Below, in pieces: positions 1 to 64,000 of a DNA stretch of 64,000 nt; within the stretch, counting starts at the first letter, position 1, and each line of letters begins with the position of its first letter. Under the pieces are notes generated by a model that saw only the letters and a list, made by a program, of their open reading frames with translations, was not told the DNA's origin and searched no databases. Both the position numbers and the translations under genes were made by a program. This stretch comes from a virus. The stretch lies in IMG/VR virus record IMGVR_UViG_3300030108_004854, positions 9,065 to 73,064 of that record; one strand, given 5' to 3'.

Positions 1-150
1 TCCTGCAAGTAATCCTGCACCCAAAACAACGCCACCAAGCAAATTATTGCCTTGATTCTCTCGCTGTTCTTCGTACATCGTGTATATTTTCCAATATTAA
101 TAGTTTAATCCTTTATATTCTGATGATTTAGACTTATTGCACGTGAGTTA

Positions 151-435
151 GTGCAAGAAATGGAATTGCAAGCACCTAATAGTAATTTTGGTGTAAAAAA
201 CAGTGGAATGACTGATGAAGATAAGTTAGGCAGGGCCATTGCACTACGTGCTATTGCAGAAAAGACACAAGAGCTAGAAGCAAAGGGTGCTACACCCATG
301 GAACAGCAAACATTTGTTCAGGGTGCTCGCCGCGAGTTAGCCAGGCAGAGACCTGATGCACGAAAACACGAACTTGCATCGGACGCTGCACGGCGATTCA
401 AGGAGTACAACTCCGGAGGAACCTCAATCTTCTAG
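151..435 (+). CDS. hypothetical protein
   Basis: 94-aa charged helical ORF; start may be ATG at 160 or 208. Confidence 0.6.
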   Translation: MQEMELQAPNSNFGVKNSGMTDEDKLGRAIALRAIAEKTQELEAKGATPMEQQTFVQGARRELARQRPDARKHELASDAARRFKEYNSGGTSIF

Positions 436-943
436 TAAGTTTGGGATAAAAACTTGGGGTAAACCCGACTTTTCGGGTCATTTTGTGCTATAAAATTATA
501 TTTAAAAACCTATTATTAGTAATCCTTAACAATCGCTAGGAATAACTTGACATGCCTAAATCTTCCCCAGGGGCCTTACGTACTTTGGCCTGGTTTTTTT
601 GGGTAAATCCAACTTTTTAACCCATTTTGGTTAATAATTACCTGACCTATCTAACATACGTCTTCCGATTGGGAATGCGTATAGAAAAAAAAGAAACAGC
701 CAACGGCCCCTCGACGATTGAAGAGTGGGACAAACCCACGAAGCAATCGGCGTATCACCCAATGGGTAGTACAACGGCCCGTAGCTGTAAGTTACTCCAC
801 AATTTCCACAGGAATTCTGGTGAACTTCTCGCTGCTATCTCACATAAGGCTGTGAGATTAGAAGCAGAAGGTTTAACGAACAGCCAACAGCCGGTTAATG
901 CGTAGAACGAGCGGAGTTACGCCCGCCACACACGGAGAATCCC

Positions 944-1234
944 GTGGCCAACATCCAAACCGCTCCCGCTCCTACCGCCAAGGAAGAGCAGCAAGCTTCC
1001 ATTCCTCAGGTGTGGAAGATCAAGGAGCACCACATCGTCGAGCCCATCGTTGATGACGCAGGCAAGACGTGGGTCAAGATCGAGTGGAGCGAGAAGCTTC
1101 ACCTGTTCTTCGACGTACCTAACGGCGTCAAGGTCGACAAGCTCATCGAACAGATGGAGCGCGTCGGTTACATCAACGTCGACAAGAAGGGGTGGTACAA
1201 GCGCTACCCCATGGCAGAAGAGATCATCTTCTGA
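944..1234 (+). CDS. early hypothetical protein with GC-rich host-like codon usage
   Basis: GGAG 9-12 nt before a GTG start; C/G-ending codons; followed by a strong terminator. Confidence 0.8.
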   Translation: MANIQTAPAPTAKEEQQASIPQVWKIKEHHIVEPIVDDAGKTWVKIEWSEKLHLFFDVPNGVKVDKLIEQMERVGYINVDKKGWYKRYPMAEEIIF

Positions 1235-1248
1235 TCCAACACTCACCC

Positions 1249-1273
1249 CCCCCGCTTCGGCGGGGGATTTTTT
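1249..1273 (+). terminator. intrinsic terminator
   Basis: CCCCCGC-TTCG-GCGGGGG followed by ATTTTTT. Confidence 0.85.
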
Positions 1274-1306
1274 ATTGAATACAACAGCCCTTACACAGCC
1301 ATCACC

Positions 1307-1459
1307 ATGACCAGACTCAATGCCTTCCTGTTTACTATCACTGCAGCAGCAATGATGATCACACTTGGTTTCATAACAAGAGAACCATTAGTGGTCACAT
1401 GCATCACTGAAGGTGATGTAACAACGTGCTCTGCTAACAGCCAACAGCCTCTTGATTGA
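1307..1459 (+). CDS. small membrane protein (50 aa)
   Basis: Manual translation MTRLNAFLFTITAAAMMITLGFITREPL...NSQQPLD; N-terminal hydrophobic segment. Confidence 0.55.
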   Translation: MTRLNAFLFTITAAAMMITLGFITREPLVVTCITEGDVTTCSANSQQPLD

Positions 1460-1460
1460 T
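1435..1460 (+). repeat. TAACAGCCAACAGCC box (dispersed repeat)
   Basis: Copies at 695, 879, 1435, 3763, 5231, 7062; 26 nt identical between 1435 and 3763. Confidence 0.85.
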
Positions 1461-1463
1461 TAA

Positions 1464-1494
1464 CCTGGGCATGGCTTAGCCAGTAAGTCCCAGG
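1464..1494 (+). ncRNA. conserved stem/internal-loop RNA motif, copy 1
   Basis: CCTGGG-CA-TGGC-TTA-GCCA-GTAAG-T-CCCAGG; 7 copies with covarying stems. Confidence 0.7.
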
Positions 1495-1504
1495 CTATCC
1501 ACAG

Positions 1505-1592
1505 ACCAGAGCGAAAGCTCGAACTGCAGGTTGGTTCACCTGCTCACTCAAACACCGGAGCGAAAGCTCGAACTGCAGGTTGGTTCACCTGC
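1505..1592 (+). repeat. tandem 39-nt double-hairpin repeat (2 copies)
   Basis: ACCRGAGCGAAAGCTCGAACTGCAGGTTGGTTCACCTGC at 1505 and 1554, one mismatch. Confidence 0.9.
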
Positions 1593-1621
1593 ATTCACAG
1601 TACACTTCATCACACTTAACG

Positions 1622-2014
1622 ATGAACATTTTCAAAGCCGCAACACTCCTTGTACCACAGATCGTCGCTAACTACGACGACGAGACAAGGCACAACAAGG
1701 TAGCTGCCACCTGGACCGACCAGGAAGGTTACCGCACAACGTACGGCGTGGAGTTCCGCGCAGTACACAACTCAGAACGCATCGCTATCGAGCGAGGCAC
1801 CAGACAAGAAGACGGTAGCTTTGTCTACGTTGCACCCAATGGCAACGTTCATACCTGCACCTACGAACGCTTCATGGCCATTGCCAAAGCGCAAGGTGAG
1901 CAGGCAATGCACGCACAGTACCGTCGCAATCCACACCAGGCTCACTACCAACAAGACACACAATCGCAGGCTTACGAGCGTGTGAATGTGTGGGTACATG
2001 AGCCTGCCAACTAA
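1622..2014 (+). CDS. early hypothetical protein
   Basis: ATG after CATCACAC leader; host-like codons; terminator follows. Confidence 0.75.
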   Translation: MNIFKAATLLVPQIVANYDDETRHNKVAATWTDQEGYRTTYGVEFRAVHNSERIAIERGTRQEDGSFVYVAPNGNVHTCTYERFMAIAKAQGEQAMHAQYRRNPHQAHYQQDTQSQAYERVNVWVHEPAN

Positions 2015-2021
2015 TAACAAT

Positions 2022-2048
2022 GGGTTGCTACGGCGGCCCTTTCTTTTT
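2022..2048 (+). terminator. intrinsic terminator
   Basis: GGGTTGC-TACG-GCGGCCC then TTTCTTTTT. Confidence 0.8.
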
Positions 2049-2059
2049 ATCTATCCACA

Positions 2060-2284
2060 ATGACTATGGACCTTTACCTAGTAATCCAGTCAACCGATTT
2101 CAACGGTGACGGATACTTCCAAGAATTTATTCTTGGTATCTACGAAGACGGCGATGCAGCTAAACAGGTGCTACATAAACTCATTAAAGAACATGAGGCT
2201 GAAGAACCTCATTGCCAAGCTGACATAGATACAGAGTACTTTATCAAAGAGATGCCACTAATCCCTGCAAAGGTAATCCAATGA
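2060..2284 (+). CDS. hypothetical protein
   Basis: 74-aa acidic ORF, ATGA-coupled to the next gene. Confidence 0.7.
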   Translation: MTMDLYLVIQSTDFNGDGYFQEFILGIYEDGDAAKQVLHKLIKEHEAEEPHCQADIDTEYFIKEMPLIPAKVIQ

Positions 2285-2619
2285 TTACTACTATCAAGAC
2301 CTACAAAGACAATGGTCCGTACTTACATCAAGAAAGGTTTGACTACACAGTCGATAACCTATCTGACTTTATCAAACAAGTACGCACCATCATGGAGAGC
2401 CAAGACTCTGATGTCATTGGCGTCTATCACGACGACACATTCATAGGCGGATGGACACAGGAATGTGACTATGAACCCGACTATGAAAATGGCGGATACT
2501 ACTGCGTATCAGCTGAATACGTCAGACCACAACCAAACAGCTTTGACTGGGAGTGCATCAAGAAGTATTGCTTCCATTCAGGCACCCCTGTCAAAACCAC
2601 CATCGATTCAATCACATGA
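2281..2619 (+). CDS. hypothetical protein
   Basis: 112 aa, ATGA overlaps at both ends. Confidence 0.75.
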   Translation: MITTIKTYKDNGPYLHQERFDYTVDNLSDFIKQVRTIMESQDSDVIGVYHDDTFIGGWTQECDYEPDYENGGYYCVSAEYVRPQPNSFDWECIKKYCFHSGTPVKTTIDSIT

Positions 2620-2807
2620 CAACTAACAACATAGACAACAAAGTCATCAAGATCACCTGCCGAGATGCCTACGAATATGTAGACATCTTGGAATCAGAGA
2701 TCAAGATGCTGATCAAGAAAGATATTGTTGGTCCATCATTAATCAAACATTATCAAGATCTTCGTGATCGCATAAACATTGCTATCCACACCTATCATCA
2801 TTCCTAA
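2616..2807 (+). CDS. hypothetical protein
   Basis: Start moved to the coupled ATG at 2616. Confidence 0.6.
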   Translation: MTTNNIDNKVIKITCRDAYEYVDILESEIKMLIKKDIVGPSLIKHYQDLRDRINIAIHTYHHS

Positions 2808-2971
2808 TGACTACCTACAAAATCATTCGCTTCTATCACCCATCACAGGGTAAATACAATGAGACAGTTGAGACTGGCCTCACACTAGAAGAAGCCCAAG
2901 CATGGTGCAAAGACCCATCCACACGCAAAGACAACACGTTCTTTGACGGCTACGAGGAGGAGTACAAATGA
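2807..2971 (+). CDS. small phage protein (GLTLEEAQAWC motif)
   Basis: Manual translation MTTYKIIRFY...GLTLEEAQAWCKDPSTR...FFDGYEEEYK; TAATG coupling. Confidence 0.7.
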   Translation: MTTYKIIRFYHPSQGKYNETVETGLTLEEAQAWCKDPSTRKDNTFFDGYEEEYK

Positions 2972-3127
2972 ACATCTACAACAATGACGACACAACCAAA
3001 CGTGACTGCGATATTGTTTACGGTGCATTAACCGTAAGCACTGCAGTATTATTTCCACCGTTAGCAATTATATCCCTCGGGATGTGGTTTGCCGACAGAC
3101 AACACTATCCATCACACAATACCAAAG

Positions 3128-3388
3128 ATGACAACAACAACTAAACAAATCAGAGAAGAAGCTATTAATAGTGCCATCGAGAAAGATTGGCACGTTGCAT
3201 CAGAAGGCACTGACTTCACTGCATGTGTTATCGCATGGCACAAAGACCCAGCTACTAATTGGTGCCGCGTACTTACTGTTGTTGACGGTCAGTACCAAAC
3301 AGAAACTATACGTTGCACACCAACAGTTGTTGGTTCAGGTTATGTAACTGACCATCTCAATGATTTTAAACTTACAACTCAATCATGA
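3128..3388 (+). CDS. hypothetical protein
   Basis: ATG after CATCACAC leader. Confidence 0.7.
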   Translation: MTTTTKQIREEAINSAIEKDWHVASEGTDFTACVIAWHKDPATNWCRVLTVVDGQYQTETIRCTPTVVGSGYVTDHLNDFKLTTQS

Positions 3389-3497
3389 CAATTCAAATAG
3401 TACGTGGTAACAACCTAAAGTACGTTACTGTTGACAGCTACAAAGCACCGGGCATACGTAATAGTATTGCCCGCTTTATCTTTCACTTATTACACAA

Positions 3498-3716
3498 ATG
3501 ACTGAACGCAGAACCCAACAACAAGAGCATTTAGTTCAACCATTGACACAAACTGATGTTCACATGGTTGAACTACTAGCTCAATTACAAGGTGTACTTC
3601 CACGCACAGTTATTGAAATTGCATTACATGAATGGCTTGAAGCTAACTTCATGCGCATTAATTCATTGCATCGTAATGCAAAAGAGATCCACAATCAACT
3701 TAATTCAAAAACATGA
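3498..3716 (+). CDS. hypothetical protein, possible ribbon-helix-helix
   Basis: 72 aa; VIEIALHEWL helix pattern. Confidence 0.6.
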   Translation: MTERRTQQQEHLVQPLTQTDVHMVELLAQLQGVLPRTVIEIALHEWLEANFMRINSLHRNAKEIHNQLNSKT

Positions 3717-3762
3717 AACAACACAAGCACATCCCTTCTCCTTTCAACAAACAATCTCTAAG

Positions 3763-3788
3763 TAACAGCCAACAGCCTCTTGATTGAT
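3763..3788 (+). repeat. TAACAGCCAACAGCC box
   Basis: Identical to 1435-1460. Confidence 0.85.
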
Positions 3789-3827
3789 AAGTTTTACTTA
3801 TCATTGCGTACACTTAATCACACCACA

Positions 3828-4130
3828 ATGGACTCTTCTAAAGAACAACTATCTCGCAAGTCACAAAAAGCAAGATATATACAATATATACAAGTATTAG
3901 AGATGCGCATACATTTAGATAAACGTAAAGATAAATATGATTTTGCTGGATTCATTGATGAGTATCATCAGTTATGTATACAAATTGATGCATTATTAAA
4001 AATAGTACTTACAGATTTAACAGCAGAAGAAATCAAAGATGGCTTAGATGAAGTACCACAGGTACGTAGTCTTATTGTCACTAAAGATCTTCAACCAACT
4101 ACATCTATACACTACACTTCACTCAACTGA
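3828..4130 (+). CDS. hypothetical protein
   Basis: ATG after AATCACACCACA leader. Confidence 0.65.
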   Translation: MDSSKEQLSRKSQKARYIQYIQVLEMRIHLDKRKDKYDFAGFIDEYHQLCIQIDALLKIVLTDLTAEEIKDGLDEVPQVRSLIVTKDLQPTTSIHYTSLN

Positions 4131-4134
4131 AACA

Positions 4135-4464
4135 ATGACAACAATTTCATCACTGCCAATCTGGTATTCAGAACGTAATGCATTTAAGTATCACAACAAT
4201 TTACATGCATTAGATATGATCTATCTGCATGGTCAGATAGAACAAGAAGCAGAATTTGATTTGTTAATGTCACCAAATAATGATGTATCTATCGGTGTTT
4301 ATCCGGTCATCATTAACATTAACGATACAACTTATGCTTGTACTGCACATGTTTGGAACAACAGGAGACATGGCAATCGCAAAGGCTTAGTTGTTCTTAA
4401 CACTGACAAAGAAGCAAGAGAGTATGCACATCTCAAGTTCATTGAGAAAGCTGATCGTATTTAA
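4135..4464 (+). CDS. hypothetical protein
   Basis: ATG 4 nt after the previous stop. Confidence 0.65.
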   Translation: MTTISSLPIWYSERNAFKYHNNLHALDMIYLHGQIEQEAEFDLLMSPNNDVSIGVYPVIININDTTYACTAHVWNNRRHGNRKGLVVLNTDKEAREYAHLKFIEKADRI

Positions 4465-4503
4465 TCACACCACATTAAATCTAATCACATCACATCAAAC
4501 TCA

Positions 4504-4896
4504 ATGACTGACTCACTACTTGCATGTGTCGGATATAACGACGACACCACACAGTTTGAAGAACTAACACTCGATGACAAGATCACTGTCATCTGCAACA
4601 CAGCAATTAGAAAGATACAAAGAGAATACCCAGATCAATGCAAAGGATATGTAATTGAACGCCACCAAGGCAAACGGTGGATCAAATTAGTATGCGCGGA
4701 AATCTATGAGGATGGTCAACGTCGCAACGGAAGTGTCTGGGCATTCATTGATCCAGCCACACAAGGGGTCTACAAGCCCGCCAGTTGGAAAGCACCAGCC
4801 AAGCATGAGAGATATAACCTAGACGACTTCCAAAGCTTCTATGACGCCGCACGGATGGCCGATTGGTATGGCTCATGGCTATACCTTAGACACTAA
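4504..4896 (+). CDS. conserved phage hypothetical protein
   Basis: VWAFID..GVYKPASWKAPAKHERYNL motif recalled from T4-like cyanophage proteins. Confidence 0.8.
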   Translation: MTDSLLACVGYNDDTTQFEELTLDDKITVICNTAIRKIQREYPDQCKGYVIERHQGKRWIKLVCAEIYEDGQRRNGSVWAFIDPATQGVYKPASWKAPAKHERYNLDDFQSFYDAARMADWYGSWLYLRH

Positions 4897-5230
4897 GCCG
4901 ACTAGTACATATGAATTACTACAACATAGTTGTGTATCACCATGTACCAGCTATGTTGTAGTTGTTGTGCAATAAAGAGTAGATTTTCTTTATCTATAAA
5001 GATCTGTACATTGTGTGCTAGTACATAAGACCCACCATATTATTTATATTCTGTACATTTGTAAGTAATTTCTGTACACTTTGTGCTTATTAATTCTTTA
5101 CATAGCAGTCCCTCACTACAACCACTCACAAATGTACAGTTTTCTATATAAATAAAATATATACCCCCCAACTACTCACAACTACACACAACTCTGTATC
5201 AACACGATACATTCATTCTTTAACAAGAAG
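4897..5230. other. AT-rich non-coding element with CTGTACATT(T)GTG-like repeats; origin candidate 1
   Basis: Three direct copies (5004, 5051, 5072) and one inverted copy (5127-5139); related to 33229-33380. Confidence 0.6.
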
Positions 5231-5245
5231 TAACAGCCAACAGCC
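5231..5245 (+). repeat. TAACAGCCAACAGCC box
   Basis: Exact 15-mer. Confidence 0.85.
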
Positions 5246-5259
5246 TAATTATTAAGTAT

Positions 5260-5288
5260 CCTGGCATTGCTTGGCATGTAAGCCCAGG
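5260..5288 (+). ncRNA. conserved stem/internal-loop RNA motif, copy 2
   Basis: CCTGG-CAT-TGC-TTG-GCA-T-GTAAG-C-CCAGG. Confidence 0.65.
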
Positions 5289-5324
5289 TATCCATCACAT
5301 CACACCACACAACAGGAGACAGTT

Positions 5325-5525
5325 ATGTCCCGCATCAAAAGCTGGATTCACAACCAACTCGACAAACGAAACATGCTCAGGGAAGACATGTACTACAACG
5401 CAGACATCGCTTATGAACTAGAGCAGGCCATGCGTGAAGAAATGGAAGAACCTCAAAACTCAGAAAATCTAGACATCGACCCTAACACCCAATCAACCAA
5501 TGAATCAAACAACGTACCATTCTGA
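5325..5525 (+). CDS. hypothetical protein
   Basis: AGGAG SD before ATG; acidic tail ending VPF. Confidence 0.7.
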   Translation: MSRIKSWIHNQLDKRNMLREDMYYNADIAYELEQAMREEMEEPQNSENLDIDPNTQSTNESNNVPF

Positions 5526-5886
5526 CGAATTCATCACGGTAATCATTGCAATCATCGCAACACTATTCACTGTTTTAATCAACAACACAATCAAATGGAA
5601 ACCATCAACATCCACAACCTACACAACCAAGGACTTGTTGCCTACATACAACGATACCCTCGTAGTGGAGCAGCAAGATATTTCCTCAACCAATACAAAG
5701 TTCACGAAGAATGGGAAGATGAAGAACCAACATCAATCAAAATCCACCAGGTCTCGCAAGCCTATGGTGGCCCAGAAGAAGGTGGATGGTGGTACTCGAC
5801 AGGTGAGGCGCAATCAACTCACTTCATCTTCAGCAAGAAAGGATGTATCAAGCGATGTATCGAACTCATTGATACCTATAACTTAA
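5500..5886 (+). CDS. hypothetical membrane protein, largely overlapping the next ORF
   Basis: N-terminal TM segment FITVIIAIIATLFTVLI; 292-nt out-of-frame overlap. Confidence 0.4.
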   Translation: MNQTTYHSDEFITVIIAIIATLFTVLINNTIKWKPSTSTTYTTKDLLPTYNDTLVVEQQDISSTNTKFTKNGKMKNQHQSKSTRSRKPMVAQKKVDGGTRQVRRNQLTSSSARKDVSSDVSNSLIPIT

Positions 5887-5993
5887 CGAACCAACCTTCT
5901 ATTGAAACATCACAAGGTAACTTTGCGTATGAACTTACACTAGGCACAGGATACGCAAAAAATTATCCTACAGAACGTCCACATTACGAGTAA
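5595..5993 (+). CDS. conserved phage hypothetical protein
   Basis: AYGGPEEGGWWY ... YPTERPHYE motif recalled from phage early proteins. Confidence 0.8.
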   Translation: METINIHNLHNQGLVAYIQRYPRSGAARYFLNQYKVHEEWEDEEPTSIKIHQVSQAYGGPEEGGWWYSTGEAQSTHFIFSKKGCIKRCIELIDTYNLTNQPSIETSQGNFAYELTLGTGYAKNYPTERPHYE

Positions 5994-5999
5994 TCAGTA

Positions 6000-6038
6000 C
6001 TGGGCATTGTATTTTCCCCGACTACATGTAAGGCCCAG
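6000..6038 (+). ncRNA. conserved stem/internal-loop RNA motif, copy 3
   Basis: CTGGG-CAT-TGTA-loop-TACA-T-GTAAG-G-CCCAG. Confidence 0.7.
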
Positions 6039-6062
6039 AGAATCACATCACCTTTAATTACC

Positions 6063-6281
6063 ATGCCTAATCGCTATCGTGTCAAGTACAAACATGATCC
6101 ACCGCCAAATCCTATCCCCGGTGAAAATTACACTGTTGGTGCAGGTATCTGGTCTGCCAACATTCGTGCCCATGACATTGATGATGCACGACATCAGATC
6201 CTGAAGAACTTTCCTTACAAAAGAGCTGATGGAAAGATAGTCAACAGAATCATTGTATCCTGTCGCAAAATCTACTACTGA
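6063..6281 (+). CDS. hypothetical protein
   Basis: 72-aa ORF after AC-rich leader. Confidence 0.65.
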   Translation: MPNRYRVKYKHDPPPNPIPGENYTVGAGIWSANIRAHDIDDARHQILKNFPYKRADGKIVNRIIVSCRKIYY

Positions 6282-6284
6282 CTC

Positions 6285-6611
6285 ATGCCTAAAAACATCG
6301 TTCCAGATGAAACTCCGTCACCTGACGACCTACAAGGACTATATGGACTCGCTCAAGCTACAAAGAAGTTTGTCGAGCAAGGCACACCACCAGCTTTTGC
6401 TGTCTTTATTAATCCAAAGACTGGCAAAACTTATTGCACTACTCCAGCACAACTTGAAGGTGGTACTGCACCAGATCAAAAGACTATTGACGCCTTAATC
6501 AAAACCATTAACATCAATGACCCGAATTCAACAGCACGTCTTCAACAGGGAAGCAGTGAGCAGGAGGGGAGGAGCCCCGACGTACGGGATAACGGAGACA
6601 CCAAAACGTAA
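6285..6611 (+). CDS. hypothetical protein
   Basis: 108-aa ORF in operon position. Confidence 0.6.
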   Translation: MPKNIVPDETPSPDDLQGLYGLAQATKKFVEQGTPPAFAVFINPKTGKTYCTTPAQLEGGTAPDQKTIDALIKTININDPNSTARLQQGSSEQEGRSPDVRDNGDTKT

Positions 6612-6655
6612 GCGTCCTAAATCTAAAGGAAATCTAATGTTACTTAAGGAGTTGA

Positions 6656-6823
6656 ATGAGCGAATCAGTTGACCACTACATCGAGTACAGAGATGACATC
6701 ATGCGTATCTGCCGTGAGTATCAACTAGAAACTCGTTGCAGTAATGCATTAGTTGCATCGATGTTAATGGATCTAGCACACCGCATTGAAATTAATGACA
6801 AAGCGATCTGCCTTCAACTTTGA
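6656..6823 (+). CDS. hypothetical protein (55 aa)
   Basis: AAGGAG SD; manual translation MSESVDHYIEYRDDIMRICREY... Confidence 0.55.
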   Translation: MSESVDHYIEYRDDIMRICREYQLETRCSNALVASMLMDLAHRIEINDKAICLQL

Positions 6824-7064
6824 CAAAGACATCTTCGGTTTTAATGTAACCGAGCATGGCATCAAAAGCTACAGTAAATCATTTAAGGTTGGTCCATTTA
6901 GACAAACGATCAACCTTAATCTTGGCAATGGTCATGTAAAAGGTACGACATCGATACCTGGCACAGGCTTAGCCAAACGCTACAATATCAGTGACAAAGA
7001 CTGGCATGACTGGTTTCCGGAAGAGCCTGACTTTGGACACAAGCCTCCCATGTGGGAGGAGTAA
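6795..7064 (+). CDS. DUF4236-like protein
   Basis: SKSFKVGPFRQTINLN...TTSIPGTGL resembles the DUF4236 consensus. Confidence 0.6.
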   Translation: MTKRSAFNFDKDIFGFNVTEHGIKSYSKSFKVGPFRQTINLNLGNGHVKGTTSIPGTGLAKRYNISDKDWHDWFPEEPDFGHKPPMWEE

Positions 7065-7076
7065 CAGCCAACAGCC
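7062..7076 (+). repeat. TAACAGCCAACAGCC box
   Basis: Exact 15-mer; supplies the stop codon of the upstream gene. Confidence 0.85.
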
Positions 7077-7084
7077 TGGTTGTT

Positions 7085-7110
7085 AGACCTAGGCAAGTCT
7101 TTAAACTGTT
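7085..7110 (+). ncRNA. putative H-type pseudoknot, copy 1
   Basis: AGAC-CTAGGCAA-GTCT-TTAAAC-TGTT; loop GGCA can pair with TGTT. Confidence 0.5.
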
Positions 7111-7131
7111 GTACACAACACCACATCACAC

Positions 7132-7401
7132 ATGGCGTACATCACTGATAGACAACAAGACTTCATCATCACTTTGTACAAAAGAGTAGATGAAATTCAC
7201 TTGTTAGCTTCCAAGCTAGACATGCATGATCCACAGCGGCTCAAATATTCTGGTGCTGCTGATGAGCTGCTGCGACTTTCTGATCGACTGAAACTTCAGT
7301 GGTTGCAAGAAGCTGAGTTACTGGAATCAGTAAAACAACAAATTACTGATGAACCAATCCCATCTATTACACCAGAGGAAGAGTATGCAATCAATGCCTG
7401 A
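7132..7401 (+). CDS. hypothetical protein
   Basis: 89 aa after CATCACAC leader. Confidence 0.7.
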   Translation: MAYITDRQQDFIITLYKRVDEIHLLASKLDMHDPQRLKYSGAADELLRLSDRLKLQWLQEAELLESVKQQITDEPIPSITPEEEYAINA

Positions 7402-7684
7402 AGTAATTACTGTACACAACTGCGAGCTTGACATTCGTGATCTGGATTACGGCACTAGTTCTTGGATCGTGTCTGCAACCGTTGCTGACATGCAATTGGT
7501 ACGGCCTGCTGTCATGCATCCTGCTGACATAGCTGAGCCAGAAGAGCGTGGACCTGCACAATGCAGTGCCATCTTTGAACTAGATGAAGTATCAGGTGAT
7601 GAACAACCACCTAACGATCCAGTTGCCCTTCGTCAATACATTCAAGATATGAATCTTGATTGGGACATAGACGAAGAAAACTAA
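7394..7684 (+). CDS. hypothetical protein
   Basis: Acidic ORF, coupled start at 7394. Confidence 0.7.
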   Translation: MPEVITVHNCELDIRDLDYGTSSWIVSATVADMQLVRPAVMHPADIAEPEERGPAQCSAIFELDEVSGDEQPPNDPVALRQYIQDMNLDWDIDEEN

Positions 7685-7689
7685 CCAAT

Positions 7690-7716
7690 AGACCTGAGCA
7701 TGTCTTTAAACTGCTC
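7690..7716 (+). ncRNA. putative H-type pseudoknot, copy 2
   Basis: AGAC-CTGAGCAT-GTCT-TTAAAC-TGCTC; loop GAGCA pairs with TGCTC. Confidence 0.6.
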
Positions 7717-7741
7717 TTACTACATCACACCAAACTACACA

Positions 7742-9574
7742 ATGAAATTCCAACTGCCTGACCAGATTCAGATGGAGGTCATGAGCTATGACCAGACACG
7801 TAAGCGTCTAGCCAAACAACAACGTGACGAAGAAGCAAGGCGTGGCAATATCAATAGAACCAAAGCTGCTAAATATCCCAAAGGTAATGTCATCTCACTA
7901 GGTCTAATCCCTGATGACATTGTTAGTACCAGAGAAATGCAAGAAGCCATTGACTTTATCAATGGCACCACAATAAAGAATACAATCAGTCGATTTAGTT
8001 ACATGGAAGATCCACCAGCTGGACAAACTCGTTTGCATGCTGTGTTGTATTGGACAAAACAATATTGGGTCGCAGCATGGATGCCTAAGCGCAAAGATGA
8101 TGGCTACTTGTATGGCATATCAGTTGCATTTAAAGATACAGAAACAGCAAGGAAACAAATGCAGACTAATGAAAGATTATTTGTTAATCGTAAAAGCGGA
8201 AGTAAATCATTGATAGATGATCCTGACTTGCAAATGAGTAAGCGTAAGATTGGTCGAACCAACTGGCTAGTTACAACACAGTTCATTACCCAAGAAGAGA
8301 TTGAAGCTGGCTATACAACGAATTACATACGTGAAGTTGATATGAATCACACAATAGAAAGATACAAAGAGCGTACACAACTACATTCAGAAGCAATCAT
8401 GGAGCTATGGCGTAACATCATGGCTGGTGTACCTCAATGGGATCACATTAGGTACAACAATAATGATTTTATACGGATGACAAAGCTAGGTAACAGTATT
8501 AAATATGTTGTTAATGATTGTCATATTCCATGTATGACACATGAAACCATGTGTAAATTTGAACATACTAATGAGTTCTATCACAAAGTATTCAGTGAAT
8601 ATGGAGAATATGACTGCATTGCACCAGAGTTCTTTAACTCACCGTGGTTCCGTAGAAAAGTTAACAAAATGGTTAGTGATATGTCAGTGGCATTTGAGAT
8701 GGCTGATCCAATCAAAGCATCGATGAAACCTATCGTTGCACCATTATCCGATATGCATCATTACTTACAAGGAGTTAATGAAATGTATAAAGCTTATCCG
8801 TTCTGTGACATTAACCATTTAATTGCTAACGAACACCTACTTGAACGTGTTAAGTTTCATATGCCTACTTTAAATATCAGCGAATACGCGCATCGATATC
8901 TAACAGAAAATGTGCCGCCAGAACGGTTTATTAATATGCTGAAGCAACATCATGATTATTTGATTGCAGAAAGAGCCAAACAAAATCAAGATTCATATAA
9001 TCATCACTACGATGAAGACGACATTAGTGGTAACCCACGGATGTATTGGAGACATTGGGCTGACTCAATGAATATGCTTAATCAAGTGTTAAGACACAAT
9101 GAAAGAACACCAGAAAATATATTACCTACTGAACCAAAACGTTATCGCATTAATGAATGGCATGACTTACTAATGAGTCAGACCTGGAAGCTTCGTAACC
9201 CTAATGAAAAACTTCCACAGAAACTATTCCCTCAACCAGTCAAAGCTGAAAGTGACATGGGCACTTTCACATTCTTCCAGCCCATTGACACGCATCAGGT
9301 GGCTGAGTGGGGACAGGCTATGCGGAACTGCGTTGGTAGTGGTAGCTATGCAGAAGGTGTCAGAAAATTCAGGCACATTATTCTGCTAGCGATGGTTGAT
9401 AACAAGCCACGATTTACCATGCAACTTACGGTTGATAACGGAGAGATCAATATTGATCAATGCACAACGCTACGCAATGGTGGTCAGGATTACAAACTGA
9501 CAGCAGATGAAAACACTTGTCTCAAGACAGCGTTCGCTAAAGCGTTGCAGTTCAGAGAGATTCAGCTACGCTGA
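7742..9574 (+). CDS. PcfJ-like domain protein
   Basis: C-terminal WHDLL...VAEWGQAMRNCVGSGSY...RFTMQL pattern typical of PcfJ domains. Confidence 0.75.
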   Translation: MKFQLPDQIQMEVMSYDQTRKRLAKQQRDEEARRGNINRTKAAKYPKGNVISLGLIPDDIVSTREMQEAIDFINGTTIKNTISRFSYMEDPPAGQTRLHAVLYWTKQYWVAAWMPKRKDDGYLYGISVAFKDTETARKQMQTNERLFVNRKSGSKSLIDDPDLQMSKRKIGRTNWLVTTQFITQEEIEAGYTTNYIREVDMNHTIERYKERTQLHSEAIMELWRNIMAGVPQWDHIRYNNNDFIRMTKLGNSIKYVVNDCHIPCMTHETMCKFEHTNEFYHKVFSEYGEYDCIAPEFFNSPWFRRKVNKMVSDMSVAFEMADPIKASMKPIVAPLSDMHHYLQGVNEMYKAYPFCDINHLIANEHLLERVKFHMPTLNISEYAHRYLTENVPPERFINMLKQHHDYLIAERAKQNQDSYNHHYDEDDISGNPRMYWRHWADSMNMLNQVLRHNERTPENILPTEPKRYRINEWHDLLMSQTWKLRNPNEKLPQKLFPQPVKAESDMGTFTFFQPIDTHQVAEWGQAMRNCVGSGSYAEGVRKFRHIILLAMVDNKPRFTMQLTVDNGEINIDQCTTLRNGGQDYKLTADENTCLKTAFAKALQFREIQLR

Positions 9575-9575
9575 C

Positions 9576-9631
9576 TGAGATTTAGGCAGCCGAGTAACAA
9601 TGTTGTTGCGTCAGGCGTAAGCCCTATCTCA
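9576..9631 (+). ncRNA. conserved stem/internal-loop RNA motif, copy 4 (extended), directly 5' of the tRNA
   Basis: TGAGA..TAGG-CA-GCC..GTAACAA-TG-TTGTTGC..GGC-GTAAG-C-CCTA-TCTCA. Confidence 0.6.
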
Positions 9632-9633
9632 TT

Positions 9634-9721
9634 GGGAGTGTGGCGGAATTGGTAGACGCATCGGACTTAAAATCCGTGGACTGTTATGGTCATGCGAGTT
9701 CAAGTCTCGCCACTCCTACCA
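9634..9721 (+). tRNA. trnL: tRNA-Leu(UAA), CCA encoded
   Basis: Acceptor GGGAGTG/CACTCCT, D-arm GCGGAATTGGTAGACGC, anticodon loop CT-TAA-AA, long variable arm, T-arm GCGAG-TTCAAGT-CTCGC. Confidence 0.95.
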
Positions 9722-9741
9722 ATCATTTATTACACAACACT

Positions 9742-9918
9742 ATGGCAATCATTACTAAGAAAAGTAAAGCATCTAATGCGAAAAGCAACAACCATGAAAA
9801 CCGCAGAGAGTTTGGAGGCTTAAGCCCCCGTCTCATGAGAAGACTTAGGTCTCGTCAAGCAGCTAAGGCAAAGAGGGTGTCCTCTCACAGTGATCAGGCT
9901 GCAAGAGGATTCGCTTAA
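9742..9918 (+). CDS. small basic hypothetical protein
   Basis: ATG downstream of the tRNA; K/R-rich, ends RGFA. Confidence 0.6.
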   Translation: MAIITKKSKASNAKSNNHENRREFGGLSPRLMRRLRSRQAAKAKRVSSHSDQAARGFA

Positions 9919-10040
9919 CCAGCACCAGGAAACTACAAAAACTGATGCTCCCTCAGGACTGACGTAGTTCTTCTGCGTCCCAACACATTCTAAATACATT
10001 TGTCTATGCATTGTAAACTCAGCCCGTCGATTTATTTTCC

Positions 10041-10277
10041 ATGACAAAACCAGGGCCGAGAGCGACGGCACCTCGTTTCAAAGTTGGTGATCGTGTATTA
10101 CACAAATCCAACCCAATGAATAACGTTGCACGTTGCAGAGCTGGGGTAGTAACCCAAGTGATGTACAAAAAAAACAGCAGAGGACACAAACAACCCTTTG
10201 TTGAAATTAAATTCGATCACTCACAGCGACCAGAAATCTTTATGTCTATTCGTGTTATGCACGAAACAAAAGATTGA
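10041..10277 (+). CDS. SH3/KOW-like small protein
   Basis: FKVGDRV...GVVT...VEIKFD beta-barrel pattern. Confidence 0.65.
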   Translation: MTKPGPRATAPRFKVGDRVLHKSNPMNNVARCRAGVVTQVMYKKNSRGHKQPFVEIKFDHSQRPEIFMSIRVMHETKD

Positions 10278-10597
10278 TGGCTTACGTACACATCAATCAT
10301 GTTAAAGAACATGAAGAAATTCTTGTTGGCCCACGTGGTGGTGTTTATGTCATCCGTAAAGGCAGACAAGTAACTGTTACAGACAAACCAATTACACGCG
10401 ATAAGCATTACAAACCCAAACGTGGTGCTTACAATCGTTTCACTCAACATCAAATGAATGCAATCACAGGTTCAACTGAAATGGGTAACACCACAAGCAG
10501 AAAACGAAATCGTAGAGATGGCCAGAGTGTCAGCTCCAAAAAACGCAAAGAACATGGAGACAGGTCCAAAGCTTTTACGTTATCTCATCAAACATAA
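10277..10597 (+). CDS. hypothetical protein
   Basis: GPRGGVYVI motif; C-terminus overlaps thyX. Confidence 0.6.
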   Translation: MAYVHINHVKEHEEILVGPRGGVYVIRKGRQVTVTDKPITRDKHYKPKRGAYNRFTQHQMNAITGSTEMGNTTSRKRNRRDGQSVSSKKRKEHGDRSKAFTLSHQT

Positions 10598-11123
10598 GCA
10601 CTGGTCGCCATTTGAAATGGCTAACATGTGCGTTACAATATCAACTTCAAGGGGAATTGCACCACAGATACTGAGGCATCGCAGCTTCACGTTCCAGGAA
10701 TTCTCTTTGAGATACGCCAATACAAATCAAATTGGTCGTGTTGAAACGCCTGAGTTACGCGCTCAAGATTTTAAAAACAGGCAAAACTCCACTCCTGATC
10801 TTAAAAATAAGTTGGGTGTTGAAAGATACGCTGCATTACAGCGTCTTGTTTCTATTCATATGGAAGATGCTGAGCATCTATACCAAGAACTGTTGAGTGC
10901 TGGTGTTGCAAAAGAGTCTGCACGTTTTGTGTTACCTCTGGCTGCACCAAGCAAACTTCATATGAATGGAACACTCAGGTCATGGGTGCATTACATCGAT
11001 CTGCGTACTGACAATGGTACGCAAAAAGAACACAAAGAGATTGCAGAGCAATGCAAAGCAATCTTCCAACAACAATTTCCTATTATTTCTGAAGCATTAT
11101 GGCCAGACCAACAGTCCAATTAG
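10458..11123 (+). CDS. thyX: FAD-dependent thymidylate synthase
   Basis: HWSPFE, QILRHRSFTFQEFSLRY ThyX motif, ESARFVLP, LRTDNGTQKEH. Confidence 0.95.
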   Translation: MQSQVQLKWVTPQAENEIVEMARVSAPKNAKNMETGPKLLRYLIKHKHWSPFEMANMCVTISTSRGIAPQILRHRSFTFQEFSLRYANTNQIGRVETPELRAQDFKNRQNSTPDLKNKLGVERYAALQRLVSIHMEDAEHLYQELLSAGVAKESARFVLPLAAPSKLHMNGTLRSWVHYIDLRTDNGTQKEHKEIAEQCKAIFQQQFPIISEALWPDQQSN

Positions 11124-11434
11124 TTTGTTCCTGTTGTGGAACAATGTTTAAACGTGAATCAAGACGCGAACAGTATCGTGTTATGCACAGACATGCAGGT
11201 CCTTATTGCAGTAGAAGCTGTGCTTCTAAAAGCAAAAGAACTTATGATCGTGTTGCCGGTAGAGAACATCCAAACTCTATTCTTACTGAGAATGATGTTA
11301 GAAGGATACGCAGGCAACTTAAATATGGTGTGCCAGTTAAGAACATCATGATTCTTACTGGTATGTCTGAGAATTGTATTCGTTCAATTCAATACAGAAA
11401 AACTTGGAAGCACGTAAAAGATTATGCAGCTTGA
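11099..11434 (+). CDS. zinc-ribbon/HTH DNA-binding protein (homing-endonuclease-associated type)
   Basis: CSCC...YCSRSC plus GREHPNSILTENDVRRIR...KTWKHV. Confidence 0.7.
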   Translation: MARPTVQLVCSCCGTMFKRESRREQYRVMHRHAGPYCSRSCASKSKRTYDRVAGREHPNSILTENDVRRIRRQLKYGVPVKNIMILTGMSENCIRSIQYRKTWKHVKDYAA

Positions 11435-11606
11435 AGATGCACTTGATCTGATCTACAAAGGTCAAACCAACGTAGCTGTCATGGCAAAAAAAGTAGGCGT
11501 CTCATTAGATGAAATGAAACGCCTGTTTGGTTATTACGTTAGTCAGCGACCTATTGATCCAGATGTATGGCAAGCTGATGTAAAACCAAGCTGGCCCTGG
11601 GCTTAA
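11424..11606 (+). CDS. small HTH-like protein
   Basis: VAVMAKKVGVSLDEMKRL. Confidence 0.6.
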   Translation: MQLEDALDLIYKGQTNVAVMAKKVGVSLDEMKRLFGYYVSQRPIDPDVWQADVKPSWPWA

Positions 11607-11759
11607 TTACTTAAGCCGTTTACGATCTAATTTGGCTTGGAACTTTTCACGTTCCTGTTTAATTTCATCCCTTGATACCCAAACCGAATGGATTGAATTC
11701 AATGTCGGGCTGGTACGTTCGTACTTAACGCCTCGATAAGTCAGTGTCTTGGTAGACAT
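11607..11759 (-). CDS. DUF4278 family small protein (50 aa)
   Basis: Manual translation MSTKTLTYRGVKYERTSP...; LTYRGVKY signature; GGAGG SD. Confidence 0.85.
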   Translation of the reverse strand: MSTKTLTYRGVKYERTSPTLNSIHSVWVSRDEIKQEREKFQAKLDRKRLK

Positions 11760-11775
11760 GATGTCCTCCGCTAAA

Positions 11776-11826
11776 ACCTAGACCCCGTTCCCTGTCTAGT
11801 GAATTGCGCCCCAGTGGGGTGAACGT
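11776..11826 (-). ncRNA. glutamine-II (Downstream-peptide) riboswitch
   Basis: CGUUC-A-CCCC-ACU-GGGG-CGCA...CUAGAC..GAACG-GG-GUCUAG: P1, P2 and pseudoknot, directly upstream of DUF4278. Confidence 0.85.
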
Positions 11827-11882
11827 ACTTGTATTTTATCACTCATCTTAGAATGAACAAAGCACCTGTTTCAAAGATCACA

Positions 11883-14042
11883 ATGTCAATAGAAAGAGAT
11901 CCGTACACTGGTGAAATAACTTATTACAATGACGCTACTGGAGCTGAAATAACTGAAGCTGAGCATAACTTAGAGCGAGACCGCCAGGCACGTTCAGCAG
12001 GTTATGAATCATTTTATGATTACGTACGTCAGGTGCAAAGAGATATGGAGGAAGAAGCATCGGCATTCATGGAAGACGGTATACCAGATACACTGGATGC
12101 ACAGGATTTTGAAAGAGCTGCTCTTGATCAACAACAACTACAACAACAAGCAGATTTTATAGATCGGCTTGGTCTTAATGATCCACCCCGTGTAAATATG
12201 CAGGAGTTAACTCCTGATAACGTATACGAAATGCGTCAGCTTGGTTTTAATAGTGCACAAGTTTCAGATGCTATTGAACGAAGAAGCAGACAATTAGATG
12301 AAGCAGGTGTATCAGCTGAGGAAAGAAACTATAGAGCAAGAGGTTACGTCGGCAATGACAGATATTTATCTGGAACAGGTGAAGGTCAAACCCTACGGTT
12401 TCTTGATCCTGAAATGCAAGCACGTTTTGAAGCAGATGTAGCAGCCGAAGAACAACGAATAAGACAAGAAAATAAACCTATCAATCGAGCACGTAGAACC
12501 TTAGCTGGAGTCAGAAATAATGTTATAGATTTTCCACGGCAAACTGGCCTTTTACTTAATCAAGTTACTGATCGCATTGATGATAACATCACTCAAGTTG
12601 TTAGAGGCTATAGAAACATTCTTGATTTAGATCGTCCTGTTTATGATCCAAAATACCTTCCTGAAGGTGCTAACCCTGACTTTAATTACTACACACAACT
12701 ACTAGAAGATTCACGTATAGGTTATTCACCTAGCAATAAAATTAGAACTAATTTAATGTTACAACCTGATGGGCGTGGATATGATTTTAGCTTTCAAGGT
12801 CCAGAAGGTTTTGCAGATTCAAAGAAATTAAAAATTCAAAATCAAAGAACAGAAGACCTTATTGCAGGCAAGAAACAATATATAGCAGACTTGTATCGCA
12901 ATAATGAAAAGGCTACTCATTCTATGACTCCTTTTAAAGATAGAATTGATCAAGAAAACCGAAAGATTAGAGATTATAGATATCGTATTAATTACAATAA
13001 GGATAAAATTAATACGATGAAATCACCTACCTATCAACCCACTTTGGGTTACATGATAGGAACAGAACTAGATAAAGTAAAACCTGGAGAATACTTTAGT
13101 CAAAATCCTATAGGTGGACCAGGAGGTCAAAGAGATAAATTGTATAGCAGAATGAGCAAAGGAGTATTGAAAGCTCAACCTTTTGGTTATGCAAAAGTAC
13201 AACGTATAAATCCAACCACTTGGTTGCGTGATGATGTACCAATGGAATGGGACCCAGGAACTTTAAAAGACCCTGCAATACGAAAAGCATTTGGTGTACC
13301 CAAAGAAACCGATGTATCTATCTACCGTGATAGAACAATGTTTGAGCAACCTATTTATCAAAAAGGCGGACCTCTTTCTTCAGGAAAAACAGCAGTCGCT
13401 CTTGGTTCGCATGAGTTTAGACTGCCACGTGCTCTTAGTAATGCAACATTAGGTGGCCTGTATGAATCTATACCATCTGCAGAAGTTATTAAAGCAACTG
13501 GTGAAGAAGGCATAGGTGCTGGTATTAAAACATATGCAAGTGAAATTATGGAAGGATTGCCTTACATGGCAGGTTTAGCTGGTGCTACTTATGTAGTTCC
13601 TGCATTAGCAAGTGTTGCACCACCAGTTCTTGGTGGACTGGGCGTGTATGAAGCTGGTCGTTCTGTCAATGAATTAAGTAGACAAACAACAGGTGAAACT
13701 GCATTATCTAAACTTCAGCAAACAGCAGGCAAGGTAGCGCCAGGTGTCTTAGGTAAACCATCAACTGGTTCTGCTTATAGATATAACGAAGATGCTAGAG
13801 CAAAAGAAGAAAGGTTAAGAAAAATTGCAAGTGGTGAACTTGTTGAGCCAATCCCACAATTAAATGCTTATACCCCCTTACCAATTTCAATGGTTACTAG
13901 ACCTCAACAAGAACTAGATGCTTATAGAGATCAACAGCCAACTGCATCTAACCCATTGGTTCAACGCATCCAACTTGCAGGTAAAAGATTCAATCCAGCT
14001 AGAGGTGAGTTTGGTTTAACTGAATTGTTTTTTGGACAATAA
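11883..14042 (+). CDS. large hypothetical protein, possibly internal virion protein
   Basis: 719 aa; TAGAAT at 11849; Gly/Ala-rich hydrophobic segment near the C-terminus. Confidence 0.75.
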   Translation: MSIERDPYTGEITYYNDATGAEITEAEHNLERDRQARSAGYESFYDYVRQVQRDMEEEASAFMEDGIPDTLDAQDFERAALDQQQLQQQADFIDRLGLNDPPRVNMQELTPDNVYEMRQLGFNSAQVSDAIERRSRQLDEAGVSAEERNYRARGYVGNDRYLSGTGEGQTLRFLDPEMQARFEADVAAEEQRIRQENKPINRARRTLAGVRNNVIDFPRQTGLLLNQVTDRIDDNITQVVRGYRNILDLDRPVYDPKYLPEGANPDFNYYTQLLEDSRIGYSPSNKIRTNLMLQPDGRGYDFSFQGPEGFADSKKLKIQNQRTEDLIAGKKQYIADLYRNNEKATHSMTPFKDRIDQENRKIRDYRYRINYNKDKINTMKSPTYQPTLGYMIGTELDKVKPGEYFSQNPIGGPGGQRDKLYSRMSKGVLKAQPFGYAKVQRINPTTWLRDDVPMEWDPGTLKDPAIRKAFGVPKETDVSIYRDRTMFEQPIYQKGGPLSSGKTAVALGSHEFRLPRALSNATLGGLYESIPSAEVIKATGEEGIGAGIKTYASEIMEGLPYMAGLAGATYVVPALASVAPPVLGGLGVYEAGRSVNELSRQTTGETALSKLQQTAGKVAPGVLGKPSTGSAYRYNEDARAKEERLRKIASGELVEPIPQLNAYTPLPISMVTRPQQELDAYRDQQPTASNPLVQRIQLAGKRFNPARGEFGLTELFFGQ

Positions 14043-14045
14043 AAG

Positions 14046-14072
14046 CTAGGCATCTTTATGTGTAAGTCCTAG
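14046..14072 (+). ncRNA. conserved stem/internal-loop RNA motif, copy 5
   Basis: CTAGG-CATCTTTATGT-GTAAG-T-CCTAG. Confidence 0.6.
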
Positions 14073-14091
14073 ACTACGCTTTATTTTATCC

Positions 14092-14517
14092 ATGCTTCCT
14101 GAAAATCAATTTCATTCCAATCAACCAATGCCGAAGCCTGCACCAGCAACTATTGATGTTGACAGGACTAAATACTATGACACTCAAGGTGTTGTAGACA
14201 GAACATTTATGAGTCGTTTTAGCATCATAAAAGCTGTAAAGAATGGTCGATTCCCTGCTCCAGAATTTAAAAAACAACGTCATTGCTTTTATTGCAAAAA
14301 GAAAGTAGATCAATGGATAGCAGATAATCCAAATTTTACTAACCTTCCTACACCAAGAACAACTACTACGCTTAATGTAACTTTTTCTGCAGCAGAATTA
14401 AAAATGATTAGTAATGCAGCTAAAGCATTGGGTTGTACAGTAGATTTTTTTGTTGCAGATGCAACACTCTGGAAAGCCCGTGGCGTAAAAAAACGATTAG
14501 AATATGAAAATAATTAA
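14092..14517 (+). CDS. AlpA-like HTH plus ribbon-helix-helix regulator
   Basis: SRFSIIKAVKNGRFPAP...VDQWI (AlpA); LNVTFSAAELKMISNAAKALGCTVDFFV (RHH). Confidence 0.7.
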   Translation: MLPENQFHSNQPMPKPAPATIDVDRTKYYDTQGVVDRTFMSRFSIIKAVKNGRFPAPEFKKQRHCFYCKKKVDQWIADNPNFTNLPTPRTTTTLNVTFSAAELKMISNAAKALGCTVDFFVADATLWKARGVKKRLEYENN

Positions 14518-14521
14518 GGGG

Positions 14522-14549
14522 TTGCAATAAATAATAAATACCGTAGTCT
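14522..14549 (+). promoter_or_regulatory. possible sigma70-type promoter of the replication operon
   Basis: TTGCAA-16 nt-TAGTCT. Confidence 0.35.
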
Positions 14550-14570
14550 TCTAAAAGATTCAACAAAACA

Positions 14571-14801
14571 TTGAGTTATTTAATTACTACGGTTATAAAT
14601 GGTATTCCCCATGCTATTTATCCAAATTCAAATGCTGGTAAGTTTGAACTAATACAGATAGTAAAAGACAGTGAGATTTCAAAAGCTTTCTGTTCTCCAA
14701 CTAAAACTGGTGCTGTTCAAATTCTTAATTGGATAAATAAAAATGACCAACAGCTTTCATTACAAGAACTCTCAGTTCAACCTGAAGCCAAATTCCTTTA
14801 A
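14571..14801 (+). CDS. hypothetical protein
   Basis: 76 aa, TTG start. Confidence 0.55.
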   Translation: MSYLITTVINGIPHAIYPNSNAGKFELIQIVKDSEISKAFCSPTKTGAVQILNWINKNDQQLSLQELSVQPEAKFL

Positions 14802-16602
14802 TGAAAACTATCTCGTTTTTGATATTGAAACAAACGGATTATACGATGAAGCAACAGAGTTATTTTGCGTGGCAATACACGATGTCGTACGAAACGAAAC
14901 TATTGGTTATGGGCCTGGGTCTATTGATAGGGCTATTGACAGGTTGGCTTCTGCTACTTGTCTTATCGGTCACAATATAATTTTTTATGATTTACCAGTA
15001 TTAAAAAAGTTACTAGACTTTAACACCACATCTCATGTCATTGACACACTCATCTGCACCAGGCTCATTTGGCCCAAAGAAAAATTACAAGAAGTCGATA
15101 CAGATCACTACCAAAATGTGCCACCTAAGCTCAGAGGGTCAGCCTCACTTAAGGCTTGGGGCTACAGACTTGGTAACTTCAAAGACAATTTTACCGATTT
15201 TTCTGCGTTCACCCCAGAAATGTTGGAGTACTGTAAACAAGATTGTAATGTCACAACCTCTTTATACCACCTCATCACCACTGACCCAATCAAAGCTTCG
15301 GCTCTTCGGCTGGAACATGATTTCGCTCAAGCAATTAATAAACAAATTAGATCAGGCTTTCCTTTTGATACTAATCAATGTTTTAATTTTGTGGATGAAC
15401 TTGAAGCTAGAAAAAAAATAGTTGAAACAGAACTTACTACTAAAGCATTTCCTCCAATTCAACATGAAGAAATCGTAACACCAAAAGCATCAAACAAAAC
15501 AAAAGGAATCATCAAGGGAGTGCCTTACACTAAAGTTACTGTTGAACATTTCAATCCTGCTTCACGACAACAAACAGTACGTCGTCTCCAAGATAAGTAC
15601 GGCTGGGTACCAGAGGCAACAACAGAGAAAGGAAATCCAATCTTAAATGATGATGTTCTTTCTCAACTTCCATACCCTGAAGCCAAGCTATTGGCTGAGT
15701 ATCAGCTGCTAAAGAAACGTCTAGGACAGATCAAAGATGGAGACAATGCATGGCTCAAACTTGTTGGTGACGATGGCAAAATGCACGGCGATCTTATTAC
15801 CAATGGTTGTATCACCGGTCGTGCTAGCCATCGAACTCCGAACATGGGGCAGATCCCAGCAGTTTATTCACCTTATGGTGATAGATGTCGTTCGTTATTT
15901 GGTCCCCCTCCTGGCCGCATTTTATTGGGTGCTGATGCTAAGGCATTGGAACTTCGCTGCTTGGCTGGTTACTTAGCACTATGGGACGGCGGCGAGTATG
16001 GCGAAGTTGTCACTGATGACAGCCAAGACATTCACACTTACAACCAACAACGATTCGGAGTTACTACACGTGACATTTCAAAACGACTACTCTACGCCGT
16101 ACTTTACGGAGCTGGCTTCATCAAAGCCGGTACAATCGTGGACCCAAAAGAAAAAAATCCCGACAAGCTTAAGCAGTTGGGAAGAGAAGCAATCATGGGT
16201 TTCATGGAAGGCGTCCCAGCGCTCCAAAAACTTAAAGCGACGCTCAAATCTAATCTTGAAAAGCGTGGGCACCTTATTGGTCTTGACCGTAGGCCTTTGT
16301 ACTGTCGCTCTGAATTCAAGGCCTTAAATGTATTGCTTCAATCTGCTGGCGCAATTATCATGAAACAAGTTGTGGTTAATCTGCATCAGCTAACAGCTAA
16401 CAGCCAATTAATATATGGATCTGATTGGGAACAACACGCCATGATTCATGATGAAGTTCAGTTGTCTGTGCAACCAGATTTAGTACAGACAATTAAACCT
16501 CTGGTATTGGAATCATTTTTAAAAGCAGGAACGTTCTATGATTTCAAGTGTCTCATTGAAGGAGACATTAAAACAGGAGCTAACTGGGCATTGACACATT
16601 GA
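14743..16602 (+). CDS. polA: family A DNA polymerase (T7 gp5-like) with 3'-5' exonuclease
   Basis: ExoI FDIETNGL, GHNIIFYD, YCKQD; motif A GADAKALELR, motif B RDISKRLLYAVLYG, motif C IHDEVQ. Confidence 0.97.
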   Translation: MTNSFHYKNSQFNLKPNSFNENYLVFDIETNGLYDEATELFCVAIHDVVRNETIGYGPGSIDRAIDRLASATCLIGHNIIFYDLPVLKKLLDFNTTSHVIDTLICTRLIWPKEKLQEVDTDHYQNVPPKLRGSASLKAWGYRLGNFKDNFTDFSAFTPEMLEYCKQDCNVTTSLYHLITTDPIKASALRLEHDFAQAINKQIRSGFPFDTNQCFNFVDELEARKKIVETELTTKAFPPIQHEEIVTPKASNKTKGIIKGVPYTKVTVEHFNPASRQQTVRRLQDKYGWVPEATTEKGNPILNDDVLSQLPYPEAKLLAEYQLLKKRLGQIKDGDNAWLKLVGDDGKMHGDLITNGCITGRASHRTPNMGQIPAVYSPYGDRCRSLFGPPPGRILLGADAKALELRCLAGYLALWDGGEYGEVVTDDSQDIHTYNQQRFGVTTRDISKRLLYAVLYGAGFIKAGTIVDPKEKNPDKLKQLGREAIMGFMEGVPALQKLKATLKSNLEKRGHLIGLDRRPLYCRSEFKALNVLLQSAGAIIMKQVVVNLHQLTANSQLIYGSDWEQHAMIHDEVQLSVQPDLVQTIKPLVLESFLKAGTFYDFKCLIEGDIKTGANWALTH

Positions 16603-16616
16603 CATGTAAGCCCCAG
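16584..16616 (+). ncRNA. conserved stem/internal-loop RNA motif, copy 6 (overlaps polA stop)
   Basis: CTGGG-CAT-TG...CA-T-GTAAG-C-CCCAG. Confidence 0.6.
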
Positions 16617-16647
16617 ATCCTACAATCACATCACACTATTAAAAACA

Positions 16648-17364
16648 ATGCACATTGCATTTCTTGTCGCTGAAGTCGTTGACAATCCACTGACTAAATA
16701 TCAGGGGATGGACAATCGAATGAATGTTGTATCTCTTCGTTTACCTGCTGTAGGTAAAAAGAAAGTTGACACATTAATTGAATACAGGTCTTACAAAGAG
16801 ATTAATCTTAGAGCGGGAGACTGTGTCCAAATTATGGATGCATCCATTCGCCACGATTACAAAACTAGAGAATGGTGGTTGATGGGAGGCAATCTTGAAC
16901 GACGTGAAGCACCATGTCCTCCATACAACTATTGCATATTTAGTGGTCGTGTGATCAAAGATCTAGATGTATCTGATCCACGCCAGTTTACTAGTACAGA
17001 AAGTGGTTTTCTTATTGCTAAAACCACACTCAGTATTACAGCTGGTGGAGGTGAATCAGATTTAATTCCAATTACTGCAATCAATTCATCTGATGCTAAA
17101 TACAAACCAGCTCAATTATTAGCTGATATGGCAGCACGTAAAGGAATGGGTTTAACAGTTAGAGGAACATTAGTTACTGATTCTTGGACAGACAAAGAAT
17201 CTGGAGAGATTAGATATAAAACCGAAATTATGTTAAAAGGTTTTACCATGGCTCCTAAAGCTAAAGCTCAAGAAATTAAACCACGTGCTGAAGTGCCTGT
17301 TGGTGCGGAACCAAAGTCACTTTGGAAACCGTTAGACAGTGAGGATGACAACGATCCTTTTTGA
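16648..17364 (+). CDS. ssb: single-stranded DNA-binding protein (probable tandem OB folds)
   Basis: VRGTLVTDSWTDKESGEIRYKTEI SSB motif; acidic tail DDNDPF. Confidence 0.8.
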   Translation: MHIAFLVAEVVDNPLTKYQGMDNRMNVVSLRLPAVGKKKVDTLIEYRSYKEINLRAGDCVQIMDASIRHDYKTREWWLMGGNLERREAPCPPYNYCIFSGRVIKDLDVSDPRQFTSTESGFLIAKTTLSITAGGGESDLIPITAINSSDAKYKPAQLLADMAARKGMGLTVRGTLVTDSWTDKESGEIRYKTEIMLKGFTMAPKAKAQEIKPRAEVPVGAEPKSLWKPLDSEDDNDPF

Positions 17365-17379
17365 AGCTATACTTCCAGC

Positions 17380-17412
17380 CTAGGCATTTGCCCTTGTCAA
17401 TGTAAGCCCTAG
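17380..17412 (+). ncRNA. conserved stem/internal-loop RNA motif, copy 7
   Basis: CTAGG-CAT-TTG...CAA-T-GTAAG-C-CCTAG. Confidence 0.65.
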
Positions 17413-17434
17413 ATCCCACGTCCACTAAAGTCGT

Positions 17435-18430
17435 ATGACCTCCACGATGACCAAACGCACAGCCGCAGATTTTGCAATGTTTAAAAGCCCAGAATTTATT
17501 TCTGGCTATAAGAGCATGGCAACACTGCAACCACTAAATCAAACCGACACTCACGGTCTGTTTCTGCAGAACAAAGACATTGATGTCTGCAAGTGGACAG
17601 CCAAACAGTCTGACTTCGAGAAAGGCTCAGTCCTTATCGATTACGAACACACGTTCGGAAACAACAAAACTCCTGATCAAGGCATCTTGTTAATCAAACC
17701 CAAGATTCAGGTGCTTTGGCGTTCACCTCTGATGGTGCAGGAACGATTTGGTAAAGGTTCAGGCCTCAACCAGATCATTGGATCATTTAATGATCCATCC
17801 ACCAAAGAGCTATGGAATACAGACAAGACTAAGGCTGAAGCTGATCCCAAGTACGAGCGTATGTACCAAAGCCGAACTTTGTATCTGGTAATGGTACTCA
17901 AAAAAAATCGTACTCGTGCTCATAAACTACCTATTGTTCTGACCACAAAAGGATTAGCAGCAGTCCAGATCTCTCAGAACCTCAAGCACTTTGAGGAGAT
18001 GATGGGATACACCATGGACAAGTTCACTGGTGCAGCCGTGCCTCAGGTGTGGAACGAACAGTTTTTCAGCACCACGGTGTGGCAGCCAACATTTGTTCGT
18101 AAACGGGCAGGTGAACGCAAGAACGAAATCTGTGGTATTGAGTGTTGCGAAGCACCAGACTTCAGTGATGAAGATTCAGCATTCGCATCTATTGACGCAA
18201 TGACAATTCCAACAGAGGATCGAGAATCTACATGGAAAATGATGACCGATTATGAGGGATTCATTGCCATGCACTCAGCACAAAACGTCAACCAACTTGG
18301 TGGTGCGTATGGTCTCAAGCAAGGAGTAGAAATACTTCCTGCTTCCAGGGGTACAGACAAGTCAGATGAAGCTGTTGATTTAACAGCAACATCAGGACGA
18401 GACAGCCTAGGAGCTGACTCTAGCTTGTGA
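17435..18430 (+). CDS. hypothetical protein in replication module (DUF5895-like)
   Basis: 331 aa; PKIQVLWRSPL and HKLPIVLTTKG resemble cyanobacterial DUF5895; family assignment tentative. Confidence 0.7.
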   Translation: MTSTMTKRTAADFAMFKSPEFISGYKSMATLQPLNQTDTHGLFLQNKDIDVCKWTAKQSDFEKGSVLIDYEHTFGNNKTPDQGILLIKPKIQVLWRSPLMVQERFGKGSGLNQIIGSFNDPSTKELWNTDKTKAEADPKYERMYQSRTLYLVMVLKKNRTRAHKLPIVLTTKGLAAVQISQNLKHFEEMMGYTMDKFTGAAVPQVWNEQFFSTTVWQPTFVRKRAGERKNEICGIECCEAPDFSDEDSAFASIDAMTIPTEDRESTWKMMTDYEGFIAMHSAQNVNQLGGAYGLKQGVEILPASRGTDKSDEAVDLTATSGRDSLGADSSL

Positions 18431-18610
18431 TTCCATTTGGTCTAGTGCATCCTTGACTAGGCCATTGATCACTGCCTGACGGGTCGCTGCAACCTTTACA
18501 AGGAGTGTGGCGACCTCCTTTAATTCAGACAAGCTGCTACAATTCTCGATATAACGATTCATTTTCACCTTCCAAAACTCTTCTTCTGGCGAGGTTTCGA
18601 AGGTTAACAT
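18407..18610 (-). CDS. small cyanophage protein
   Basis: LTFETSPEEEFW...LKEVA..L..RQAVI; loosely NblA-like helical pattern; TAGAGT upstream. Confidence 0.6.
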   Translation of the reverse strand: MLTFETSPEEEFWKVKMNRYIENCSSLSELKEVATLLVKVAATRQAVINGLVKDALDQMESQARVSS

Positions 18611-18740
18611 GACGTTATTTCATTTCACTCTATTGTATCAATGTTTGAATTTTTCTGTTCAGTACTAACTCAAGTTTTTTATGCTGCTGTTAGCTGTATG
18701 GCTGCAGCTGTTCTTAACTACATCACACAACAACAAAACT

Positions 18741-19391
18741 ATGGCACGCGTTACCAAAGTCAATCTTAAAAAACTTAATACTCTTGAGCTTTTTAAACAT
18801 CATAATGCGCTTAGTTCTTCCATTAATCTTCTTACAGATAAAAGTAAACAAGACGCATTAGACGAACTTGAACAATGTGCTGGCCTTCGATCTTCAAAGA
18901 TCGATGGCTTGCACTATGCAATTGTTAAAAACGAACATTTAGTAGAAATTGGTAAATCAGAAAAACAAACATTAGATGCTTCAATTAAACGTCATCAAAA
19001 TGAAATCGATTCTATTAAATCATTAATTAAAGAATTGCGCAGGCGTGGTCATGCTACTGACAATAAACTTGTTGGTAAAGATTATGAATTCACAGTGTCT
19101 CCCATTAAAGATTCAATAGAAATAACAAGTGACGTAAGCGATTGGTCTGATGACGAACAGGAACAATGCGCTATTGTCAAAGAGGTAATTACTACTACGG
19201 TTCTTAAGACTGTTAATGGAACAGTCATTGATTCGCAGGAAAAACTTACTTTCAATAAAATCCCTAATCTTGAAGCCATCCGTGCCTTACACAACAACGG
19301 CCAAAAATTACCACAAGGTGTTACCGTCAAAACGAACTATGCCATCCGCACGCACCGAATCCTCAACAACTCAGAGTTGGACAGAGGATAA
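18741..19391 (+). CDS. Siphovirus Gp157-like protein
   Basis: KIDGL coiled coil; C-terminal PNLEAIRAL..GQKLPQGVTV. Confidence 0.65.
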   Translation: MARVTKVNLKKLNTLELFKHHNALSSSINLLTDKSKQDALDELEQCAGLRSSKIDGLHYAIVKNEHLVEIGKSEKQTLDASIKRHQNEIDSIKSLIKELRRRGHATDNKLVGKDYEFTVSPIKDSIEITSDVSDWSDDEQEQCAIVKEVITTTVLKTVNGTVIDSQEKLTFNKIPNLEAIRALHNNGQKLPQGVTVKTNYAIRTHRILNNSELDRG

Positions 19392-19668
19392 ATATCATCC
19401 TTCTCTTCAGCGTAGTTTTTATACAGATCTTCCTTGTCCTTATGACAAACATGAAGCTGAAATTAAAATGCAATGCCACAGGCATGCAGTAGCTGATATT
19501 GAACTTCAGAAAGAAGTTCTAGAAGAGGAGATTAATTTAGAAATCGCTCAAGATGTACCATACAATGCAAATAAGTTAGATCGTTTAAAAGAACGTAAGA
19601 TTAAATTAATTAATGCCAAACGCTTCCATCAAAATGCGTCTAATGCTTATTGGTATTATCTCCAGTAA
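19339..19668 (+). CDS. hypothetical protein
   Basis: Coiled-coil ORF; start uncertain (19216 or 19339). Confidence 0.65.
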   Translation: MPSARTESSTTQSWTEDKYHPSLQRSFYTDLPCPYDKHEAEIKMQCHRHAVADIELQKEVLEEEINLEIAQDVPYNANKLDRLKERKIKLINAKRFHQNASNAYWYYLQ

Positions 19669-19692
19669 GCTGGTAGTAACTCGGGGTGCCAC

Positions 19693-19998
19693 ATGAATAG
19701 TAGAAATTACGAGGAGTTAAACCATTACATCCTCGATTCATTTACTAAAGGTGGCACTCCATTACCAACCATGCTTGGTAACAAACAAGAATGGATGACT
19801 ACAATAATAGTTGCAGGTTTATTAGCAAATGAAAATGTATCTGCAGCAATTGATGCTGAAGGTATTGTTGATGCTGCTATTAATTATGTCAACATTATTC
19901 AACAACGTTTAGGTCATTATCAAAACAATCAAGTTAATTCTTTAAATCATTTATTAAGTAAAACTAGCGGGGAGTTTGATCAAACTGAGGAATCATAA
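19693..19998 (+). CDS. hypothetical protein
   Basis: 101-aa ORF. Confidence 0.7.
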   Translation: MNSRNYEELNHYILDSFTKGGTPLPTMLGNKQEWMTTIIVAGLLANENVSAAIDAEGIVDAAINYVNIIQQRLGHYQNNQVNSLNHLLSKTSGEFDQTEES

Positions 19999-20221
19999 TG
20001 CCAGGTCGTAATCCATAAAAGCCTGGATTAATAAATGGATTACGTAATTGATTTTGAATATAAGAATCACCAAAAGGATTTTGGGGTTTAATACCCATAA
20101 TTTCTCCCATGTGTCTACCTGCAATATTTCCAGGTGCTGGCATGTTTTCAAGAAGACTATAATCATTCAACATTCTCTTGTTACTAAGAGGATCCCTCTT
20201 GGCAGGCATGCGATTATACAT
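19964..20221 (-). CDS. hypothetical protein
   Basis: TATAAT upstream; contains NIAGRHM. Confidence 0.55.
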   Translation of the reverse strand: MYNRMPAKRDPLSNKRMLNDYSLLENMPAPGNIAGRHMGEIMGIKPQNPFGDSYIQNQLRNPFINPGFYGLRPGIMIPQFDQTPR

Positions 20222-20273
20222 CTTGTTCAATGCTCTTATATAAATTATAATTTAGACACTTCTACAAAAGCTC

Positions 20274-20465
20274 GTGCCGATTATTGAAATCAAAATGACC
20301 ATTGACCTTGAGGTTGAATACAATCCTTTCTTAGGAAAAACTAAAGAAGAATTTGCAGATTCACTTGAAGAAGACTTTCATCTTGCTTTGTCAGAGTTCC
20401 GGGAACAAGATGTTCAAGCTTGGTTTACTGATGTAGTATCTGTCAAAGAAATCTGCGCTAACTGA
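20274..20465 (+). CDS. hypothetical protein
   Basis: 63-aa acidic ORF, GTG start. Confidence 0.6.
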   Translation: MPIIEIKMTIDLEVEYNPFLGKTKEEFADSLEEDFHLALSEFREQDVQAWFTDVVSVKEICAN

Positions 20466-20466
20466 A

Positions 20467-20742
20467 ATGAACACAGATTATTTAGCTAACTGGGACACCA
20501 AAAAAGAACAACAAAAAGCCCAGTTCACGGAGCATATGTATCGATGCTCTGGTCGTACAAATGGTTTATTTACTGGACTTTGGCATGAGTTTTGTCTCAA
20601 TGAAGCTGGTCCTTTAGCGCGTGAACAATTTTTTGAGAAGCTAGAAGCTATTCGTAAGTTTGAAGAACTACAACGAATACCAGTTGCTCAAAAAGAAGTT
20701 AGTATGGCTAAAGAATTGTTTATTACTAATTTTCACGATTGA
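20467..20742 (+). CDS. hypothetical protein
   Basis: MYRCSGRTNGLFTGLW motif seen in cyanophage small proteins. Confidence 0.7.
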   Translation: MNTDYLANWDTKKEQQKAQFTEHMYRCSGRTNGLFTGLWHEFCLNEAGPLAREQFFEKLEAIRKFEELQRIPVAQKEVSMAKELFITNFHD

Positions 20743-20743
20743 T

Positions 20744-21091
20744 ATGCCAACACAAAGTTTCGGTAATCCTATTGTCGCTGAGTTAAATGAACCTGGAGTT
20801 ACTAAAAACTCCAGAGAAAATCTGCATGATACGAGTCATGCAGTAATCCCTGGACATTCTGATATTAAATATGAAACATATAAAAAATTAGTTTTTGCTT
20901 TTGAAGAAATAATCAGTTCTAATCTTGAACCATACGATCTTTTAAGTGATGATCGTTTATCTGGTAAAGATATATACAATGCATTGCAAGAAGCAATACA
21001 AAGTATTCGAAAATTTCATCAAGCTGAACTTAAAATTTTAGATGAACTTGAATCATTAAGTCTCACTACTCGGAAAGTTTACATCGATTAA
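20744..21091 (+). CDS. hypothetical protein
   Basis: ATG 1 nt after the previous stop. Confidence 0.65.
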   Translation: MPTQSFGNPIVAELNEPGVTKNSRENLHDTSHAVIPGHSDIKYETYKKLVFAFEEIISSNLEPYDLLSDDRLSGKDIYNALQEAIQSIRKFHQAELKILDELESLSLTTRKVYID

Positions 21092-21253
21092 ACGATAATC
21101 AGATGTCTCTACCAACGGATCATTAGAACCTTTGTTGATAGCAACAGCTCTTCGATAATACATATTGTCAGTTTGTCCGACTGTTTCCAAGTGACTCTGG
21201 ATCTTTATCCAGTTCTCTTTTGTTTCGTTGTCCATACCAAGTTGCAAATTCAA
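21056..21253 (-). CDS. small cyanophage protein
   Basis: ENWIKIQSHLE..GQTDNMYYRRAVAI..G..DPL motif; true start probably MDNETK. Confidence 0.65.
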   Translation of the reverse strand: MNLQLGMDNETKENWIKIQSHLETVGQTDNMYYRRAVAINKGSNDPLVETSDYRLIDVNFPSSET

Positions 21254-21371
21254 GTTTGTAATGAGCTTTGTCTGCTTTACGAATCAGCTCTTGGGCTTCT
21301 TCTCTAGATAAACATTGCTCAGCTTTTACATTAAGTTGCTGTAATTTTTTATGTTGTTTGATTGGATTCAT
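21168..21371 (-). CDS. small cyanophage protein
   Basis: KAEQCLSREEAQELIRKA motif. Confidence 0.6.
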   Translation of the reverse strand: MNPIKQHKKLQQLNVKAEQCLSREEAQELIRKADKAHYKLEFATWYGQRNKRELDKDPESLGNSRTN

Positions 21372-21401
21372 TTAACAAATAATTTATTTTTATAAATACT
21401 G

Positions 21402-22118
21402 TTAATATTCTAGTTTGTTTGTATTAACAGTATCAAAAGCCATTAAACTTTTTTCTGTTTTAGTTTCCCAAAAATATTCTTCTGATTCTCCAAGGCGTCC
21501 CCATTTTGCATTAGGACTTTCTACTTGAAAGTATCTGCTGGAAACAAGGAAGTCTGGTTGTTTAAGTTCTTCTGGTGACAAAGAAGGATCAGTAAGACGG
21601 CATCTGTTGTTTGGATACGCTGCAATTTGACCGTTTGGCAATGTAATGATGTTGAAAGATTTGTGTTCGTCTGGTGTTTCTGCAAAAGAAATATCAGTCC
21701 TAGAACGATCACCATTAAAGCTGTCAATGGTAAATAAATATTCACCAGGGATAGACCCGTGGGTTTTTGTTCTAATTTCCCACCCCATTGTGTAGGTAAG
21801 ATTTTTTTCCAGCGTGGTAATGTCATGACTAAAACAATTCCAGAATTGTAATTCTTCTAAAGGAAGATCAGGAGAAGGATCTACAGGAGCTTCAGGACTA
21901 TCCGAATCCCAAATTAAAAAAGCTGAAATAGGAAGCTTGTCATATAAAGCACCATAGCTTGGTAAAAAAGTTTCAAAGTAAAAAACTCTGCCGGGTAAAG
22001 ACTTTATAGATGTCCAGTATCCTAAAACATATTCACCGAAGCCATCTCTTAAGTCTCGTAAATATTCTTTACGCACCCATACTTTTACTGGAGGTGCATT
22101 AGTAATTAAAGTAGACAC
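21402..22118 (-). CDS. conserved cyanophage hypothetical protein
   Basis: VWVRKEYLRDL...YGALYDKLPISAF...LQFWNCF...EHKSFN..PNNR recalled from T4-like cyanophages. Confidence 0.85.
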   Translation of the reverse strand: MSTLITNAPPVKVWVRKEYLRDLRDGFGEYVLGYWTSIKSLPGRVFYFETFLPSYGALYDKLPISAFLIWDSDSPEAPVDPSPDLPLEELQFWNCFSHDITTLEKNLTYTMGWEIRTKTHGSIPGEYLFTIDSFNGDRSRTDISFAETPDEHKSFNIITLPNGQIAAYPNNRCRLTDPSLSPEELKQPDFLVSSRYFQVESPNAKWGRLGESEEYFWETKTEKSLMAFDTVNTNKLEY

Positions 22119-22163
22119 TTGACAAAAGACTTTTGCATACTCTAATACTTTTTTATTGTAAAT

Positions 22164-22199
22164 AAAAGAAAAATCCCAAGCAATTTACTGCCTGGGATT
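22164..22199 (-). terminator. intrinsic terminator of hli
   Basis: AATCCCAGGCA-GTAAAT-TGCTTGGGATT-TTTCTTTT on the - strand. Confidence 0.75.
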
Positions 22200-22226
22200 G
22201 ACTCCTTTCACTTCATTTTTACTTTA

Positions 22227-22358
22227 TCACCAAATACCAGGAATAACCTGGCCTGTTAAAGCATATGCACCAAGTGCTGCAACAATACCAAGCATGGCAA
22301 GGCGTCCATTCCATACTTCTCCTTGATGTGTTTTACATTTTTTAGCTTCACAAGACAT
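22227..22358 (-). CDS. hli: high-light-inducible protein
   Basis: EVWNGRLAMLG...AYALTGQVIPGIW; chlorophyll-binding motif and TGQxxPG tail. Confidence 0.95.
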   Translation of the reverse strand: MSCEAKKCKTHQGEVWNGRLAMLGIVAALGAYALTGQVIPGIW

Positions 22359-22419
22359 GATTTTAAAATATATTTGATCTTTTATTTTAGAATGTAGATA
22401 ACAAAAGTAATACAGGCTG

Positions 22420-22959
22420 ATGCAAAGCGGAATTGCAACGGAGTACATTCAAGCTGTACCTGATCAACAGCCACAACCAATAAACAAAGATCCACAACCC
22501 AAGAGTAAAAAAGAAGAGATAGGGCCGCTTGTTGATATTATGCTCCAAACATTGGGCTGTCTTAATCAACTGCAAATTCAAGCTCATCTTATTCATTTTA
22601 ATTATGAGGCTCCTAATTTTCTTGCAGTACATAAACAACTCAAAAAACAATATGAGTTACATTTAAAACAGTTTGACAAACTCGGTGAGCAAATTCGCAG
22701 TCTTGATTACATGACTGTAATGTGCAATAAAGGATTGATTAGCTGTTATAAAAAGTTTGAACATTGCAATTCGTATGATCCAATAGATATGCTTTGTATT
22801 TATATTAAAAATTTAGAGAATGCTGGAATGCTAGCTAAAAAAATGAATGATGTAGCTTGCAGGCATAAAGCACCAGACGTAGGACATTATGCTGCTGAGC
22901 TTGTAGGTGAAATGTTTGAGAGTGCATGGTTATTTAAAGCAACACTGCGTCGTATGTAA
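22420..22959 (+). CDS. dps: Dps/ferritin-like protein
   Basis: HLIHFNYEAPNFLAVHKQL...FDKLGEQIRSL ferroxidase pattern; C-terminal AWLFKATL. Confidence 0.8.
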   Translation: MQSGIATEYIQAVPDQQPQPINKDPQPKSKKEEIGPLVDIMLQTLGCLNQLQIQAHLIHFNYEAPNFLAVHKQLKKQYELHLKQFDKLGEQIRSLDYMTVMCNKGLISCYKKFEHCNSYDPIDMLCIYIKNLENAGMLAKKMNDVACRHKAPDVGHYAAELVGEMFESAWLFKATLRRM

Positions 22960-23285
22960 TGAGCTGCTTTTTCTAAACGTACTGGGTCATCTTTCATATG
23001 ACCTAAAGCTATATTGCATTGATGACATAAAAGACCTCTTACAGTTTTTGTTAGATGGCAGTGATCCACATACAAAGGCTTGTCTGGCATTGTCTGGCAC
23101 TTGTCTGGCATTGTCTGGCATTTGTCTGGCATTGTCTGGCACTTGTCTGGCATTGTCTGGCACTTGTCTGGCAGTTGTCCACAAATTTTACAAGTATAAT
23201 TTTGTTCAACCAACATTTGTTTATATTTCTCTTCTGTAATTCCATAACGATGTTTTAGATTATGTTTACGACTAGCCACTAACAT
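22887..23285 (-). CDS. recombination endonuclease VII-family homing endonuclease with repeat insertion
   Basis: RYGIT...QNYTCKIC...LYVDHCHLTKTVRGLLCHQCNIALG. Confidence 0.85.
   Translation of the reverse strand: MLVASRKHNLKHRYGITEEKYKQMLVEQNYTCKICGQLPDKCQTMPDKCQTMPDKCQTMPDKCQTMPDKPLYVDHCHLTKTVRGLLCHQCNIALGHMKDDPVRLEKAAHYIRRSVALNNHALSNISPTSSAA
23080..23173. repeat. tandem repeat: 9 x TTGTCTGGCA arranged with 21-bp period
   Basis: Direct reading; encodes (CQTMPDK)x4 in frame. Confidence 0.95.
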
Positions 23286-23307
23286 TAACTCTTTTTTAGA
23301 TAGTAAC

Positions 23308-23332
23308 AAAAAAAGGAGACCAATTGGCCTCC
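23308..23332 (-). terminator. intrinsic terminator of the GT/methyltransferase operon
   Basis: GGAGGCCA-AT-TGGTCTCC-TTTTTTT on the - strand. Confidence 0.7.
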
Positions 23333-23399
23333 CAATAATTCCCTCAACCGTCCCGTTCAAGAACACTTGTAAACAGTATGTAAAGTAGGTTCGACTAAC

Positions 23400-24674
23400 C
23401 TACTCTTTGATAATAGCCCAAACCAGGTCATCGTACCGACCAGACTCTCGTACATCAAATACACGAATACCTTCCTGTTGTTCAGACGTAAACAAAGCAG
23501 TTAATTCTGTAAGGATTTTTTCATCTTGAATATCTTCAATAATTAACACTCCTTTATTTGCAAGCAGGTCATAGTAGTACTTGGCTACAAATAAAATATC
23601 ATCTTTTTTGTGACTTCCGTCATCAATAATGACGTGGTATTTTTTATCAGCAAATGTTCTTAATGCTGTAGCTGAATACGCATTTGTTTCATAAAAATCA
23701 AAACGATCAGGGTCCAGTTGGTCCCAAATAATATTGTTTACTTGATCGTATAAGTCAATTAAATCTAGCCAAGACTGTGGTAAATACTCATGCCATAGTA
23801 ATGCAGATCCTCCATACTGCACTCCAATCTCTAAAAGGTTGCATTCTATATCTCGATACTGTTCTAACAAGTAAGCATAGATGCCAGTGTAGTTATGGAT
23901 CGTTGCTTTATCTGTACCACCTGGATAATCAAAGCCATTAATGTTGAGACTTTCTAATATCTCAATCATTTCTTTATCAGGCTCATGCCAACAAGGTTTG
24001 TCCATGTGTCTTTGTCCAGTCATATAGTTATCAGTATAAATGCTTTTTGGATATGGTTGCAAATAATGATGTGCAATGCTTGAATTGTTGTATTTAGATT
24101 CCCATAAGTTTTTTACTTTAGGTTCTCCTGTACCAATCCAAAATTTACGATCATATCTAAATGAACTTTCTAAGGCCTCTTCGTCCAAAGTATTGATATA
24201 ACTTGATTTACCCCACCAGAAACCACCCGAGAAGTGTGGGTGATAACCCATTGAAGTATTTTCTTGCCAGTTAATACCAGCCAAATCATACCCATTTTGC
24301 AATGCTTGATAGCATTCACGCCAATTAGTGATGCAGAAGTACTGCATAAGTTTTCGCCAGTCTTCTGTATATTTAGTTTTTCTAGACGATCCTTTTGTAT
24401 GAAAGTAACAAACGTATGCTTCAGGGTTGGCAGCAGACCATTTCCGTAAGGCCTGGAGAGTTTCTGTTTCTTCTTGTTGATTCTTATTTCCTCTTGCAAT
24501 AGCCTTATCTGGAATAGACAAAAGGCACAAGCTGCCATTAAATCCAACATGGAAATGTTTAAGTTTGTCATAAAGACCATTGGAAACTAACGCACCTAGT
24601 TGTTCGTAATACATGTCTTCCCATCCTTGTCCTGGAAAGACGTGATAAAAACAACCAATATTAAGCGCGGTCAA
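23400..24674 (-). CDS. fusion: putative glycan-modifying N-domain plus SAM-dependent (sugar O-)methyltransferase
   Basis: N-domain YFHTKG...HFSGGFWW; C-domain GTDK..HNY, LLEIGVQYGGS, IIDDGSH, LIIED (MycE-like/Methyltransf_24 pattern). Confidence 0.8.
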   Translation of the reverse strand: MTALNIGCFYHVFPGQGWEDMYYEQLGALVSNGLYDKLKHFHVGFNGSLCLLSIPDKAIARGNKNQQEETETLQALRKWSAANPEAYVCYFHTKGSSRKTKYTEDWRKLMQYFCITNWRECYQALQNGYDLAGINWQENTSMGYHPHFSGGFWWGKSSYINTLDEEALESSFRYDRKFWIGTGEPKVKNLWESKYNNSSIAHHYLQPYPKSIYTDNYMTGQRHMDKPCWHEPDKEMIEILESLNINGFDYPGGTDKATIHNYTGIYAYLLEQYRDIECNLLEIGVQYGGSALLWHEYLPQSWLDLIDLYDQVNNIIWDQLDPDRFDFYETNAYSATALRTFADKKYHVIIDDGSHKKDDILFVAKYYYDLLANKGVLIIEDIQDEKILTELTALFTSEQQEGIRVFDVRESGRYDDLVWAIIKE

Positions 24675-25872
24675 TTTCGATTTCAGGGAGCATTGTAATT
24701 AGTCTACCCTTGTATCCATCGTCAATCAGAGATTGCTTGATAGCTGGACCAAAATTATGCGCCATGATAATTATATTGTCTGGCCTGTCAAATCTTAAAT
24801 ATTCTCTGTCAACAATTCTAATGCTCGTACCAGGTATATATTTACCTTGTTTTTGGACAGTATCATCAACACAATATGTATCATTTAATTGCCAAGAGTT
24901 AACTGCATTTAAATAAACACAGCCTTTAGCAGCTGCTCCAAACAAAGCAATGCTGCCATCTAATTTATTTAAAAATGCTTGGTCTTTAATAATTTTTGTC
25001 CACACTAATGACATGTAACGGTTGTAATCAAACCATTCTTCTTTTTTAATAAATTCTTCTGCTGCATCTGTATCTCCATACATTTCTTTGTTTGTAATCC
25101 ATAAACGCATTGAGCCGCCATGAATTGGAATTTTTTCAGCGTGATAAATATTAAGCCCAAATTTAGATAATAATTTTTTTATAGGTTTTACTAACCAGTA
25201 ATAATAATGCTCATGATAAAACTGATCAAACTGTAAGGTTTCTAATGTAGTTAAGGTATAAGGAAACTCAAGAATCCAAGTACCGTCTAACTTTTCAGCA
25301 ATACCTTCTACAAATTTTTCTGCATCAGGAGTGTGTTGAAATGCATTGGTTGTAAAAATAAAATCTGCTTTAGGAACTGGTGCTTTTTTACTCCAAAATT
25401 CATTAACAAAATGAATTCCTTTTTCTAAATTTTCACCAGCAAAAGAATTACTGGCATCTACGTTATACATTTCCAGTGGACGACCTGCTTCTTGCTGCAT
25501 AGTATGCAAAAGTGTGCCGTCATTACCTCCAATATCAATTATTCTTTTTGGTTTTAAATGCTTAATTGATTGCCACATTCGTCGACAATGACGAATATAT
25601 GGTTTGTTCACTCCTGAATGATAAAGATAATCTGCATATAGTTCTTCTGGAGGAACAGAAGTGTCTAAATGAATACAAAGATCTTCATTAATTAATGCAC
25701 GTATTGGGTATTGCGTAGCAGCTAAAGCTTCTTCTGCTGTGTTTTTAAGGCTATTTACAACAGGTTGTGTACCTAAATCCAATAAAATATTAGATCCATC
25801 GAAGTTTTTGTCTTCTGACTGGATCGAATTCCCAAAATGAGAGCGGATAATTTTTTCCGAAAGGCTTGGCAT
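24661..25872 (-). CDS. NDP-sugar C-methyltransferase (TylC3/NovU/TcaB9-like)
   Basis: LDLGTQP, DIGGNDGTLL, FDQFYHEH, IHGGSMR, FGAAAKG, KQGKYIPG. Confidence 0.9.
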   Translation of the reverse strand: MPSLSEKIIRSHFGNSIQSEDKNFDGSNILLDLGTQPVVNSLKNTAEEALAATQYPIRALINEDLCIHLDTSVPPEELYADYLYHSGVNKPYIRHCRRMWQSIKHLKPKRIIDIGGNDGTLLHTMQQEAGRPLEMYNVDASNSFAGENLEKGIHFVNEFWSKKAPVPKADFIFTTNAFQHTPDAEKFVEGIAEKLDGTWILEFPYTLTTLETLQFDQFYHEHYYYWLVKPIKKLLSKFGLNIYHAEKIPIHGGSMRLWITNKEMYGDTDAAEEFIKKEEWFDYNRYMSLVWTKIIKDQAFLNKLDGSIALFGAAAKGCVYLNAVNSWQLNDTYCVDDTVQKQGKYIPGTSIRIVDREYLRFDRPDNIIIMAHNFGPAIKQSLIDDGYKGRLITMLPEIEIDRA

Positions 25873-26527
25873 ATTTTTCTTGGGCAGGACTACCACCCCA
25901 CTTTTCTACATAATACTTGTAATTTTTCCGAAATGTGTATTGATTTTTTTTCTGAAAATCTGTTGAACTATTTAACGTACTTGATCTATGATGATGAGCT
26001 TGTAAAGGAATAGTATCCACACTTGCACCAGACTGTATGATGCGATAGCGATAATCGTTGTCTTCAAAATAACCAGGAAAAAAGTTTTCGTCTAAATAAC
26101 CTACTTTTGCAAGCAGTTGTGGTGTCCATAAAAATCCACACATACAATCCGTAGGCGTATTTCCCAGGAATGCACCAAAAGGAACAGTCGCTACTTTGTT
26201 TAAAACACGTTCCCATTGACCTGGAAGTGGATGCCAATCATAGCCACATACAATCCAATGCTTGCAATCTGTATTGTCTCTAATGATTTGATTTACTGAG
26301 CCAGGGTATCCTGCATTCAAGTTATTCTGAACGACAACAATTTCTTGTATATGGTCAGGTTTGCAATCGCATATAGCATCAATAGCTTTTTCGACTTCTT
26401 TATCGCGTTCCATTGAGTTGTCAACAATATAATACCTTTTCAAAGGAACATCTATTGTTTGAAAATGCTCAAGTAATAACTGTCCTCCTACTAAAACAGG
26501 GACACCAATACACTCTAATCTGTTCAT
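25790..26527 (-). CDS. GT-A (GT2-like) glycosyltransferase
   Basis: IVDN, NLNAGYPGSVN, VGYLDENFFPGYFEDNDYRYR, YYVEKWGG. Confidence 0.85.
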   Translation of the reverse strand: MNRLECIGVPVLVGGQLLLEHFQTIDVPLKRYYIVDNSMERDKEVEKAIDAICDCKPDHIQEIVVVQNNLNAGYPGSVNQIIRDNTDCKHWIVCGYDWHPLPGQWERVLNKVATVPFGAFLGNTPTDCMCGFLWTPQLLAKVGYLDENFFPGYFEDNDYRYRIIQSGASVDTIPLQAHHHRSSTLNSSTDFQKKNQYTFRKNYKYYVEKWGGSPAQEKYAKPFGKNYPLSFWEFDPVRRQKLRWI

Positions 26528-26557
26528 TTTACTGTTAAGCTAAATTTAATATACATA

Positions 26558-27397
26558 ATGATGATGGTTGTCGATAACGAAGGCCAAACTGTTTACGATC
26601 TTTTTAACGAAGACCCAGATACTTTTCTTGCTCTCAATAGCAAGCCAGCACGAATCGTTATTAATGGTAAACGCCATTACGAAACTCCTTTTCTAACTGG
26701 TCCGGCAGCATCCGTTACTACTATTATCTCAGAGACTGCTTCTGAAGCAAACAAAAAGAAACTAGAAATGTGGTCAAAAAACAACCCGGGTGTTAAAGAA
26801 GCTGCAGCGGAACGAGGTACCGCCATACATTCATGCATGGAGCATTACTTGAAGAAAGAAGACGTTGACGTTCCTGAGCAGTATGGAGACTATTGGACTG
26901 GGATGCCAAACATTCTGAACCAATTTGACGAAGTAATTTGGGCCGAAACACCTTTGTACGATAACCATCAGTTCGCTTTATCCGAAGATGGTATCGGGCG
27001 CGTGTGGGGCAGGGACGAAGAGGAGAGACCATGGGTGGGTAGCCCTGACATTATTGGAATTGCTGGCGGTAAGCTAACGCTTGCCGACTTAAAGACTAGT
27101 GCCAAACCTTATTGTAGGTGGTGGCCTAAAGATTATCCAAAGGGTTCGCCTGAGTGGCGTGTCAGGCTTGGCGGATATATGAAATTTAAAAAATGTTGTT
27201 TGCAATTAGGTGCTTATGCACTAGGTATTGAGCAGACACTTAACATGAAAGTGGATCAGGCTGCCATACTTGTTTCGACGCCAGAAGACACCCAGCTGTT
27301 TAAAATTTCTAGGCGTCATCTAGATTATTGTCAGCAAGACTGGTTAAAAGTTGTAGCGGAATACTACGATCAAATCAAATTAGACTACGAATTTTAA
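26558..27397 (+). CDS. PD-(D/E)XK exonuclease
   Basis: SVTTII, RGTAIH, GSPD..., DLKTS, LQLGAYA. Confidence 0.88.
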   Translation: MMMVVDNEGQTVYDLFNEDPDTFLALNSKPARIVINGKRHYETPFLTGPAASVTTIISETASEANKKKLEMWSKNNPGVKEAAAERGTAIHSCMEHYLKKEDVDVPEQYGDYWTGMPNILNQFDEVIWAETPLYDNHQFALSEDGIGRVWGRDEEERPWVGSPDIIGIAGGKLTLADLKTSAKPYCRWWPKDYPKGSPEWRVRLGGYMKFKKCCLQLGAYALGIEQTLNMKVDQAAILVSTPEDTQLFKISRRHLDYCQQDWLKVVAEYYDQIKLDYEF

Positions 27398-29100
27398 CGT
27401 AAATAAATAAATTGATCTGTAAGCTTAGGTCTAAAATCAATGCCTTTTGATTTTAATTCAAGCATGTAATCACCAACTGCTTTTGGATCATTTATTACAT
27501 TTAAAGCATTGTCATAATCTTTCATTCCAAATTTACCTTTAAATTGAGGAAGTCCAGGAGCCGCTTGGAATCGATCATCAATACTATCTCCATCTGAATC
27601 TATAAATTCTGTTGTATAAACGACATCTTTAGGCTTGCCTAACATATTCCCATAGTTTCCTTGGAAATAATTAGAATCAACAGAATCTTGTAGATCATTA
27701 CTAGGCATTTTATTTTTATCTCCTATTTTGTCTTGTACTCTTTTACCTACTCCACCACCTAATTCCATATAGTCTTTCATCCACGAATTAACATCTGAAG
27801 CTTTATTATCTTTTAACGCATTTTTATATTCTTTATAAGTAATTGTGTTACCAAACATTTTGTCAAGTTTATTCATTTGTTTATTGAAAGCTTTCATGTC
27901 TTTTTTATTTGGTTCACCTGCAATTCCTTGCCGCTGTAATTTTTTACCAAGGAATTCCATTAATTTTTGTGCATCTTCTTCATTATCGTAAGTTTCATAG
28001 CCAGCTTTTTTTTGTGCCTTTTTAAGATTTATATTTTTGAGATCATCTCCTTGGGAATTATACCAATCAATTAAATCTTGTTCGGATTTTAACGATCCAT
28101 TACCATATTCATCTCCTTCATAAAAACCTTTGTTATAAGCATCTATGATTTGATTAAAATCATCCATTCCTTTTTCACCTGTTCTTACATTAGTAAGTCC
28201 AGCTGATTGAGCTGCTTTAAGCATGTCATCATCTGACAAACCTTCAGCTTGTAATCTTTGATAAAGATCAGCTTTATTTGGATCGTTATAAGTATATTCA
28301 TTACGTAAACGTTGTTCTGGAGTTAAATCTAAAATACTTGCATAACTTGTAGTTCCTCCTTCATCATCATCAGGATCTATATTTGCTTTAATAGACTGTG
28401 CACGTTGCAAGAAATAATCAAAATCTCGACCATCAAAAGATACATCTTTGTTAAACTCAGGTTTATTTGTTGCTGCATTGTATAACTCAGTAGTTAAAGG
28501 ATCCCCTTCTGGTCTATCTATTAATTCTGGTAAAGCTGCGTTATTTGCATTACCATTGTCATTATCATTGTTATTATTAGTGTCTTTATCTACTGCTCTA
28601 GGGTCTTCTTCTGGCATATAATCTAAAATACTTGCATAAGGATTTTTTTCTGATCCATAAGCATTTTCGTTTCGTTTTTGTATCATTTGTTCATACATTC
28701 CTCCGTCACCAAATATTTCTTCTTGTCTAGCTGCTCTACGATCAGCTGCAACTTCATCATTCATTCGAAGAATATTTTCATAAGAAGCATTTCTTTTTGC
28801 CATTTCTTCTTCAGAAAAGTAATCTTGAATTGCTAAATCACCACTTCTTCGATCTGCATCTTTTTGCGTAGCTGAAACATATCCTTCAGTACCAGGAAGA
28901 ATTCCTCCTTCTATTAAATCTTGTGTATAATTAGATGTCAATATATCACTTGAACTGTCTCGCTCTTCTCGTTGCTTACTAAGTGCTTCTAGCTTTTCAG
29001 CCGTTTTGCTTTTAATATTCTCAATATTTGATTTATCAAAATCTATTCCATCAACATATCCATTTAAAAAATTTGTCGGAGAAGATACAGGATTAACCAT
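27394..29100 (-). CDS. large acidic hypothetical protein
   Basis: 568 aa; TAGAAT upstream; DSDGDSIDD Ca-binding-like loop; YASILD occurs twice. Confidence 0.75.
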   Translation of the reverse strand: MVNPVSSPTNFLNGYVDGIDFDKSNIENIKSKTAEKLEALSKQREERDSSSDILTSNYTQDLIEGGILPGTEGYVSATQKDADRRSGDLAIQDYFSEEEMAKRNASYENILRMNDEVAADRRAARQEEIFGDGGMYEQMIQKRNENAYGSEKNPYASILDYMPEEDPRAVDKDTNNNNDNDNGNANNAALPELIDRPEGDPLTTELYNAATNKPEFNKDVSFDGRDFDYFLQRAQSIKANIDPDDDEGGTTSYASILDLTPEQRLRNEYTYNDPNKADLYQRLQAEGLSDDDMLKAAQSAGLTNVRTGEKGMDDFNQIIDAYNKGFYEGDEYGNGSLKSEQDLIDWYNSQGDDLKNINLKKAQKKAGYETYDNEEDAQKLMEFLGKKLQRQGIAGEPNKKDMKAFNKQMNKLDKMFGNTITYKEYKNALKDNKASDVNSWMKDYMELGGGVGKRVQDKIGDKNKMPSNDLQDSVDSNYFQGNYGNMLGKPKDVVYTTEFIDSDGDSIDDRFQAAPGLPQFKGKFGMKDYDNALNVINDPKAVGDYMLELKSKGIDFRPKLTDQFIYLR

Positions 29101-29146
29101 TTTTTATTAGTTCTTTTTATTTATTCTAATCCAATCAGCTCTTACT

Positions 29147-29159
29147 CACAAATGTACAG
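29147..29159 (-). promoter_or_regulatory. single CTGTACATTTGTG motif upstream of the primase-helicase
   Basis: Same motif as in the 4897-5230 and 33229-33380 elements. Confidence 0.5.
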
Positions 29160-29214
29160 AATGGCCTGCGGTCAAGGGAATGCTAGATAGAATACAAAGG
29201 CCCATATAATTCAC

Positions 29215-31938
29215 ATGACAACACTACAACCAGGTGAAATAAATCTTAACTACATTCCTGATGACTGGGCTTTAACCCCTATAGGTGATCACAAAAATCC
29301 ATACATTAATGCATGGAAAAATCATCCCTATGACAAGACACAAATTCAAAAAGAACTAGAATCTGGGCAAGCTAAAGCCGTTGGTTTAATTGCAGGCAAC
29401 CACTACAACAATCCGTTCACTCTCGTTTGGGTCGATATTGATGGTGAGTCTGTTTGGCCTGTTATTGAAGAACTTTCAGGAACTTCTAATATTTCTCTTA
29501 GCTTGCCACCTACACTTACCATCCTTTCCGGCAAACCAGGGCGCGAACGTAAACTTTATCAAGTACCAAAAAGTGATAAAAAACATTTACTACGCAGTAA
29601 ATATGCTACTAAGCCTGTTGTTCCTAATGAAAAGCTTGAAATACTCTGTGGCAATAGTCACCAAGGAGTCCTTATGGGATTCCACCCAGACACTGATGGG
29701 TATTTCACAAAAGAAAACGAAGACTTTCGATATGTAAAAAACCTTCCAGAACTTCCTGTTTGGTTACTTAATTTTATTAAACTAAAAAATTTAAAACAAG
29801 GCAAGCCAGAGTCAAATCATCAACGCGTTTACTCTTCAGAGTTTGCTGTTGAAGTAAAAATGGGAGATCAACGTACTATTTATGAAATGGAACAAGCATT
29901 AAAACATATGGCAGACCATGGCTTCATGGATGATTACGATATGTGGATTACAATGGGTCAAGCTATTCATGATTTTGATGACAATCTTTATGATTTATGG
30001 GATAAATATTCACAGTTTTCTGATAAATATGATCCACAAACTACCTTAGATAAATGGAATAGTTTTGGTGGTGGACGTGGCACCAGTATTGGCACTCTTT
30101 TTCATCATGCACAAGAAGCTGGTTTTAAGTTTAATGCAGCAGCTATAGAGGCATTTTTACCTTCTAATCAACTTCTTGATGCACAAGAACAAGCTTACAC
30201 TAAATTTCAATCAACAGATCCAATGGCACAACTTCTTCACAACGCAATACACGCAGCAGAACAATACGAAAAAGAAGAACAAGCTGAACAACGTGAAAAC
30301 ACTGGGCGTCGTAGCAAGGCTAATGCACCTGACAATCAATTAGTTCTTACTCTAGCTCAAATTTTTAATGGCAATATTGTTTTTTCTACTACTCATAACA
30401 ACTTTATGGAATATAAAAATGGGTATTGGCGTGTAATAGAAAAAGATGAAGCCGAAGCTAAAGTTGAAAATATTTTTTATACATTAGTTGATAGTCATTT
30501 ACCTAAAGGCTGGGACAATACTCGTGTAGTTTCAGTCACTAAATCACTATCAAGATATTTAAGAGATGATAATGAATGGAATATTAATTCAAACTTACGC
30601 TGCTTTAATAATGTTGTTGTTGACATAACCAGTCGTGAAACTTTTGAACACCACAAAAAATATCGTTTAACAAATAAAATTCCATACAACTATGATGAAA
30701 ACGCAAAGTGTCCGCAAATTCAAAAGTGGTTATATGAAGTACAAGATGGAAACAAAACTATTGTTGAAGTTTTAAGAGCCTGGCTTCGTGCATGCTTAGT
30801 TGGTGCATATGACATCCAGCGTTTTTTAGAAGTTGTTGGTCCAGGTAAAACAGGTAAATCAACTTTTGCTTCATTATGCACTGCATTGGTAGGACTAGAA
30901 AATACAGTTGCTACTGATTTTGAAAATTTACGTAGTCGTTTTGAATCAGCACGATTTATTGATTCACGATTGATTTTATTTAATGATGTAGAACGCTTTG
31001 CTGGAGATGTTTCTAAGTTCAAAGCAATGACTGGTGGAGATCCCCTTAGAGCTGAACATAAAAATAGTGGCACAAAAATACCGCCTTTCATTTTCAAAGG
31101 TCTTTGTATTGTTACAGCCAATGAAGTGATTGCAACCACTGATTCAACATCAGGATTAAGACGTAGAAGAATTACCATACCTTTCAGCAAAAAATTTAAA
31201 GGTACAGCTAACGAACAAGTACAATTAATTTCAAATAAATTTAATAAAGAAGGTTCAATTTCTTTTGGCACTTTTGCACCAGAGCTACCAGGATTGATTA
31301 ATTGGTTACTTGAAATGCCAGAAGGCAGAATGCGTAGCTTATTGATGGATACAGAAATGCACAGCAATGAACTTAAAATATTTTCAGAAGCTGTTGATTC
31401 TGCAACTAATCTTCAAAAAGCTTGGTTAACTGACAATGTTGTTTTTAATCCAGCTGGTCGCCATCGTTTTGGACGTAAGATTGAAAACCGTGATTCAGAC
31501 AGCAAAACTTCTAAAAATTTATATTGTCACTGGGAGGATCAAATTTTTCCTAATTATTTAGCTTATGCTTATAGCGTTAGTTCCAGTAAAGGCAATGCTA
31601 TGGGACTACAACGTTTTAGATCTTGGTTGCAAGACGAGTTGCAAAACGTTCTTGGATTAAATGTCAAATTCTATAAAAATCGTTCTACATGGTGGATAGA
31701 AGGCATCAGCCTTAGATCTAGTTGGCCCGAAAAAGATTACACTAATTCAGCAACCGTTAATGCTGCTTGGATGATTGGCACCGATAGTGAACAACGACTC
31801 ATTAAACAACAACCTGGTGCTCATGGATATAATTATTTTCCAACAGTACAAGAAGCAGCAGAAGATCCTGATAAATGGAAAGAAATATTTCTTGAATGGG
31901 CACCGTCTTTAAATACGGTTAGGGTCATAAATATTTAA
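29215..31938 (+). CDS. bifunctional primase-polymerase / PriCT-2 / D5-like SF3 helicase
   Basis: VWVDID prim-pol motif; YDMWITMGQAIH...W..FS.KY (PriCT-2); Walker A GPGKTGKST, KAMTGGD, RRRITIPF. Confidence 0.93.
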   Translation: MTTLQPGEINLNYIPDDWALTPIGDHKNPYINAWKNHPYDKTQIQKELESGQAKAVGLIAGNHYNNPFTLVWVDIDGESVWPVIEELSGTSNISLSLPPTLTILSGKPGRERKLYQVPKSDKKHLLRSKYATKPVVPNEKLEILCGNSHQGVLMGFHPDTDGYFTKENEDFRYVKNLPELPVWLLNFIKLKNLKQGKPESNHQRVYSSEFAVEVKMGDQRTIYEMEQALKHMADHGFMDDYDMWITMGQAIHDFDDNLYDLWDKYSQFSDKYDPQTTLDKWNSFGGGRGTSIGTLFHHAQEAGFKFNAAAIEAFLPSNQLLDAQEQAYTKFQSTDPMAQLLHNAIHAAEQYEKEEQAEQRENTGRRSKANAPDNQLVLTLAQIFNGNIVFSTTHNNFMEYKNGYWRVIEKDEAEAKVENIFYTLVDSHLPKGWDNTRVVSVTKSLSRYLRDDNEWNINSNLRCFNNVVVDITSRETFEHHKKYRLTNKIPYNYDENAKCPQIQKWLYEVQDGNKTIVEVLRAWLRACLVGAYDIQRFLEVVGPGKTGKSTFASLCTALVGLENTVATDFENLRSRFESARFIDSRLILFNDVERFAGDVSKFKAMTGGDPLRAEHKNSGTKIPPFIFKGLCIVTANEVIATTDSTSGLRRRRITIPFSKKFKGTANEQVQLISNKFNKEGSISFGTFAPELPGLINWLLEMPEGRMRSLLMDTEMHSNELKIFSEAVDSATNLQKAWLTDNVVFNPAGRHRFGRKIENRDSDSKTSKNLYCHWEDQIFPNYLAYAYSVSSSKGNAMGLQRFRSWLQDELQNVLGLNVKFYKNRSTWWIEGISLRSSWPEKDYTNSATVNAAWMIGTDSEQRLIKQQPGAHGYNYFPTVQEAAEDPDKWKEIFLEWAPSLNTVRVINI

Positions 31939-31952
31939 AAATAAGTTAATAT

Positions 31953-31976
31953 AAGGACACAATTAGTGTCCTTTTT
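31953..31976 (+). terminator. hairpin plus T-run abutting the next start codon
   Basis: AAGGACAC-AATTA-GTGTCCTT-TTT then A-ATG at 31978. Confidence 0.6.
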
Positions 31977-31977
31977 A

Positions 31978-33228
31978 ATGTCTAAAAGAAAAATTCTTTG
32001 GAGTGGTGACATTGTTGCACGTACTGGATTTGCTCGCGTAACAGAAAATTTAATTACTAGATTAAAAGATAAATATGAAATTGTAGTATTAGGCAATAAT
32101 TGGTGGGGTGATCCAAGTATCTTTCAAAAAGATTTTAAAATGTATCCATCATCCAATCGGTTTGCAACAGAACCTTTTGGTGTACAACGCATACGTGAAG
32201 TCTGTGATGCGGAAAAACCTGACATTGTTTTTATTAACAATGATGCCTGGATTGTTAACCAGCTTTATAGCCAAATTAAAGATTTTCATGCAGAAGGCCG
32301 GTTTAAGTTCTGTGCCTACATGCCAATGGACTCATATGGCTGGACTGGTGTCCTCAATGACTTTGCTTCTATGTGGGATAGCATCATTACTTATACGGAA
32401 TTTGGTGCCAAAGAATTTCATGCTGCAGGAGTTAATAAGCCTGTTACTGTAATTCCACATGGCATTACAGATAATCAGTTTTATGAATTAGATAAAGCTG
32501 AATGTCGTAAACGTCTTAGCTTGCCAGAAGATTCTTTTATTGTTTTTAATGGCAATCGTAATCAAGCTCGCAAACGCATTGATATTACTATTGATGGTTT
32601 TGCTCAATTTGCAGTAGATAAACCAAATACCAAACTTTATTTACACATGGGATTAAAAGATCAGGGCTGGGATGTTATGAATTTATTTGGTCGTCAAATG
32701 CGTAGGTATGGACTTGATCCAAATAATCGAATTATTATGACCACTAATAATCCATCTCCTCCTGCTGTCCCAGTTGAATTATTAAACATTATTTATAATG
32801 CTTGTGATGTAGGTGTTAATACTTGCAAAGGAGAAGGCCATGGTTTAGTCAATCATGAACATGCTGCTTGTCATGTTCCTCAAGTTGTTCCTAATCACAC
32901 ATCATGCAAAGAAATTTTTGAAGGAGCAGGTCTTTTAATTGATAACGCTTTCATGGACGTAGACATGAACTACAACCGTGACATGCCCATCCCTAGTACA
33001 AAACACTTTGTCGAGCACCTCAATACTCTGTACAACGACGAATCCTGCAGAAAGCAAGTAGCGCAAGCCTGCTATGACCGTGCAACTGACCCTAAATACC
33101 AATGGGTTCAGATCGCCCAACAGTTTGAAAACGAGTTTGATCAGCTTCTAACGCCTGCAGAAGAGCTAGAAGTTCCTGTTTTGAAGCGACCCAAGAAACG
33201 TAAAAAGGTTCCTGTTGCTACAAAATAA
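31978..33228 (+). CDS. GT-B (GT4-like) glycosyltransferase
   Basis: TGFARV, VIPHG, NRNQARKRID, LNIIYNACDV, GEGHGLVNHEHAACHVP (ExxxxxxxE). Confidence 0.9.
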   Translation: MSKRKILWSGDIVARTGFARVTENLITRLKDKYEIVVLGNNWWGDPSIFQKDFKMYPSSNRFATEPFGVQRIREVCDAEKPDIVFINNDAWIVNQLYSQIKDFHAEGRFKFCAYMPMDSYGWTGVLNDFASMWDSIITYTEFGAKEFHAAGVNKPVTVIPHGITDNQFYELDKAECRKRLSLPEDSFIVFNGNRNQARKRIDITIDGFAQFAVDKPNTKLYLHMGLKDQGWDVMNLFGRQMRRYGLDPNNRIIMTTNNPSPPAVPVELLNIIYNACDVGVNTCKGEGHGLVNHEHAACHVPQVVPNHTSCKEIFEGAGLLIDNAFMDVDMNYNRDMPIPSTKHFVEHLNTLYNDESCRKQVAQACYDRATDPKYQWVQIAQQFENEFDQLLTPAEELEVPVLKRPKKRKKVPVATK

Positions 33229-33380
33229 ATGTAGTTGTTGGGTCTTGACCCTTGTTTTCTTTAGATATATAGAAAACTGTACATTGTGTGCTTTATTCCA
33301 CAGGGTTTCCACAACCACAATGTACAGATTTCTATACTTAAAAAGAAAACCCCCTCCAGCTTTAAAAACTACAACAAGAA
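33229..33380. other. inverted-repeat element; origin candidate 2
   Basis: TATAGAAAACTGTACATTGTG ... CACAATGTACAGATTTCTATA (21-bp arms, 1 mismatch). Confidence 0.65.
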
Positions 33381-33442
33381 AAGTCAATTACACAACTGAC
33401 ACACTCGCACCCATGGTAATCTTGATGTGCACCAAATGAAAT

Positions 33443-34102
33443 ATGGCTAACCCAAATTCCAAGTCTTGGTTGACACAACAGAGAATAAAAGAAAGAAAAA
33501 ATTTTCGTCTCTTAGATTGGTCAAAAGATTTAAAAGATCAAGGTTTTTATAGAGGATTACCTTGCCCTTACGAGCATACGATTAGAGACAGCACTCACCA
33601 CTGGTGTTATCAATGCGTGTTAAAAATACAAACTGGTTTATGCGGCTTAGATATCAATTATGTACATGAAGATTTTTCTCATTATGCAGTCAAAGCATTA
33701 GAAATGATTGATGTTGGCAATCCTAAAGAATGCTGGCCTGTAACAGCTTTAGATCGACACGGAAAACCAAAACGTTTTGCATTTCCTGACTACAAACAAA
33801 ATGCAAAAGAAATTGCGCCAAACAAATTGACTTTAAAAAAAATCATGTACACTTTATTTTGGGGAGATACAGGCAAAGAAGTTGTGACTAATCTACCTGG
33901 CTGTACTAATCCAACTTGTTGTAATCCACTTCATCTCACCACAATTTATAATCGTGATGCAACACCACGGAAGATGTTTAATTATTTAGATTTAAACCGA
34001 GATGATCGAAAGATAAACTTATTATTAAATAGACATTTAAAAAACTATCGCATTGAAGATTTACTTAAACAAGAATATAGGCCTACGATTTCAGCAATTT
34101 AG
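33443..34102 (+). CDS. zinc-binding hypothetical protein, HNH-like remnant
   Basis: CPYEH..WCYQC; ECWP; CTNPTCCNPLHL. Confidence 0.7.
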   Translation: MANPNSKSWLTQQRIKERKNFRLLDWSKDLKDQGFYRGLPCPYEHTIRDSTHHWCYQCVLKIQTGLCGLDINYVHEDFSHYAVKALEMIDVGNPKECWPVTALDRHGKPKRFAFPDYKQNAKEIAPNKLTLKKIMYTLFWGDTGKEVVTNLPGCTNPTCCNPLHLTTIYNRDATPRKMFNYLDLNRDDRKINLLLNRHLKNYRIEDLLKQEYRPTISAI

Positions 34103-34126
34103 AATAGAAGATAAAGCATGGGTTAG

Positions 34127-35047
34127 ATGGCGGTATCGCAGAGACAACGTTCTCAACACAATCCATTAAATCTAGGTACTTTTACTCGGACTTCTTTGCG
34201 TCTGTTGATTGGAGATCTTGGCGCTAAAAATCAAATTATATCAGGTGGTTATGGAGAATATACATACAATCATTGGTTTCAAATTACTATAGATAAACCA
34301 GCTTGGCTTATTGTTATTAAGTCTGGAAGTAAGTTAGGAACAGAAAATATTAACCCCATTAATAATAGATACGATCAAACAAGTGTACGTTTTACTACTT
34401 CTATTTATAGCCAAAATCAAACACCTATACAAGGTCGTTTAATTAACGATAGATCAACTGGATATTGGGATCAAGTGGCTGGTGCTCAATCCGATTTATA
34501 CAATACATTTAATGCTTCGTTTGCCAGTAAGAACAATGAAATGTTCTATCCATTGGCACCAGGTAATTATCTTCTTTGTGTTTCAGCTATACGTAATGAA
34601 TATTTAACCTATGGTGTGGGACTTGTTATTGAATTCCCATCAGACGATACTCAATTCATATTAAATGAAGATCCATCAACTTCATTTATGTTGCAAGAAG
34701 CTTCAACTGCAACTGATATTGGAACTTTATATCAACAAATACCTCAGCTAATTACGTCAGACGTAACACTAGATACTATTAATGGTTTTACAGAAAATAT
34801 AACACAAATCCAAAATGGTGTAGCTGTACAAGTCAATAATCAAAATCCAGAATTACAAGCTTTAACTTGGTATATCGGACCGTTATTTCCTAATATTAAT
34901 GATCAAGATAACAGAATTTTATTAGATGCTACAGAAAATTGGGTATTAACAACATTTGATCATGATTTAGGATTATGGCAAGAAGCTTGGGCTAGAGAAA
35001 ATATAGGTGCTTTTCCTGCATTTTTCATACCTTACGCAGTAGAATAA
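34127..35047 (+). CDS. hypothetical protein, possible virion component
   Basis: 306 aa, beta-rich; TAGAAT upstream. Confidence 0.75.
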   Translation: MAVSQRQRSQHNPLNLGTFTRTSLRLLIGDLGAKNQIISGGYGEYTYNHWFQITIDKPAWLIVIKSGSKLGTENINPINNRYDQTSVRFTTSIYSQNQTPIQGRLINDRSTGYWDQVAGAQSDLYNTFNASFASKNNEMFYPLAPGNYLLCVSAIRNEYLTYGVGLVIEFPSDDTQFILNEDPSTSFMLQEASTATDIGTLYQQIPQLITSDVTLDTINGFTENITQIQNGVAVQVNNQNPELQALTWYIGPLFPNINDQDNRILLDATENWVLTTFDHDLGLWQEAWARENIGAFPAFFIPYAVE

Positions 35048-35066
35048 TTGCAAAACGTGTATTCTC

Positions 35067-35222
35067 GTGTTTAATTTAGTTCCTGATATTATCAGTGAGT
35101 ATTGGAAACAACAATATCAAGCAGAAGAAAAAATAAAAAAAACAAATAAACCTGCCGATGAATTTAAAAAATTTTGTGATGATGAGCCATGGGCACCTGA
35201 ATGTAAAATCTTTGATGTTTAG
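35067..35222 (+). CDS. cp12: minimal CP12-like protein (51 aa)
   Basis: GTG start; C-terminus FKKFCDDEPWAPECKIFDV matches the CP12 C-x8-C tail. Confidence 0.75.
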   Translation: MFNLVPDIISEYWKQQYQAEEKIKKTNKPADEFKKFCDDEPWAPECKIFDV

Positions 35223-35249
35223 AATAGAAATGTAGGGTTTTTATTTATT

Positions 35250-35396
35250 ATGCACGATTTACTTGCGAATCCAATTACTTGGATTATTGTTGCAGCTGCA
35301 TCTGAAATTATTGCCTTATCTCCTCTTAAAGACAATAGTGTTGTTCAATTGATTTTACGTGCTTTAGTTCAATTAAAGCCGTCTGTAAAAAAGTAA
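35250..35396 (+). CDS. small membrane protein, holin-like (48 aa); probable -1 frameshift extension to 35563
   Basis: MHDLLANPITWIIVAAASEIIALSPLKDNSVVQLILRAL...KK; ends GTA AAA AAG TAA. Confidence 0.75.
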   Translation: MHDLLANPITWIIVAAASEIIALSPLKDNSVVQLILRALVQLKPSVKK

Positions 35397-35440
35397 AAGG
35401 GATTACTCCTCCAGACTCTGTGTTTCTTGCGACATGGAGT
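35387..35440 (+). promoter_or_regulatory. candidate -1 programmed ribosomal frameshift signal
   Basis: In-frame A_AAA_AAG heptamer (35387-35393) before the stop; -1 frame open to 35563; downstream CTCCA...TGGAG stem. Confidence 0.65.
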
Positions 35441-35559
35441 TTGAGAAGTAATCGACAAAGAATTAAAGATGAATTAATGCGTCGTAAAAATGAAGCATTA
35501 ACAGGTTCTCGCATTGATAAAGCTATTAGAGATTATAAAGAAAAAACAGGTTGGAAAGA

Positions 35560-35718
35560 CTAATTATCTAAGGCTTGAAACCAATAACAAAAACCTTGGT
35601 TTTTATCTAACCAATTTTTAAGATTGTAAGCTTCTTCTTTAGACATTGTTTTACATTCACGATGTTTAGCAAGTTCCCAGCAAACATTAACTTGTATATT
35701 ATAATTTTTATTTTTCAT
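35560..35718 (-). CDS. hypothetical protein (52 aa)
   Basis: Manual translation MKNKNYNIQVNVCWELAKHRECKTMSKEEAY... Confidence 0.55.
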   Translation of the reverse strand: MKNKNYNIQVNVCWELAKHRECKTMSKEEAYNLKNWLDKNQGFCYWFQALDN

Positions 35719-35907
35719 TTAATTAATTAATTTATTTACTAATAAAACTATAGAAGCCGCACCCCAAAATCCTAAACCAATAACTGCAAGGATAATCCCT
35801 TCAGACGTTAAAAACTTTCTTGGTGATTTTCCATTTGTTATCTCTATCTTTTTTTCCGTTCCATCCTCCATTGATTCTGTAACAGCATGCATCGAATCCT
35901 TGTCCAA
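35719..35907 (-). CDS. small membrane protein overlapping the endolysin 3' end
   Basis: C-terminal TM IILAVIGLGFWGAASIVLLV; start uncertain. Confidence 0.45.
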   Translation of the reverse strand: MDKDSMHAVTESMEDGTEKKIEITNGKSPRKFLTSEGIILAVIGLGFWGAASIVLLVNKLIN

Positions 35908-36481
35908 GACAGATACCTAAGAGATCATTATCTTTAATCCATGTTAAAGCAGAACGGAAAGGATATTGCTCAGCAACATAGTCACATCCGCGTTCCACAA
36001 TAAGTGGATCATGTAATTCAGCAGCTAGACGAGTGTAATTAAATTTTCCTGTCAGCATTAAAACTCCTGATCCTTTATATTTAGGTCCGTCATTTGGACC
36101 ATTACCCAAATCAGAACGATTATTATACGCAGTCCCATCTGCAATTTCTTTCATCCAACGAAAATTCCCTGTTTCATGCGCAAGATTTGCAATTAACATA
36201 CACATAGCTGGTTTATGTTCTGCAAAACCTGTTATCATTAATAATTTATTAAAATCACCACAAAAAGTTGCATCGAATTTACTAGCAGAATAACCAGTAA
36301 GTTCTTGCATTATCTGAGGCGTGATAATTTCTTCAGTTGGATTTGCAGGGCCAGCGCGATAAAGCTCTGCAAATTCATCCAACTGCTCATCCGTCAATAC
36401 TGATTCAAGCCAATTCCAAGCAGCTAATTGATGTGATTCTTCTTTGTAATATTTAGCTGCTTTACTCAGATTGATCGTCAT
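35801..36481 (-). CDS. GH19 (chitinase-like) endolysin
   Basis: ANLAHETGNF..KE, DLGN..DGPKYKGSG.LMLTGKFNY, RINGGWNG..DR. Confidence 0.9.
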   Translation of the reverse strand: MTINLSKAAKYYKEESHQLAAWNWLESVLTDEQLDEFAELYRAGPANPTEEIITPQIMQELTGYSASKFDATFCGDFNKLLMITGFAEHKPAMCMLIANLAHETGNFRWMKEIADGTAYNNRSDLGNGPNDGPKYKGSGVLMLTGKFNYTRLAAELHDPLIVERGCDYVAEQYPFRSALTWIKDNDLLGICLGQGFDACCYRINGGWNGKKDRDNKWKITKKVFNV

Positions 36482-36635
36482 TTAATACCTCTTTTTTTTC
36501 AGGTGTAAATTCAAGTGTCTCTAGGCATTCGCTAATAAGCTGGCTAGAAAACTGTTGTAGTGTCACATCATTTGTTGTACGTGCTGCTGCATAAGAATTA
36601 ATAGCAGAAATTAATTCTGATTTTGTACAAGACAT
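36462..36635 (-). CDS. hypothetical protein (57 aa)
   Basis: Manual translation MSCTKSELISAINSYAAARTTND... Confidence 0.6.
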   Translation of the reverse strand: MSCTKSELISAINSYAAARTTNDVTLQQFSSQLISECLETLEFTPEKKEVLNDDQSE

Positions 36636-36690
36636 AAAAATAATTTAAAGCAAATTCAGTGTAACAATTATTTTTTAAATGCGCAATAAA

Positions 36691-37026
36691 CTAATTTAAT
36701 TCAGGAGTAGACCAAGGTAAACCTGAACCGTTAATTGGAGTTTTCTTTAAAACAAGCTCTGAATCTAAAGAAGCATATAGCTCTGCAATTTTTTCTGTTC
36801 CACCAATAGCAGTTTGTGTCCATGAAATACATTGCGCTTCTGTCACATCTTCATAAGGAATCATGTCTTTTTCATCTGCAGGCTCAAGACCAACAGAACC
36901 ATACATACCGACAGTGTCTGTTTTATTTTCATCAGTAGCATTCACTGCATAATGAATTGTTTTAATCATTCCGTTAGATAGAATTCGATTGCATTCATTA
37001 ATTTTCCAAATGTAAGTGTTTGCCAT
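36691..37026 (-). CDS. tail-fibre-associated small protein
   Basis: W.I..C.R, IPYEDVTEAQCISW, GLPW; directly follows the fibre gene. Confidence 0.75.
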   Translation of the reverse strand: MANTYIWKINECNRILSNGMIKTIHYAVNATDENKTDTVGMYGSVGLEPADEKDMIPYEDVTEAQCISWTQTAIGGTEKIAELYASLDSELVLKKTPINGSGLPWSTPELN

Positions 37027-37088
37027 GATTAAACAAATTTAAGATCTTAATTAATTTTAAACCCTAATTATCGCAGGATTAAATATAC

Positions 37089-39782
37089 TTACCCAGCCTC
37101 AAGAGCTGCAACTTTGGCCGAAAGTTCAGCAACAGCACCAAGCAGTTTCATGATTAAAACGTCATTACTAATGCCCTTGTAGCTGTCGTCCAGCTCCTCG
37201 TAGGTAGCTGGTGTGACGTTACCTTCTTCGTCAGTAGTTTCAGGAGTTAACTCAGCACCTTGCTTGGTGCGGGCAATGGTTTTAACAATACCAGGGCAGA
37301 TTATTTCAGCTTCTTGTGCAACGAGACCAAGGAAGCGTGTGTCTTTATCTGCAACAGGTGCATCAGCAGTCCAATCCCAGTTGCGCAGTTTTTTGCCAAG
37401 CGCGGTTATATCGGCAAGTTGAGAGTTTGCATCAGTAATGTTTTCTTTAAAACGTTGATCAGACGTTAAAACAGAACCTTGAGCTGATACGGTGCCAGCA
37501 AATAAGGCGGTTCCGTTTGCAAGTATCTGAGAAGTAGCTCCAGATGCTCCAGTTGTAAATCCACCAAACACAGCTCCTGTACTAGTAGTCCGGCTTGCTC
37601 TGATCCCACCAGCAGGAAATAATTTAACACCATCTGCATTTCCTGCACTGGGGTCGCCACCGATTGTAACTGCACTAGTAAAGCTGGCGCTGCCATTGTT
37701 ACTTATGGAAAGAAAGTGAACTGATTGGTCCCCACTAGAAATGGCAAAATCAGGAGCAGCGTTGTGATTAACAAAACCTACTGTTACACCTCTTTCTCCT
37801 TCATTTACAAATTTTATTTTGGCCGGAGTTGAGCTACTACTTAGCTCATTTATTTCCAATTTAGCGTCCGGACTACTCGTGCCTATGCCGAGATTGCCGG
37901 TTTCGGTAAGACGCATTTTCTCAGCAGTTCCTGTCCAAAAAAGAAGATCTCCTCCACCACTGTTATCAGCCCGGATGTTTAATCCATTAGAATTTGTATA
38001 AATAATTCCAGCTCTTGCATCACTGCCATAAAATTCAAGGTAAGAAGTCGACGTAGAAGCAGTAGTATTATTATCTGTAATTCTTAATCTAGGACCAGAT
38101 GAAGACAGCTCTAGCAACTGAGCAGGACTACTAGTTCCAATGCCAAGGTTTCCTTCGTAGTCTATCGTTATCAATTCAGTATTGCTATTGCCAAAAGTAA
38201 ATAATTCTGGAGAATCATTACTGAAGCCCCCAAATTCAATGTAACCGGCAAATACAGCATCAATATGTCTTTGTATTCTATGCCTTGCTGTTTGCCAGTT
38301 AGTACCATCTGCATTTCTTCTGCATGTAAAATTTAAACGATCCTGATTCGTGGTATCAGATATAAGTCTCAAATTATCTAATTTATCGCCTGCAGTTGTG
38401 CCCAAGGCGTTGGTGGTGTTGCCTACGTCTAACAAAAACGTAGGAGTAGAATTCATAATTCCTACTTTTCCTGTGTCGTTGATTCTCATCCGTTCGGATA
38501 CAGTACCAGATGAATCTTCACTATTAAATACAATTTGCCCTGCAGTTGTGTGACGGCTGTTAATTAATAAAGAGCTGCCTGATTTGTAAATCCTTGAAAG
38601 CGTATTACTAGAAGCTGTATCTTCAAAATACAAACTGACGGCAGATCCTGCCAAATGTAGCAAGCCACTTGGCGATATTGTGCCAATTCCAACGTTCCCT
38701 GTATAGGGAACAATCCGCATCCGCTCTGAGCCTGTTTGATTATTGTTTCGAGTATAAAAACTAAGTCCACCTCCAGAGATGCCATCAATCGCACCACCAT
38801 CACCACTTGAGTTGTCAATTATTACTCGTGTATAACCGCTAGTAGTTCTTTGAAAATGAGCAACTGTAAGACCTTCTTCGCCTCCGGGAGTTTTAACGTG
38901 CAGTCCAGAATCAGGATTTGTAACTCCAATTCCAACACTTCCTTCCGCGATATAGTTGTCACCGCCATCCGTATCTAATTGTGTTTTGATTGCACCTGCA
39001 GAGTCATAAAGCCTTAATAAACCATCGTCAGACGCATCAGTTTGAAGAACCATTCCTCCGCCAGAACCATTATTTGCTCGCGCAGAAAAAAGCGATTGTT
39101 GAGTCCCAGATGCTTGAACGGTAAGTTTTGAACCAGGCGAAATAGTTCCAATCCCAATATTTCCGAGTGCATTTATGCGCATCCGTTCGACAGGACCCGC
39201 TCCTTCTTCAGTTGAAAACAACAATTCTGAATTGTCTGTTGACGAACCTAAACTTTGAATCGTGCAATCAGTAAAAGCAGTTCCAGTACGATTTCTGAAG
39301 TAAATAGTACTTCCTGTATCGTCACCTGTTCCCAGGTTTTCTAGAAATAGTAAATTTGGCGAATTTGTTGAATCAGTGGTACTAATATGAACTTTTCCTG
39401 AAGTACTCGTAACTCCAATCCCAAGATTACCTTGAAGATAGCTATCACCACTAACAACAATACCACTTGCAAAAACAACGTCTCCTTGAATGCTTGTATC
39501 TCCACTAACAACAATACCACTTGCAAAAACAACGTCTCCTTGAATGCGTGTATCTCCACTTATAGTTAAAGCACTGTCAACTAAAACATCATCTTCAAAA
39601 AAAGATTTTCCACTAACAGTTAAAATATTTTGAACACTTAAATTTCCATTAACAGAAATATTTCCATTAAATGTAGGATTATTAACTAAACCAGAAATAT
39701 ACGCAGTTGCATTTCCTTCATTAGGAGCAACTCCAGTCGTGTAAGTAATATAGTCAACGCGAACTTCACCGTATTGAGCCAT
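37089..39782 (-). CDS. tail fibre with peptidase S74 intramolecular chaperone
   Basis: Repeated ERMRI..GNVGIGT.SP units; C-terminal SDQRFKENI...GLVAQE...ELSAKVAALE. Confidence 0.92.
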   Translation of the reverse strand: MAQYGEVRVDYITYTTGVAPNEGNATAYISGLVNNPTFNGNISVNGNLSVQNILTVSGKSFFEDDVLVDSALTISGDTRIQGDVVFASGIVVSGDTSIQGDVVFASGIVVSGDSYLQGNLGIGVTSTSGKVHISTTDSTNSPNLLFLENLGTGDDTGSTIYFRNRTGTAFTDCTIQSLGSSTDNSELLFSTEEGAGPVERMRINALGNIGIGTISPGSKLTVQASGTQQSLFSARANNGSGGGMVLQTDASDDGLLRLYDSAGAIKTQLDTDGGDNYIAEGSVGIGVTNPDSGLHVKTPGGEEGLTVAHFQRTTSGYTRVIIDNSSGDGGAIDGISGGGLSFYTRNNNQTGSERMRIVPYTGNVGIGTISPSGLLHLAGSAVSLYFEDTASSNTLSRIYKSGSSLLINSRHTTAGQIVFNSEDSSGTVSERMRINDTGKVGIMNSTPTFLLDVGNTTNALGTTAGDKLDNLRLISDTTNQDRLNFTCRRNADGTNWQTARHRIQRHIDAVFAGYIEFGGFSNDSPELFTFGNSNTELITIDYEGNLGIGTSSPAQLLELSSSGPRLRITDNNTTASTSTSYLEFYGSDARAGIIYTNSNGLNIRADNSGGGDLLFWTGTAEKMRLTETGNLGIGTSSPDAKLEINELSSSSTPAKIKFVNEGERGVTVGFVNHNAAPDFAISSGDQSVHFLSISNNGSASFTSAVTIGGDPSAGNADGVKLFPAGGIRASRTTSTGAVFGGFTTGASGATSQILANGTALFAGTVSAQGSVLTSDQRFKENITDANSQLADITALGKKLRNWDWTADAPVADKDTRFLGLVAQEAEIICPGIVKTIARTKQGAELTPETTDEEGNVTPATYEELDDSYKGISNDVLIMKLLGAVAELSAKVAALEAG
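39448..39560. repeat. 54-bp tandem duplication in the fibre gene
   Basis: CCACTAACAACAATACCACTTGCAAAAACAACGTCTCCTTGAATGC at 39448 and 39502. Confidence 0.9.
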
Positions 39783-39822
39783 GGTTCTTTTTAACGCTTA
39801 ACACATATAGATGTATTCTACT

Positions 39823-41127
39823 TTATGCACTCCAAATTGTTAAGACAAAACGGCCTTCACTGTTTCCTGTACCTGATTCAATTGTTATAGCTTTAGTTCC
39901 ATTACAAGATGCACTAATACGTTCGCTTAAGTTATTGTAAAATCCTGTATTTTGATCATTTATAAAAGAAATACTAGGTGCATTTGCCGTTCCTGATGAA
40001 AATAAACCTTTTCCATTTACACGTAAATCATTTGAAATTCTAACGTTATCAGAATAAATAGTATCAAATCCAGTAATCGTACCGCTACTTGTGCCTGAAA
40101 GTGTTTGAACTCCAGTTAATGTTCTAATAACTCCTGTTTGAGCTAAAATTGTTTGCCCAGAAACAGCCCCAGTAATGCTGATACCACTTGCAAAATAAGA
40201 TTCACCACTAATAAATAAATCACCAATAACTGTTAAAGTACCGCTGATATTTTGATCACCTGAAAACTGCAGTCCAGATGCATTTAAATTATTAACATTA
40301 ATTTGATTAAATTCACCCAAGTCGCCTGTTATTGTTGCTCCAGATATTGTGCCTGTCGCTTCTAAATTATTTGTATAAATATTTTGAAATGTTCCACTCT
40401 GTGTAATTAGTTGATTAAATTGACCAAGGTCACCTGTAATAGTGGCACCTGATATTGTGCCAGTTGCTTCAAGGCTATTGAGTTGTAAATTACCAGTAAC
40501 ATTAATATCACCAGTAATAGTTGCACTGCCTGTAACAGTGAAATCATTAACAACAAGACTATCAAAGTTTCCACTTGTTACATCAAGAAATTGAGTAACA
40601 CTAAGTTGGCTAATAGTACCAGAGCCAATATCAACAAAATCACCAGTAACATTAGTTCCTGATAAAAAATCAAAATAACCACTAGCAAAATCGGTAGTAG
40701 TACCATTAGCTATTACAAAATAACCACTTGCTGCTTCAATTGTTGTTGTATTAATCTGAGTAATATCAAGTTCTGTGGCAGTAATTCCACTAGCAACATT
40801 TAAATTGCCACTGGTATTAAAATTACCTGATGCAACTACATTTTTTTGAAAAGCAACATTATTATGAAAATTAACAACGTTTTCAAAATTGCTTTCACCA
40901 CTGACAGTTAAATAGCCAGAAATAATAACATTTCCAGGTATAAATGGATCAACTTCATTTACATTTATATAATACTGATCTAAATATGTACGAAAATTTG
41001 CAAACGTAATTTTTTTATTACGCAATGCAGGATCAATCTCAAAGACGTGTACTAACGTCAGAAGATCTAAATCATTAATATCCGGTGGTAGTATGACCGG
41101 AAACTGAGTTATCCTGCGATTCGGCAC
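39823..41127 (-). CDS. tail fibre/spike-like protein, Ser-Gly-rich beta repeats
   Basis: RRITQFP N-terminus; beta-helix-like repeats; GTANAPSISF..DQNTGFY motif. Confidence 0.8.
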   Translation of the reverse strand: MPNRRITQFPVILPPDINDLDLLTLVHVFEIDPALRNKKITFANFRTYLDQYYINVNEVDPFIPGNVIISGYLTVSGESNFENVVNFHNNVAFQKNVVASGNFNTSGNLNVASGITATELDITQINTTTIEAASGYFVIANGTTTDFASGYFDFLSGTNVTGDFVDIGSGTISQLSVTQFLDVTSGNFDSLVVNDFTVTGSATITGDINVTGNLQLNSLEATGTISGATITGDLGQFNQLITQSGTFQNIYTNNLEATGTISGATITGDLGEFNQINVNNLNASGLQFSGDQNISGTLTVIGDLFISGESYFASGISITGAVSGQTILAQTGVIRTLTGVQTLSGTSSGTITGFDTIYSDNVRISNDLRVNGKGLFSSGTANAPSISFINDQNTGFYNNLSERISASCNGTKAITIESGTGNSEGRFVLTIWSA

Positions 41128-41166
41128 ACCACAACTTCCAACCTATTCTATTAATTATAGTTGGAG

Positions 41167-41613
41167 TTAATTGGATCTAATTTCAATGCGTGGCAAAATA
41201 TTTGAAGTAAAATTCCATACTGCTTGTACACTTGTTACTGCAATACAAGCCATAACAAAAACAACTAGTAACTCAGCTCTCGTTAGTCTTTGTTTAGTTG
41301 TTTTTACTTGAGTAGAAGGAAATTGATTTTGTTGTTGAGTTACAGGTTGCGCTGGTATATAACTAGATTGTGATGAAGTAGATGGAGTAGAAGGGGCTAC
41401 TCTTTGTTGTGTTTTAATTTGTTGAATAGCTTGTTGCATTGCCATTTGTCTCATCGCTTCAAAATTAGGCACTGATGGAGTTGGTGGCTGAACAGAAGGC
41501 TGAGGTTGATTTTCAGTGGCAGCAGAAAACTCAACAGGATTTTCAAATCGTTGTCCGTTGGGATCAATATAATAAGCGCCTGGCTGATTGCTAGCAGTTA
41601 CTTGCTCTTCCAT
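41167..41613 (-). CDS. membrane-anchored Q/P-rich protein
   Basis: Disordered N-terminus; C-terminal TM LLVVFVMACIAVTSV. Confidence 0.7.
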   Translation of the reverse strand: MEEQVTASNQPGAYYIDPNGQRFENPVEFSAATENQPQPSVQPPTPSVPNFEAMRQMAMQQAIQQIKTQQRVAPSTPSTSSQSSYIPAQPVTQQQNQFPSTQVKTTKQRLTRAELLVVFVMACIAVTSVQAVWNFTSNILPRIEIRSN

Positions 41614-41657
41614 TGTGAAACCGTTAATGTATAGAAACTGTAGCAGTTTTAGAAACC

Positions 41658-42095
41658 ATGTCGACAGAATTGTCAGACATTTCTTCTGAATTAAAAGGCA
41701 TTCGTAACATTCTTGCTTCTATGTGGCATAGTCGCTACAAAGATGGAGAAACGGATCAGGTTTCTCCTGAGATTTATGCTGATGAATACATTTCAACAGA
41801 AGAGTGTGCTCGTCGATTAGCAGTTAGTGACCAAACCATTCGCAACTGGATTCTTCAAGGAAAAAAAGGTACCGGGTATGGTTGGACACAAGGCGTGCAT
41901 TATATTACAATTCCTGTAGGTCCTCGTAAACAAATTATTAGAATTCCTTGGAATCATCTAATACTTTCATTTGCTAAAGGCGAGGAAATAACATTAAGAA
42001 GTTTTGATAAAAATGGTTCCAAACTATATAGCCGTAAAGCTAGACCAGATCTGGACAACGTTCCAAATCCAAATGTTCCTGATGTTGACGACTAA
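41658..42095 (+). CDS. Xis/MerR-type HTH DNA-binding protein
   Basis: YISTEECARRLAVSDQTIRNWI...WTQGVHY. Confidence 0.75.
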   Translation: MSTELSDISSELKGIRNILASMWHSRYKDGETDQVSPEIYADEYISTEECARRLAVSDQTIRNWILQGKKGTGYGWTQGVHYITIPVGPRKQIIRIPWNHLILSFAKGEEITLRSFDKNGSKLYSRKARPDLDNVPNPNVPDVDD

Positions 42096-42586
42096 TGCCC
42101 CATCGTTTCGATGGTATCCATATAGATGCCCTTACATTTGATAATTATCATGAATTATTACCAGAGGCTTTAGCTAAACAGTTAGATATGTTTGTGCCAC
42201 CGCAAGGTTCGTTTAATGAACGGATTATGCGAAGATACATTCAATCTATTAAAGAGTTTGAATTAGAAGATCCCAATAGTCATACGACATTAGCAAATCG
42301 ATTAAGGTTAGCATTTAAAGACATGCAACCAGAAACAATTTGTTCTCGTTTTCCTAATGCAGATTTACCTTTAAAGCGGAGGCTTCGTTGTGTTGCTGAG
42401 TATTTAATTAGGTCTCAAGAGTTTATTAAAATGAAAGATAGCAATGGAAATCTAATAAAAAAACGTGGAATTCTTGGCAAAATGGTCGTTATCTATCAAC
42501 CAATGCCTAAAATGTTAACAGTATTAAAGAAACAAGGGCTTTTAAAAGATGCAAAGAGAGGAGATGCTGCAGGAAGTCCTGGGTAA
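42095..42586 (+). CDS. hypothetical protein
   Basis: 163 aa, coupled start. Confidence 0.75.
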   Translation: MPHRFDGIHIDALTFDNYHELLPEALAKQLDMFVPPQGSFNERIMRRYIQSIKEFELEDPNSHTTLANRLRLAFKDMQPETICSRFPNADLPLKRRLRCVAEYLIRSQEFIKMKDSNGNLIKKRGILGKMVVIYQPMPKMLTVLKKQGLLKDAKRGDAAGSPG

Positions 42587-42914
42587 AGATGGCAAAGCTG
42601 AGTATTTAGACTCAGTTGTTAAGCTAGTTTTAGGAGATATGGGTAAGTTTTTTAAAGACTTTTGGGAAAGAGTAGGACCTGGAGTCATGGTCTTGCAACC
42701 AGGAGCAGAAGACAAGGGAATGTTTTGGCTGACATTGCCTCAACTGAACCAGGCAAAAGAAGATTCTGAATCCAAAGAGTTTCGTGATCACCTAGAGGTT
42801 ATTCTTTGTGCTGCACAGAAAATTGATCCAATGAAGAAAGCTGGTTACATGATCTGGGATGAACGTGGCACCCGTTATTTTGAAGTAGATTACGAGAAAG
42901 AGAAACAAGAATAA
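42549..42914 (+). CDS. hypothetical protein
   Basis: 121 aa in operon. Confidence 0.7.
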   Translation: MQREEMLQEVLGKDGKAEYLDSVVKLVLGDMGKFFKDFWERVGPGVMVLQPGAEDKGMFWLTLPQLNQAKEDSESKEFRDHLEVILCAAQKIDPMKKAGYMIWDERGTRYFEVDYEKEKQE

Positions 42915-43507
42915 TGGGACTACAACGCGGCAATCAACGTGTTGAAGATTTTGAATGGATCACTAATCGTGATTTAGTTGATTCAGCTCATTATGTACTA
43001 GGTGGTATTGACTTAGATCCAGCTAGTTCTAAGGTTGCTAATGAGTATGTCAACGCAAAGAACTTCTATACAATTACTGATGATGGCTTGAATGAGCAGG
43101 AGTGGCATGGGAATGTTTACCTATTCCCTCCTGCTAAATCTTATTTCTGGCATAAAAAGTCACAACGTTGGAAGACAACAAGGGGCCTATCGCCTACATT
43201 GATTTCAGGTCAGGCAATCTGGTGGAAAGCCTTAAAGCGTAAGTGGTTGTCTGGTGAAATTGAATCCGGTATTTATTTTACAAACTACATGGACATGGCT
43301 ATGTATTGTCAAGATATTTTTGATCATCCTGTTTGCATTATGGCTAGCAGGCCTACTTTAATTAGGCATTATTTTCATGAAGATAAGTTTACTCGTCAGA
43401 ACACTGCAACATCAATGATTGTTTATTTGCAGCCACGCAATAACGTGGAAGAATCAACCCAATGTTTTGTAGAAACCTATCAACCAAAGGGCAGAGTTTT
43501 ACTGTAG
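42914..43507 (+). CDS. phage DNA N6-adenine methyltransferase-like protein with altered catalytic motif
   Basis: EWIT, IDLDPAS, DDGL..EW.GNVYLFPPA where NPPY is expected. Confidence 0.75.
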   Translation: MGLQRGNQRVEDFEWITNRDLVDSAHYVLGGIDLDPASSKVANEYVNAKNFYTITDDGLNEQEWHGNVYLFPPAKSYFWHKKSQRWKTTRGLSPTLISGQAIWWKALKRKWLSGEIESGIYFTNYMDMAMYCQDIFDHPVCIMASRPTLIRHYFHEDKFTRQNTATSMIVYLQPRNNVEESTQCFVETYQPKGRVLL

Positions 43508-43530
43508 AGTTATAAAACTGCTTATGAAAT

Positions 43531-44115
43531 ATGAGCGTTTTAAGCGACCAAGAGATTAAAAATCTAGCTTTAGATGGCATGATCTCACCCTTCTCAGATC
43601 GTCTTATAAATGAGCAAAATGGTATTAGGTTGCTAAGCTATGGACTTAGCTCATATGGTTATGACATTCGTTTGTCACCTAGTCAGTGTCTTTTATTCGG
43701 CGGTGTCCAGCACGGAATGTGTGACGCTAAAAACTTTGATCCAAATATTTTAAAGGAGACAGAGCTTCATAAAGATGAGCGAGGGCACTATTTTATTCTT
43801 CCTCCTTTTGGCTATTGTCTGGGCGTTGCTGTTGAACGCTTGGCTTTACCCCGCGACGTTACCGTTGTCGCAGTGGGCAAAAGTACATACGCAAGGGCAG
43901 GAATTATGGCAAACATTACACCTGCTGAGGCTGGCTGGGAAGGTCATTTAACTTTAGAAATCAGTAATTGCACGCCTTTATTCAATCGTATTTATGCAAA
44001 CGAAGGAATATGTCAGCTATTGTTTTATCGTGGTAAACCATGCAGTACCAGTTACCAGGAGCGTAAAGGAAAGTATCAGAAACAGCCGGCTGAAGTAGTA
44101 TTTAGCAAGGTTTAA
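43531..44115 (+). CDS. dcd: dCTP deaminase
   Basis: SYGLSSYGYDIRL, GKSTYARAG, TPAEAGWEGHLTLEISN, YANEGICQ, Y..RKGKYQ. Confidence 0.95.
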   Translation: MSVLSDQEIKNLALDGMISPFSDRLINEQNGIRLLSYGLSSYGYDIRLSPSQCLLFGGVQHGMCDAKNFDPNILKETELHKDERGHYFILPPFGYCLGVAVERLALPRDVTVVAVGKSTYARAGIMANITPAEAGWEGHLTLEISNCTPLFNRIYANEGICQLLFYRGKPCSTSYQERKGKYQKQPAEVVFSKV

Positions 44116-44462
44116 AACTTACCAAATGTGGCTTGAGGTTTATCTGCATAATTCGTAGAGCCTGCATAAGGAAAATCATCGCCTTGTGTAAAACCCGTCA
44201 ATGCTCCTGATCTATCTGTATATGGCTGATCATACATCCGTTTTTTCCGGAACTTACCAGCACTACGAGCTGCTTTCAGCGACTTTTCAACACGATTCTG
44301 TTTTGCTTCACCCGCCGCATCACCTAGACGTGCGGTCCTGCGTTCCACTGGATCTAAAGAACGTAGGTCAACATCATACGAATCTTCAGGATTAAGATCA
44401 GAATTAAACTTTACTGACGTTCCAGAATCTTTAGATGCGTCGTAAGTAGGTGAGTAAGCCAT
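44112..44462 (-). CDS. hypothetical protein
   Basis: 116-aa ORF. Confidence 0.65.
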   Translation of the reverse strand: MAYSPTYDASKDSGTSVKFNSDLNPEDSYDVDLRSLDPVERRTARLGDAAGEAKQNRVEKSLKAARSAGKFRKKRMYDQPYTDRSGALTGFTQGDDFPYAGSTNYADKPQATFGKF

Positions 44463-44498
44463 ATGTCAATTATAATTAGGGTAAACCGTGGCTTAAAG

Positions 44499-44864
44499 AT
44501 GGGCTTTTTAAATAGTTTTATGGGTAACAATAATACCCTTAAAGAGCGTATGACTACGCTTGATACCTTTGGTCAACCTTTAGACAATAAGGCTAATGAT
44601 GTACCTATGTACGATCAATACAATACTGGTTTAGCAGTAACGCAAGAAAATATGTCAGATCGTGTTAACTTAGCAGTAGATCCACGAGCACAACCAAGAT
44701 GCGGGTTAACGGGAATGATTCCATCGATGGAGGAAGGAATAATGCACGGAGCAATGCCACAGCCAAGGCAATTAGTGGTGGACATGGGACAACTTTCACC
44801 GGAGGAAATGGAGTTAGCAAAGGAGAATCAACGCCGGATGGTGTCTGGTTTCAACCGGTCGTAG
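44499..44864 (+). CDS. hypothetical protein
   Basis: TATAAT at 44471; Met-rich. Confidence 0.6.
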   Translation: MGFLNSFMGNNNTLKERMTTLDTFGQPLDNKANDVPMYDQYNTGLAVTQENMSDRVNLAVDPRAQPRCGLTGMIPSMEEGIMHGAMPQPRQLVVDMGQLSPEEMELAKENQRRMVSGFNRS

Positions 44865-44875
44865 ATAATGAAATA

Positions 44876-45130
44876 ATGGATTGCCCTGGGGGTGTATGCC
44901 CAGTCCCCTGGGCAACTAAAGAAGTAGATAATGTCAACCATCCTCCGCATTACACGGAGGGTGGGATTGAGTGTATTGAAGCCATCGAAGCACAGCTAAC
45001 GCCAGAAGAATATAAAGGGTACCTAAAAGGTAACGTTGCCAAGTATATCTGGAGAGAAAAACATAAAGGGGGTATTGAGTCACTTAAAAAAGCCCAATGG
45101 TATTTAACTAAGTTAATTGTTTTAGACTAA
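44876..45130 (+). CDS. DUF3310 (T7 gp1.7-like nucleotide kinase family)
   Basis: DNVNHPPHY..GIECIEAI...GNVAKYIWR..KGG.ESLKKAQWYL. Confidence 0.88.
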   Translation: MDCPGGVCPVPWATKEVDNVNHPPHYTEGGIECIEAIEAQLTPEEYKGYLKGNVAKYIWREKHKGGIESLKKAQWYLTKLIVLD

Positions 45131-45150
45131 TTATTAGTTATTTTAAAACT

Positions 45151-45435
45151 ATGCCTGGTCGTTCTGCTGGTTACGATTCTGAACCTAGATACGATAAAAA
45201 AACAATTAACATGTTGGCAAACATGTCAACTAGGGATCGTAACAAATTTGTTCGTGATAATGCTAGTGCTGCCTCTGGCGGAGGTGGAATGAAAGGTCTT
45301 GCTAAAGGTGCAAAAACGACTGCTAAAGAAGCACGAGCAGCAGGTGATAGAGACACTGCCAAAGCAGCACGTAAATTAGCTCGTAAAGCTGATCGTACTG
45401 TTGCTCGTCGTAAAGCACGTCGCGCTGCAAAATAA
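45151..45435 (+). CDS. basic Ala/Arg/Lys-rich protein
   Basis: Histone-like C-terminus. Confidence 0.6.
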   Translation: MPGRSAGYDSEPRYDKKTINMLANMSTRDRNKFVRDNASAASGGGGMKGLAKGAKTTAKEARAAGDRDTAKAARKLARKADRTVARRKARRAAK

Positions 45436-45753
45436 CTAATCCCGCTGACGCCAATCATCAGTTTTATCTTGGCTAAACCATTGAGCAATATCATCAGGGC
45501 CGCTAAATGTGGTCCGATGGTTTGCTGGATCTGGATCACCAAGGTCCAGAGTGTTCATAAAATCATCTAAACCGCCTTCTGCCATATCAGGATTATGGGC
45601 TTTACGGCGAGCTTGATTCAACATAGAAAGGGCTGATTTGTTAGCTTTTGCTAACTTCTCGGCCCAAATCATATCATCTAGTTTTACTTCTTCAGATTTA
45701 GCAATTCGATTACAGATAAACTGCAGACGCAGACGGTAATTATTTGACAGCAT
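45436..45753 (-). CDS. conserved cyanophage hypothetical protein
   Basis: MLS..YRLRL..IC..I...DMIWAEKLAKAN...DDWRQRD. Confidence 0.8.
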   Translation of the reverse strand: MLSNNYRLRLQFICNRIAKSEEVKLDDMIWAEKLAKANKSALSMLNQARRKAHNPDMAEGGLDDFMNTLDLGDPDPANHRTTFSGPDDIAQWFSQDKTDDWRQRD

Positions 45754-45776
45754 AAACTTATTGCTATCACTAAATT

Positions 45777-46094
45777 CTAACTGAAAACTGTAGGTGGCTC
45801 TTCATCGTCTTCTAATTCATTTTTTAATTCGTCTGGATCAACTTCCATCATGAATTTAGCAATAGCCAGTTCTTGCAGCTCGATATCAGATGGAATATTA
45901 AACTCAACTTCTACACCTTCATTAGTTAAAATATCGCGTACAGCTTGAATTTCTAGTAATCTCCGACTGTATAAATTCAATAGGGCAATACGCATTTGAT
46001 CCCAAGTCATCTCTTCAGAGGCTAATTCTGCTTTACGCATTGCAAGCTGAAGATGTAATGGCATCTGATATTGCTTTAGGCTACTGTCTTCCAT
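45777..46094 (-). CDS. hypothetical protein
   Basis: Start MEDSS 22 nt after TAGAAT. Confidence 0.7.
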   Translation of the reverse strand: MEDSSLKQYQMPLHLQLAMRKAELASEEMTWDQMRIALLNLYSRRLLEIQAVRDILTNEGVEVEFNIPSDIELQELAIAKFMMEVDPDELKNELEDDEEPPTVFS

Positions 46095-46119
46095 ATCGAA
46101 GATTATTGCTTTAGATATT

Positions 46120-46782
46120 CTACTTCCAGTGTTGGTAGATTGTTTGTAATTCGGCAAGAGAAAAATCTAGTAATTCTGTATCTTTTTCATAATTATTAGC
46201 AAAATTAGAAAGGGCATAGGGGCTGATATGTTGTTGAAGTTCTCTGATAGCATCAACTTGCCCTTTAGAAGCTGTATATTCTCTAAAGGCTTTTAGCAAA
46301 ATATCTTTAGACAAAATAGTCATTTCGTCTTGTTCTTTCATAAATAAACGAACTTCATGGCGTCTTCGATCGATTAACCCACCGACTACTTTGTGATCGT
46401 TATCAAAAATCCAACAAGATATTTCTTTAATTGTTTCGCTATAGTCTTCATCATCTAATGTGTCAATAATATTGGAATATAAAAAGGTATCCCAGCCAAC
46501 TGAGTGTGCAAATGATGCTAAAGCACAGACTTGATTTTCATCAAGGCCAAGATTTAATTCTTCAATTTGAGTACCAATAACTTCTATTTCATGTTTTAAA
46601 AATTCTAAAGCCTTTGTTGGTGTTATATACTGTCCTTTTTTAACAGGGCTCCCATCAGGATAAAACTGTGTGCCATAACCAATAGTATAAGGATCACTAC
46701 CTGTATCTGGATCAAAGTATGCTTTTTCGCTAAAACCTTCAAAAGTTTTAATGATTAATAAAGCCTCCGTGTATGGATACAT
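46120..46782 (-). CDS. GH24 phage lysozyme
   Basis: IKTFEGF..KAY.D....YTIGYG, ALASFAHSVG, GLIDRRRHE..LF. Confidence 0.88.
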   Translation of the reverse strand: MYPYTEALLIIKTFEGFSEKAYFDPDTGSDPYTIGYGTQFYPDGSPVKKGQYITPTKALEFLKHEIEVIGTQIEELNLGLDENQVCALASFAHSVGWDTFLYSNIIDTLDDEDYSETIKEISCWIFDNDHKVVGGLIDRRRHEVRLFMKEQDEMTILSKDILLKAFREYTASKGQVDAIRELQQHISPYALSNFANNYEKDTELLDFSLAELQTIYQHWK

Positions 46783-46811
46783 TAATAGTCTGCATATGCC
46801 ATTAGTTTACA

Positions 46812-46925
46812 TTATTTTCCTTGTCCTCGTCGTAATTTTTTATCTCCTTTAGGAGTAGAATGTTTTCCTTGCCCTTGTTTAGTTTTTTTAGGTTTTGCAG
46901 GGATAAAGTTGCTTTCTTTAGTCAT
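46812..46925 (-). CDS. small basic protein (37 aa)
   Basis: KPKKTKQGQGKHS...RRGQGK motif recalled from cyanophages. Confidence 0.65.
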   Translation of the reverse strand: MTKESNFIPAKPKKTKQGQGKHSTPKGDKKLRRGQGK

Positions 46926-47094
46926 CTTCATAAGATATTTCACACACTATACTAAATAAAAAAATCTTTAAATGTCGATAATATTCTTGTTGTTCTGGGT
47001 CTCCACCAGGCCAATACTTTAATGCATCACAAACCGCTTGGTACAAGTGGCTTACATCTTCAGTTGATAACTCTATTTGAACGCTATTTACCAT
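46918..47094 (-). CDS. small cyanophage protein (58 aa)
   Basis: LYQAVCDALKYWPGGDPEQQE motif. Confidence 0.65.
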   Translation of the reverse strand: MVNSVQIELSTEDVSHLYQAVCDALKYWPGGDPEQQEYYRHLKIFLFSIVCEISYEDD

Positions 47095-47280
47095 TTAGCT
47101 TTGCCCCATGGGTCTTTCGTCCATGTCATACTTTAAATGAAATTCGCCTAGTGCAAACATTGCTTGTTCTTTTTGCAAATCCGTTGTATTAGGGTTTGCA
47201 ATAACTTCCATGTATCTACCAGCAATTCTATTGTATTCATCCTGAGGAAGTCTTTTCCTGGGTAAGCGTCCAATAACCAT
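47095..47280 (-). CDS. hypothetical protein
   Basis: Coupled start at 47280. Confidence 0.55.
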   Translation of the reverse strand: MVIGRLPRKRLPQDEYNRIAGRYMEVIANPNTTDLQKEQAMFALGEFHLKYDMDERPMGQS

Positions 47281-47576
47281 TACCACTTCACCTTGTGTGA
47301 CCAATACCTTGCACTCATTTTACTTGGCTTGCTATCTTGAGCATTGTGCCGTGCATAGTATGACTTCTTACGTGCTTTGTCTTTGGCTGACTTCGGATTT
47401 TTGCCAGCACCTTTTACACCCTGTTGACCAAAACGAATTATTTTTTCTTTCCCACCTTCGCAAGCTTTTACGACATGCGATTTAGTTTTATGGCTTGGTG
47501 TTTTTTTAGGTTTATTGCAAGCCATTTTGTCTTTATTTAATTTAGCTGCTGTTGCTGCTTTTTTATGTTTAGACAT
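47280..47576 (-). CDS. basic conserved phage protein
   Basis: KSHVVKAC..GKEKIIRFGQQG...RKKSYYARH...SARYWSHKVKW. Confidence 0.8.
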   Translation of the reverse strand: MSKHKKAATAAKLNKDKMACNKPKKTPSHKTKSHVVKACEGGKEKIIRFGQQGVKGAGKNPKSAKDKARKKSYYARHNAQDSKPSKMSARYWSHKVKW

Positions 47577-50500
47577 TTACCCAAACAGTCCACCTGTCCA
47601 TGTATCTATTATCCCACGGCCAGTACTAGACGCATAATCTCTTTCATCTGGAAATACATCAAAATAATTATTTGTTCTTTCATTATCATCGTCATCATCT
47701 CTTCCGTATAAATCATCCCCTGAATCTCCCAAAAAACTATTAAACTGAGACATTGCAGCAAAAGGATCACTCATGTCAATATCGCTCATGCCAAAACCAC
47801 CTTGCAATGCTCTACCTACAAAATTTAAATCTGCAATTTCATCTGATGATGCATCGGGAAAAAATTCATTTAAAAAATCATCTTGACTTCCTGCATATCC
47901 ATTTGATTTAAAGTATTCAAATAAAGGATTAGTGGTTTCTTCATCTACTCTTTCAATATCTCTAAGAGCAAGACTAGCTTGGTCATAGCTTAAATTCTCG
48001 TCTAAATTATAACTAATCATTAAATCTTTCCATGCTTCTGAACCAACTTCTATATCACCTCGTTCACCAAGAATTTCTAGTGGATCTCGTTGAATATAAT
48101 CAACACCTAAATTTTCTTGGCTTGCAGTTTTTCTTCTTTCATTTAAATATTTAATACCTTCACGAATGTCTTGTGCAGCACCTGTTTCAAATGCTTCTTT
48201 AATATATTCTTTAACTTCTTCTAAACTTGCATCTAAATTTTCAATGCCGAATGATTCTAAAACTTTCTCCCATTCTTCTTGATTTTCTAAAGGATCAATA
48301 CCTTCAAGCAGTGCAGTTGCAAATTCATCTGGAGTAACAAACTGCATAAAAGCAGCATCTCCTATATCTACTCTTTCGTCTGCAATAGCATCTACTATGA
48401 CATCACTTATGTAAGCATCAATAGTTCTTACATCAAAAACATCTTTTGCTGGATCAAATCCAGCTCGTTGTCCAGCTATTTGATAATGTAATTTTGCAAA
48501 TTGATCTGCATTATTAATATCAACACCATAGTAATAAGCCCATTGTGACCAACTGTATTCATTAGCGCCTTCTGGTATTCCGCTTTTACTATCTGCATTT
48601 GACTTAGCTGCTGCCCAATCTCTTTGTACAGCTGTTTTCTGTTCTTCATAGTTCCTTCTTGTTGTTTCTACATCTGTATAATCTCTATTTAATTCGTCTT
48701 CTGTTAACTCATCAAGTTGCGATAAAGGGTCCATATAAAATGCTGTGTCAAAACCTGCTTCAGTACCACTAAGTTGTTCAAAATATTCCCGTGCCTTCAA
48801 CTCTGCTGTTTGTTTTAATTGATTCATTGCGGTTTGCGTTTGAAATATATTCTGTTCATCTTCATCTAAAGTATCTAAGTAACTAACAAACTCAGACATT
48901 GATTTAGACATATTAAATCTCGGCGTAATATAATCAGATAAAAATTTTGTAATAAACTCTCTTCCTTCTTCGTTGGTTAATGAATAAGTAATTTTATTTC
49001 CGTCTTCATCCACTCTTTCACCTTCTATTTCTTCTAGCCCTTCGTAATAAGGTTTAAGTGTTTCATCCATCCATTTTTGCCAATTATATTCAGCATTTGC
49101 TCCTCTTCCAATACCTGTAATGTTTTCAATTCCTTCTCTTAAATTTTCTTCTAAACCTCTTGATTGCATACCCCCTAAATTTAAATAACCTCTCATATCA
49201 CCTAACATATTATCTGCAAGGCTTTGACTAGAACCATAAATTTCATTAAATCCTGGTAATCCTCTATATACATCTAGTTCTCTTTCTCTTGCTTGTTGTT
49301 TATTTAATTCATTTACTGCTTTTTCTAATACATCTGTAGCTAAAGCTCTAAATTTATCTTGTTGTTCTATATCTGCTTCACTAAATGCAGAACTTATTCT
49401 TCCTTCTAAAAGACTTTGAGTTTGATCTGATGATGGATCTAATATATTTTCTGCCCATTCAATAGTATTATTTGCACCCGTAAGTCCAAATAATTGATCT
49501 CTAACTCGTTGTTTTTCAGCATCTGTCATGCTGCTATAGCTTTCATCATATTCTTCTGCTTCTCGTGCATAGCCTGCTTGAGAACCTCTAAGGCCTTGAT
49601 TTTTTCCTGTGTATGTATAGTCATACCAAGCCATATTGGCTAAACTTCCATAAGCTGCAGTGACATCTAAATCATTATCTGCACTAAGAATATTTCCTTC
49701 ATCTACAACAGCATTATTCCAATAATCAATTAAATTTGAGTTTTGAGTATTTAAATAATAGTCAGAATCAAATTGTCCAATTAAATCGTAGGCACCACCA
49801 TCGGTTTCACCATTCCATTGCTGTCCTATTCGTTGTTCAGCATAATATGCACCATAGATGTTTTTTGTGCTATCAATAATATTATTTAATTGATCTTCAT
49901 TCATTAAAGGTTGTAGACCTAATTCTTCAGCCCTAGTATTTAAATTGTTAACAATATTAGTTAAATTACTTCCTAAATTGTTATAAATATAGCTTCTATT
50001 TGAAGTATATACACCTGTTTGACTTGAGCTTGCCCAGTCTTTGACGCCTCTGCTCCATTCAGTCAAAGAGGATCCATAATCATTTAATAAAGTATTTCTT
50101 TCGTTTTCTTCATCTGCAACACTTTGTGCATAGGTTTCTAGATTTTCATTCCAGTTGTTAGCTTGATTTTCTCTCCAGGTAGCTGCTTCTGATGTTAATG
50201 AATTTGCATATGCAGTAGCTGGTTCATAAACATTCTCATAATTCCATTGATCCATTGCAGCTTGTCTTTGCCCTGCTGCAGCTTCATTGTCTCTTTGATT
50301 TTGTTCGTGTCTGTCTCTTTCTTCTCTTAAACCAGAAAGCACATTTCTGAACCCTGTAATAGGATTACCTCTAGGATCTCTAGCAGCATTTAAAGCTTCT
50401 CCAATACCACTACCTGTACCAACAGTAATTTCAATAACTTTAATAGAATCTCCTCCTTCTGGTGCTCCTTCTTTTGCTTCGTCTTTAGTTAAGCCATAGC

Positions 50501-50870
50501 CACCTGTATATTCATCTGTTCTGTTGTTATAGGCAACATAAAATGTTTGTTCTGTTGGTCTATTATCTGGATATTCATCTGCCCATTCATTAGGATTAGT
50601 TTTTAATTCCCATTGTTGATAGCTTGATCCGGTTAATGGATTGTTAACATTACTTGACCAGTTTGAGTAATCTGGATGATTTGTAATAAACTCTGTTCCA
50701 GCATAGTTTTCTTGCATTCCTCCTTCTTCTGAATTTGTATAATCTGATGCAGTTCTGCTGGTAAAAACATCAGGATTTTGCTCTATAATTTGTTCTGCTG
50801 TTAAATTAGTAGCGTAATCACTTGGATATTCTGTATATCCAAGTTCTCCACCCGTATATGTAAGACTCAT
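47577..50870 (-). CDS. large acidic virion-associated protein (putative ejection/internal protein)
   Basis: 1097 aa, helical and acidic, in the late module; function inferred from position only. Confidence 0.75.
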   Translation of the reverse strand: MSLTYTGGELGYTEYPSDYATNLTAEQIIEQNPDVFTSRTASDYTNSEEGGMQENYAGTEFITNHPDYSNWSSNVNNPLTGSSYQQWELKTNPNEWADEYPDNRPTEQTFYVAYNNRTDEYTGGYGLTKDEAKEGAPEGGDSIKVIEITVGTGSGIGEALNAARDPRGNPITGFRNVLSGLREERDRHEQNQRDNEAAAGQRQAAMDQWNYENVYEPATAYANSLTSEAATWRENQANNWNENLETYAQSVADEENERNTLLNDYGSSLTEWSRGVKDWASSSQTGVYTSNRSYIYNNLGSNLTNIVNNLNTRAEELGLQPLMNEDQLNNIIDSTKNIYGAYYAEQRIGQQWNGETDGGAYDLIGQFDSDYYLNTQNSNLIDYWNNAVVDEGNILSADNDLDVTAAYGSLANMAWYDYTYTGKNQGLRGSQAGYAREAEEYDESYSSMTDAEKQRVRDQLFGLTGANNTIEWAENILDPSSDQTQSLLEGRISSAFSEADIEQQDKFRALATDVLEKAVNELNKQQARERELDVYRGLPGFNEIYGSSQSLADNMLGDMRGYLNLGGMQSRGLEENLREGIENITGIGRGANAEYNWQKWMDETLKPYYEGLEEIEGERVDEDGNKITYSLTNEEGREFITKFLSDYITPRFNMSKSMSEFVSYLDTLDEDEQNIFQTQTAMNQLKQTAELKAREYFEQLSGTEAGFDTAFYMDPLSQLDELTEDELNRDYTDVETTRRNYEEQKTAVQRDWAAAKSNADSKSGIPEGANEYSWSQWAYYYGVDINNADQFAKLHYQIAGQRAGFDPAKDVFDVRTIDAYISDVIVDAIADERVDIGDAAFMQFVTPDEFATALLEGIDPLENQEEWEKVLESFGIENLDASLEEVKEYIKEAFETGAAQDIREGIKYLNERRKTASQENLGVDYIQRDPLEILGERGDIEVGSEAWKDLMISYNLDENLSYDQASLALRDIERVDEETTNPLFEYFKSNGYAGSQDDFLNEFFPDASSDEIADLNFVGRALQGGFGMSDIDMSDPFAAMSQFNSFLGDSGDDLYGRDDDDDNERTNNYFDVFPDERDYASSTGRGIIDTWTGGLFG

Positions 50871-51232
50871 TATGCACAGCCTAGATTATCTAGGACAAAT
50901 TCTGATATTATTTCTATTTTATCGCCTTTCGTCCATTTGATAATAGCTTCTAGTCTTTCTTCTACAAAAAAATCTTGTTTGCGATACCACTCTTCCATTT
51001 TTGCTGATGCTTTGTGATGATTACAAAAACGACAACAAGGCAACAAATTTGTACAGTTAGATGAACCAGAACGGTATTTAGGAATGATGTGATCTAATGA
51101 TGTTGCTGGATTGCCACAATATCCACATTTATAATTCCATGCTTCATATATACTTTGTCGAAATCTTTTCTTTGCGAGTCGAGGAGTTAGTTCAATTAAA
51201 AGAGCGAGAGGTTCGTTCTCTGTCTTGAACAT
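50870..51232 (-). CDS. HNH endonuclease
   Basis: CGYCG..ATSLDHIIP...NLLPCCRFCNHHK. Confidence 0.9.
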   Translation of the reverse strand: MFKTENEPLALLIELTPRLAKKRFRQSIYEAWNYKCGYCGNPATSLDHIIPKYRSGSSNCTNLLPCCRFCNHHKASAKMEEWYRKQDFFVEERLEAIIKWTKGDKIEIISEFVLDNLGCA

Positions 51233-51323
51233 ATTATTCTTAATGGCTATTTATAGTCTAAATTTCCCAAACCTGTTTATTCCTTAATATAAATTAACCG
51301 CCATTAAAAAAATGTATAGTTGC

Positions 51324-51351
51324 TTGACAATACTTCTTGCAAACCTAACTT
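51324..51351 (+). promoter_or_regulatory. possible sigma70 promoter
   Basis: TTGACA-16 nt-TAACTT. Confidence 0.4.
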
Positions 51352-51377
51352 AAATCTGTAAGCACACAGCTTTACCA

Positions 51378-51602
51378 ATGACAACTATTAGTAGTTCTTG
51401 GGTTCCACTTCATAAAGCAGAACGTGTTCTTGAAGTTTCTCGCAAAGAACTTCATCAGATGCGTGACAATGGCACCGCAAAACTTGGTCACCACTATGGT
51501 GCAGGACCTCTTACTAGGTCAAGAGATACGTATTATTGGAATATTCCTCGAATGAAAAAGCTACTTACACAGTCGCAAGCCGCTTCGATTTCTGCTGCTT
51601 AA
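51378..51602 (+). CDS. excisionase-like HTH protein
   Basis: WVPLHKAERVLEVSRKEL..MR.NG..KLGHHY...YYWNI. Confidence 0.65.
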   Translation: MTTISSSWVPLHKAERVLEVSRKELHQMRDNGTAKLGHHYGAGPLTRSRDTYYWNIPRMKKLLTQSQAASISAA

Positions 51603-51978
51603 CTGGTGTGTAGTAAACCTTGCGGACCTTGTGTGCCAAAAGGACTTTGTCTATCGATAGTTTAATACGTTCTTCTTGTTGAATTGTTTTTAAACTATGG
51701 CAGAGACCGCTCCAGCCTTTCTTCTTGGAAGGCTGTTTTTCTTTTAGTTGAAAAATAAACACCCATTGAGGATGAACAGGTTGAATCGGTCGTTTTTTGT
51801 TTGGAATGTTGATTGAATAGTCGTTGTTCCAGGTGAATCCTTTTAATTCTTGTGGAGTTTTTCCATAGGTTGCGACCATGGCCATAAGCCAGCCTTCGTC
51901 GCTGTATTTAGTTGTACCTGTAAGGCCAAAAATTTCGTCAACGATGCGAGCATCGGACGGGAGATGCATGTGCAACAT
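51565..51978 (-). CDS. truncated, degenerate tyrosine-recombinase-like protein
   Basis: WLMAMVATYGKTPQEL aligns with the cyanobacterial integrase box ATYGLRPHE (R absent); PVHPQWVFIFQL. Confidence 0.55.
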   Translation of the reverse strand: MLHMHLPSDARIVDEIFGLTGTTKYSDEGWLMAMVATYGKTPQELKGFTWNNDYSINIPNKKRPIQPVHPQWVFIFQLKEKQPSKKKGWSGLCHSLKTIQQEERIKLSIDKVLLAHKVRKVYYTPVKQQKSKRLATV

Positions 51979-52092
51979 GGCTACGGTCTGATGTTGAATA
52001 AACTATAGACACTGATCTGTCTTTTTAAGGTGGTTTTAATGCTCAGATTAGATTAACTTATGGTAAATCCAATACAACTATTATACAGCTTA

Positions 52093-53757
52093 TCAAAAAT
52101 TCTTTTTATTACCTTCACTGGTAGGCATTTCTCCTGATCCAGGGAAATATTCTTGGCCATTCTTGTCAATCATAATAAAGTTTTGTAACTGCACAAATTG
52201 AGCGGGAAAATTAAAAAGTTTTTGTGTCATAGATACCATTATTGGAGATTCAACATTAAATGGTGGTACATCCATATGACTCATTCCATAGTATGTAAAA
52301 TTTTCAAACGCTTTTTTCTGATCTTTTTCAGTTTTTTCTATTAAATTATCTTCCCAAGCAACAAGATCTTCTGCTGTTGCAAAAGGATAATCAGAGGGTT
52401 CAACAGGAAACTCATTACGCATAAAACGTAGTGCTTGAATGTGTTTACAAAATCTGTATTGATTTAATGTAAACGTCCAGTCATCACTAAGTTCATAAAT
52501 AACATTTCCACTTTCTTTGTAGTTTTTGTATGTTGGCATTCCTTCTGCAATACCACTAGTAAAATTTTCATCATCTCCAAAATTTCTTATATAAACATTA
52601 CCAAAATCCGCAAAAATACCAGGAAAATCCCTGTAAAGATTTTCTGGTAATTCTATATTTTTAATTACTTGACCAGATGTAACTTCTTCTAATTCATATC
52701 CACTAGGTGCAACTAATTCAAACAAATTATTTTCAACAAAATATCTAGTCCATTCAATTTGTGCAGCTTGTGTTAACCTATCAAAATTTTTTAATTGTTC
52801 ATAACGACCAGGTGCTGTTGCACCAGGTGCAGTAACTGGAAAGTTTCTTCCTTTTCTTTGACCTAGTGTAGAAATATAAGCATAGTCTCGTCGTGTGTAA
52901 TCTTGACAAGTACAACAATAACGTTTTCCTGTTTGTAAAAAACGACTAGGATGTGGTGGAATACGTGATGGTGTAATTTGTACACCATCAATTGTGCTTT
53001 GTATAGAGCCTCTTTTTTCAAATTGTAAGATACCTTGGTATTCATCAATACCTGTTAATACTGCTTGTACAAAACCAAATCGTTTGTTACTAGCAGGATC
53101 TCTACTTTCACTATCAATTGGTTCTCCAGATACAGTAATAATTTTGTCTTCTAAAATATCACCAACAATAGGCTTAGCTGTATTGCCGCCAGAAAATGTA
53201 ATTAATAATGGAGAAGGAACTTGTTGGCCACTTATTGTGCTGAATGTACCGGATAATTGTATATACCAATAATGTTGATTATCTTGCAACAATCCAGAAA
53301 ATAATGTTTGTGGATTTGCTTCACCAGAAACAGCTAGGCGAACTCCACTAACATCTTTTAAATTATCAAATCTTAAATTACCAGCTTCAATAAGCCCTGT
53401 CCAATGCATTCCTAATTCTTTGTTTGGAGTAGGAAAACCTTTAAATGTACCTGATATTACAGGAGATCTAGCACCTATTTCATCAATAGCTCCTGATGTT
53501 TCTGGTATTAGGTATTTAAAATCATATGAATAAGCAGCATGCGCAATATCAGATGTTGCTAATTCCCAGCCTCGTCTCCAACGTACCCATGCTGATTGTC
53601 TGTCAACAGTATAAATAGATATTGGCAGCGAACCTCCAAACTCTGCACGTATTGGTTTTACGGTATAGTTGGAACTTTTGTCAGGTTTAAATCTGTTAAA
53701 ACTAATATTGTTCTTAGGGTTTTTATTTCCAAATCCAGAAAACCCTTTTATTCCCAT
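52093..53757 (-). CDS. late hypothetical protein with split SWIM-like Zn motif
   Basis: YCCTCQDY ... RFCKHIQA; 15 Ser-Gly dipeptides. Confidence 0.75.
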   Translation of the reverse strand: MGIKGFSGFGNKNPKNNISFNRFKPDKSSNYTVKPIRAEFGGSLPISIYTVDRQSAWVRWRRGWELATSDIAHAAYSYDFKYLIPETSGAIDEIGARSPVISGTFKGFPTPNKELGMHWTGLIEAGNLRFDNLKDVSGVRLAVSGEANPQTLFSGLLQDNQHYWYIQLSGTFSTISGQQVPSPLLITFSGGNTAKPIVGDILEDKIITVSGEPIDSESRDPASNKRFGFVQAVLTGIDEYQGILQFEKRGSIQSTIDGVQITPSRIPPHPSRFLQTGKRYCCTCQDYTRRDYAYISTLGQRKGRNFPVTAPGATAPGRYEQLKNFDRLTQAAQIEWTRYFVENNLFELVAPSGYELEEVTSGQVIKNIELPENLYRDFPGIFADFGNVYIRNFGDDENFTSGIAEGMPTYKNYKESGNVIYELSDDWTFTLNQYRFCKHIQALRFMRNEFPVEPSDYPFATAEDLVAWEDNLIEKTEKDQKKAFENFTYYGMSHMDVPPFNVESPIMVSMTQKLFNFPAQFVQLQNFIMIDKNGQEYFPGSGEMPTSEGNKKNF

Positions 53758-54554
53758 TAGAAATAACCACCTTGTGCAATGGCATGTGCACCTGGAATAT
53801 ATCCAGAAGGTGTATTGAAAACACCATTTTGCAGCACACCAATGTATAAACGATCTCCACGTTGCAAATGAATTGCTCTATTTTTTAAAGGCGATGCTTC
53901 TCCTAATCCTGTTGTATTACCATCTTCAGGAACAGGTACTATCATTTCAGGCATTACATCTGAACAGTCAACAAATGTTTCATTTACAGGAATTGTTTTA
54001 CTAAATAAAATTCCGTAATCACCATTTGCTGGAATTGGGACTGTTGTTTGCCGAGTGTGGTAACAAACAAAAGTTACTGCAGGCAAAGATGAAGTTGCTA
54101 CAGAAGAATAAGCAAAACCACTTGTACTAGGTGTTGTAATACCACTATATTCAATACCTCCTATAGGTCCTTCAATAGAAACTGAGCCTGTATAGGTGTA
54201 GTAACCAACACCTCTTTCACCTGATGGATTTGCAAGAGAATTGTTTTTAATATAAATAGTTTGACCACTTGTAAAACTAACAACTTCTCCTGTAGCAGTA
54301 TTAGCATCTAATACATAGTCTGTTGTTTGATTCAATCCAAAGTTATCTCTGACAATCGTAATACTGTCAATAATTCCACCGCTATTATTGTCTGATGTTA
54401 ATGTAGCATCCATATCAACTAATAAAGCTGGGTTTTGTCCACCAAAAACATTTAAATTACCAGCTCCACCAACAACTTGATTAGTAAGACGAGTCCTTTC
54501 AATTAAAGGACGGTCTACAAACATAGGTTGTTTATTTGTATTTGTAGTTGCCAT
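53757..54554 (-). CDS. putative tail/structural protein
   Basis: TNTNKQPMFVDRP N-terminus, AQGGYF C-terminus; beta-rich. Confidence 0.7.
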   Translation of the reverse strand: MATTNTNKQPMFVDRPLIERTRLTNQVVGGAGNLNVFGGQNPALLVDMDATLTSDNNSGGIIDSITIVRDNFGLNQTTDYVLDANTATGEVVSFTSGQTIYIKNNSLANPSGERGVGYYTYTGSVSIEGPIGGIEYSGITTPSTSGFAYSSVATSSLPAVTFVCYHTRQTTVPIPANGDYGILFSKTIPVNETFVDCSDVMPEMIVPVPEDGNTTGLGEASPLKNRAIHLQRGDRLYIGVLQNGVFNTPSGYIPGAHAIAQGGYF

Positions 54555-54587
54555 GAGTTGCTCCTGATTTATCTATTTTAATACAGA

Positions 54588-55310
54588 TTACAATCTATCA
54601 AAAAATCTTTGTGCTGTTTTTGCATCTATATAATTGCTAGGTGGTTCCATTCCTAGAATATCTGTTAATTCATTTTGCTGATTGATAGTTCTTTTTATTT
54701 GTTCTTGTAGAAAATCAACAACAAATTTTCTTGGATTGTATTCAGGAGCAGTAGTGCCTAAGTTTGTTGAATCTGCTGCGGTTTGTGTAGGAACTTGACT
54801 TATCTGTGTACTTACAGGAGTAACCCCCTGGAACATATCCAAACCACGTTGATATGCAGCTGGATTTTGTGTTTTTAATGGATCAAAATAAAAATTACTG
54901 CTTCCTTCAATAGGTGTATATTCATCACCACGACGGTTTTTATAAAGTGATGTACCTCTAAAAGAAACTGGCCCACCGCCTGCCATGTATTCATTCAATA
55001 CCATAGAAGGATTATCTACAACTCCTGCAATTCGATCACGATCAAATTTACTAATTAAATTAGGACTAATAATTTGATCCCTATTGTAATAGTCATTTGC
55101 AGCATATTGGCCTGGTGCCATAACCAAGTCAACGATATTTTTTTTGCCATCATAATTAGAAACTCTTCTAGACAACACGTTTGCAGCAACAGCAGCAATG
55201 TCTTTACCAGCACCGCCTTGATAAGCTTCTCCTGCAATTGTATTAATCAGAGCAGTGCGTTCATCTGGAGTTAAACCAAACAGTTCACTTGTTGTACGTC
55301 TTCTACTCAT
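54588..55310 (-). CDS. SleB-like cell wall hydrolase (virion-associated)
   Basis: LINTIAGEA....IAAVAANVLSR....IVDLVMAPGQY (Hydrolase_2 pattern). Confidence 0.75.
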   Translation of the reverse strand: MSRRRTTSELFGLTPDERTALINTIAGEAYQGGAGKDIAAVAANVLSRRVSNYDGKKNIVDLVMAPGQYAANDYYNRDQIISPNLISKFDRDRIAGVVDNPSMVLNEYMAGGGPVSFRGTSLYKNRRGDEYTPIEGSSNFYFDPLKTQNPAAYQRGLDMFQGVTPVSTQISQVPTQTAADSTNLGTTAPEYNPRKFVVDFLQEQIKRTINQQNELTDILGMEPPSNYIDAKTAQRFFDRL

Positions 55311-56443
55311 CGTGCAACTCTCCCTATCATTTGTGCTTGTAAAAACTTATTAGGATCTAAAACAGGTGTATCTCCTGAATAAATATCTAATAATCTTTGA
55401 TCAATTTGAGAAGGTTCTATTTCTCTCATCTGATTATTTTCATCTTTGGCTGCCATAGATCCGGGTAGTGAATTATCTGTTGGATAAAGATTAGAATATT
55501 TTTGTCGGTGAATTGCCAAGCCAAGATTACGAACTTTATCCATTTGTGATTTATCCATGCCCTGAGCAGCTACGCGAGCTTGATTGTAAATTTGCATTGG
55601 ATCAGCTTGCAAGATTTGCTCAGCATTGGGCGGTAACACTGTATTGGCTGGGTTAGCATTAGGCATAGTGCTAGTGCCATTTCCATAGGTTCCACCTATA
55701 TTGCCCGCTTGATCGCTTGGGGCATAGGGCCTAGCAGCACTACCAAGAGTTACTGGAATAGGTGTATTAGGTATGACATTAGGTGTATTAGGAGGTGCTC
55801 CTAGTACAGGAGTTTCAACATAAGAATTTAATGCCTGTGCTCTTGCTACTTCTCTGCGAATAGCATCCATATCAAGATCAGCGCCTTGATCAGGACGATT
55901 ATCTTGAGTACCAGGTTTAGGCTTTGGTGTTGGTGCGCGTCTGCCTGACATCATGTCAGACGCACTGGGCGCTGCACCTTGACTGGGATTAGCTTGCATG
56001 ATTTGATCAAACAAACTAACACCTGCGTTATATCCTGCCAGATTTCCCCCTATTGCTAGAGTAGGCGCTGCTACAGGTGCTATTGGTCCTGTTAAAGCTC
56101 CCGCTCCTGTTCCGAGTAAACCACCTAGATATCCTCCACCTGTTCCAAATGCTGCCCGTAAACTGGCTTCAGCAGGATCTTCTCCATCAGCAATACGCAT
56201 ACCAACGTCAGTAAGACCTCCTAAAACAGGTACGCCTCCAGCCTTTAATCCTCTTCTCAATAAATTTGCTGATCCACGGAACTTACCGGGCAAGGTTCGT
56301 TGTAAAACATCATCAACTGAGTTTGCAAAACCTCTATAAGTGTTTGGATTAGTAACTGTATCAATCGCTGTCTTGTTAAGAGGAATGCGACGACCAAACT
56401 TAAGTAGGTTTTGTAAGCCCTGGTTAACTAAAGATCCAGCCAT
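55307..56443 (-). CDS. putative internal virion protein with glycine-zipper segment
   Basis: AFGTGGGYLGGLLGTGAGALTGPIAP...; Pro-rich linker. Confidence 0.65.
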   Translation of the reverse strand: MAGSLVNQGLQNLLKFGRRIPLNKTAIDTVTNPNTYRGFANSVDDVLQRTLPGKFRGSANLLRRGLKAGGVPVLGGLTDVGMRIADGEDPAEASLRAAFGTGGGYLGGLLGTGAGALTGPIAPVAAPTLAIGGNLAGYNAGVSLFDQIMQANPSQGAAPSASDMMSGRRAPTPKPKPGTQDNRPDQGADLDMDAIRREVARAQALNSYVETPVLGAPPNTPNVIPNTPIPVTLGSAARPYAPSDQAGNIGGTYGNGTSTMPNANPANTVLPPNAEQILQADPMQIYNQARVAAQGMDKSQMDKVRNLGLAIHRQKYSNLYPTDNSLPGSMAAKDENNQMREIEPSQIDQRLLDIYSGDTPVLDPNKFLQAQMIGRVAR

Positions 56444-56445
56444 GG

Positions 56446-56925
56446 TTATCTATAAATGCGATGGAGGACAATATTGCTGCCAACTGTTGTGTCAGCTGGA
56501 CCTGGCAGTGCTTGTATAAACTCAGCACCTGATCGTTCATAACGATAGCGTGCTTGCATTTCGTCTTTATAATTCGGAACATACAATATATGTGCAAGAC
56601 GATTAGTCTCATACAAATAAACGTCATTCCAAAGACGCAATGCATCTCGGACATTACTTGATCGAATTGTACGATCAACGTCACCAAGAATACCTTCTAC
56701 CCTTGTACTCGGAGGAGTAAAATTAGGATCATTTGATGCTAATTGTGTTTTCTTTTCCGCTGCATCGCAACGATCAATTTGAGCCACAATTTTGTCATGG
56801 AAGAATGAATCCGGCACAGAATTCATTGCTTCTTCTAGACGAGCATAATCACCGGCTGGGACACTAGTTACATAGTAACCCAGATGATACCTAACCCTAC
56901 TTTGATTGAAAGGGGATAATTGCAC
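56446..56925 (-). CDS. putative head-tail connector
   Basis: 159 aa downstream of the capsid genes; RVRYHLGY N-terminus. Confidence 0.6.
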   Translation of the reverse strand: MQLSPFNQSRVRYHLGYYVTSVPAGDYARLEEAMNSVPDSFFHDKIVAQIDRCDAAEKKTQLASNDPNFTPPSTRVEGILGDVDRTIRSSNVRDALRLWNDVYLYETNRLAHILYVPNYKDEMQARYRYERSGAEFIQALPGPADTTVGSNIVLHRIYR

Positions 56926-56965
56926 TGCACACCAGGCTTATCCATTCATTCTAAACTGTGTCAAT

Positions 56966-56985
56966 AAAAAAGGCCCTTAGGCCTT
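56966..56985 (-). terminator. possible intrinsic terminator
   Basis: AAGGCC-TAAG-GGCCTT-TTTT on the - strand. Confidence 0.6.
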
Positions 56986-57394
56986 AGACACGGATTAAAT
57001 CTGCAGCAAATACAGAATCCCAATCGACTCGTTTAATCTGTCTTAACTGATCCAAACTATGAAAACGTTCTCCAGAAAGCGAAGTTTGAAGGTCTTTAAT
57101 ATCTTTCGCTGTTTTCATTCCAATCCCTTTAATATGATCAGAAATCATACGTGCAGTTGCTGCATTAATATTTAAACGTGTATCAGTTGGAAACTTCCTA
57201 GGTTCTTCACCTGATGCCGCATCTTTTACTTGCAGAGTTTTAACTTTAGTTGTCGCCTGTGCATCTTTTTCAATTTCTGTATGATACACAGTAAAAACGC
57301 GACCATCCTGGTCTTCAACCATGAACCAGTCGCCGTCATCCCATTGGGTAACAACTTTTACTCTTGTCCCTGTTTTTTTGTGCTGATATAGCAT
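56984..57394 (-). CDS. ComEA-like helix-hairpin-helix DNA-binding protein
   Basis: RLNINAATARMI..IKGIGMKTAKDI...FHSLDQL. Confidence 0.8.
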   Translation of the reverse strand: MLYQHKKTGTRVKVVTQWDDGDWFMVEDQDGRVFTVYHTEIEKDAQATTKVKTLQVKDAASGEEPRKFPTDTRLNINAATARMISDHIKGIGMKTAKDIKDLQTSLSGERFHSLDQLRQIKRVDWDSVFAADLIRV

Positions 57395-57436
57395 CGGGGC
57401 CAGTATTAATTAACTGACCCCATATTACCCTAAATA

Positions 57437-58201
57437 TCAATAACCAGGGTAGTTAGATGCGATTTTATAGGGAATATACTGCTCAATATCGTCATACTCC
57501 ATAGCAACATCAGGTTGGATGTAGCAGAGTTCAACGAGAATGTAGCCAGTATTACCAGCGGCTTTGTCTGCATCAGTAATTGCAAAACCACCATTGGTCG
57601 AGGTGGAGTTAGTAGCAGATTTTGAATAAACCCGATAAGTATTGTTAGCGGTTAATTCTTTGTACTGAACACCAGAGGTAAGTGGAGATAAGCCGTAGCC
57701 TGCAGAACCAGCTGCAATGCTATTGCTTGATGCTGTTAAGTTTGCTGCATCAACTTGACCGGAATGTGTAGTTGGTGCAGTCGCTGAACCTGGTCCAAAA
57801 CCAATAACTTGAGTTGAGCCAGAAGTAAGCAGACTTCCTGCAATACGACCATCGCCCCAGCCTTGTGCAATTGAAATAGTTGCACGATAAGCATAAGCAG
57901 GAAGTTCAGCAGAAGCAGCAACTGTCATGCCGGTGATGTTAACACGCGTATCATCATTCTTATAAGGAGAAGGAATGATTACATCAGCTATTGTTACATA
58001 ACCATCGCCAGATGCATTGGTTACGGGAACATAACCACGTTGTTGGAAATAACGGTATCCAGGCGTAGCCAGAACAGATGTTGGGCCAGCAATAGAAGCG
58101 TTATTAGAAGTTCCACCCCGCGTATCGATGTTCTGATACCACCCATTGAGTGGTTCGGACATATCAGCCGGGTAGATTTTTTTAGCAGATAAATATGCCA
58201 T
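57437..58201 (-). CDS. putative capsid decoration/minor capsid protein
   Basis: Directly after the MCP; Ala/Gly/Ser/Thr-rich. Confidence 0.65.
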   Translation of the reverse strand: MAYLSAKKIYPADMSEPLNGWYQNIDTRGGTSNNASIAGPTSVLATPGYRYFQQRGYVPVTNASGDGYVTIADVIIPSPYKNDDTRVNITGMTVAASAELPAYAYRATISIAQGWGDGRIAGSLLTSGSTQVIGFGPGSATAPTTHSGQVDAANLTASSNSIAAGSAGYGLSPLTSGVQYKELTANNTYRVYSKSATNSTSTNGGFAITDADKAAGNTGYILVELCYIQPDVAMEYDDIEQYIPYKIASNYPGY

Positions 58202-58235
58202 TTACTTAGAAATGTATAAGTGGACGTTAATTAAA

Positions 58236-59405
58236 TCAAACAACACCGTCATCTGAGACGAAGCTGAAAGCATTTGTAATGAAGTCTTTGTTTAGAACTT
58301 CAAAACCAGCATACAGTTGCCAAATTAGAATGATAAATCGTGAGAAATCGTCGTTGTTGTTAATCAGAACTTGTGCATTCGGACCGCCAATGCCAATACC
58401 AATTGCCTGAGGACCAAAGAAGAAACCTTGCGCTACTTCTTCATTAGCAAAAGTATTAGCACCATCAGAAGCGAATGTAGCACTAACAGTCTTGCTAGGG
58501 AAGTTAGTGGATTCGAAGAACTTAACACCTTCAAATTGAACACCAGTTGGCATTACAGGTTCACCAGCCAAGAAATAACCCTGACCAGCTTGCGGACCCA
58601 TGTAGAAGCTGGAGTTATTAGGCATCATGGGGTTAGCCATGTACATGCCTTGTCCGGGGTTGCCGCTATAACGAGCAATCTCACGGAAGTCTTCATCACG
58701 ACGCAAATGCATCATGAAGACAGGATCACAAATACAACGATACAGACCATCAGCAAAAGTAGGAACGTTGCGCTTGCGCAGATCTTTAACTACTTCTAAA
58801 AGGTCAGTACGAACAGAGAACTGTTGCACCTGAGCAGTGTATTCAGCACCTGTATAAGAAACACGGCCTTGTGCATCTTTTTCTTTATCACCAGCAAAGT
58901 AGTAACCACCTTGTGTAGTACCTGCTTTGCCTTGCGCTTCTGCTTTAGCCAGTTCGTCAATGAAGACGCGATCACGCCAGCGCCTGTAATCATCTAACAG
59001 CGTAAGGCTGCCGATGGACTGGTGGAACATGTTCAGGTTGCCGGTATCAAGCAGCAAACGCTGAGCAGTGATTAAAGTTTCCCGAGCAATTTTAAAAGTA
59101 GAAGGCTGGGTAGGATCAGCCGGATCTGCAGGACCAGTATATTCCTTAAGCACCACCAGGACTTTTTCCTTGGTGATGTTACGGCTATTGGCTGTACCAA
59201 TTGTCTGATCTGAGATACGCTCACGGCTATCCTTTGTGCCGGGAGATCCCCAGAACTTGTAGCGATCTAACTGAACAGTTTGTCCAGGCTGAGAGGTAAA
59301 GTCATGTACGACTACAGGCTCAACAGCCATTTCACAAATATATGCAGGATGCGGACGGTAAAGTTCCGCTCCTAAAATCTTAGGAAAATCATTATCAAGG
59401 AACAT
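58236..59405 (-). CDS. major capsid protein
   Basis: 389 aa after scaffold; DFTSQPGQTVQL (E-loop-like), GVQFEGVKFFES, FFFGPQAIG, DDFSRF..LIW; highly expressed codon bias. Confidence 0.85.
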   Translation of the reverse strand: MFLDNDFPKILGAELYRPHPAYICEMAVEPVVVHDFTSQPGQTVQLDRYKFWGSPGTKDSRERISDQTIGTANSRNITKEKVLVVLKEYTGPADPADPTQPSTFKIARETLITAQRLLLDTGNLNMFHQSIGSLTLLDDYRRWRDRVFIDELAKAEAQGKAGTTQGGYYFAGDKEKDAQGRVSYTGAEYTAQVQQFSVRTDLLEVVKDLRKRNVPTFADGLYRCICDPVFMMHLRRDEDFREIARYSGNPGQGMYMANPMMPNNSSFYMGPQAGQGYFLAGEPVMPTGVQFEGVKFFESTNFPSKTVSATFASDGANTFANEEVAQGFFFGPQAIGIGIGGPNAQVLINNNDDFSRFIILIWQLYAGFEVLNKDFITNAFSFVSDDGVV

Positions 59406-59488
59406 CTTCTATCCTCTTTTTAAAGGTAATAAGGGTTTCTGGAGATTCGGTCTAAGCCTATCTACTATAAATTTTAGCAGTGACGTAT

Positions 59489-60016
59489 TTATCCATACAT
59501 TGGAGGCATTCCTTGCATGGAATAACGTGCACCCATTGTGTTACTAGAGCCTGGATTTTCTGGATCAATACCCATTAGGTTTGCTACACCACCACCGACT
59601 TGTCCGCCTAGTCCACCAGCGCCTGCAATTCCACCCGCTGCAATAGCGCTACTAGCTATAGGAGCAGCATCATAAAGAAGCTTGCCACCTTTAACAAAAA
59701 ATTCTTTTTCTTTGTCAGAAGAGGCTCTGCCTGCTGGTGAATTCATCATTTCTTCCATAATGGGTCCAAGTTCTTTGCCGACAGTTTTTTTATTTATAAC
59801 TTGTCGAATTTTTGGAACTTGACTTCCAGCTAAGGCTCCTAAACCAGCTGCGCCTAATGCTTCCATTGCGACACGTTCACCTGGTTTATCAGAGCCAACA
59901 TTTCCTAAAGCGGAAAGGCCAGCGGCAGCAGCGCCGCCAGCCACAGCAGAACCTACAGGACTATTTGCAATAGCACGTAAACGTTGCATTTGGGGATCAA
60001 ATTTTCCTGCAAGCAT
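59489..60016 (-). CDS. Gly/Ala-rich hypothetical protein
   Basis: 175 aa between scaffold and MCP. Confidence 0.7.
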   Translation of the reverse strand: MLAGKFDPQMQRLRAIANSPVGSAVAGGAAAAGLSALGNVGSDKPGERVAMEALGAAGLGALAGSQVPKIRQVINKKTVGKELGPIMEEMMNSPAGRASSDKEKEFFVKGGKLLYDAAPIASSAIAAGGIAGAGGLGGQVGGGVANLMGIDPENPGSSNTMGARYSMQGMPPMYG

Positions 60017-60020
60017 TAGA

Positions 60021-60998
60021 TCACTCCATTACGAATAGTTTGTTAGCCATAACGCGAGGATCAGCCTGGTTCACAATGCGCCAAGCTTGGCTCGGGTCAT
60101 AATCCATCTGTTGTTTGAAGGCACCCCAGAAATCTTGAGGCTGTTGAGGAGCTTCTTGCTGCGGAGGTGCAGGTAAGCCAGGAACTTGTGCACTTGTTGG
60201 AGCAGTTGGATAACCGCGAGTTTCTAATTCCTGTTCAGATTCATAAACAGGATATGGGCCGTTAGGACCAAAGAACTCAAGGGTGTAATCAGACAGAACG
60301 TCGGGATTCGTCAGAATCTCGTTGAATGCCAGATTTTCTTTGTGCTCATTAACAGCAAAATTGGCATACCCCATTAGGGTATCAGTTGCTTGCTCTCCCC
60401 ATGCGACCGCGCTGTCCAGCATCCCTTCCAGGTTTAGGGCGTACTGATTTAGAATCGCTGGAGCTTCTGTTCCGTAGTTTGCTACTACCATCCTGCTTTC
60501 CGGACTCCAATCCAGCACCTGGGCCACGTCCTCCAAGGAGCTGACCGAGAAGGTTTGGGAAGAGTTGGGCGAGGATGTCTGGCTTGCTTGCCAAGTCGGC
60601 GCTGCCGATGGCACCGAGGTCTGTTGATACTGAGGAGGAACCTGAGACTCCCAGTTGCCCTGGGTATACGGACTCGCTGCCGGAGCCTGGACCGGTGATG
60701 GCGCTGCCTGGGATGGGGATTGTTGATTGTTGCCCAGCAGACCTACTACCTGACTGAACGCCGATTCCCATGGGTTCGTTTGAGGTGCTGCCTGGGAAGG
60801 GGGGACGAATGCTGACGGGGCGGATTGGTAGTTGGGCGCTACCTGAGGTGTTCCCTGGGGAACCGCCTGGGGGTAAGCTACTCCCGCTTGACTCGTTTGT
60901 ACTGGAACTGTTGGCTGCGGGGCTGCTGCCACGTAGCTGCTTGGGGCCACGGATGGTTGGCTCATCTGTGGGATCGATTGGACGGTAGCGTCCTGCAT
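60021..60998 (-). CDS. putative capsid scaffolding protein
   Basis: Q/P/S/A-rich disordered N-half, helical C-half; AGGAG SD; sits between portal and MCP. Confidence 0.7.
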   Translation of the reverse strand: MQDATVQSIPQMSQPSVAPSSYVAAAPQPTVPVQTSQAGVAYPQAVPQGTPQVAPNYQSAPSAFVPPSQAAPQTNPWESAFSQVVGLLGNNQQSPSQAAPSPVQAPAASPYTQGNWESQVPPQYQQTSVPSAAPTWQASQTSSPNSSQTFSVSSLEDVAQVLDWSPESRMVVANYGTEAPAILNQYALNLEGMLDSAVAWGEQATDTLMGYANFAVNEHKENLAFNEILTNPDVLSDYTLEFFGPNGPYPVYESEQELETRGYPTAPTSAQVPGLPAPPQQEAPQQPQDFWGAFKQQMDYDPSQAWRIVNQADPRVMANKLFVME

Positions 60999-62775
60999 AG
61001 CTCATCTCCTTTTGTAATGCTTCTAGAGTTCGATACAGATAGGGAGTGAGGTCCAAGCGTGGATCTGCAGCCATTGGCAGATCGGGAGCTTGTGGATGTG
61101 GGGTCTGCATCATTCCCGCAACCAAACCAGAGAACTTGTTATAAGCACCCTGTAATTCACCGACCATTCTGAAGGGAAAGCCAGAAAGCATTTCCGCTCT
61201 TTCCTCATCCGTTTTGGCTGGGAAAAGATACTTCAATGCTTCTATACTATCAACTCCAAGCTCTTGTAAGTTACGAACAACAATTGAATTATTTAAAATA
61301 TCTTGAGTTGATTCTTCATATACAGGACCTAACCAACGCCAGTTGACAGTAACATCACCATCAGGAATTAATCCTTTGACACCAGGTGGAACCATTTGTG
61401 CCTGAATTAAAGCCTGCATAATTTGTTTCATTTGGCCTTCAAACTGTTTTAAAGCTTGTTGATAACCAGTTTTTTCTTCTATAGATGCATCTGGAGCTGG
61501 ACTAATTGGTTTTTCAATTCCAGCTACATCAGCAAGTGTATCTTTAAACATCGTCTCTTCCATAAAGACAATGAGTTCTAAACATCGACAGATTCCATGC
61601 TCGTAAATTGCATTTGCTTTTTTCTTGCTGGTGGCCGCCACACGACCAAACAAACTTTTATATTCGGTAGCAGTAACACCTGCACTGATTGAGAGTTCAT
61701 CTACACCTCCTAAAGCTGTACGAATTTCTTCTCTGAACTGTCTAACAAATGCATTCTGATCACCAGAAATTGCATCAGGAACAATATAACCAACACGATC
61801 ATTTGGTTCAAGGTTTGCAATAACTCGTGGAACACGGATACTACCATCGACGCTGCTACGTGAGATTGGATCTTGTTTAAAAGTAGAAGACGATAATGGT
61901 GACATACTCTGGAATCCAGAGTTAGCTGCAATGGATGGACGCTGTGCAGGACCATCATTTCCACTTTCAATTAAGTCAGTTTTAGGACGAGAAGATAGTA
62001 AGGTTGGATTACCAAAAAACTGTAGGTTTTTACGCATTGTACGAACCAGTTCATCATGCAAACAAATCTGGCTAGCAAACTGATCAAACTCTCCATTGCC
62101 TTCCATGGAGAATCCTTTTGGATTATTAAAAACCTCAACACAAGGAATGTAACCTAATTCATTAGGAAACTTATTACTTTTACCTGGTATGGTGGTGCTG
62201 ATATTTTCAAAAGTCATCTCACCATCAGAGTGAGTTTCTTCAATCTCTAATGGTTTAATTGATAGACGAATATATTTCTTTTTACCAGGTGTTTCTTTAG
62301 GACCATACATTGTGCCGCCTGTCAACTGGCCCATCTCAATGCCACCTAAGCCGACATCAGCCATGCCTGCGCCATTATTTTGTTTTACTTTGTAACTATA
62401 AATAATGACAACTTCTTCTAGCTCACCATCAACGTTGTAGTAGCTGCGGTACTCGTAGTTGCGAAAGTAGTAGAGACGGTAGTTGTTTTCAGTTGGCCTG
62501 ATATAAAACAGCCCTTTACCATCACATAAAAAGTAATCCCAGATACTGTCTAACCGAATATCAAGCTTGTTGTACTTAGCAACTTTTTTAATAAAGTCAC
62601 CACGCTGCTGACCAAAGTTATCTTGTGACGGAAAGAACTCAACACCCTGACGGATGCCAAATAATTTCATTTGTGCAATATGAGATGAAACAATGCCACT
62701 ATCCACTTGTGCATCGCCATTACGCTCGATATAAGCATCAATAATTTCTTTCAGGCGATTATTCGTGTCTGACAC
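60382..62775 (-). CDS. putative portal protein with ~205-aa overlapping C-terminal extension
   Basis: 797 aa; NELGYIPCVEVFNN, NLQFFGNP, VTVNWRW portal-like features; position upstream of scaffold/MCP. Confidence 0.75.
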   Translation of the reverse strand: MSDTNNRLKEIIDAYIERNGDAQVDSGIVSSHIAQMKLFGIRQGVEFFPSQDNFGQQRGDFIKKVAKYNKLDIRLDSIWDYFLCDGKGLFYIRPTENNYRLYYFRNYEYRSYYNVDGELEEVVIIYSYKVKQNNGAGMADVGLGGIEMGQLTGGTMYGPKETPGKKKYIRLSIKPLEIEETHSDGEMTFENISTTIPGKSNKFPNELGYIPCVEVFNNPKGFSMEGNGEFDQFASQICLHDELVRTMRKNLQFFGNPTLLSSRPKTDLIESGNDGPAQRPSIAANSGFQSMSPLSSSTFKQDPISRSSVDGSIRVPRVIANLEPNDRVGYIVPDAISGDQNAFVRQFREEIRTALGGVDELSISAGVTATEYKSLFGRVAATSKKKANAIYEHGICRCLELIVFMEETMFKDTLADVAGIEKPISPAPDASIEEKTGYQQALKQFEGQMKQIMQALIQAQMVPPGVKGLIPDGDVTVNWRWLGPVYEESTQDILNNSIVVRNLQELGVDSIEALKYLFPAKTDEERAEMLSGFPFRMVGELQGAYNKFSGLVAGMMQTPHPQAPDLPMAADPRLDLTPYLYRTLEALQKEMSYAGRYRPIDPTDEPTIRGPKQLRGSSPAANSSSTNESSGSSLPPGGSPGNTSGSAQLPIRPVSIRPPFPGSTSNEPMGIGVQSGSRSAGQQSTIPIPGSAITGPGSGSESVYPGQLGVSGSSSVSTDLGAIGSADLASKPDILAQLFPNLLGQLLGGRGPGAGLESGKQDGSSKLRNRSSSDSKSVRPKPGRDAGQRGRMGRASN

Positions 62776-62984
62776 TATTTCTTACCCTTTTGTTTATACA
62801 TCCTAGCAGCCTTGCCAGCCTTTTTAGCTTTTTCTGTATTGGCTACAAACTGTTTACCTGTTTTAGAAGCAGCACGTTTTTTGGCGTCAGTTTTATCTCT
62901 TTCTTCTTTGGAAAGCTTCGCCCAGGCTTTTTTAGGAAGGTAGCGTTTAGTCGTGCCGTCTTTTTGAATTGCTTTGTCAGCCAT
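62775..62984 (-). CDS. DUF5872-like protein, C-terminal half
   Basis: GTTKRYLPKKAW.KLS.EER..TD.KKR...GKQFVANT. Confidence 0.7.
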   Translation of the reverse strand: MADKAIQKDGTTKRYLPKKAWAKLSKEERDKTDAKKRAASKTGKQFVANTEKAKKAGKAARMYKQKGKK

Positions 62985-62986
62985 GT

Positions 62987-63685
62987 TTATCTTTGAATTG
63001 TGTAATCAATCTCATAAGGTTTAAACTTAACAGGCATTGCATACATAACAGCCCGCCCTAAATCTGTCATAGCACTATGTGTAGGGCTTTTTCCTGTTTG
63101 TTCTAAATATCCTAAAACTGATTTTTGTTCTGGAGGTAATAAATGACGATTATCAAAAACTTTATCCATAAAAGGATTATAATGAATACCCGGTTGAAAA
63201 GCTGCTCTTAATGTTTTAAATGCTTTGCCTGGTTGAAATTTACCACTAACTAAATCAGGATCTTCTGAATTATTTTCCATGTCATACATATCTTTTACCC
63301 TAACTAAAGTTGGCGTAACTTCAGCATTAAAACTACCTAGTGTTTGACTTGAAGCTTTATCTTTTAAACCGTAGGAAACAATAGGTCCTGTAGTTGGAAT
63401 TCCGGGTCCTTGTGCTTGTACTGGAACAAATTCCATTCTTGATTCATTAGGATCACCTTTCATGGCTGCTTCCATGCTGCCCCATACGGGTCTCTCTGCC
63501 AGGGCAGAAGGAAATAATTCAGTTGCCTGAATTAAAGATCTTTCTGTTGATGGATCTAATTGAAGGTTAGAATTACCAACTCCTGTAAGATATCGTCCAA
63601 ATAAATTAATTCGATCAGGTAATAAATTAAAACCAGCTCCTGCTGCGTTTTTAACTCCACTCATTAAACGTCCTGCTAAGTCCAT
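62987..63685 (-). CDS. hypothetical protein
   Basis: 232 aa, coupled start. Confidence 0.7.
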   Translation of the reverse strand: MDLAGRLMSGVKNAAGAGFNLLPDRINLFGRYLTGVGNSNLQLDPSTERSLIQATELFPSALAERPVWGSMEAAMKGDPNESRMEFVPVQAQGPGIPTTGPIVSYGLKDKASSQTLGSFNAEVTPTLVRVKDMYDMENNSEDPDLVSGKFQPGKAFKTLRAAFQPGIHYNPFMDKVFDNRHLLPPEQKSVLGYLEQTGKSPTHSAMTDLGRAVMYAMPVKFKPYEIDYTIQR

Positions 63686-63807
63686 TATTTTTTCCCCATA
63701 TATTTACCAGCAAGCTTATCAAGTTTTTTTGCTTGTCCAGCATGCATCTTGGCACTGCCCTTTAACTGTTTAGAAATCTTCTGTAAGTCTTTTTTAGCTT
63801 GTTTCAT
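63685..63807 (-). CDS. small basic protein (40 aa)
   Basis: Manual translation MKQAKKDLQKISKQLKGSAKMHAGQAKKLDKLAGKYMGKK. Confidence 0.6.
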   Translation of the reverse strand: MKQAKKDLQKISKQLKGSAKMHAGQAKKLDKLAGKYMGKK

Positions 63808-64000
63808 GATTTTTTGTCCTTAGCTTTTTTAGCTGCAGTAGCAGCTTTCTTACCTTTTTCGTATTGATCTTTAGTTTGCCAATCTTCTTTACCCCATTTT
63901 TTAAGATTTTTTTGTTTGCTAGATTGGCCACCTTTGTATCCACCGCCTTTCTTTTTATATTCACTAGCAACCAGCTGCGCTTTACGTGCAGACCATTGCC
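63804..64000 (-). CDS. DUF5872-like protein, N-terminal half (partial, runs off the window)
   Basis: QWSARKAQLVASEYKKKGGGY...LKKWGKEDWQT. Confidence 0.75.
   Translation of the reverse strand, partial: QWSARKAQLVASEYKKKGGGYKGGQSSKQKNLKKWGKEDWQTKDQYEKGKKAATAAKKAKDKKS

Follow-up and report, generated by a model that had tools for sequence, protein, structure and literature searches.

A strand-specific, covarying two-helix hairpin with a fixed internal loop lies between early genes of S-EIV1-like cyanophages

We describe a small hairpin, made up of two helices and a fixed internal loop, that lies between the early genes of an S-EIV1-like cyanophage and of many of its uncultured relatives. The window analysed is a stretch of 64,000 nucleotides of this phage, whose polA is 58% identical to that of Synechococcus phage S-EIVl. 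The initial annotation had proposed a structured, covarying and strand-specific element, and this is borne out by covariation measured without filtering and by model matches that all fall on the polA strand. Our preferred reading, to which we give somewhat less than an even chance, is that a specific protein binds the element, which would serve as an RNA punctuation signal in the processing or stability of the transcript.

All seven copies first reported were found again at their places on the + strand, both by pattern search and by covariance model. The pattern GGCA-N6-36-GTAAGNCC has eight matches in the window, all on the + strand, versus 0.39 expected, and none of 100 shuffles reached eight. 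The eighth match, at 24429, was treated as chance, as no covariance model recovers that position. Model R1 is a covariance model made from the seven copies; searched against the whole window without filters, it scored them at 30.5-50.1 bits, the best other match having 13.6 bits.

Copy 1 (1464-1494; 37.0 bits with R1 and 28.7 bits with covariance model R2) begins 5 nt past the stop of a 50-aa ORF (1307-1459) and has an outer stem CCUGGG/CCCAGG, a core C-A ... G-UAAG-U and an inner hairpin UGGC-UUA-GCCA. Copy 2 (5260-5288; R1 40.0 bits), with an outer stem CCUGG/CCAGG, is followed after 36 nt by an ATG at 5325 and has a AACAGCCAACAGCC box upstream at 5232. In copy 3 (6000-6038; R1 37.2 bits) the inner hairpin is longer and the outer stem is CUGGG/CCCAG. 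The copy starts 7 nt past the stop of ORF 5595-5993, and 24 nt separate its stem from the ATG at 6063. One downstream gene had been called AlpA-like, a label that gains no support here: neither Pfam nor PHROG gave a match at E<=0.01 for the ORFs that follow copies 2 and 3. Copy 4 (9582-9627; R1 30.5 bits, and under R2 only a partial match of 13.7 bits) has four outer pairs, a U.U mismatch and a long inner hairpin. It starts 8 nt after the stop of a PcfJ-like gene (7700-9574) and ends 6 nt before the tRNA-Leu gene (anticodon taa; 9634-9721, + strand) directly downstream. Copy 5 (14046-14072; R1 40.2 bits, R2 41.9 bits) is the shortest form at 27 nt, 4 nt past the stop of a 737-aa ORF (11829-14042) and 19 nt ahead of the ATG at 14092. 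Copy 6 (16584-16616; R1 50.1 bits) precedes the ssb ATG at 16648 by 31 nt, and copy 7 (17380-17412; R1 42.6 bits; outer stem CUAGG/CCUAG) lies 16 nt past the ssb stop (17364) and 22 nt before the ATG of a DUF5895 gene at 17435. The tRNA-Leu and ssb (16648-17364) genes were correctly named as downstream neighbours. Copy 6 does not simply follow a stop codon, as its 5' half contains the last five DNA polymerase A codons (W-A-L-T-H) and the stop at 16585-16602 (gene 14743-16602). Some window copies also have flanking boxes in common, AACAGCCAACAGCC upstream and ATCACATCAC downstream.

The corrected fold has a 5-bp outer stem, a single-base bulge and a C:G pair; next come the internal loop, with A-U on the 5' side and U-G-U-A-A on the 3' side, and a variable inner hairpin. 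The nearly fixed asymmetric loop reads GG-C-A-U on the 5' strand and U-G-U-A-A-G-N-CC on the 3' strand, with U-A-A and N unpaired and A13 facing G42, the first G of GUAAG. C12 most likely pairs with G46, the last G of GUAAG; C12:G46 is replaced by U:A in 2 unique sequences, from 6 loci. Relative to the hairpin drawn in the initial annotation, the inner helix has to be moved one position further in, with N15:N40 paired in 134/135 (CG 85, UA 44) and N16:N39 in 111/131. The compensatory outer-stem changes CTGGG/CCCAG, CTAGG/CCTAG and CCTGG/CCAGG are as described. CA and GTAAG, taken to be invariant, are so within the window but not across the family, in which position 13 is G in 8/122 unique copies and the first G of GTAAG is A in 10/135 copies.

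Covariation in homologues, on which the proposal had been staked, is present. Assessed without any pairing filter, alignment A4 has 91.7% of cells paired versus 78.3% after shuffling, a value that none of 500 shuffles reached, and a covariation score of 0.365 versus 0.118 shuffled and at most 0.122 when slid; both sides change in six of its nine pairs. At the position adjoining GG/CC, 91 of 102 unique sites on the + strand are paired (GC 49, AU 27, UA 12, GU 3), versus 6/17 sites on the - strand. The commonest length, 28 nt (28/123 unique copies), comprises five outer pairs, one C:G and three to five inner pairs, a total helix of about 9-11 pairs. The inner hairpins may be very short or extend to a few tens of bases, and are frequently mismatched, which in our judgement suits RNA folding better than cruciform extrusion; the apical loops have 3-10 bases or are branched, and vary in sequence and length. 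Folding is more stable on the + strand in 69 copies, on the - strand in 44 and equal in 10, and there are 30 G.U pairs versus 31 A.C mismatches. The apical segments show no RNA-specific bias, TAAG occurring in 18 inner segments and its complement CTTA in 16. G is scarce in the flanks, which is what single-stranded RNA would show; the 5' flank is A-rich and positions +3 to +5 past the stem are U-rich (about 47-50% T).

The survey set consisted of 80 related loci, 1.43 Mb in total, and the query models came from the seven window copies only. The seven-copy model gave 152 matches at E<=1 and the refined-structure model 172 at E<=0.1, every one of them on the polA strand, and a rule-based scan of the related loci found 175 sites on the + strand and 4 on the - strand, versus 7 in shuffled loci. 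Up to 9 copies occur within about 20 kb of one genome. In the isolate S-EIVl, whose elements lie at KJ410740.1 41439-41475, 40729-40784 and 9463-9490 (- strand), all three rule-based copies fall between genes and have the orientation of their annotated neighbours. On the host side, 151 genomes (the family of a genome labelled Synechococcaceae) gave four weak matches only. The motif is not carried by the hosts, and therefore a host factor of such specificity has no obvious host targets.

The scatter of copies among relatives could reflect a selfish or recombination-prone repeat, REP/MITE-like or similar to T4-type promoter-stem-loop cassettes, spreading between junctions with no dedicated expression role. 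Copy number per locus varies from 0 to 9 in the rule-based scan, the positions are not all conserved (the copy after polA is found mainly in the closest relatives), and the boxes AACAGCCAACAGCC and ATCACATCAC common to some window copies would also suit such a repeat. We regard this as very unlikely, given the 175 to 4 strand bias, which is not that of a REP/MITE-like palindrome found in either orientation along with a transposase, and unpaired loop bases that are strictly kept while the stems covary. Furthermore, the element is kept even at sites of overlap with conserved coding sequence, and a non-exhaustive gene search of the scanned ORFs against Pfam or PHROGs found no transposase-like family.

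With related loci not deduplicated, none of 157 copies lies inside an ORF, the median distance from the upstream stop to the stem is 8 nt, and the next ATG follows the stem by 20-39 nt in 119 of 133 copies (median 28). This placement between genes on the transcript fits a role in gene expression. The element also precedes 42 of 57 + strand tRNA-Leu genes at 3-4 nt (one of them at 8 nt), many of these 42 copies being orthologues of one arrangement and not independent cases. In three loci (L065, L100 and L106) the sole credible match is the copy at the position that adjoins the tRNA in relatives, the others having 15 bits or fewer.

The distance to the start codons invites an explanation at the level of translation. 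A hairpin just outside the ribosome footprint could recruit or position the 30S subunit on mostly Shine-Dalgarno-less leaders, or could be the operator of a phage translational repressor of many early genes, following the RegA-like logic of one phage repressor acting on many genes. The narrow 20-39 nt spacing is consistent with this, as is a stem-to-ATG leader that is depleted in G and has no fixed purine-rich box; by our own reading, an AGGAG-like stretch is missing from four of the five window leaders inspected for such a box. A bound factor is likewise suggested by the fixed loop. However, the most widely kept copy precedes a tRNA and not an ORF, and it is the only credible copy that the three loci above retain. 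The tight spacing may reflect genome compaction, as the upstream gap is tight too, and no candidate repressor was found among the ORFs scanned. Overall, we consider control of translation improbable.

A transcription start just past the hairpin would suit the spacing to the tRNA 5' end and the start codons equally well. The element might be a hairpin-dependent promoter for an unrecognised phage RNA polymerase, as in N4, or a nut/put-like antitermination site for elongating host polymerase. Its orientation is strictly that of the genes, the geometry (3-4 nt to the tRNA 5' end, 20-39 nt to ATGs) suits such a start, and terminators inside the early region would give an antiterminator a target. 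In N4, the start lies a few bases past the hairpin base (PMC4496689), and fixed bases in a stem whose other bases need only pair are part of N4 promoter logic too. Against a promoter, the 73-kb record gave no match to a T7-type RNA polymerase or a sigma-70 domain, in a search that was weak for PF00940, where control genomes were silent too. The largest ORF, of 1097 aa, gave no family, PDB or Atlas lead and compares with about 3500 aa for the N4 virion RNA polymerase (PMC4496689). The shape is also not that of an N4-type hairpin promoter: there are two helices, the internal loop is fixed, and the apical loops are branched or have 3-10 bases. With its 5-base asymmetry and variable, mismatched inner hairpins, we infer that such a structure would hardly extrude from duplex DNA. 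Boxes of the -10 or -35 type do not stand at a fixed distance: the flanks of 139 unique copies have no -10-like box and no conserved TAnnnT column, and no -35/-10 hexamers with 16-18 nt spacing, as in a sigma-70 promoter, occupy a fixed place relative to the element. Promoter-like sites in positions 1-20000 number 34 versus 50 expected, and only copy 6 overlaps a strong one. The S-EIVl copies sit about 3 kb inside a gene block and not at its start. Nut or put sites number one or two per operon, unlike an element with up to 9 copies per 20 kb. A signal of this kind at the level of transcription thus appears unlikely.

Known RNA families and signals were also compared with the element. Rfam 15 searched at E<=5 over positions 1-18000 gave no match overlapping any of the seven copies, in agreement with the view that this is not a named family; at gathering scores it gave only tRNA and Glutamine-II riboswitch in the window, and the motif strings had no match in a literature search. 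The element had been said to have no U-tract and not to be an intrinsic terminator, and indeed no copy is directly followed by a T-run and none of the seven is in the terminator-like list. Intrinsic-terminator-like sites with T-runs exist elsewhere in the region (1249-1266 and 2022-2039), so the element is not needed as a terminator. The proposed protein- or ligand-binding loop is upheld in part, since a conserved internal loop fits a trans-acting factor; a riboswitch-type ligand role, in which one aptamer precedes the genes of one pathway, is unlikely, with up to 9 copies in about 20 kb ahead of unrelated genes (ssb, DUF5895, family-less small ORFs) and a tRNA. The element is not a kink-turn, which has a 3-base bulge followed 3' by tandem sheared G.A and A.G pairs; here the bulged strand runs G42, U-A-A and a G46 paired with C12, opposite C-A and not G-A. 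A lambda boxB/nut site carries a conserved GNRA-like apical loop on a 5-bp stem, an assignment that was rejected here on apical loops that vary and on up to 9 copies per locus.

Returning to punctuation by a bound protein, the element would be a cis-acting signal carried by the long early and replication-gene transcripts of S-EIV1-like cyanophages. Once transcribed, it would fold into two stacked helices joined by the nearly fixed asymmetric loop. A sequence- and shape-specific protein would bind this loop and punctuate the polycistronic RNA, either cutting beside the hairpin or guarding it. The upstream message would then be left with a protective 3' hairpin, and the downstream message or tRNA-Leu would start after a short, G-poor, unstructured leader. 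Since a plain hairpin is enough for 3' protection, the model needs an additional binding partner; the search for a phage nuclease or RNA-binding protein found none, as the small early ORFs have no family and no PDB or Atlas leads. The sites of cyanobacterial RNase E are A/U-rich and single-stranded, with A at -3 and U at +2 (PMC8682795), and the A-rich 5' flank and U-rich +3 to +5 are compatible with such cutting, a match that is not specific. A bolder version, which we think doubtful, is that S-EIV1-like phages own a dedicated putative nuclease or guard that reads the A-U / U-G-U-A-A loop, cuts or protects at every copy and frees tRNA-Leu from the message running into it, the ancestral copy having stood before tRNA-Leu and later spread to other junctions. 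If true, such dedicated-protein punctuation would be the phage equivalent of what Cas6 does in cutting CRISPR repeats, or of mitochondrial tRNA punctuation.

Among known systems, the RNase III signals of phage T7 number several per genome in short early-transcript spacers and are related two-helix hairpins with an internal loop. The cyanophage element resembles them in its several related copies in intergenic spacers, in having two helices and an internal loop, and in an expected outcome of a processed message ending in a protective hairpin. Its intercistronic position is also that of a T7-type site. However, RNase III sites of this type have about two helical turns of duplex, for which the 9-11 pairs of the common 28-nt form are short; the cyanophage helices are much shorter than those of T7, and the element conserves a specific asymmetric loop and not duplex length. 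Lambda-type nut sites (boxA + boxB) and HK022 put sites are small early-transcript hairpins read by protein or polymerase, and the cyanophage element, if it acts as RNA, would likewise be a small hairpin in early transcripts. In contrast to boxB, which conserves the apical loop, it conserves the internal loop while the apical loop varies; no boxA-like sequence is conserved across the family, and nut/put sites occur once or twice per operon versus up to 9 copies per cyanophage locus. Cluster K mycobacteriophage start-associated sequences and T4-type promoter-stem-loop cassettes are similarly lineage-specific junction repeats co-oriented with genes. What mainly marks these out is their sequence or a host-type promoter, whereas the cyanophage element is recognised by its covarying fold and fixed loop, and promoter boxes were not found. 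The 11-nt GAAA tetraloop receptor, with its A-A platform (CCUAAG...UAUGG), offers a lead only: in both, UAAG faces (Y)A-U on the other strand and a G:Y pair closes the motif, but the register differs, as the flanking CC/GG pairs are absent and N15 covaries with N40 and not with G42. Finally, the N4 virion RNA polymerase, of about 3500 aa, has three promoters with a 5-7 bp stem and a 3-base purine-rich loop centred near -11, and the hairpins form in DNA, on the template strand (PMC4496689). The two systems share a strand-specific hairpin upstream of early genes, some fixed bases among others that need only pair, and a product that starts at a short, fixed distance; the cyanophage element differs in its two helices, 5-base asymmetry, variable apical hairpin and up to 9 copies per locus, and in a record where a weak search found no polymerase gene.

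Every one of the seven copies of the hairpin element claimed in the initial annotation was present at its position (copy 1, 1464-1494; copy 2, 5260-5288; copy 3, 6000-6038; copy 4, 9582-9627; copy 5, 14046-14072; copy 6, 16584-16616; copy 7, 17380-17412). The pattern GGCA-N6-36-GTAAGNCC occurs eight times, in all cases on the + strand (8/8), against 0.39 occurrences expected. We built a covariance model, R1, from the seven window copies and ran it over the whole window without filters; only these seven copies scored above 30 bits, with the next match at 13.6 bits. Hence the copy number is seven, and the eighth pattern match, at 24429, which R1 does not match, is ascribed to chance. Near-matches at 7082 and 56413 were dropped, as no model matches either, and no copy of the element was found in the 9 kb preceding the window in the record.

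The source, an IMG/VR virus record, has 73,064 bases and is estimated to be 93% complete, the window being its bases 9065-73064. The family-A DNA polymerase, polA (14743-16602, +), is 58.5% identical to that of the closest isolate, Synechococcus phage S-EIVl (KJ410740.1), and its identity to every other phage record is at most 44%. A near-identity DNA search against isolated phages matched P-SSP7 records alone, over 41 nt at the beginning of the tRNA-Leu gene. The first 21 kb of the window form a + strand gene block with many small ORFs lacking any family, a PcfJ-like protein (7700-9574), tRNA-Leu(taa) (9634-9721), ThyX, a 737-aa protein without a family, polA, an SSB-like protein and a DUF5895 protein. 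Within this block a Glutamine-II riboswitch on the - strand (11777-11828; 44.3 bits, gathering score 33) lies directly 5' of a 50-aa ORF (11607-11759, -) and forms an antisense island.

In order to follow the element into relatives we assembled 80 viral loci through an alignment of three polA proteins, a search with a single protein having given no match, and oriented every locus with polA on the + strand. R1, trained only on the seven window copies, found 152 matches at E<=1, all 152 on the + strand. A model of the same copies with a corrected structure (R3) found 172 at E<=0.1, and a model trained on the R1 matches (R2) found 179 at E<=0.01, again without exception on the + strand. A rule-based scan, which uses no model, gave 179 matches with 175 on the + strand, compared to 7 matches in shuffled loci. 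By this rule 57 of the 80 loci carry at least one copy, with a range of 0-9 per locus; by our own reading of the locus data, most of the copy-less loci have little sequence 5' of polA. The isolate S-EIVl itself has three rule-based copies (KJ410740.1 41439-41475, 40729-40784 and 9463-9490, - strand), all three intergenic and on the same strand as the flanking annotated genes, and R2 scores two of them at 32-36 bits. Furthermore, the exact consensus is found in at least 120 viral contigs. Among the 120 loci listed, 74 code for a protein related to one of the window; in the other 46, the largest group (21) has the typical length of 28 nt and 29 have the CATC...GTGT form. The element is real and belongs to a family far more extensive than the window alone reveals. 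One related record of 76.8 kb carries a copy at the very end of its contig (about 76730-76758; 17018-17064, -, in the corresponding locus) on the strand opposite to the other copies.

The pairing was measured in + strand sites with a single GGCA 5' of GTAAGNCC, a selection in which pairing was never required. The base beside GG pairs with the base beside CC in 91 of 102 unique + strand sites (GC 49, AU 27, UA 12, GU 3) in comparison to 6/17 on the - strand, which bears out the earlier proposal of a covarying, structured element. The inner-helix register proposed with it did not survive. That fold, which joined C12 with the first G of GUAAG and A13 with N41 (alignment positions of the element), pairs N16 with N38 in only 13/125 copies, whereas the refined register pairs N16 with N39 in 111/131 using four pair types. 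The adjacent N15:N40 is paired in 134 of 135 unique copies (CG 85, UA 44). N14 stands opposite N41 mostly as U.U (84), otherwise as G:C (28), C:G (8), G.U (6) or A:U (6), and A13 opposite G42 never forms a standard pair (A.G 115, G.G 10, A.A 9, G.A 1). C12 and the final G of GUAAG vary only in a tRNA-adjacent variant (six loci, two unique sequences), where C12 and G46 jointly become U and A; this counts as one event, and the joint change favours a C12:G46 pair.

In an alignment fitted to the refined structure the paired fraction of cells is 91.7%, a value that none of 500 shuffles reaches (78.3% on shuffling); the covariation score of 0.365 compares with 0.118 after shuffling and no more than 0.122 when partners are slid, and six of nine pairs have changed on both sides. 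Such an alignment is biased towards its own structure, a bias from which the unfiltered pairing test and the register counts are free. The refined model R3 is also the more sensitive, with about 150 matches at E<=0.01 by our own count against about 90 for R1. In the refined fold, therefore, an outer stem of five (sometimes six) pairs is followed by a single bulged base, usually U, and by a C:G pair. Further in lies an internal loop, in which A-U on the 5' strand faces U-G-U-A-A on the 3' strand, and an apical hairpin of free sequence completes the element, whose total length is 25-63 nt, most commonly 28. It is a folded, strand-specific element with a fixed unpaired core. Comparisons of + and - strand folding and of G.U with A.C do not tell the two strands apart, and a second GUAAG in the apical loop of a sub-family is not enriched (18 against 16 for its complement).

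Placement was scored in 157 copies, namely 150 aligned R1 matches and the window's seven, with identical loci kept. None of the 157 lies within an ORF; the stem begins a median of 8 nt after the upstream ORF end (133 copies with an ORF end nearby, identical loci kept), and the next ATG-started ORF follows 20-39 nt beyond it in 119 of the 133 copies not followed by a tRNA (median 28). The gene-junction placement noted from the window alone extends to the family, and copies occur only at junctions of the early/replication block. This spacing, together with leaders mostly without a Shine-Dalgarno sequence, would suit control of translation, a role we consider unlikely. It would equally suit a transcription start site just past the hairpin, as in N4 (PMC4496689), and a transcription signal seems to us similarly doubtful; if hairpin promoters were the answer, S-EIV1-like genomes would conceal an RNA polymerase that has escaped recognition. 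The flanks are G-poor, A-rich immediately upstream and U-rich at +3 to +5, and contain no conserved -10-like column. Of the sigma-70-like sites in the region the best, TTGACA-16-TACAAT (11 of 12; 16599-16626), overlaps copy 6, and a second, ATGACA-17-TATACT (17345-17373), stops 6 nt short of copy 7; neither has a counterpart conserved across the family. The element is not a sigma-70 promoter and, in line with the initial annotation, not an intrinsic terminator either.

Several other repeats lie near the element. A box, AACAGCCAACAGCC, occurs nine times at up to two mismatches against 0.40 expected, with 8/9 on the + strand (879, 1436, 3764, 5232 and 7063 exact; 695 and 16392 with one mismatch). 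It usually begins with the TAA stop of the upstream ORF and is found 5' of copies 1 and 2, and also alone before other small hairpins (3764, 7063). Directly 3' of copy 1 are two adjoining 44-nt repeats (1500-1543 and 1549-1592, 93% alike), each with a GAGC-GAAA-GCUC hairpin and a GCAGGU...ACCUGC hairpin; as they overlap the listed TTG start of ORF 1580-2014, this ORF probably starts later. A CA-rich leader, ATCACATCAC, with 14 matches against 6 expected, recurs downstream of copies 2, 3 and 6, ahead of the next start codon, and also before other starts (4484-4498, 5294-5308, 6042-6051, 7120-7129, 16625-16634). Two copies of a 25-nt repeat (7084-7108 and 7689-7713, 88% alike) are found at the start codons 7132 and 7700, either just 5' of the codon or spanning it.

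A common position of the element is before the phage tRNA. The 80 loci contain 57 + strand tRNA-Leu(taa) genes. A rule-conforming element precedes 42 of them, at a distance of 3 nt in 23 cases, 4 nt in 18 and 8 nt in one; at three others the element has an imperfect outer stem, as in window copy 4, at six it is the U:A variant, and at six it is absent. In the class with a 3-4 nt spacer, a conserved small ORF ending ...EPLPxDHTW..SIDVxVSPS crosses the element, which encodes its last ~13 residues; its stop codon forms the spacer and abuts the first base of tRNA-Leu in most relatives (examples are L069 5688-5766, L132 5406-5463 and the S-EIVl locus L046, about 15745-15831). These tRNA-adjacent copies are largely orthologous rather than independent cases. 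In three loci that are almost copy-less despite a full upstream flank (L065, L100, L106), the tRNA-adjacent copy alone remains. Copy 6 of the window, like the copies crossed by the small ORF, overlaps coding sequence, its 5' half being in common with the last polA codons. Hence the element can coexist with coding sequence, which argues for selection on the element itself; that it is a selfish repeat appears very improbable.

Rfam 15 contains no family that matches the element at gathering scores or at E<=5, in agreement with the earlier view that it belongs to no named family. A search of 151 genomes, drawn from the family to which a genome labelled Synechococcaceae belongs, gave four weak matches of 22-25 bits, and the element is not a host motif. 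One of these, on a 3.7-kb contig (L494, G139:C77; 25.4 bits), has an ACAGG...CCUGU outer stem and, after it, a leader low in G and then an ATG; this copy looks plausible, with a context phage-like by eye, and may represent phage DNA binned with, or infecting, the cell. The exact consensus also has at least 120 single matches in cellular genomes of unrelated bacteria. We read these as chance, given our own estimate of about 500 (18 fixed bases, 31 spacings, 596 billion bases) and the low model scores, mostly 15-25 bits among the matches listed. Literature searches gave no match to 11-base motif strings, all text matches being owed to the short string CTGGGCAT, and a search for conserved intergenic stem-loops of cyanophage early genes gave only unrelated work. 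No RNA motif appears in the titles and abstract openings of the part of the S-EIV1 literature covered, to which the original S-EIV1 description does not belong. Repeated structured signals between phage early genes are a known kind; the present family, with its fixed loop and tRNA-Leu association, matches nothing in Rfam 15 or among the papers retrieved.

S-EIV1-like phages form a large lineage of cyanobacterial viruses, most of it uncultured, and in one published record 68 of 75 annotated genes in the stretch examined are 'hypothetical'. An abundant, covariation-defined element gives a clear, testable handle on early gene expression in this lineage, and its occurrence in the cultured isolate S-EIVl makes experiments possible. 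The model also marks gene boundaries and strand in contigs which offer gene callers little.

Our data suggest with good confidence that the element acts as RNA. Its orientation always follows the genes, its flanks resemble unstructured RNA, and searches of the 73-kb record gave no phage RNA polymerase or sigma domain; inner hairpins so variable and mismatched also seem ill suited to extrusion from duplex DNA. A loop that stays fixed, next to helices in which only pairing matters, makes a trans-acting reader likely; should this reader be a specific protein, it and the element would form a new RNA-protein recognition module, which could also be of use for gene expression in cyanobacteria. No usable partner protein or polymerase was found among the 737-aa, 1097-aa and PcfJ-like proteins and the small early ORFs. 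As one conserved site precedes a tRNA, the simplest reading is a role common to mRNA and tRNA precursors, which would be processing or end protection. Cyanobacterial RNase E, whose preferred sites in single-stranded RNA have A at -3 and U at +2 (PMC8682795), could cut the element flanks, the fit being weak. Our best explanation, held tentatively, is that the element may provide intercistronic punctuation, working in the manner of the RNase III sites of T7. In contrast to those sites, its duplex is too short and its loop is specific, and hence it is not a member of the T7 RNase III class.

Follow-up and report, generated by a model that had tools for sequence, protein, structure and literature searches.

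The window analysed here is a stretch of 64,000 nt of viral DNA (IMG/VR record IMGVR_UViG_3300030108_004854, positions 9,065 to 73,064), which harbours a small membrane-protein ORF facing an endolysin gene. The final codons of this ORF read GTA AAA AAG TAA (Table 1), and the site had been proposed, from the sequence, to direct a programmed −1 frameshift that yields short and long forms of a holin-like protein. The elements of that original prediction are present as described. The A_AAA_AAG heptamer is correctly phased (xxA AAA AAG) and lies 0 codons from the stop, and the −1 frame beyond it stays open for 56 residues (VKGITPP at the start, GWKD at the end), up to a stop at 35561–35563. This frame is open from 35339, directly after a TAG at 35336–35338, and contains no ATG, GTG or TTG between that upstream stop and the heptamer. 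The −1 ORF also fills the available gap, its end meeting that of a convergent minus-strand ORF (35560–35718), and the endolysin ORF is found 238 nt from the −1 stop, in keeping with the proximity first noted.

Table 1. Coordinates of the putative frameshift gene and neighbouring features within the 64,000 nt window
Feature	Position	Strand	Remarks
0-frame ORF, putative short isoform	35250..35396	+	48 aa, small single-pass membrane protein, PHROG family phrog_22542
Slippery heptamer A_AAA_AAG	35387..35393	+	In 0-frame phase; same or variant in relatives
0-frame stop TAA	35394..35396	+	Adjoins heptamer
−1 frame extension	35393..35563	+	56 codons + stop; joined to the 48 residues would give a 104-aa long isoform
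RNA hairpin, candidate frameshift stimulator	35401..35453	+	Starts 7 nt 3′ of heptamer
52-aa ORF, Cys-containing	35560..35718	−	Between endolysin cluster and −1 ORF end
Small ORF with C-terminal hydrophobic helix	35719..35907	−	Overlaps endolysin gene 3′ end
Endolysin (GH19/chitinase-like)	35801..36481	−	Convergent with frameshift gene; phrog_181, phrog_14712

With 35 sites against an expectation of 33.7 ± 6.5, AAAAAAG is not enriched in the window (GC 0.39). The full geometry of a frameshift site, defined as a heptamer that closes, in phase, an open frame of at least 40 codons, with a 0-frame stop no more than 3 codons away and a −1 frame open for at least 40 codons, occurs at two of the 35, and the significance of the heptamer therefore rests on its conservation and not on the window alone. 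The other of these two sites (46635–46641, minus strand) was rejected, as it lies inside a 220-aa ORF (46120–46782), the frame of which is its apparent −1 frame. Such chance-level frequency would be compatible with a gene of ~104 aa that has been broken by a homopolymer error or a recent mutation, or with a −1 ORF that is open by chance; sequencing errors are, moreover, common in homopolymers, and a few database proteins continue in frame across the site. A contig from an independent DNA run of another study (X3) nonetheless spans 34600–35695 with 0 differences and 0 gaps, and the run of six A is thus not an assembly error. Among the sequencing runs listed for this locus, none is from RNA.

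Comparison with relatives bears on this question more broadly. Homologues of the 48-aa protein were detected in 27 GenBank phage records and 501 IMG/VR stretches; all relatives came from protein searches, and a blastn search of the phage collection with window positions 34100–36500 returned no match. A first sample, consisting of the best 80 of the 501 IMG/VR relatives, nine GenBank phages and the window itself (n=90), contained an in-phase slippery heptamer in 80 loci (75 A_AAA_AAG, 3 A_AAA_AAN and 2 G_GGA_AAG), and every one of these 80 has its 0-frame stop 0 or 1 codon past the heptamer. In a second sample, for which the S-B28 form served as the starting point (106 IMG/VR relatives detected, 80 loci examined), 69 loci displayed an in-phase heptamer. 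Across both samples, 126 of the 145 distinct cyanophage loci harbour a slippery heptamer 0–1 codon before the stop, with the extension out of frame beyond it, in an arrangement that spans siphoviruses and Autographiviridae and includes seven independently sequenced isolates (S-CBS1, S-CBS3, KBS-S-2A, S-B28, 7B11-B, WH11-B and S-EIVl). The heptamer is invariant between clade members that are separated by a dS greater than 1. Given this layout, and a dN/dS of 0.15 for the −1 ORF, an artefact or a decaying gene is in practice refuted by the comparative sequence data.

The codons that make up the heptamer are themselves far from those expected of a Lys-Lys terminus. Terminal Lys-Lys pairs are encoded as NNA AAA AAG in 67 of 72 cases, versus 4.8 % predicted by the codon use of the remainder of these genes, and the codon preceding the pair is any of nine, every one of which ends in A. 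Relatives that end in Lys-Lys but possess no extension use AAG AAA or AAG AAG instead (3 loci in the first set and 11 in the second, with L004 and L122 representing one record).

The −1 ORF is likewise conserved, and is under purifying selection. Within the window clade (eight sequences), the extension has a dN/dS of 0.152, compared with 0.141 for the part upstream of the heptamer, and the corresponding values for the S-CBS1/KBS clade (12 sequences) are 0.134 and 0.149. Third-position variability follows the 0 frame up to the heptamer, and the −1 frame from the first codon after it. The extension of the window can be aligned with those of other clades, although its 56 aa compare with lengths of 19 to ~115 aa elsewhere. 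Natural in-frame fusions of the two parts occur in P0002, P0019, P0004 and P0011. As a separate observation, the few in-frame fusions could be the result of homopolymer sequencing errors. In a single case, L041, the −1 ORF reads straight through into that of the endolysin, such that slippage there would produce an endolysin anchored by a transmembrane (TM) helix.

A conserved downstream ORF might also be a gene in its own right, translated alone from an internal start or by termination-reinitiation. Candidate internal starts are GTG 35420 and ATG 35477 in the window, and the annotated TTG or ATG of S-CBS1 gp23 and S-CBS3 gp22, both of which are listed as separate genes in GenBank. Reinitiation could make use of a near-cognate codon at the 0-frame stop, as found in the conserved CTGA of the S-CBS1 clade and the GTGA of L011 and L013, where a GTG overlaps the TGA stop; a stop 0–1 codon from the beginning of the extension would equally suit translational coupling. 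In addition, the database protein P0021 begins with a Met at the second residue of the extension, a hint that separate expression of this part may also occur in some lineages. These starts are not, however, a common property of the family. Upstream of the slip site, the −1 frame is devoid of start codons in 79 of 80 loci, whilst the first one past the slip site falls anywhere from codon 0 to codon 71, and is missing altogether from the extensions of L012, L032, L088 and L089. The two starts in the window that the original prediction had considered as routes to independent initiation fare no better: GTG 35420, at extension codon 9, has a counterpart in five of the eight window-clade members, and ATG 35477 is unique to the window. 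The residues that precede each candidate start are conserved and their −1-frame codons vary synonymously, and the natural fusions join the two parts in a single protein. Reinitiation, for its part, leaves unexplained both the fixed NNA AAA AAG choice and its loss from relatives that have no extension. Two separately translated genes would thus appear to be a very unlikely account of this locus.

Immediately downstream of the slip site, the stem that had been noted previously is present, and is stronger than first described. It forms a hairpin with a minimum free energy of −25.3 kcal/mol (z=−4.06), and none of 200 shuffled sequences folds as well. All eight window-clade loci possess a strong hairpin of their own at a spacing of 7–9 nt (z −3.1 to −6.3), and the consensus structure for this clade contains 21 pairs, 3 of which exhibit compensatory changes, amounting to modest covariation. 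No significant conserved downstream hairpin was found in 15 sequences of the S-CBS1/KBS clade (alifold −2.5 kcal/mol, individual z ~0), for which the sole conserved candidate stimulatory element is the 0-frame stop, one codon downstream. The stimulator would therefore be either clade-specific or absent from the S-CBS1/KBS clade, where frameshift efficiency is consequently not predictable.

These signals also help to separate slippage by the ribosome from that by RNA polymerase, which could place the long form in frame by adding one A, or by dropping two. The site is a homopolymeric A run, and the same kind of long product would ensue. Transcriptional slippage is efficient at runs of 8–9 A, as in Thermus dnaX and IS elements, and runs of this length are found in six loci (L017, L057, L077, L081, L088 and L089). 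Most loci, however, contain just 6–7 A, with 6 in the window, and the G_GGA_AAG that takes the place of A_AAA_AAG in S-EIVl and L065 has only three. The latter variant contains no homopolymer at the slip site and so fits tandem tRNA slippage. A slipping polymerase requires neither the X_XXY_YYZ phase, which is always kept, nor the trailing G, present in 97 % of slippery loci, and a hairpin 7 nt downstream is a stimulator of ribosomal, rather than transcriptional, slippage. An origin of the long form at the level of transcription is, on these grounds, highly improbable.

Recoding by the ribosome is thus strongly supported, in that the signal is conserved, the −1 ORF is under selection and the starts proposed for independent translation are not conserved; judged from these sequence comparisons, a programmed −1 ribosomal frameshift very probably takes place at A_AAA_AAG. 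The same heptamer, in the same phase, directs tandem tRNA-Lys slippage in dnaX and in orfA-orfB of the IS3 family. The likeness to E. coli dnaX (tau/gamma) and IS3 extends to the predicted pair of products, with a common N-terminal region and a set ratio, and to a stem–loop at short downstream spacing, at least in the window clade, as the S-CBS1 clade is without one. Slippage shortens the protein in dnaX, whereas here, as in IS3, it would lengthen it, and the present gene is of a different class to either, encoding a membrane protein of a lysis cassette. The G_GGA_AAG variant is the heptamer of lambda G/GT. Along with T7 10A/10B, lambda G/GT resembles the present case as a conserved phage −1 frameshift that places a C-terminal extension on a minority of molecules; those genes, however, serve virion assembly and structure, whilst the gene described here is part of the lysis cassette, its product being a transmembrane-helix protein of ~48 aa.

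The 48-aa protein matches phrog_22542 with an E-value of 2.6e-22, covering 42 of 49 profile positions, and phrog_15106 with an E-value of 4.5e-6, both families being labelled 'unknown function'. No curated holin family was matched (0 Pfam families at E ≤ 0.1), and the ESM Atlas returned only unnamed viral 'hypothetical protein' clusters with scores below 0.9. The description of the protein as holin-like is accordingly only partly upheld: context and architecture, namely a single hydrophobic helix, a basic tail and a place in a lysis cassette, agree with it, whereas membership of a curated holin family does not follow. Its best 17-residue hydrophobic window has a mean KD of 1.73, with a charge of −1 in the N flank and +4 in the C flank, and the C flank is the more positive of the two in 55 of 56 sequences. 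This bias predicts an N-out/C-in orientation, in which the extension would be cytoplasmic rather than periplasmic.

For the extension itself, no Pfam family was found, and there are at most weak matches to PHROG families of unknown function. Its net charge is not conserved, ranging from −11 to +6, and a simple antiholin model based on charge thus does not suit all clades. As modelled with AlphaFold2, the natural fusion P0002 consists of a transmembrane helix (residues 10–25), a second helix (32–46) and a coil, followed by a long helix of 32 residues (65–96, pLDDT ~90) and a Pro-rich tail of low confidence with no secondary structure (block mean pLDDT 60–65). The long form also has a conserved, strand-like C-terminal motif that ends in Trp. 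A Foldseek search of the PDB with the model returned nothing at E ≤ 0.001, and a complex prediction for the endolysin with the extension scored 0.02, which provides no verdict. A distant homologue of the 48-aa part, the 76-aa P60 gp39 (phrog_15106), lies next to the endolysin region in a T7-like cyanophage. It differs in being a single ORF of 76 aa with an in-frame, charged, helical tail, and it contains neither a slippery heptamer nor a −1 ORF, which suggests that the tail can be encoded either directly or by recoding.

With regard to the surrounding genes, the endolysin ORF of the window is similar to solved endolysins and class IV chitinases, and matches phrog_181 (endolysin, E-value 9.7e-24) and phrog_14712 (chitinase, E-value 6.5e-12), with nothing in Pfam at E ≤ 0.1. 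An endolysin homologue is situated no more than 1.5 kb from the slip gene in 109 of the 145 loci, and a small terminase subunit is found in 10 more. In S-CBS1, S-CBS3 and KBS-S-2A the slip gene is directly upstream of the endolysin, whilst in the T7-like S-B28, 7B11-B and WH11-B it lies between the tail fibre and small terminase genes. This last position is that of the T7 holin gene 17.5, the product of which is also a small protein with one hydrophobic helix; no recoding of gene 17.5 itself is known.

Several further small ORFs accompany these genes. The 52-aa ORF is conserved in eight related loci at 43–65 % identity, and the small ORF that overlaps the endolysin gene is conserved in four window-clade loci (L011, L013, L014 and L015), with no PHROG match and no significant Pfam match; it is possibly a second membrane component of the lysis cassette. 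In relatives, the usual upstream neighbour of the slip gene is an 81-aa TM/coiled-coil gene, which weakly matches a PHROG of XhlA-like 'hemolysin', and for which no significant homologue was detected in the window. Either this gene, as found in most relatives, or the small ORF at 35719–35907 could be the real holin.

The presence of such candidates has a bearing on what the two forms would do. The frameshift may be genuine, with no holin/antiholin pair resulting from it, if the long form is some other accessory of lysis. It might be anchored in the membrane and resemble a spanin or bridge the envelope, or it might tether or regulate the endolysin, and the short form would then be a by-product, or a small membrane modulator in its own right. 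The succession of TM helix, long helix, Pro-rich linker and Trp-ending motif bears a loose resemblance to an i-spanin, the phage stretches examined around the slip gene contain no annotated spanin, and the −1 ORF of L041 enters that of the endolysin. An i-spanin-like arrangement would nevertheless be at odds with the predicted cytoplasmic location of the extension, and the structural model has no match in the PDB to lend it weight. A crude lipobox scan of the cassettes of the window, KBS-S-2A, S-CBS1, S-B28, L010 and L015 revealed no convincing outer-membrane lipoprotein partner, although the scan was a simple one that atypical signals could escape, and L041 is a single example. An accessory role of this sort is, all told, unlikely, albeit to a lesser degree than a second gene or a slipping polymerase.

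For a holin/antiholin pair, the closest parallels are lambda S105/S107 and phage 21 S68/S71, where one cistron gives rise to two membrane proteins that share a transmembrane domain, their ratio is set by an RNA-level signal near an RNA structure, and the gene lies beside that of the endolysin. In those phages, alternative initiation gives isoforms that are two or three residues apart at the N-terminus, whereas here they would differ by a C-terminal domain of 56 aa that is added by frameshifting. A dual-start motif is absent, as the ORF of the window has one N-terminal Met (MHDLL...), and no sequence similarity to the lambda S or phage 21 S holin pairs was found. That the short and long forms constitute a true holin/antiholin pair is best regarded as a possibility somewhat short of even odds.

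Considered as a whole, the data are best explained by a programmed −1 frameshift in a lysis-cassette gene of cyanophages, to which we assign a probability of roughly 0.8. Under such a mechanism, ribosomes translating the 48-aa gene would meet A_AAA_AAG with Lys tRNAs in both the P and A sites, and would pause there on account of the adjacent stop codon and, in the window clade, the stable hairpin. Some would then slip back by one base and read the further 56 codons. The two products would share the N-terminal transmembrane helix and an amphipathic helix, with the short one (48 aa) finishing in its basic tail, and the long one (104 aa) bearing an additional soluble and mostly helical domain. 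The likeliest function of the gene product would be that of a holin-type membrane protein, which may tune the timing or execution of lysis by way of a short:long ratio that is set by frameshift efficiency. Some role in lysis for this gene is reasonably likely. A more ambitious and decidedly tentative proposal is that, in a large group of marine cyanophages, the frameshift acts as the lysis clock, wherein slip efficiency fixes the ratio of the 48-aa form, which would make holes, to its extended partner, serving as an antiholin or, anchored in the membrane, as an adaptor for endolysin or envelope.

In tailed phages, tail chaperones and some capsid proteins are well-established cases of programmed −1 frameshifting, and pairs of holin isoforms are equally familiar as products of alternative starts. 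A membrane protein of a lysis cassette with a conserved frameshift signal would combine recoding with a pair that resembles holin isoforms, and this combination was not found described; specifically, a full-text literature search returned no description of a frameshift in a phage lysis gene. At the level of annotation, the frameshift is missing from all seven sequenced isolates that bear it. The findings would link S-CBS1 gp22 with gp23 and S-CBS3 gp21 with gp22, which GenBank lists as separate genes, and would add the extension that is presently unannotated in KBS-S-2A, S-B28, 7B11-B and WH11-B.

Little is known of lysis genes in marine cyanophages, and the gene described here offers a concrete and testable candidate for lysis timing in phage–host pairs that can be cultivated. 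If the proposal of a lysis clock proves true, it would be a recoding-based counterpart to the dual-start motif of lambda, common to Synechococcus and Prochlorococcus phages of both the siphovirus and the T7-like podovirus type. Phage lysis genes would thereby gain their first known case of control by a programmed frameshift, and a way would open to study what determines the latent period in viruses of the ocean's main phototrophs.

The 48-residue membrane ORF of the frameshift gene runs directly into a slippery heptamer in canonical X_XXY_YYZ phase, with the 0-frame stop immediately 3′ of it. Read from the last base of this heptamer, the −1 frame adds 56 residues; in this frame no ATG, GTG or TTG precedes the slip site, and its end coincides with that of the convergent 52-aa ORF. 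The original prediction was borne out in each of these structural elements, namely the phased A_AAA_AAG at the end of the ORF, a −1 frame open for 56 codons up to the convergent gene and lacking an upstream start (confirmed by translation), a stem following the slip site, and an endolysin gene approximately 240 nt away (238 nt). Judged from the window alone, the arrangement is no more than chance, with AAAAAAG occurring 35 times against an expected 33.7 ± 6.5, and the weight of the case rests on comparison with relatives. Only one other AAAAAAG in the window (46635-46641, minus strand) combines a −1 frame that stays open with a 0-frame stop close by; this was rejected as a frameshift candidate because it lies inside a 220-aa ORF (46120-46782), and what looks like its −1 frame is the reading frame of that ORF. 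A contig from an independent metagenome run, belonging to another study, is identical to the window over 34600-35695, and thus the run of six A is no assembly error.

Features of the frameshift gene, its surroundings and the gene preceding it in related loci
Feature	Position	Strand	Remarks
tRNA-Leu (anticodon TAA)	9634-9721	+	sole tRNA gene detected in the window
HNH-endonuclease-like ORF	33443-34102	+	phrog_1872, E 9.7e-9; between replication genes and CP12/lysis region
CP12-domain ORF	35067-35222	+	PF02672, E 1.1e-5; directly upstream of frameshift gene
48-residue ORF (frameshift gene)	35250-35396	+	ends GTA AAA AAG TAA
Open −1 frame	35339-35563	+	after TAG 35336-35338; stop 35561-35563
Slippery heptamer A_AAA_AAG	35387-35393	+	
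Hairpin	35401-35453	+	starts 7 nt downstream of heptamer; MFE −25.3 kcal/mol, z −4.06, 0/200 shuffles as stable
52-aa Cys-containing ORF	35560-35718	−	downstream of endolysin; kept in 8 relatives
Small ORF, C-terminal hydrophobic helix	35719-35907	−	overlaps endolysin 3′ end by about 107 nt; kept in 4 relatives
Endolysin gene	35801-36481	−	phrog_181, E 9.7e-24; matches solved endolysins, class IV chitinases
81-87-aa gene, related loci	L001:2228-2473, L002:2220-2465, L007:1263-1508, L009:1206-1469		N-terminal TM helix and coiled coil; phrog_26178 / phrog_12220

A tblastn search with the 48-aa protein hit 27 phage records in GenBank, and 25 of these are named Synechococcus phage or Cyanophage. 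When one locus for each of nine GenBank phages was compared, six displayed an in-phase A_AAA_AAG with at most one codon between it and the stop, comprising the siphoviruses S-CBS1, S-CBS3 and KBS-S-2A, and S-B28, 7B11-B and WH11-B of the Autographiviridae. At the homologous site, G_GGA_AAG replaces this heptamer in S-EIVl (L008, near 1626) and in a further locus (L065, near 1626), both with −1 ORFs of 88-90 codons; across all seven heptamer-bearing phages the −1 ORF spans 52-90 codons. Exceptions to the pattern are MedDCM-OCT-S37-C6, at whose locus neither heptamer nor extension was found, and P60, whose distant homologue is 76 aa long and carries a charged tail in frame. In a tblastn comparison (E 1e-2), the extension of KBS-S-2A, which is −1 relative to its upstream gene, aligns with the window extension over 47 residues at 40 % identity. 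None of the GenBank records for the phages compared annotates a frameshift. S-CBS1 gp23 (after gp22) and S-CBS3 gp22 (after gp21) are instead recorded as separate genes with internal TTG or ATG starts that cut off conserved residues; the S-EIVl record lists the downstream ORF as a gene of its own and leaves the 48-aa gene unannotated, and the extension is unannotated in KBS-S-2A, 7B11-B, WH11-B and S-B28.

Searching IMG/VR with the family alignment yielded 501 confirmed relatives, and a second search, started from the S-B28 form, yielded 106; the best 80 of 501 and the best 80 of 106 were used. All loci were chosen by the N-terminal part only, and the sample is therefore blind to the extension. 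An in-phase slippery heptamer occurs in the last codons of 80/90 loci in the first sample (the window plus 80 loci from IMG/VR and 9 from GenBank), distributed as 75 A_AAA_AAG, 3 A_AAA_AAN and 2 G_GGA_AAG, with 10 having none, and in 69/80 loci of the second. After pooling and de-duplication at the nucleotide level, the check named by the original prediction finds heptamer and −1 ORF kept in 126 of 145 distinct loci. Extensions in the first sample range from 19 to 322 codons (median 76.5). Lys-Lys ends 72 of the 80 distinct versions of that sample and is coded by NNA AAA AAG in 67 of the 72, a form expected at 4.8 % from codon usage elsewhere in the same genes, where AAA makes up 54 % of Lys codons and A fills 19 % of four-fold third positions. 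The codon before AAA AAG is of nine kinds, specifying nine amino acids, and every one ends in A. Relatives ending in Lys-Lys but without a conserved extension (3 loci in the first sample and 11 in the second, L004 and L122 being the same record) all use the non-slippery AAG AAA or AAG AAG, and two of these loci have an endolysin gene that begins at the stop itself. The codon pattern is evidence that the heptamer itself is under selection.

The −1 ORF bears the marks of a translated sequence. By the Nei-Gojobori method, and with dS above 1 in these comparisons, dN/dS is 0.152 for the extension and 0.141 for the upstream part in the window clade (8 sequences, 28 pairs), versus 0.134 and 0.149, respectively, in the S-CBS1/KBS clade (12 sequences, 66 pairs). 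In both clades, column variability upstream of the heptamer has a three-base peak at 0-frame third positions, which moves to −1 frame third positions from the first codon past the heptamer. Independent initiation, the alternative raised by the original prediction, fares poorly: GTG 35420 has a counterpart in only 5/8 clade members and ATG 35477 is unique to the window, such that both fail as starts. No −1 frame start codon lies upstream of the slip site in 79/80 loci, and the first one downstream falls anywhere from codon 0 to codon 71, with none at all in four loci (L012, L032, L088, L089). The protein database also holds natural in-frame fusions of the N-terminal part and extension (P0002, 125 aa, on a 63-kb contig; P0019, 121 aa, on a 49-kb contig; P0004; P0011), indicating that the covalently joined protein exists, although, with so few cases, homopolymer errors are another possible source. 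These comparisons establish both the recoding signal and the protein-coding status of the −1 ORF, and we infer ribosomal slippage at the heptamer with a probability of roughly 0.85.

Each of the eight window-clade members has its own strong hairpin 7-9 nt past the heptamer (z −3.1 to −6.3). Of the 21 pairs in their consensus, 3 show compensatory changes, and so covariation support is modest. No significant conserved structure was found downstream of the heptamer in the S-CBS1/KBS clade, which conserves there a 0-frame stop one codon on and the block CTGATCCC, and nothing else; given this absence, slip efficiency is unpredictable and may differ between the clades. Slippage by RNA polymerase could contribute where the slip site contains 8-9 A, as it does in L017, L057, L077, L081, L088 and L089; these six loci have long extensions (101-115 codons), and some of their A runs end in C rather than G. 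The conserved phase, the trailing G (kept after the A run in 97 % of slippery loci), the G_GGA_AAG variants and the hairpin nevertheless favour slippage by the ribosome, as read from sequence.

The window is part of a 73-kb IMG/VR virus record, estimated to be 93 % complete, and encodes DNA polymerase, primase and a virion structural protein. CP12 is an auxiliary metabolic gene typical of cyanophages; here it adjoins lysis genes, and 7 related loci in IMG/VR conserve the ORF (41-51 % identity). The two small ORFs near the endolysin 3′ end may be further lysis components. Across the 145 loci, 1.5-kb flanks contain an endolysin homologue in 109 (in 93 it follows on the same strand; in 10 it is convergent, which is the window's arrangement) and a small terminase subunit in 10 more. 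In S-CBS1, S-CBS3 and KBS-S-2A, an 81-aa TM/coiled-coil gene is followed by the frameshift gene and then the endolysin; this first gene, which weakly matches an XhlA-like 'hemolysin' PHROG (E 5e-4), precedes the frameshift gene in 108/145 loci, and a homologue search did not find it in the window. Two database proteins (P0009, P0018) consist of the 48-aa part fused to a protein of this kind. In T7-like phages the frameshift gene sits between tail fibre and small terminase, the position that holin gene 17.5 occupies in T7.

The 48-aa protein falls in phrog_22542 (E 2.6e-22), a PHROG family of unknown function. It carries a single hydrophobic segment (family-wide mean KD of the best 17-mer, 1.8) that includes an invariant Ser-Glu, followed by an amphipathic helix and a basic end. 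Mean net charge is −1.2 for the N flank and +3.9 for the C flank, the latter being the more positive in 55/56 sequences, which by the positive-inside rule predicts an N-out/C-in topology. An AlphaFold2 model of the fusion P0002 (60-row alignment, mean pLDDT 75) places helices at residues 10-25 and 32-46, then coil across the conserved P-x-D-G-x-W...R-F-S-T-R-S block, a 32-residue helix modelled with confidence (65-96), and a Pro-rich tail without secondary structure (block mean pLDDT 60-65, i.e. low confidence) ending in a short conserved motif with Trp. The window extension is the shortest version, retaining the helix and terminal Trp without the Pro-rich linker. Extension net charge ranges from −11 to +6.

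The product is a lysis-cassette membrane protein, probably with a direct role in lysis. At a single locus (L041:1644-2609) the −1 ORF, of 322 codons, runs stop-free into the endolysin ORF, and slippage there would yield a transmembrane-anchored endolysin fusion. The chief competing model casts the long form as spanin-like or as a tether for the endolysin; against it speak the predicted C-in topology and a crude scan that found no lipoprotein partner. The model that fits best, itself tentative, posits two forms of a holin-type protein, by analogy with the lambda S105/S107 pair, although here the forms differ at the C terminus. The membrane part would be common to both, and recoding would fix the ratio of short to long. 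Full-text searches turned up no paper on a lysis-gene frameshift in these cyanophages, and 'frameshift' and 'holin' are absent from the searched passages of the S-LBS1 comparative paper and the KBS2A announcement. Whilst the mechanism is canonical, the gene class and its presumed use are new.
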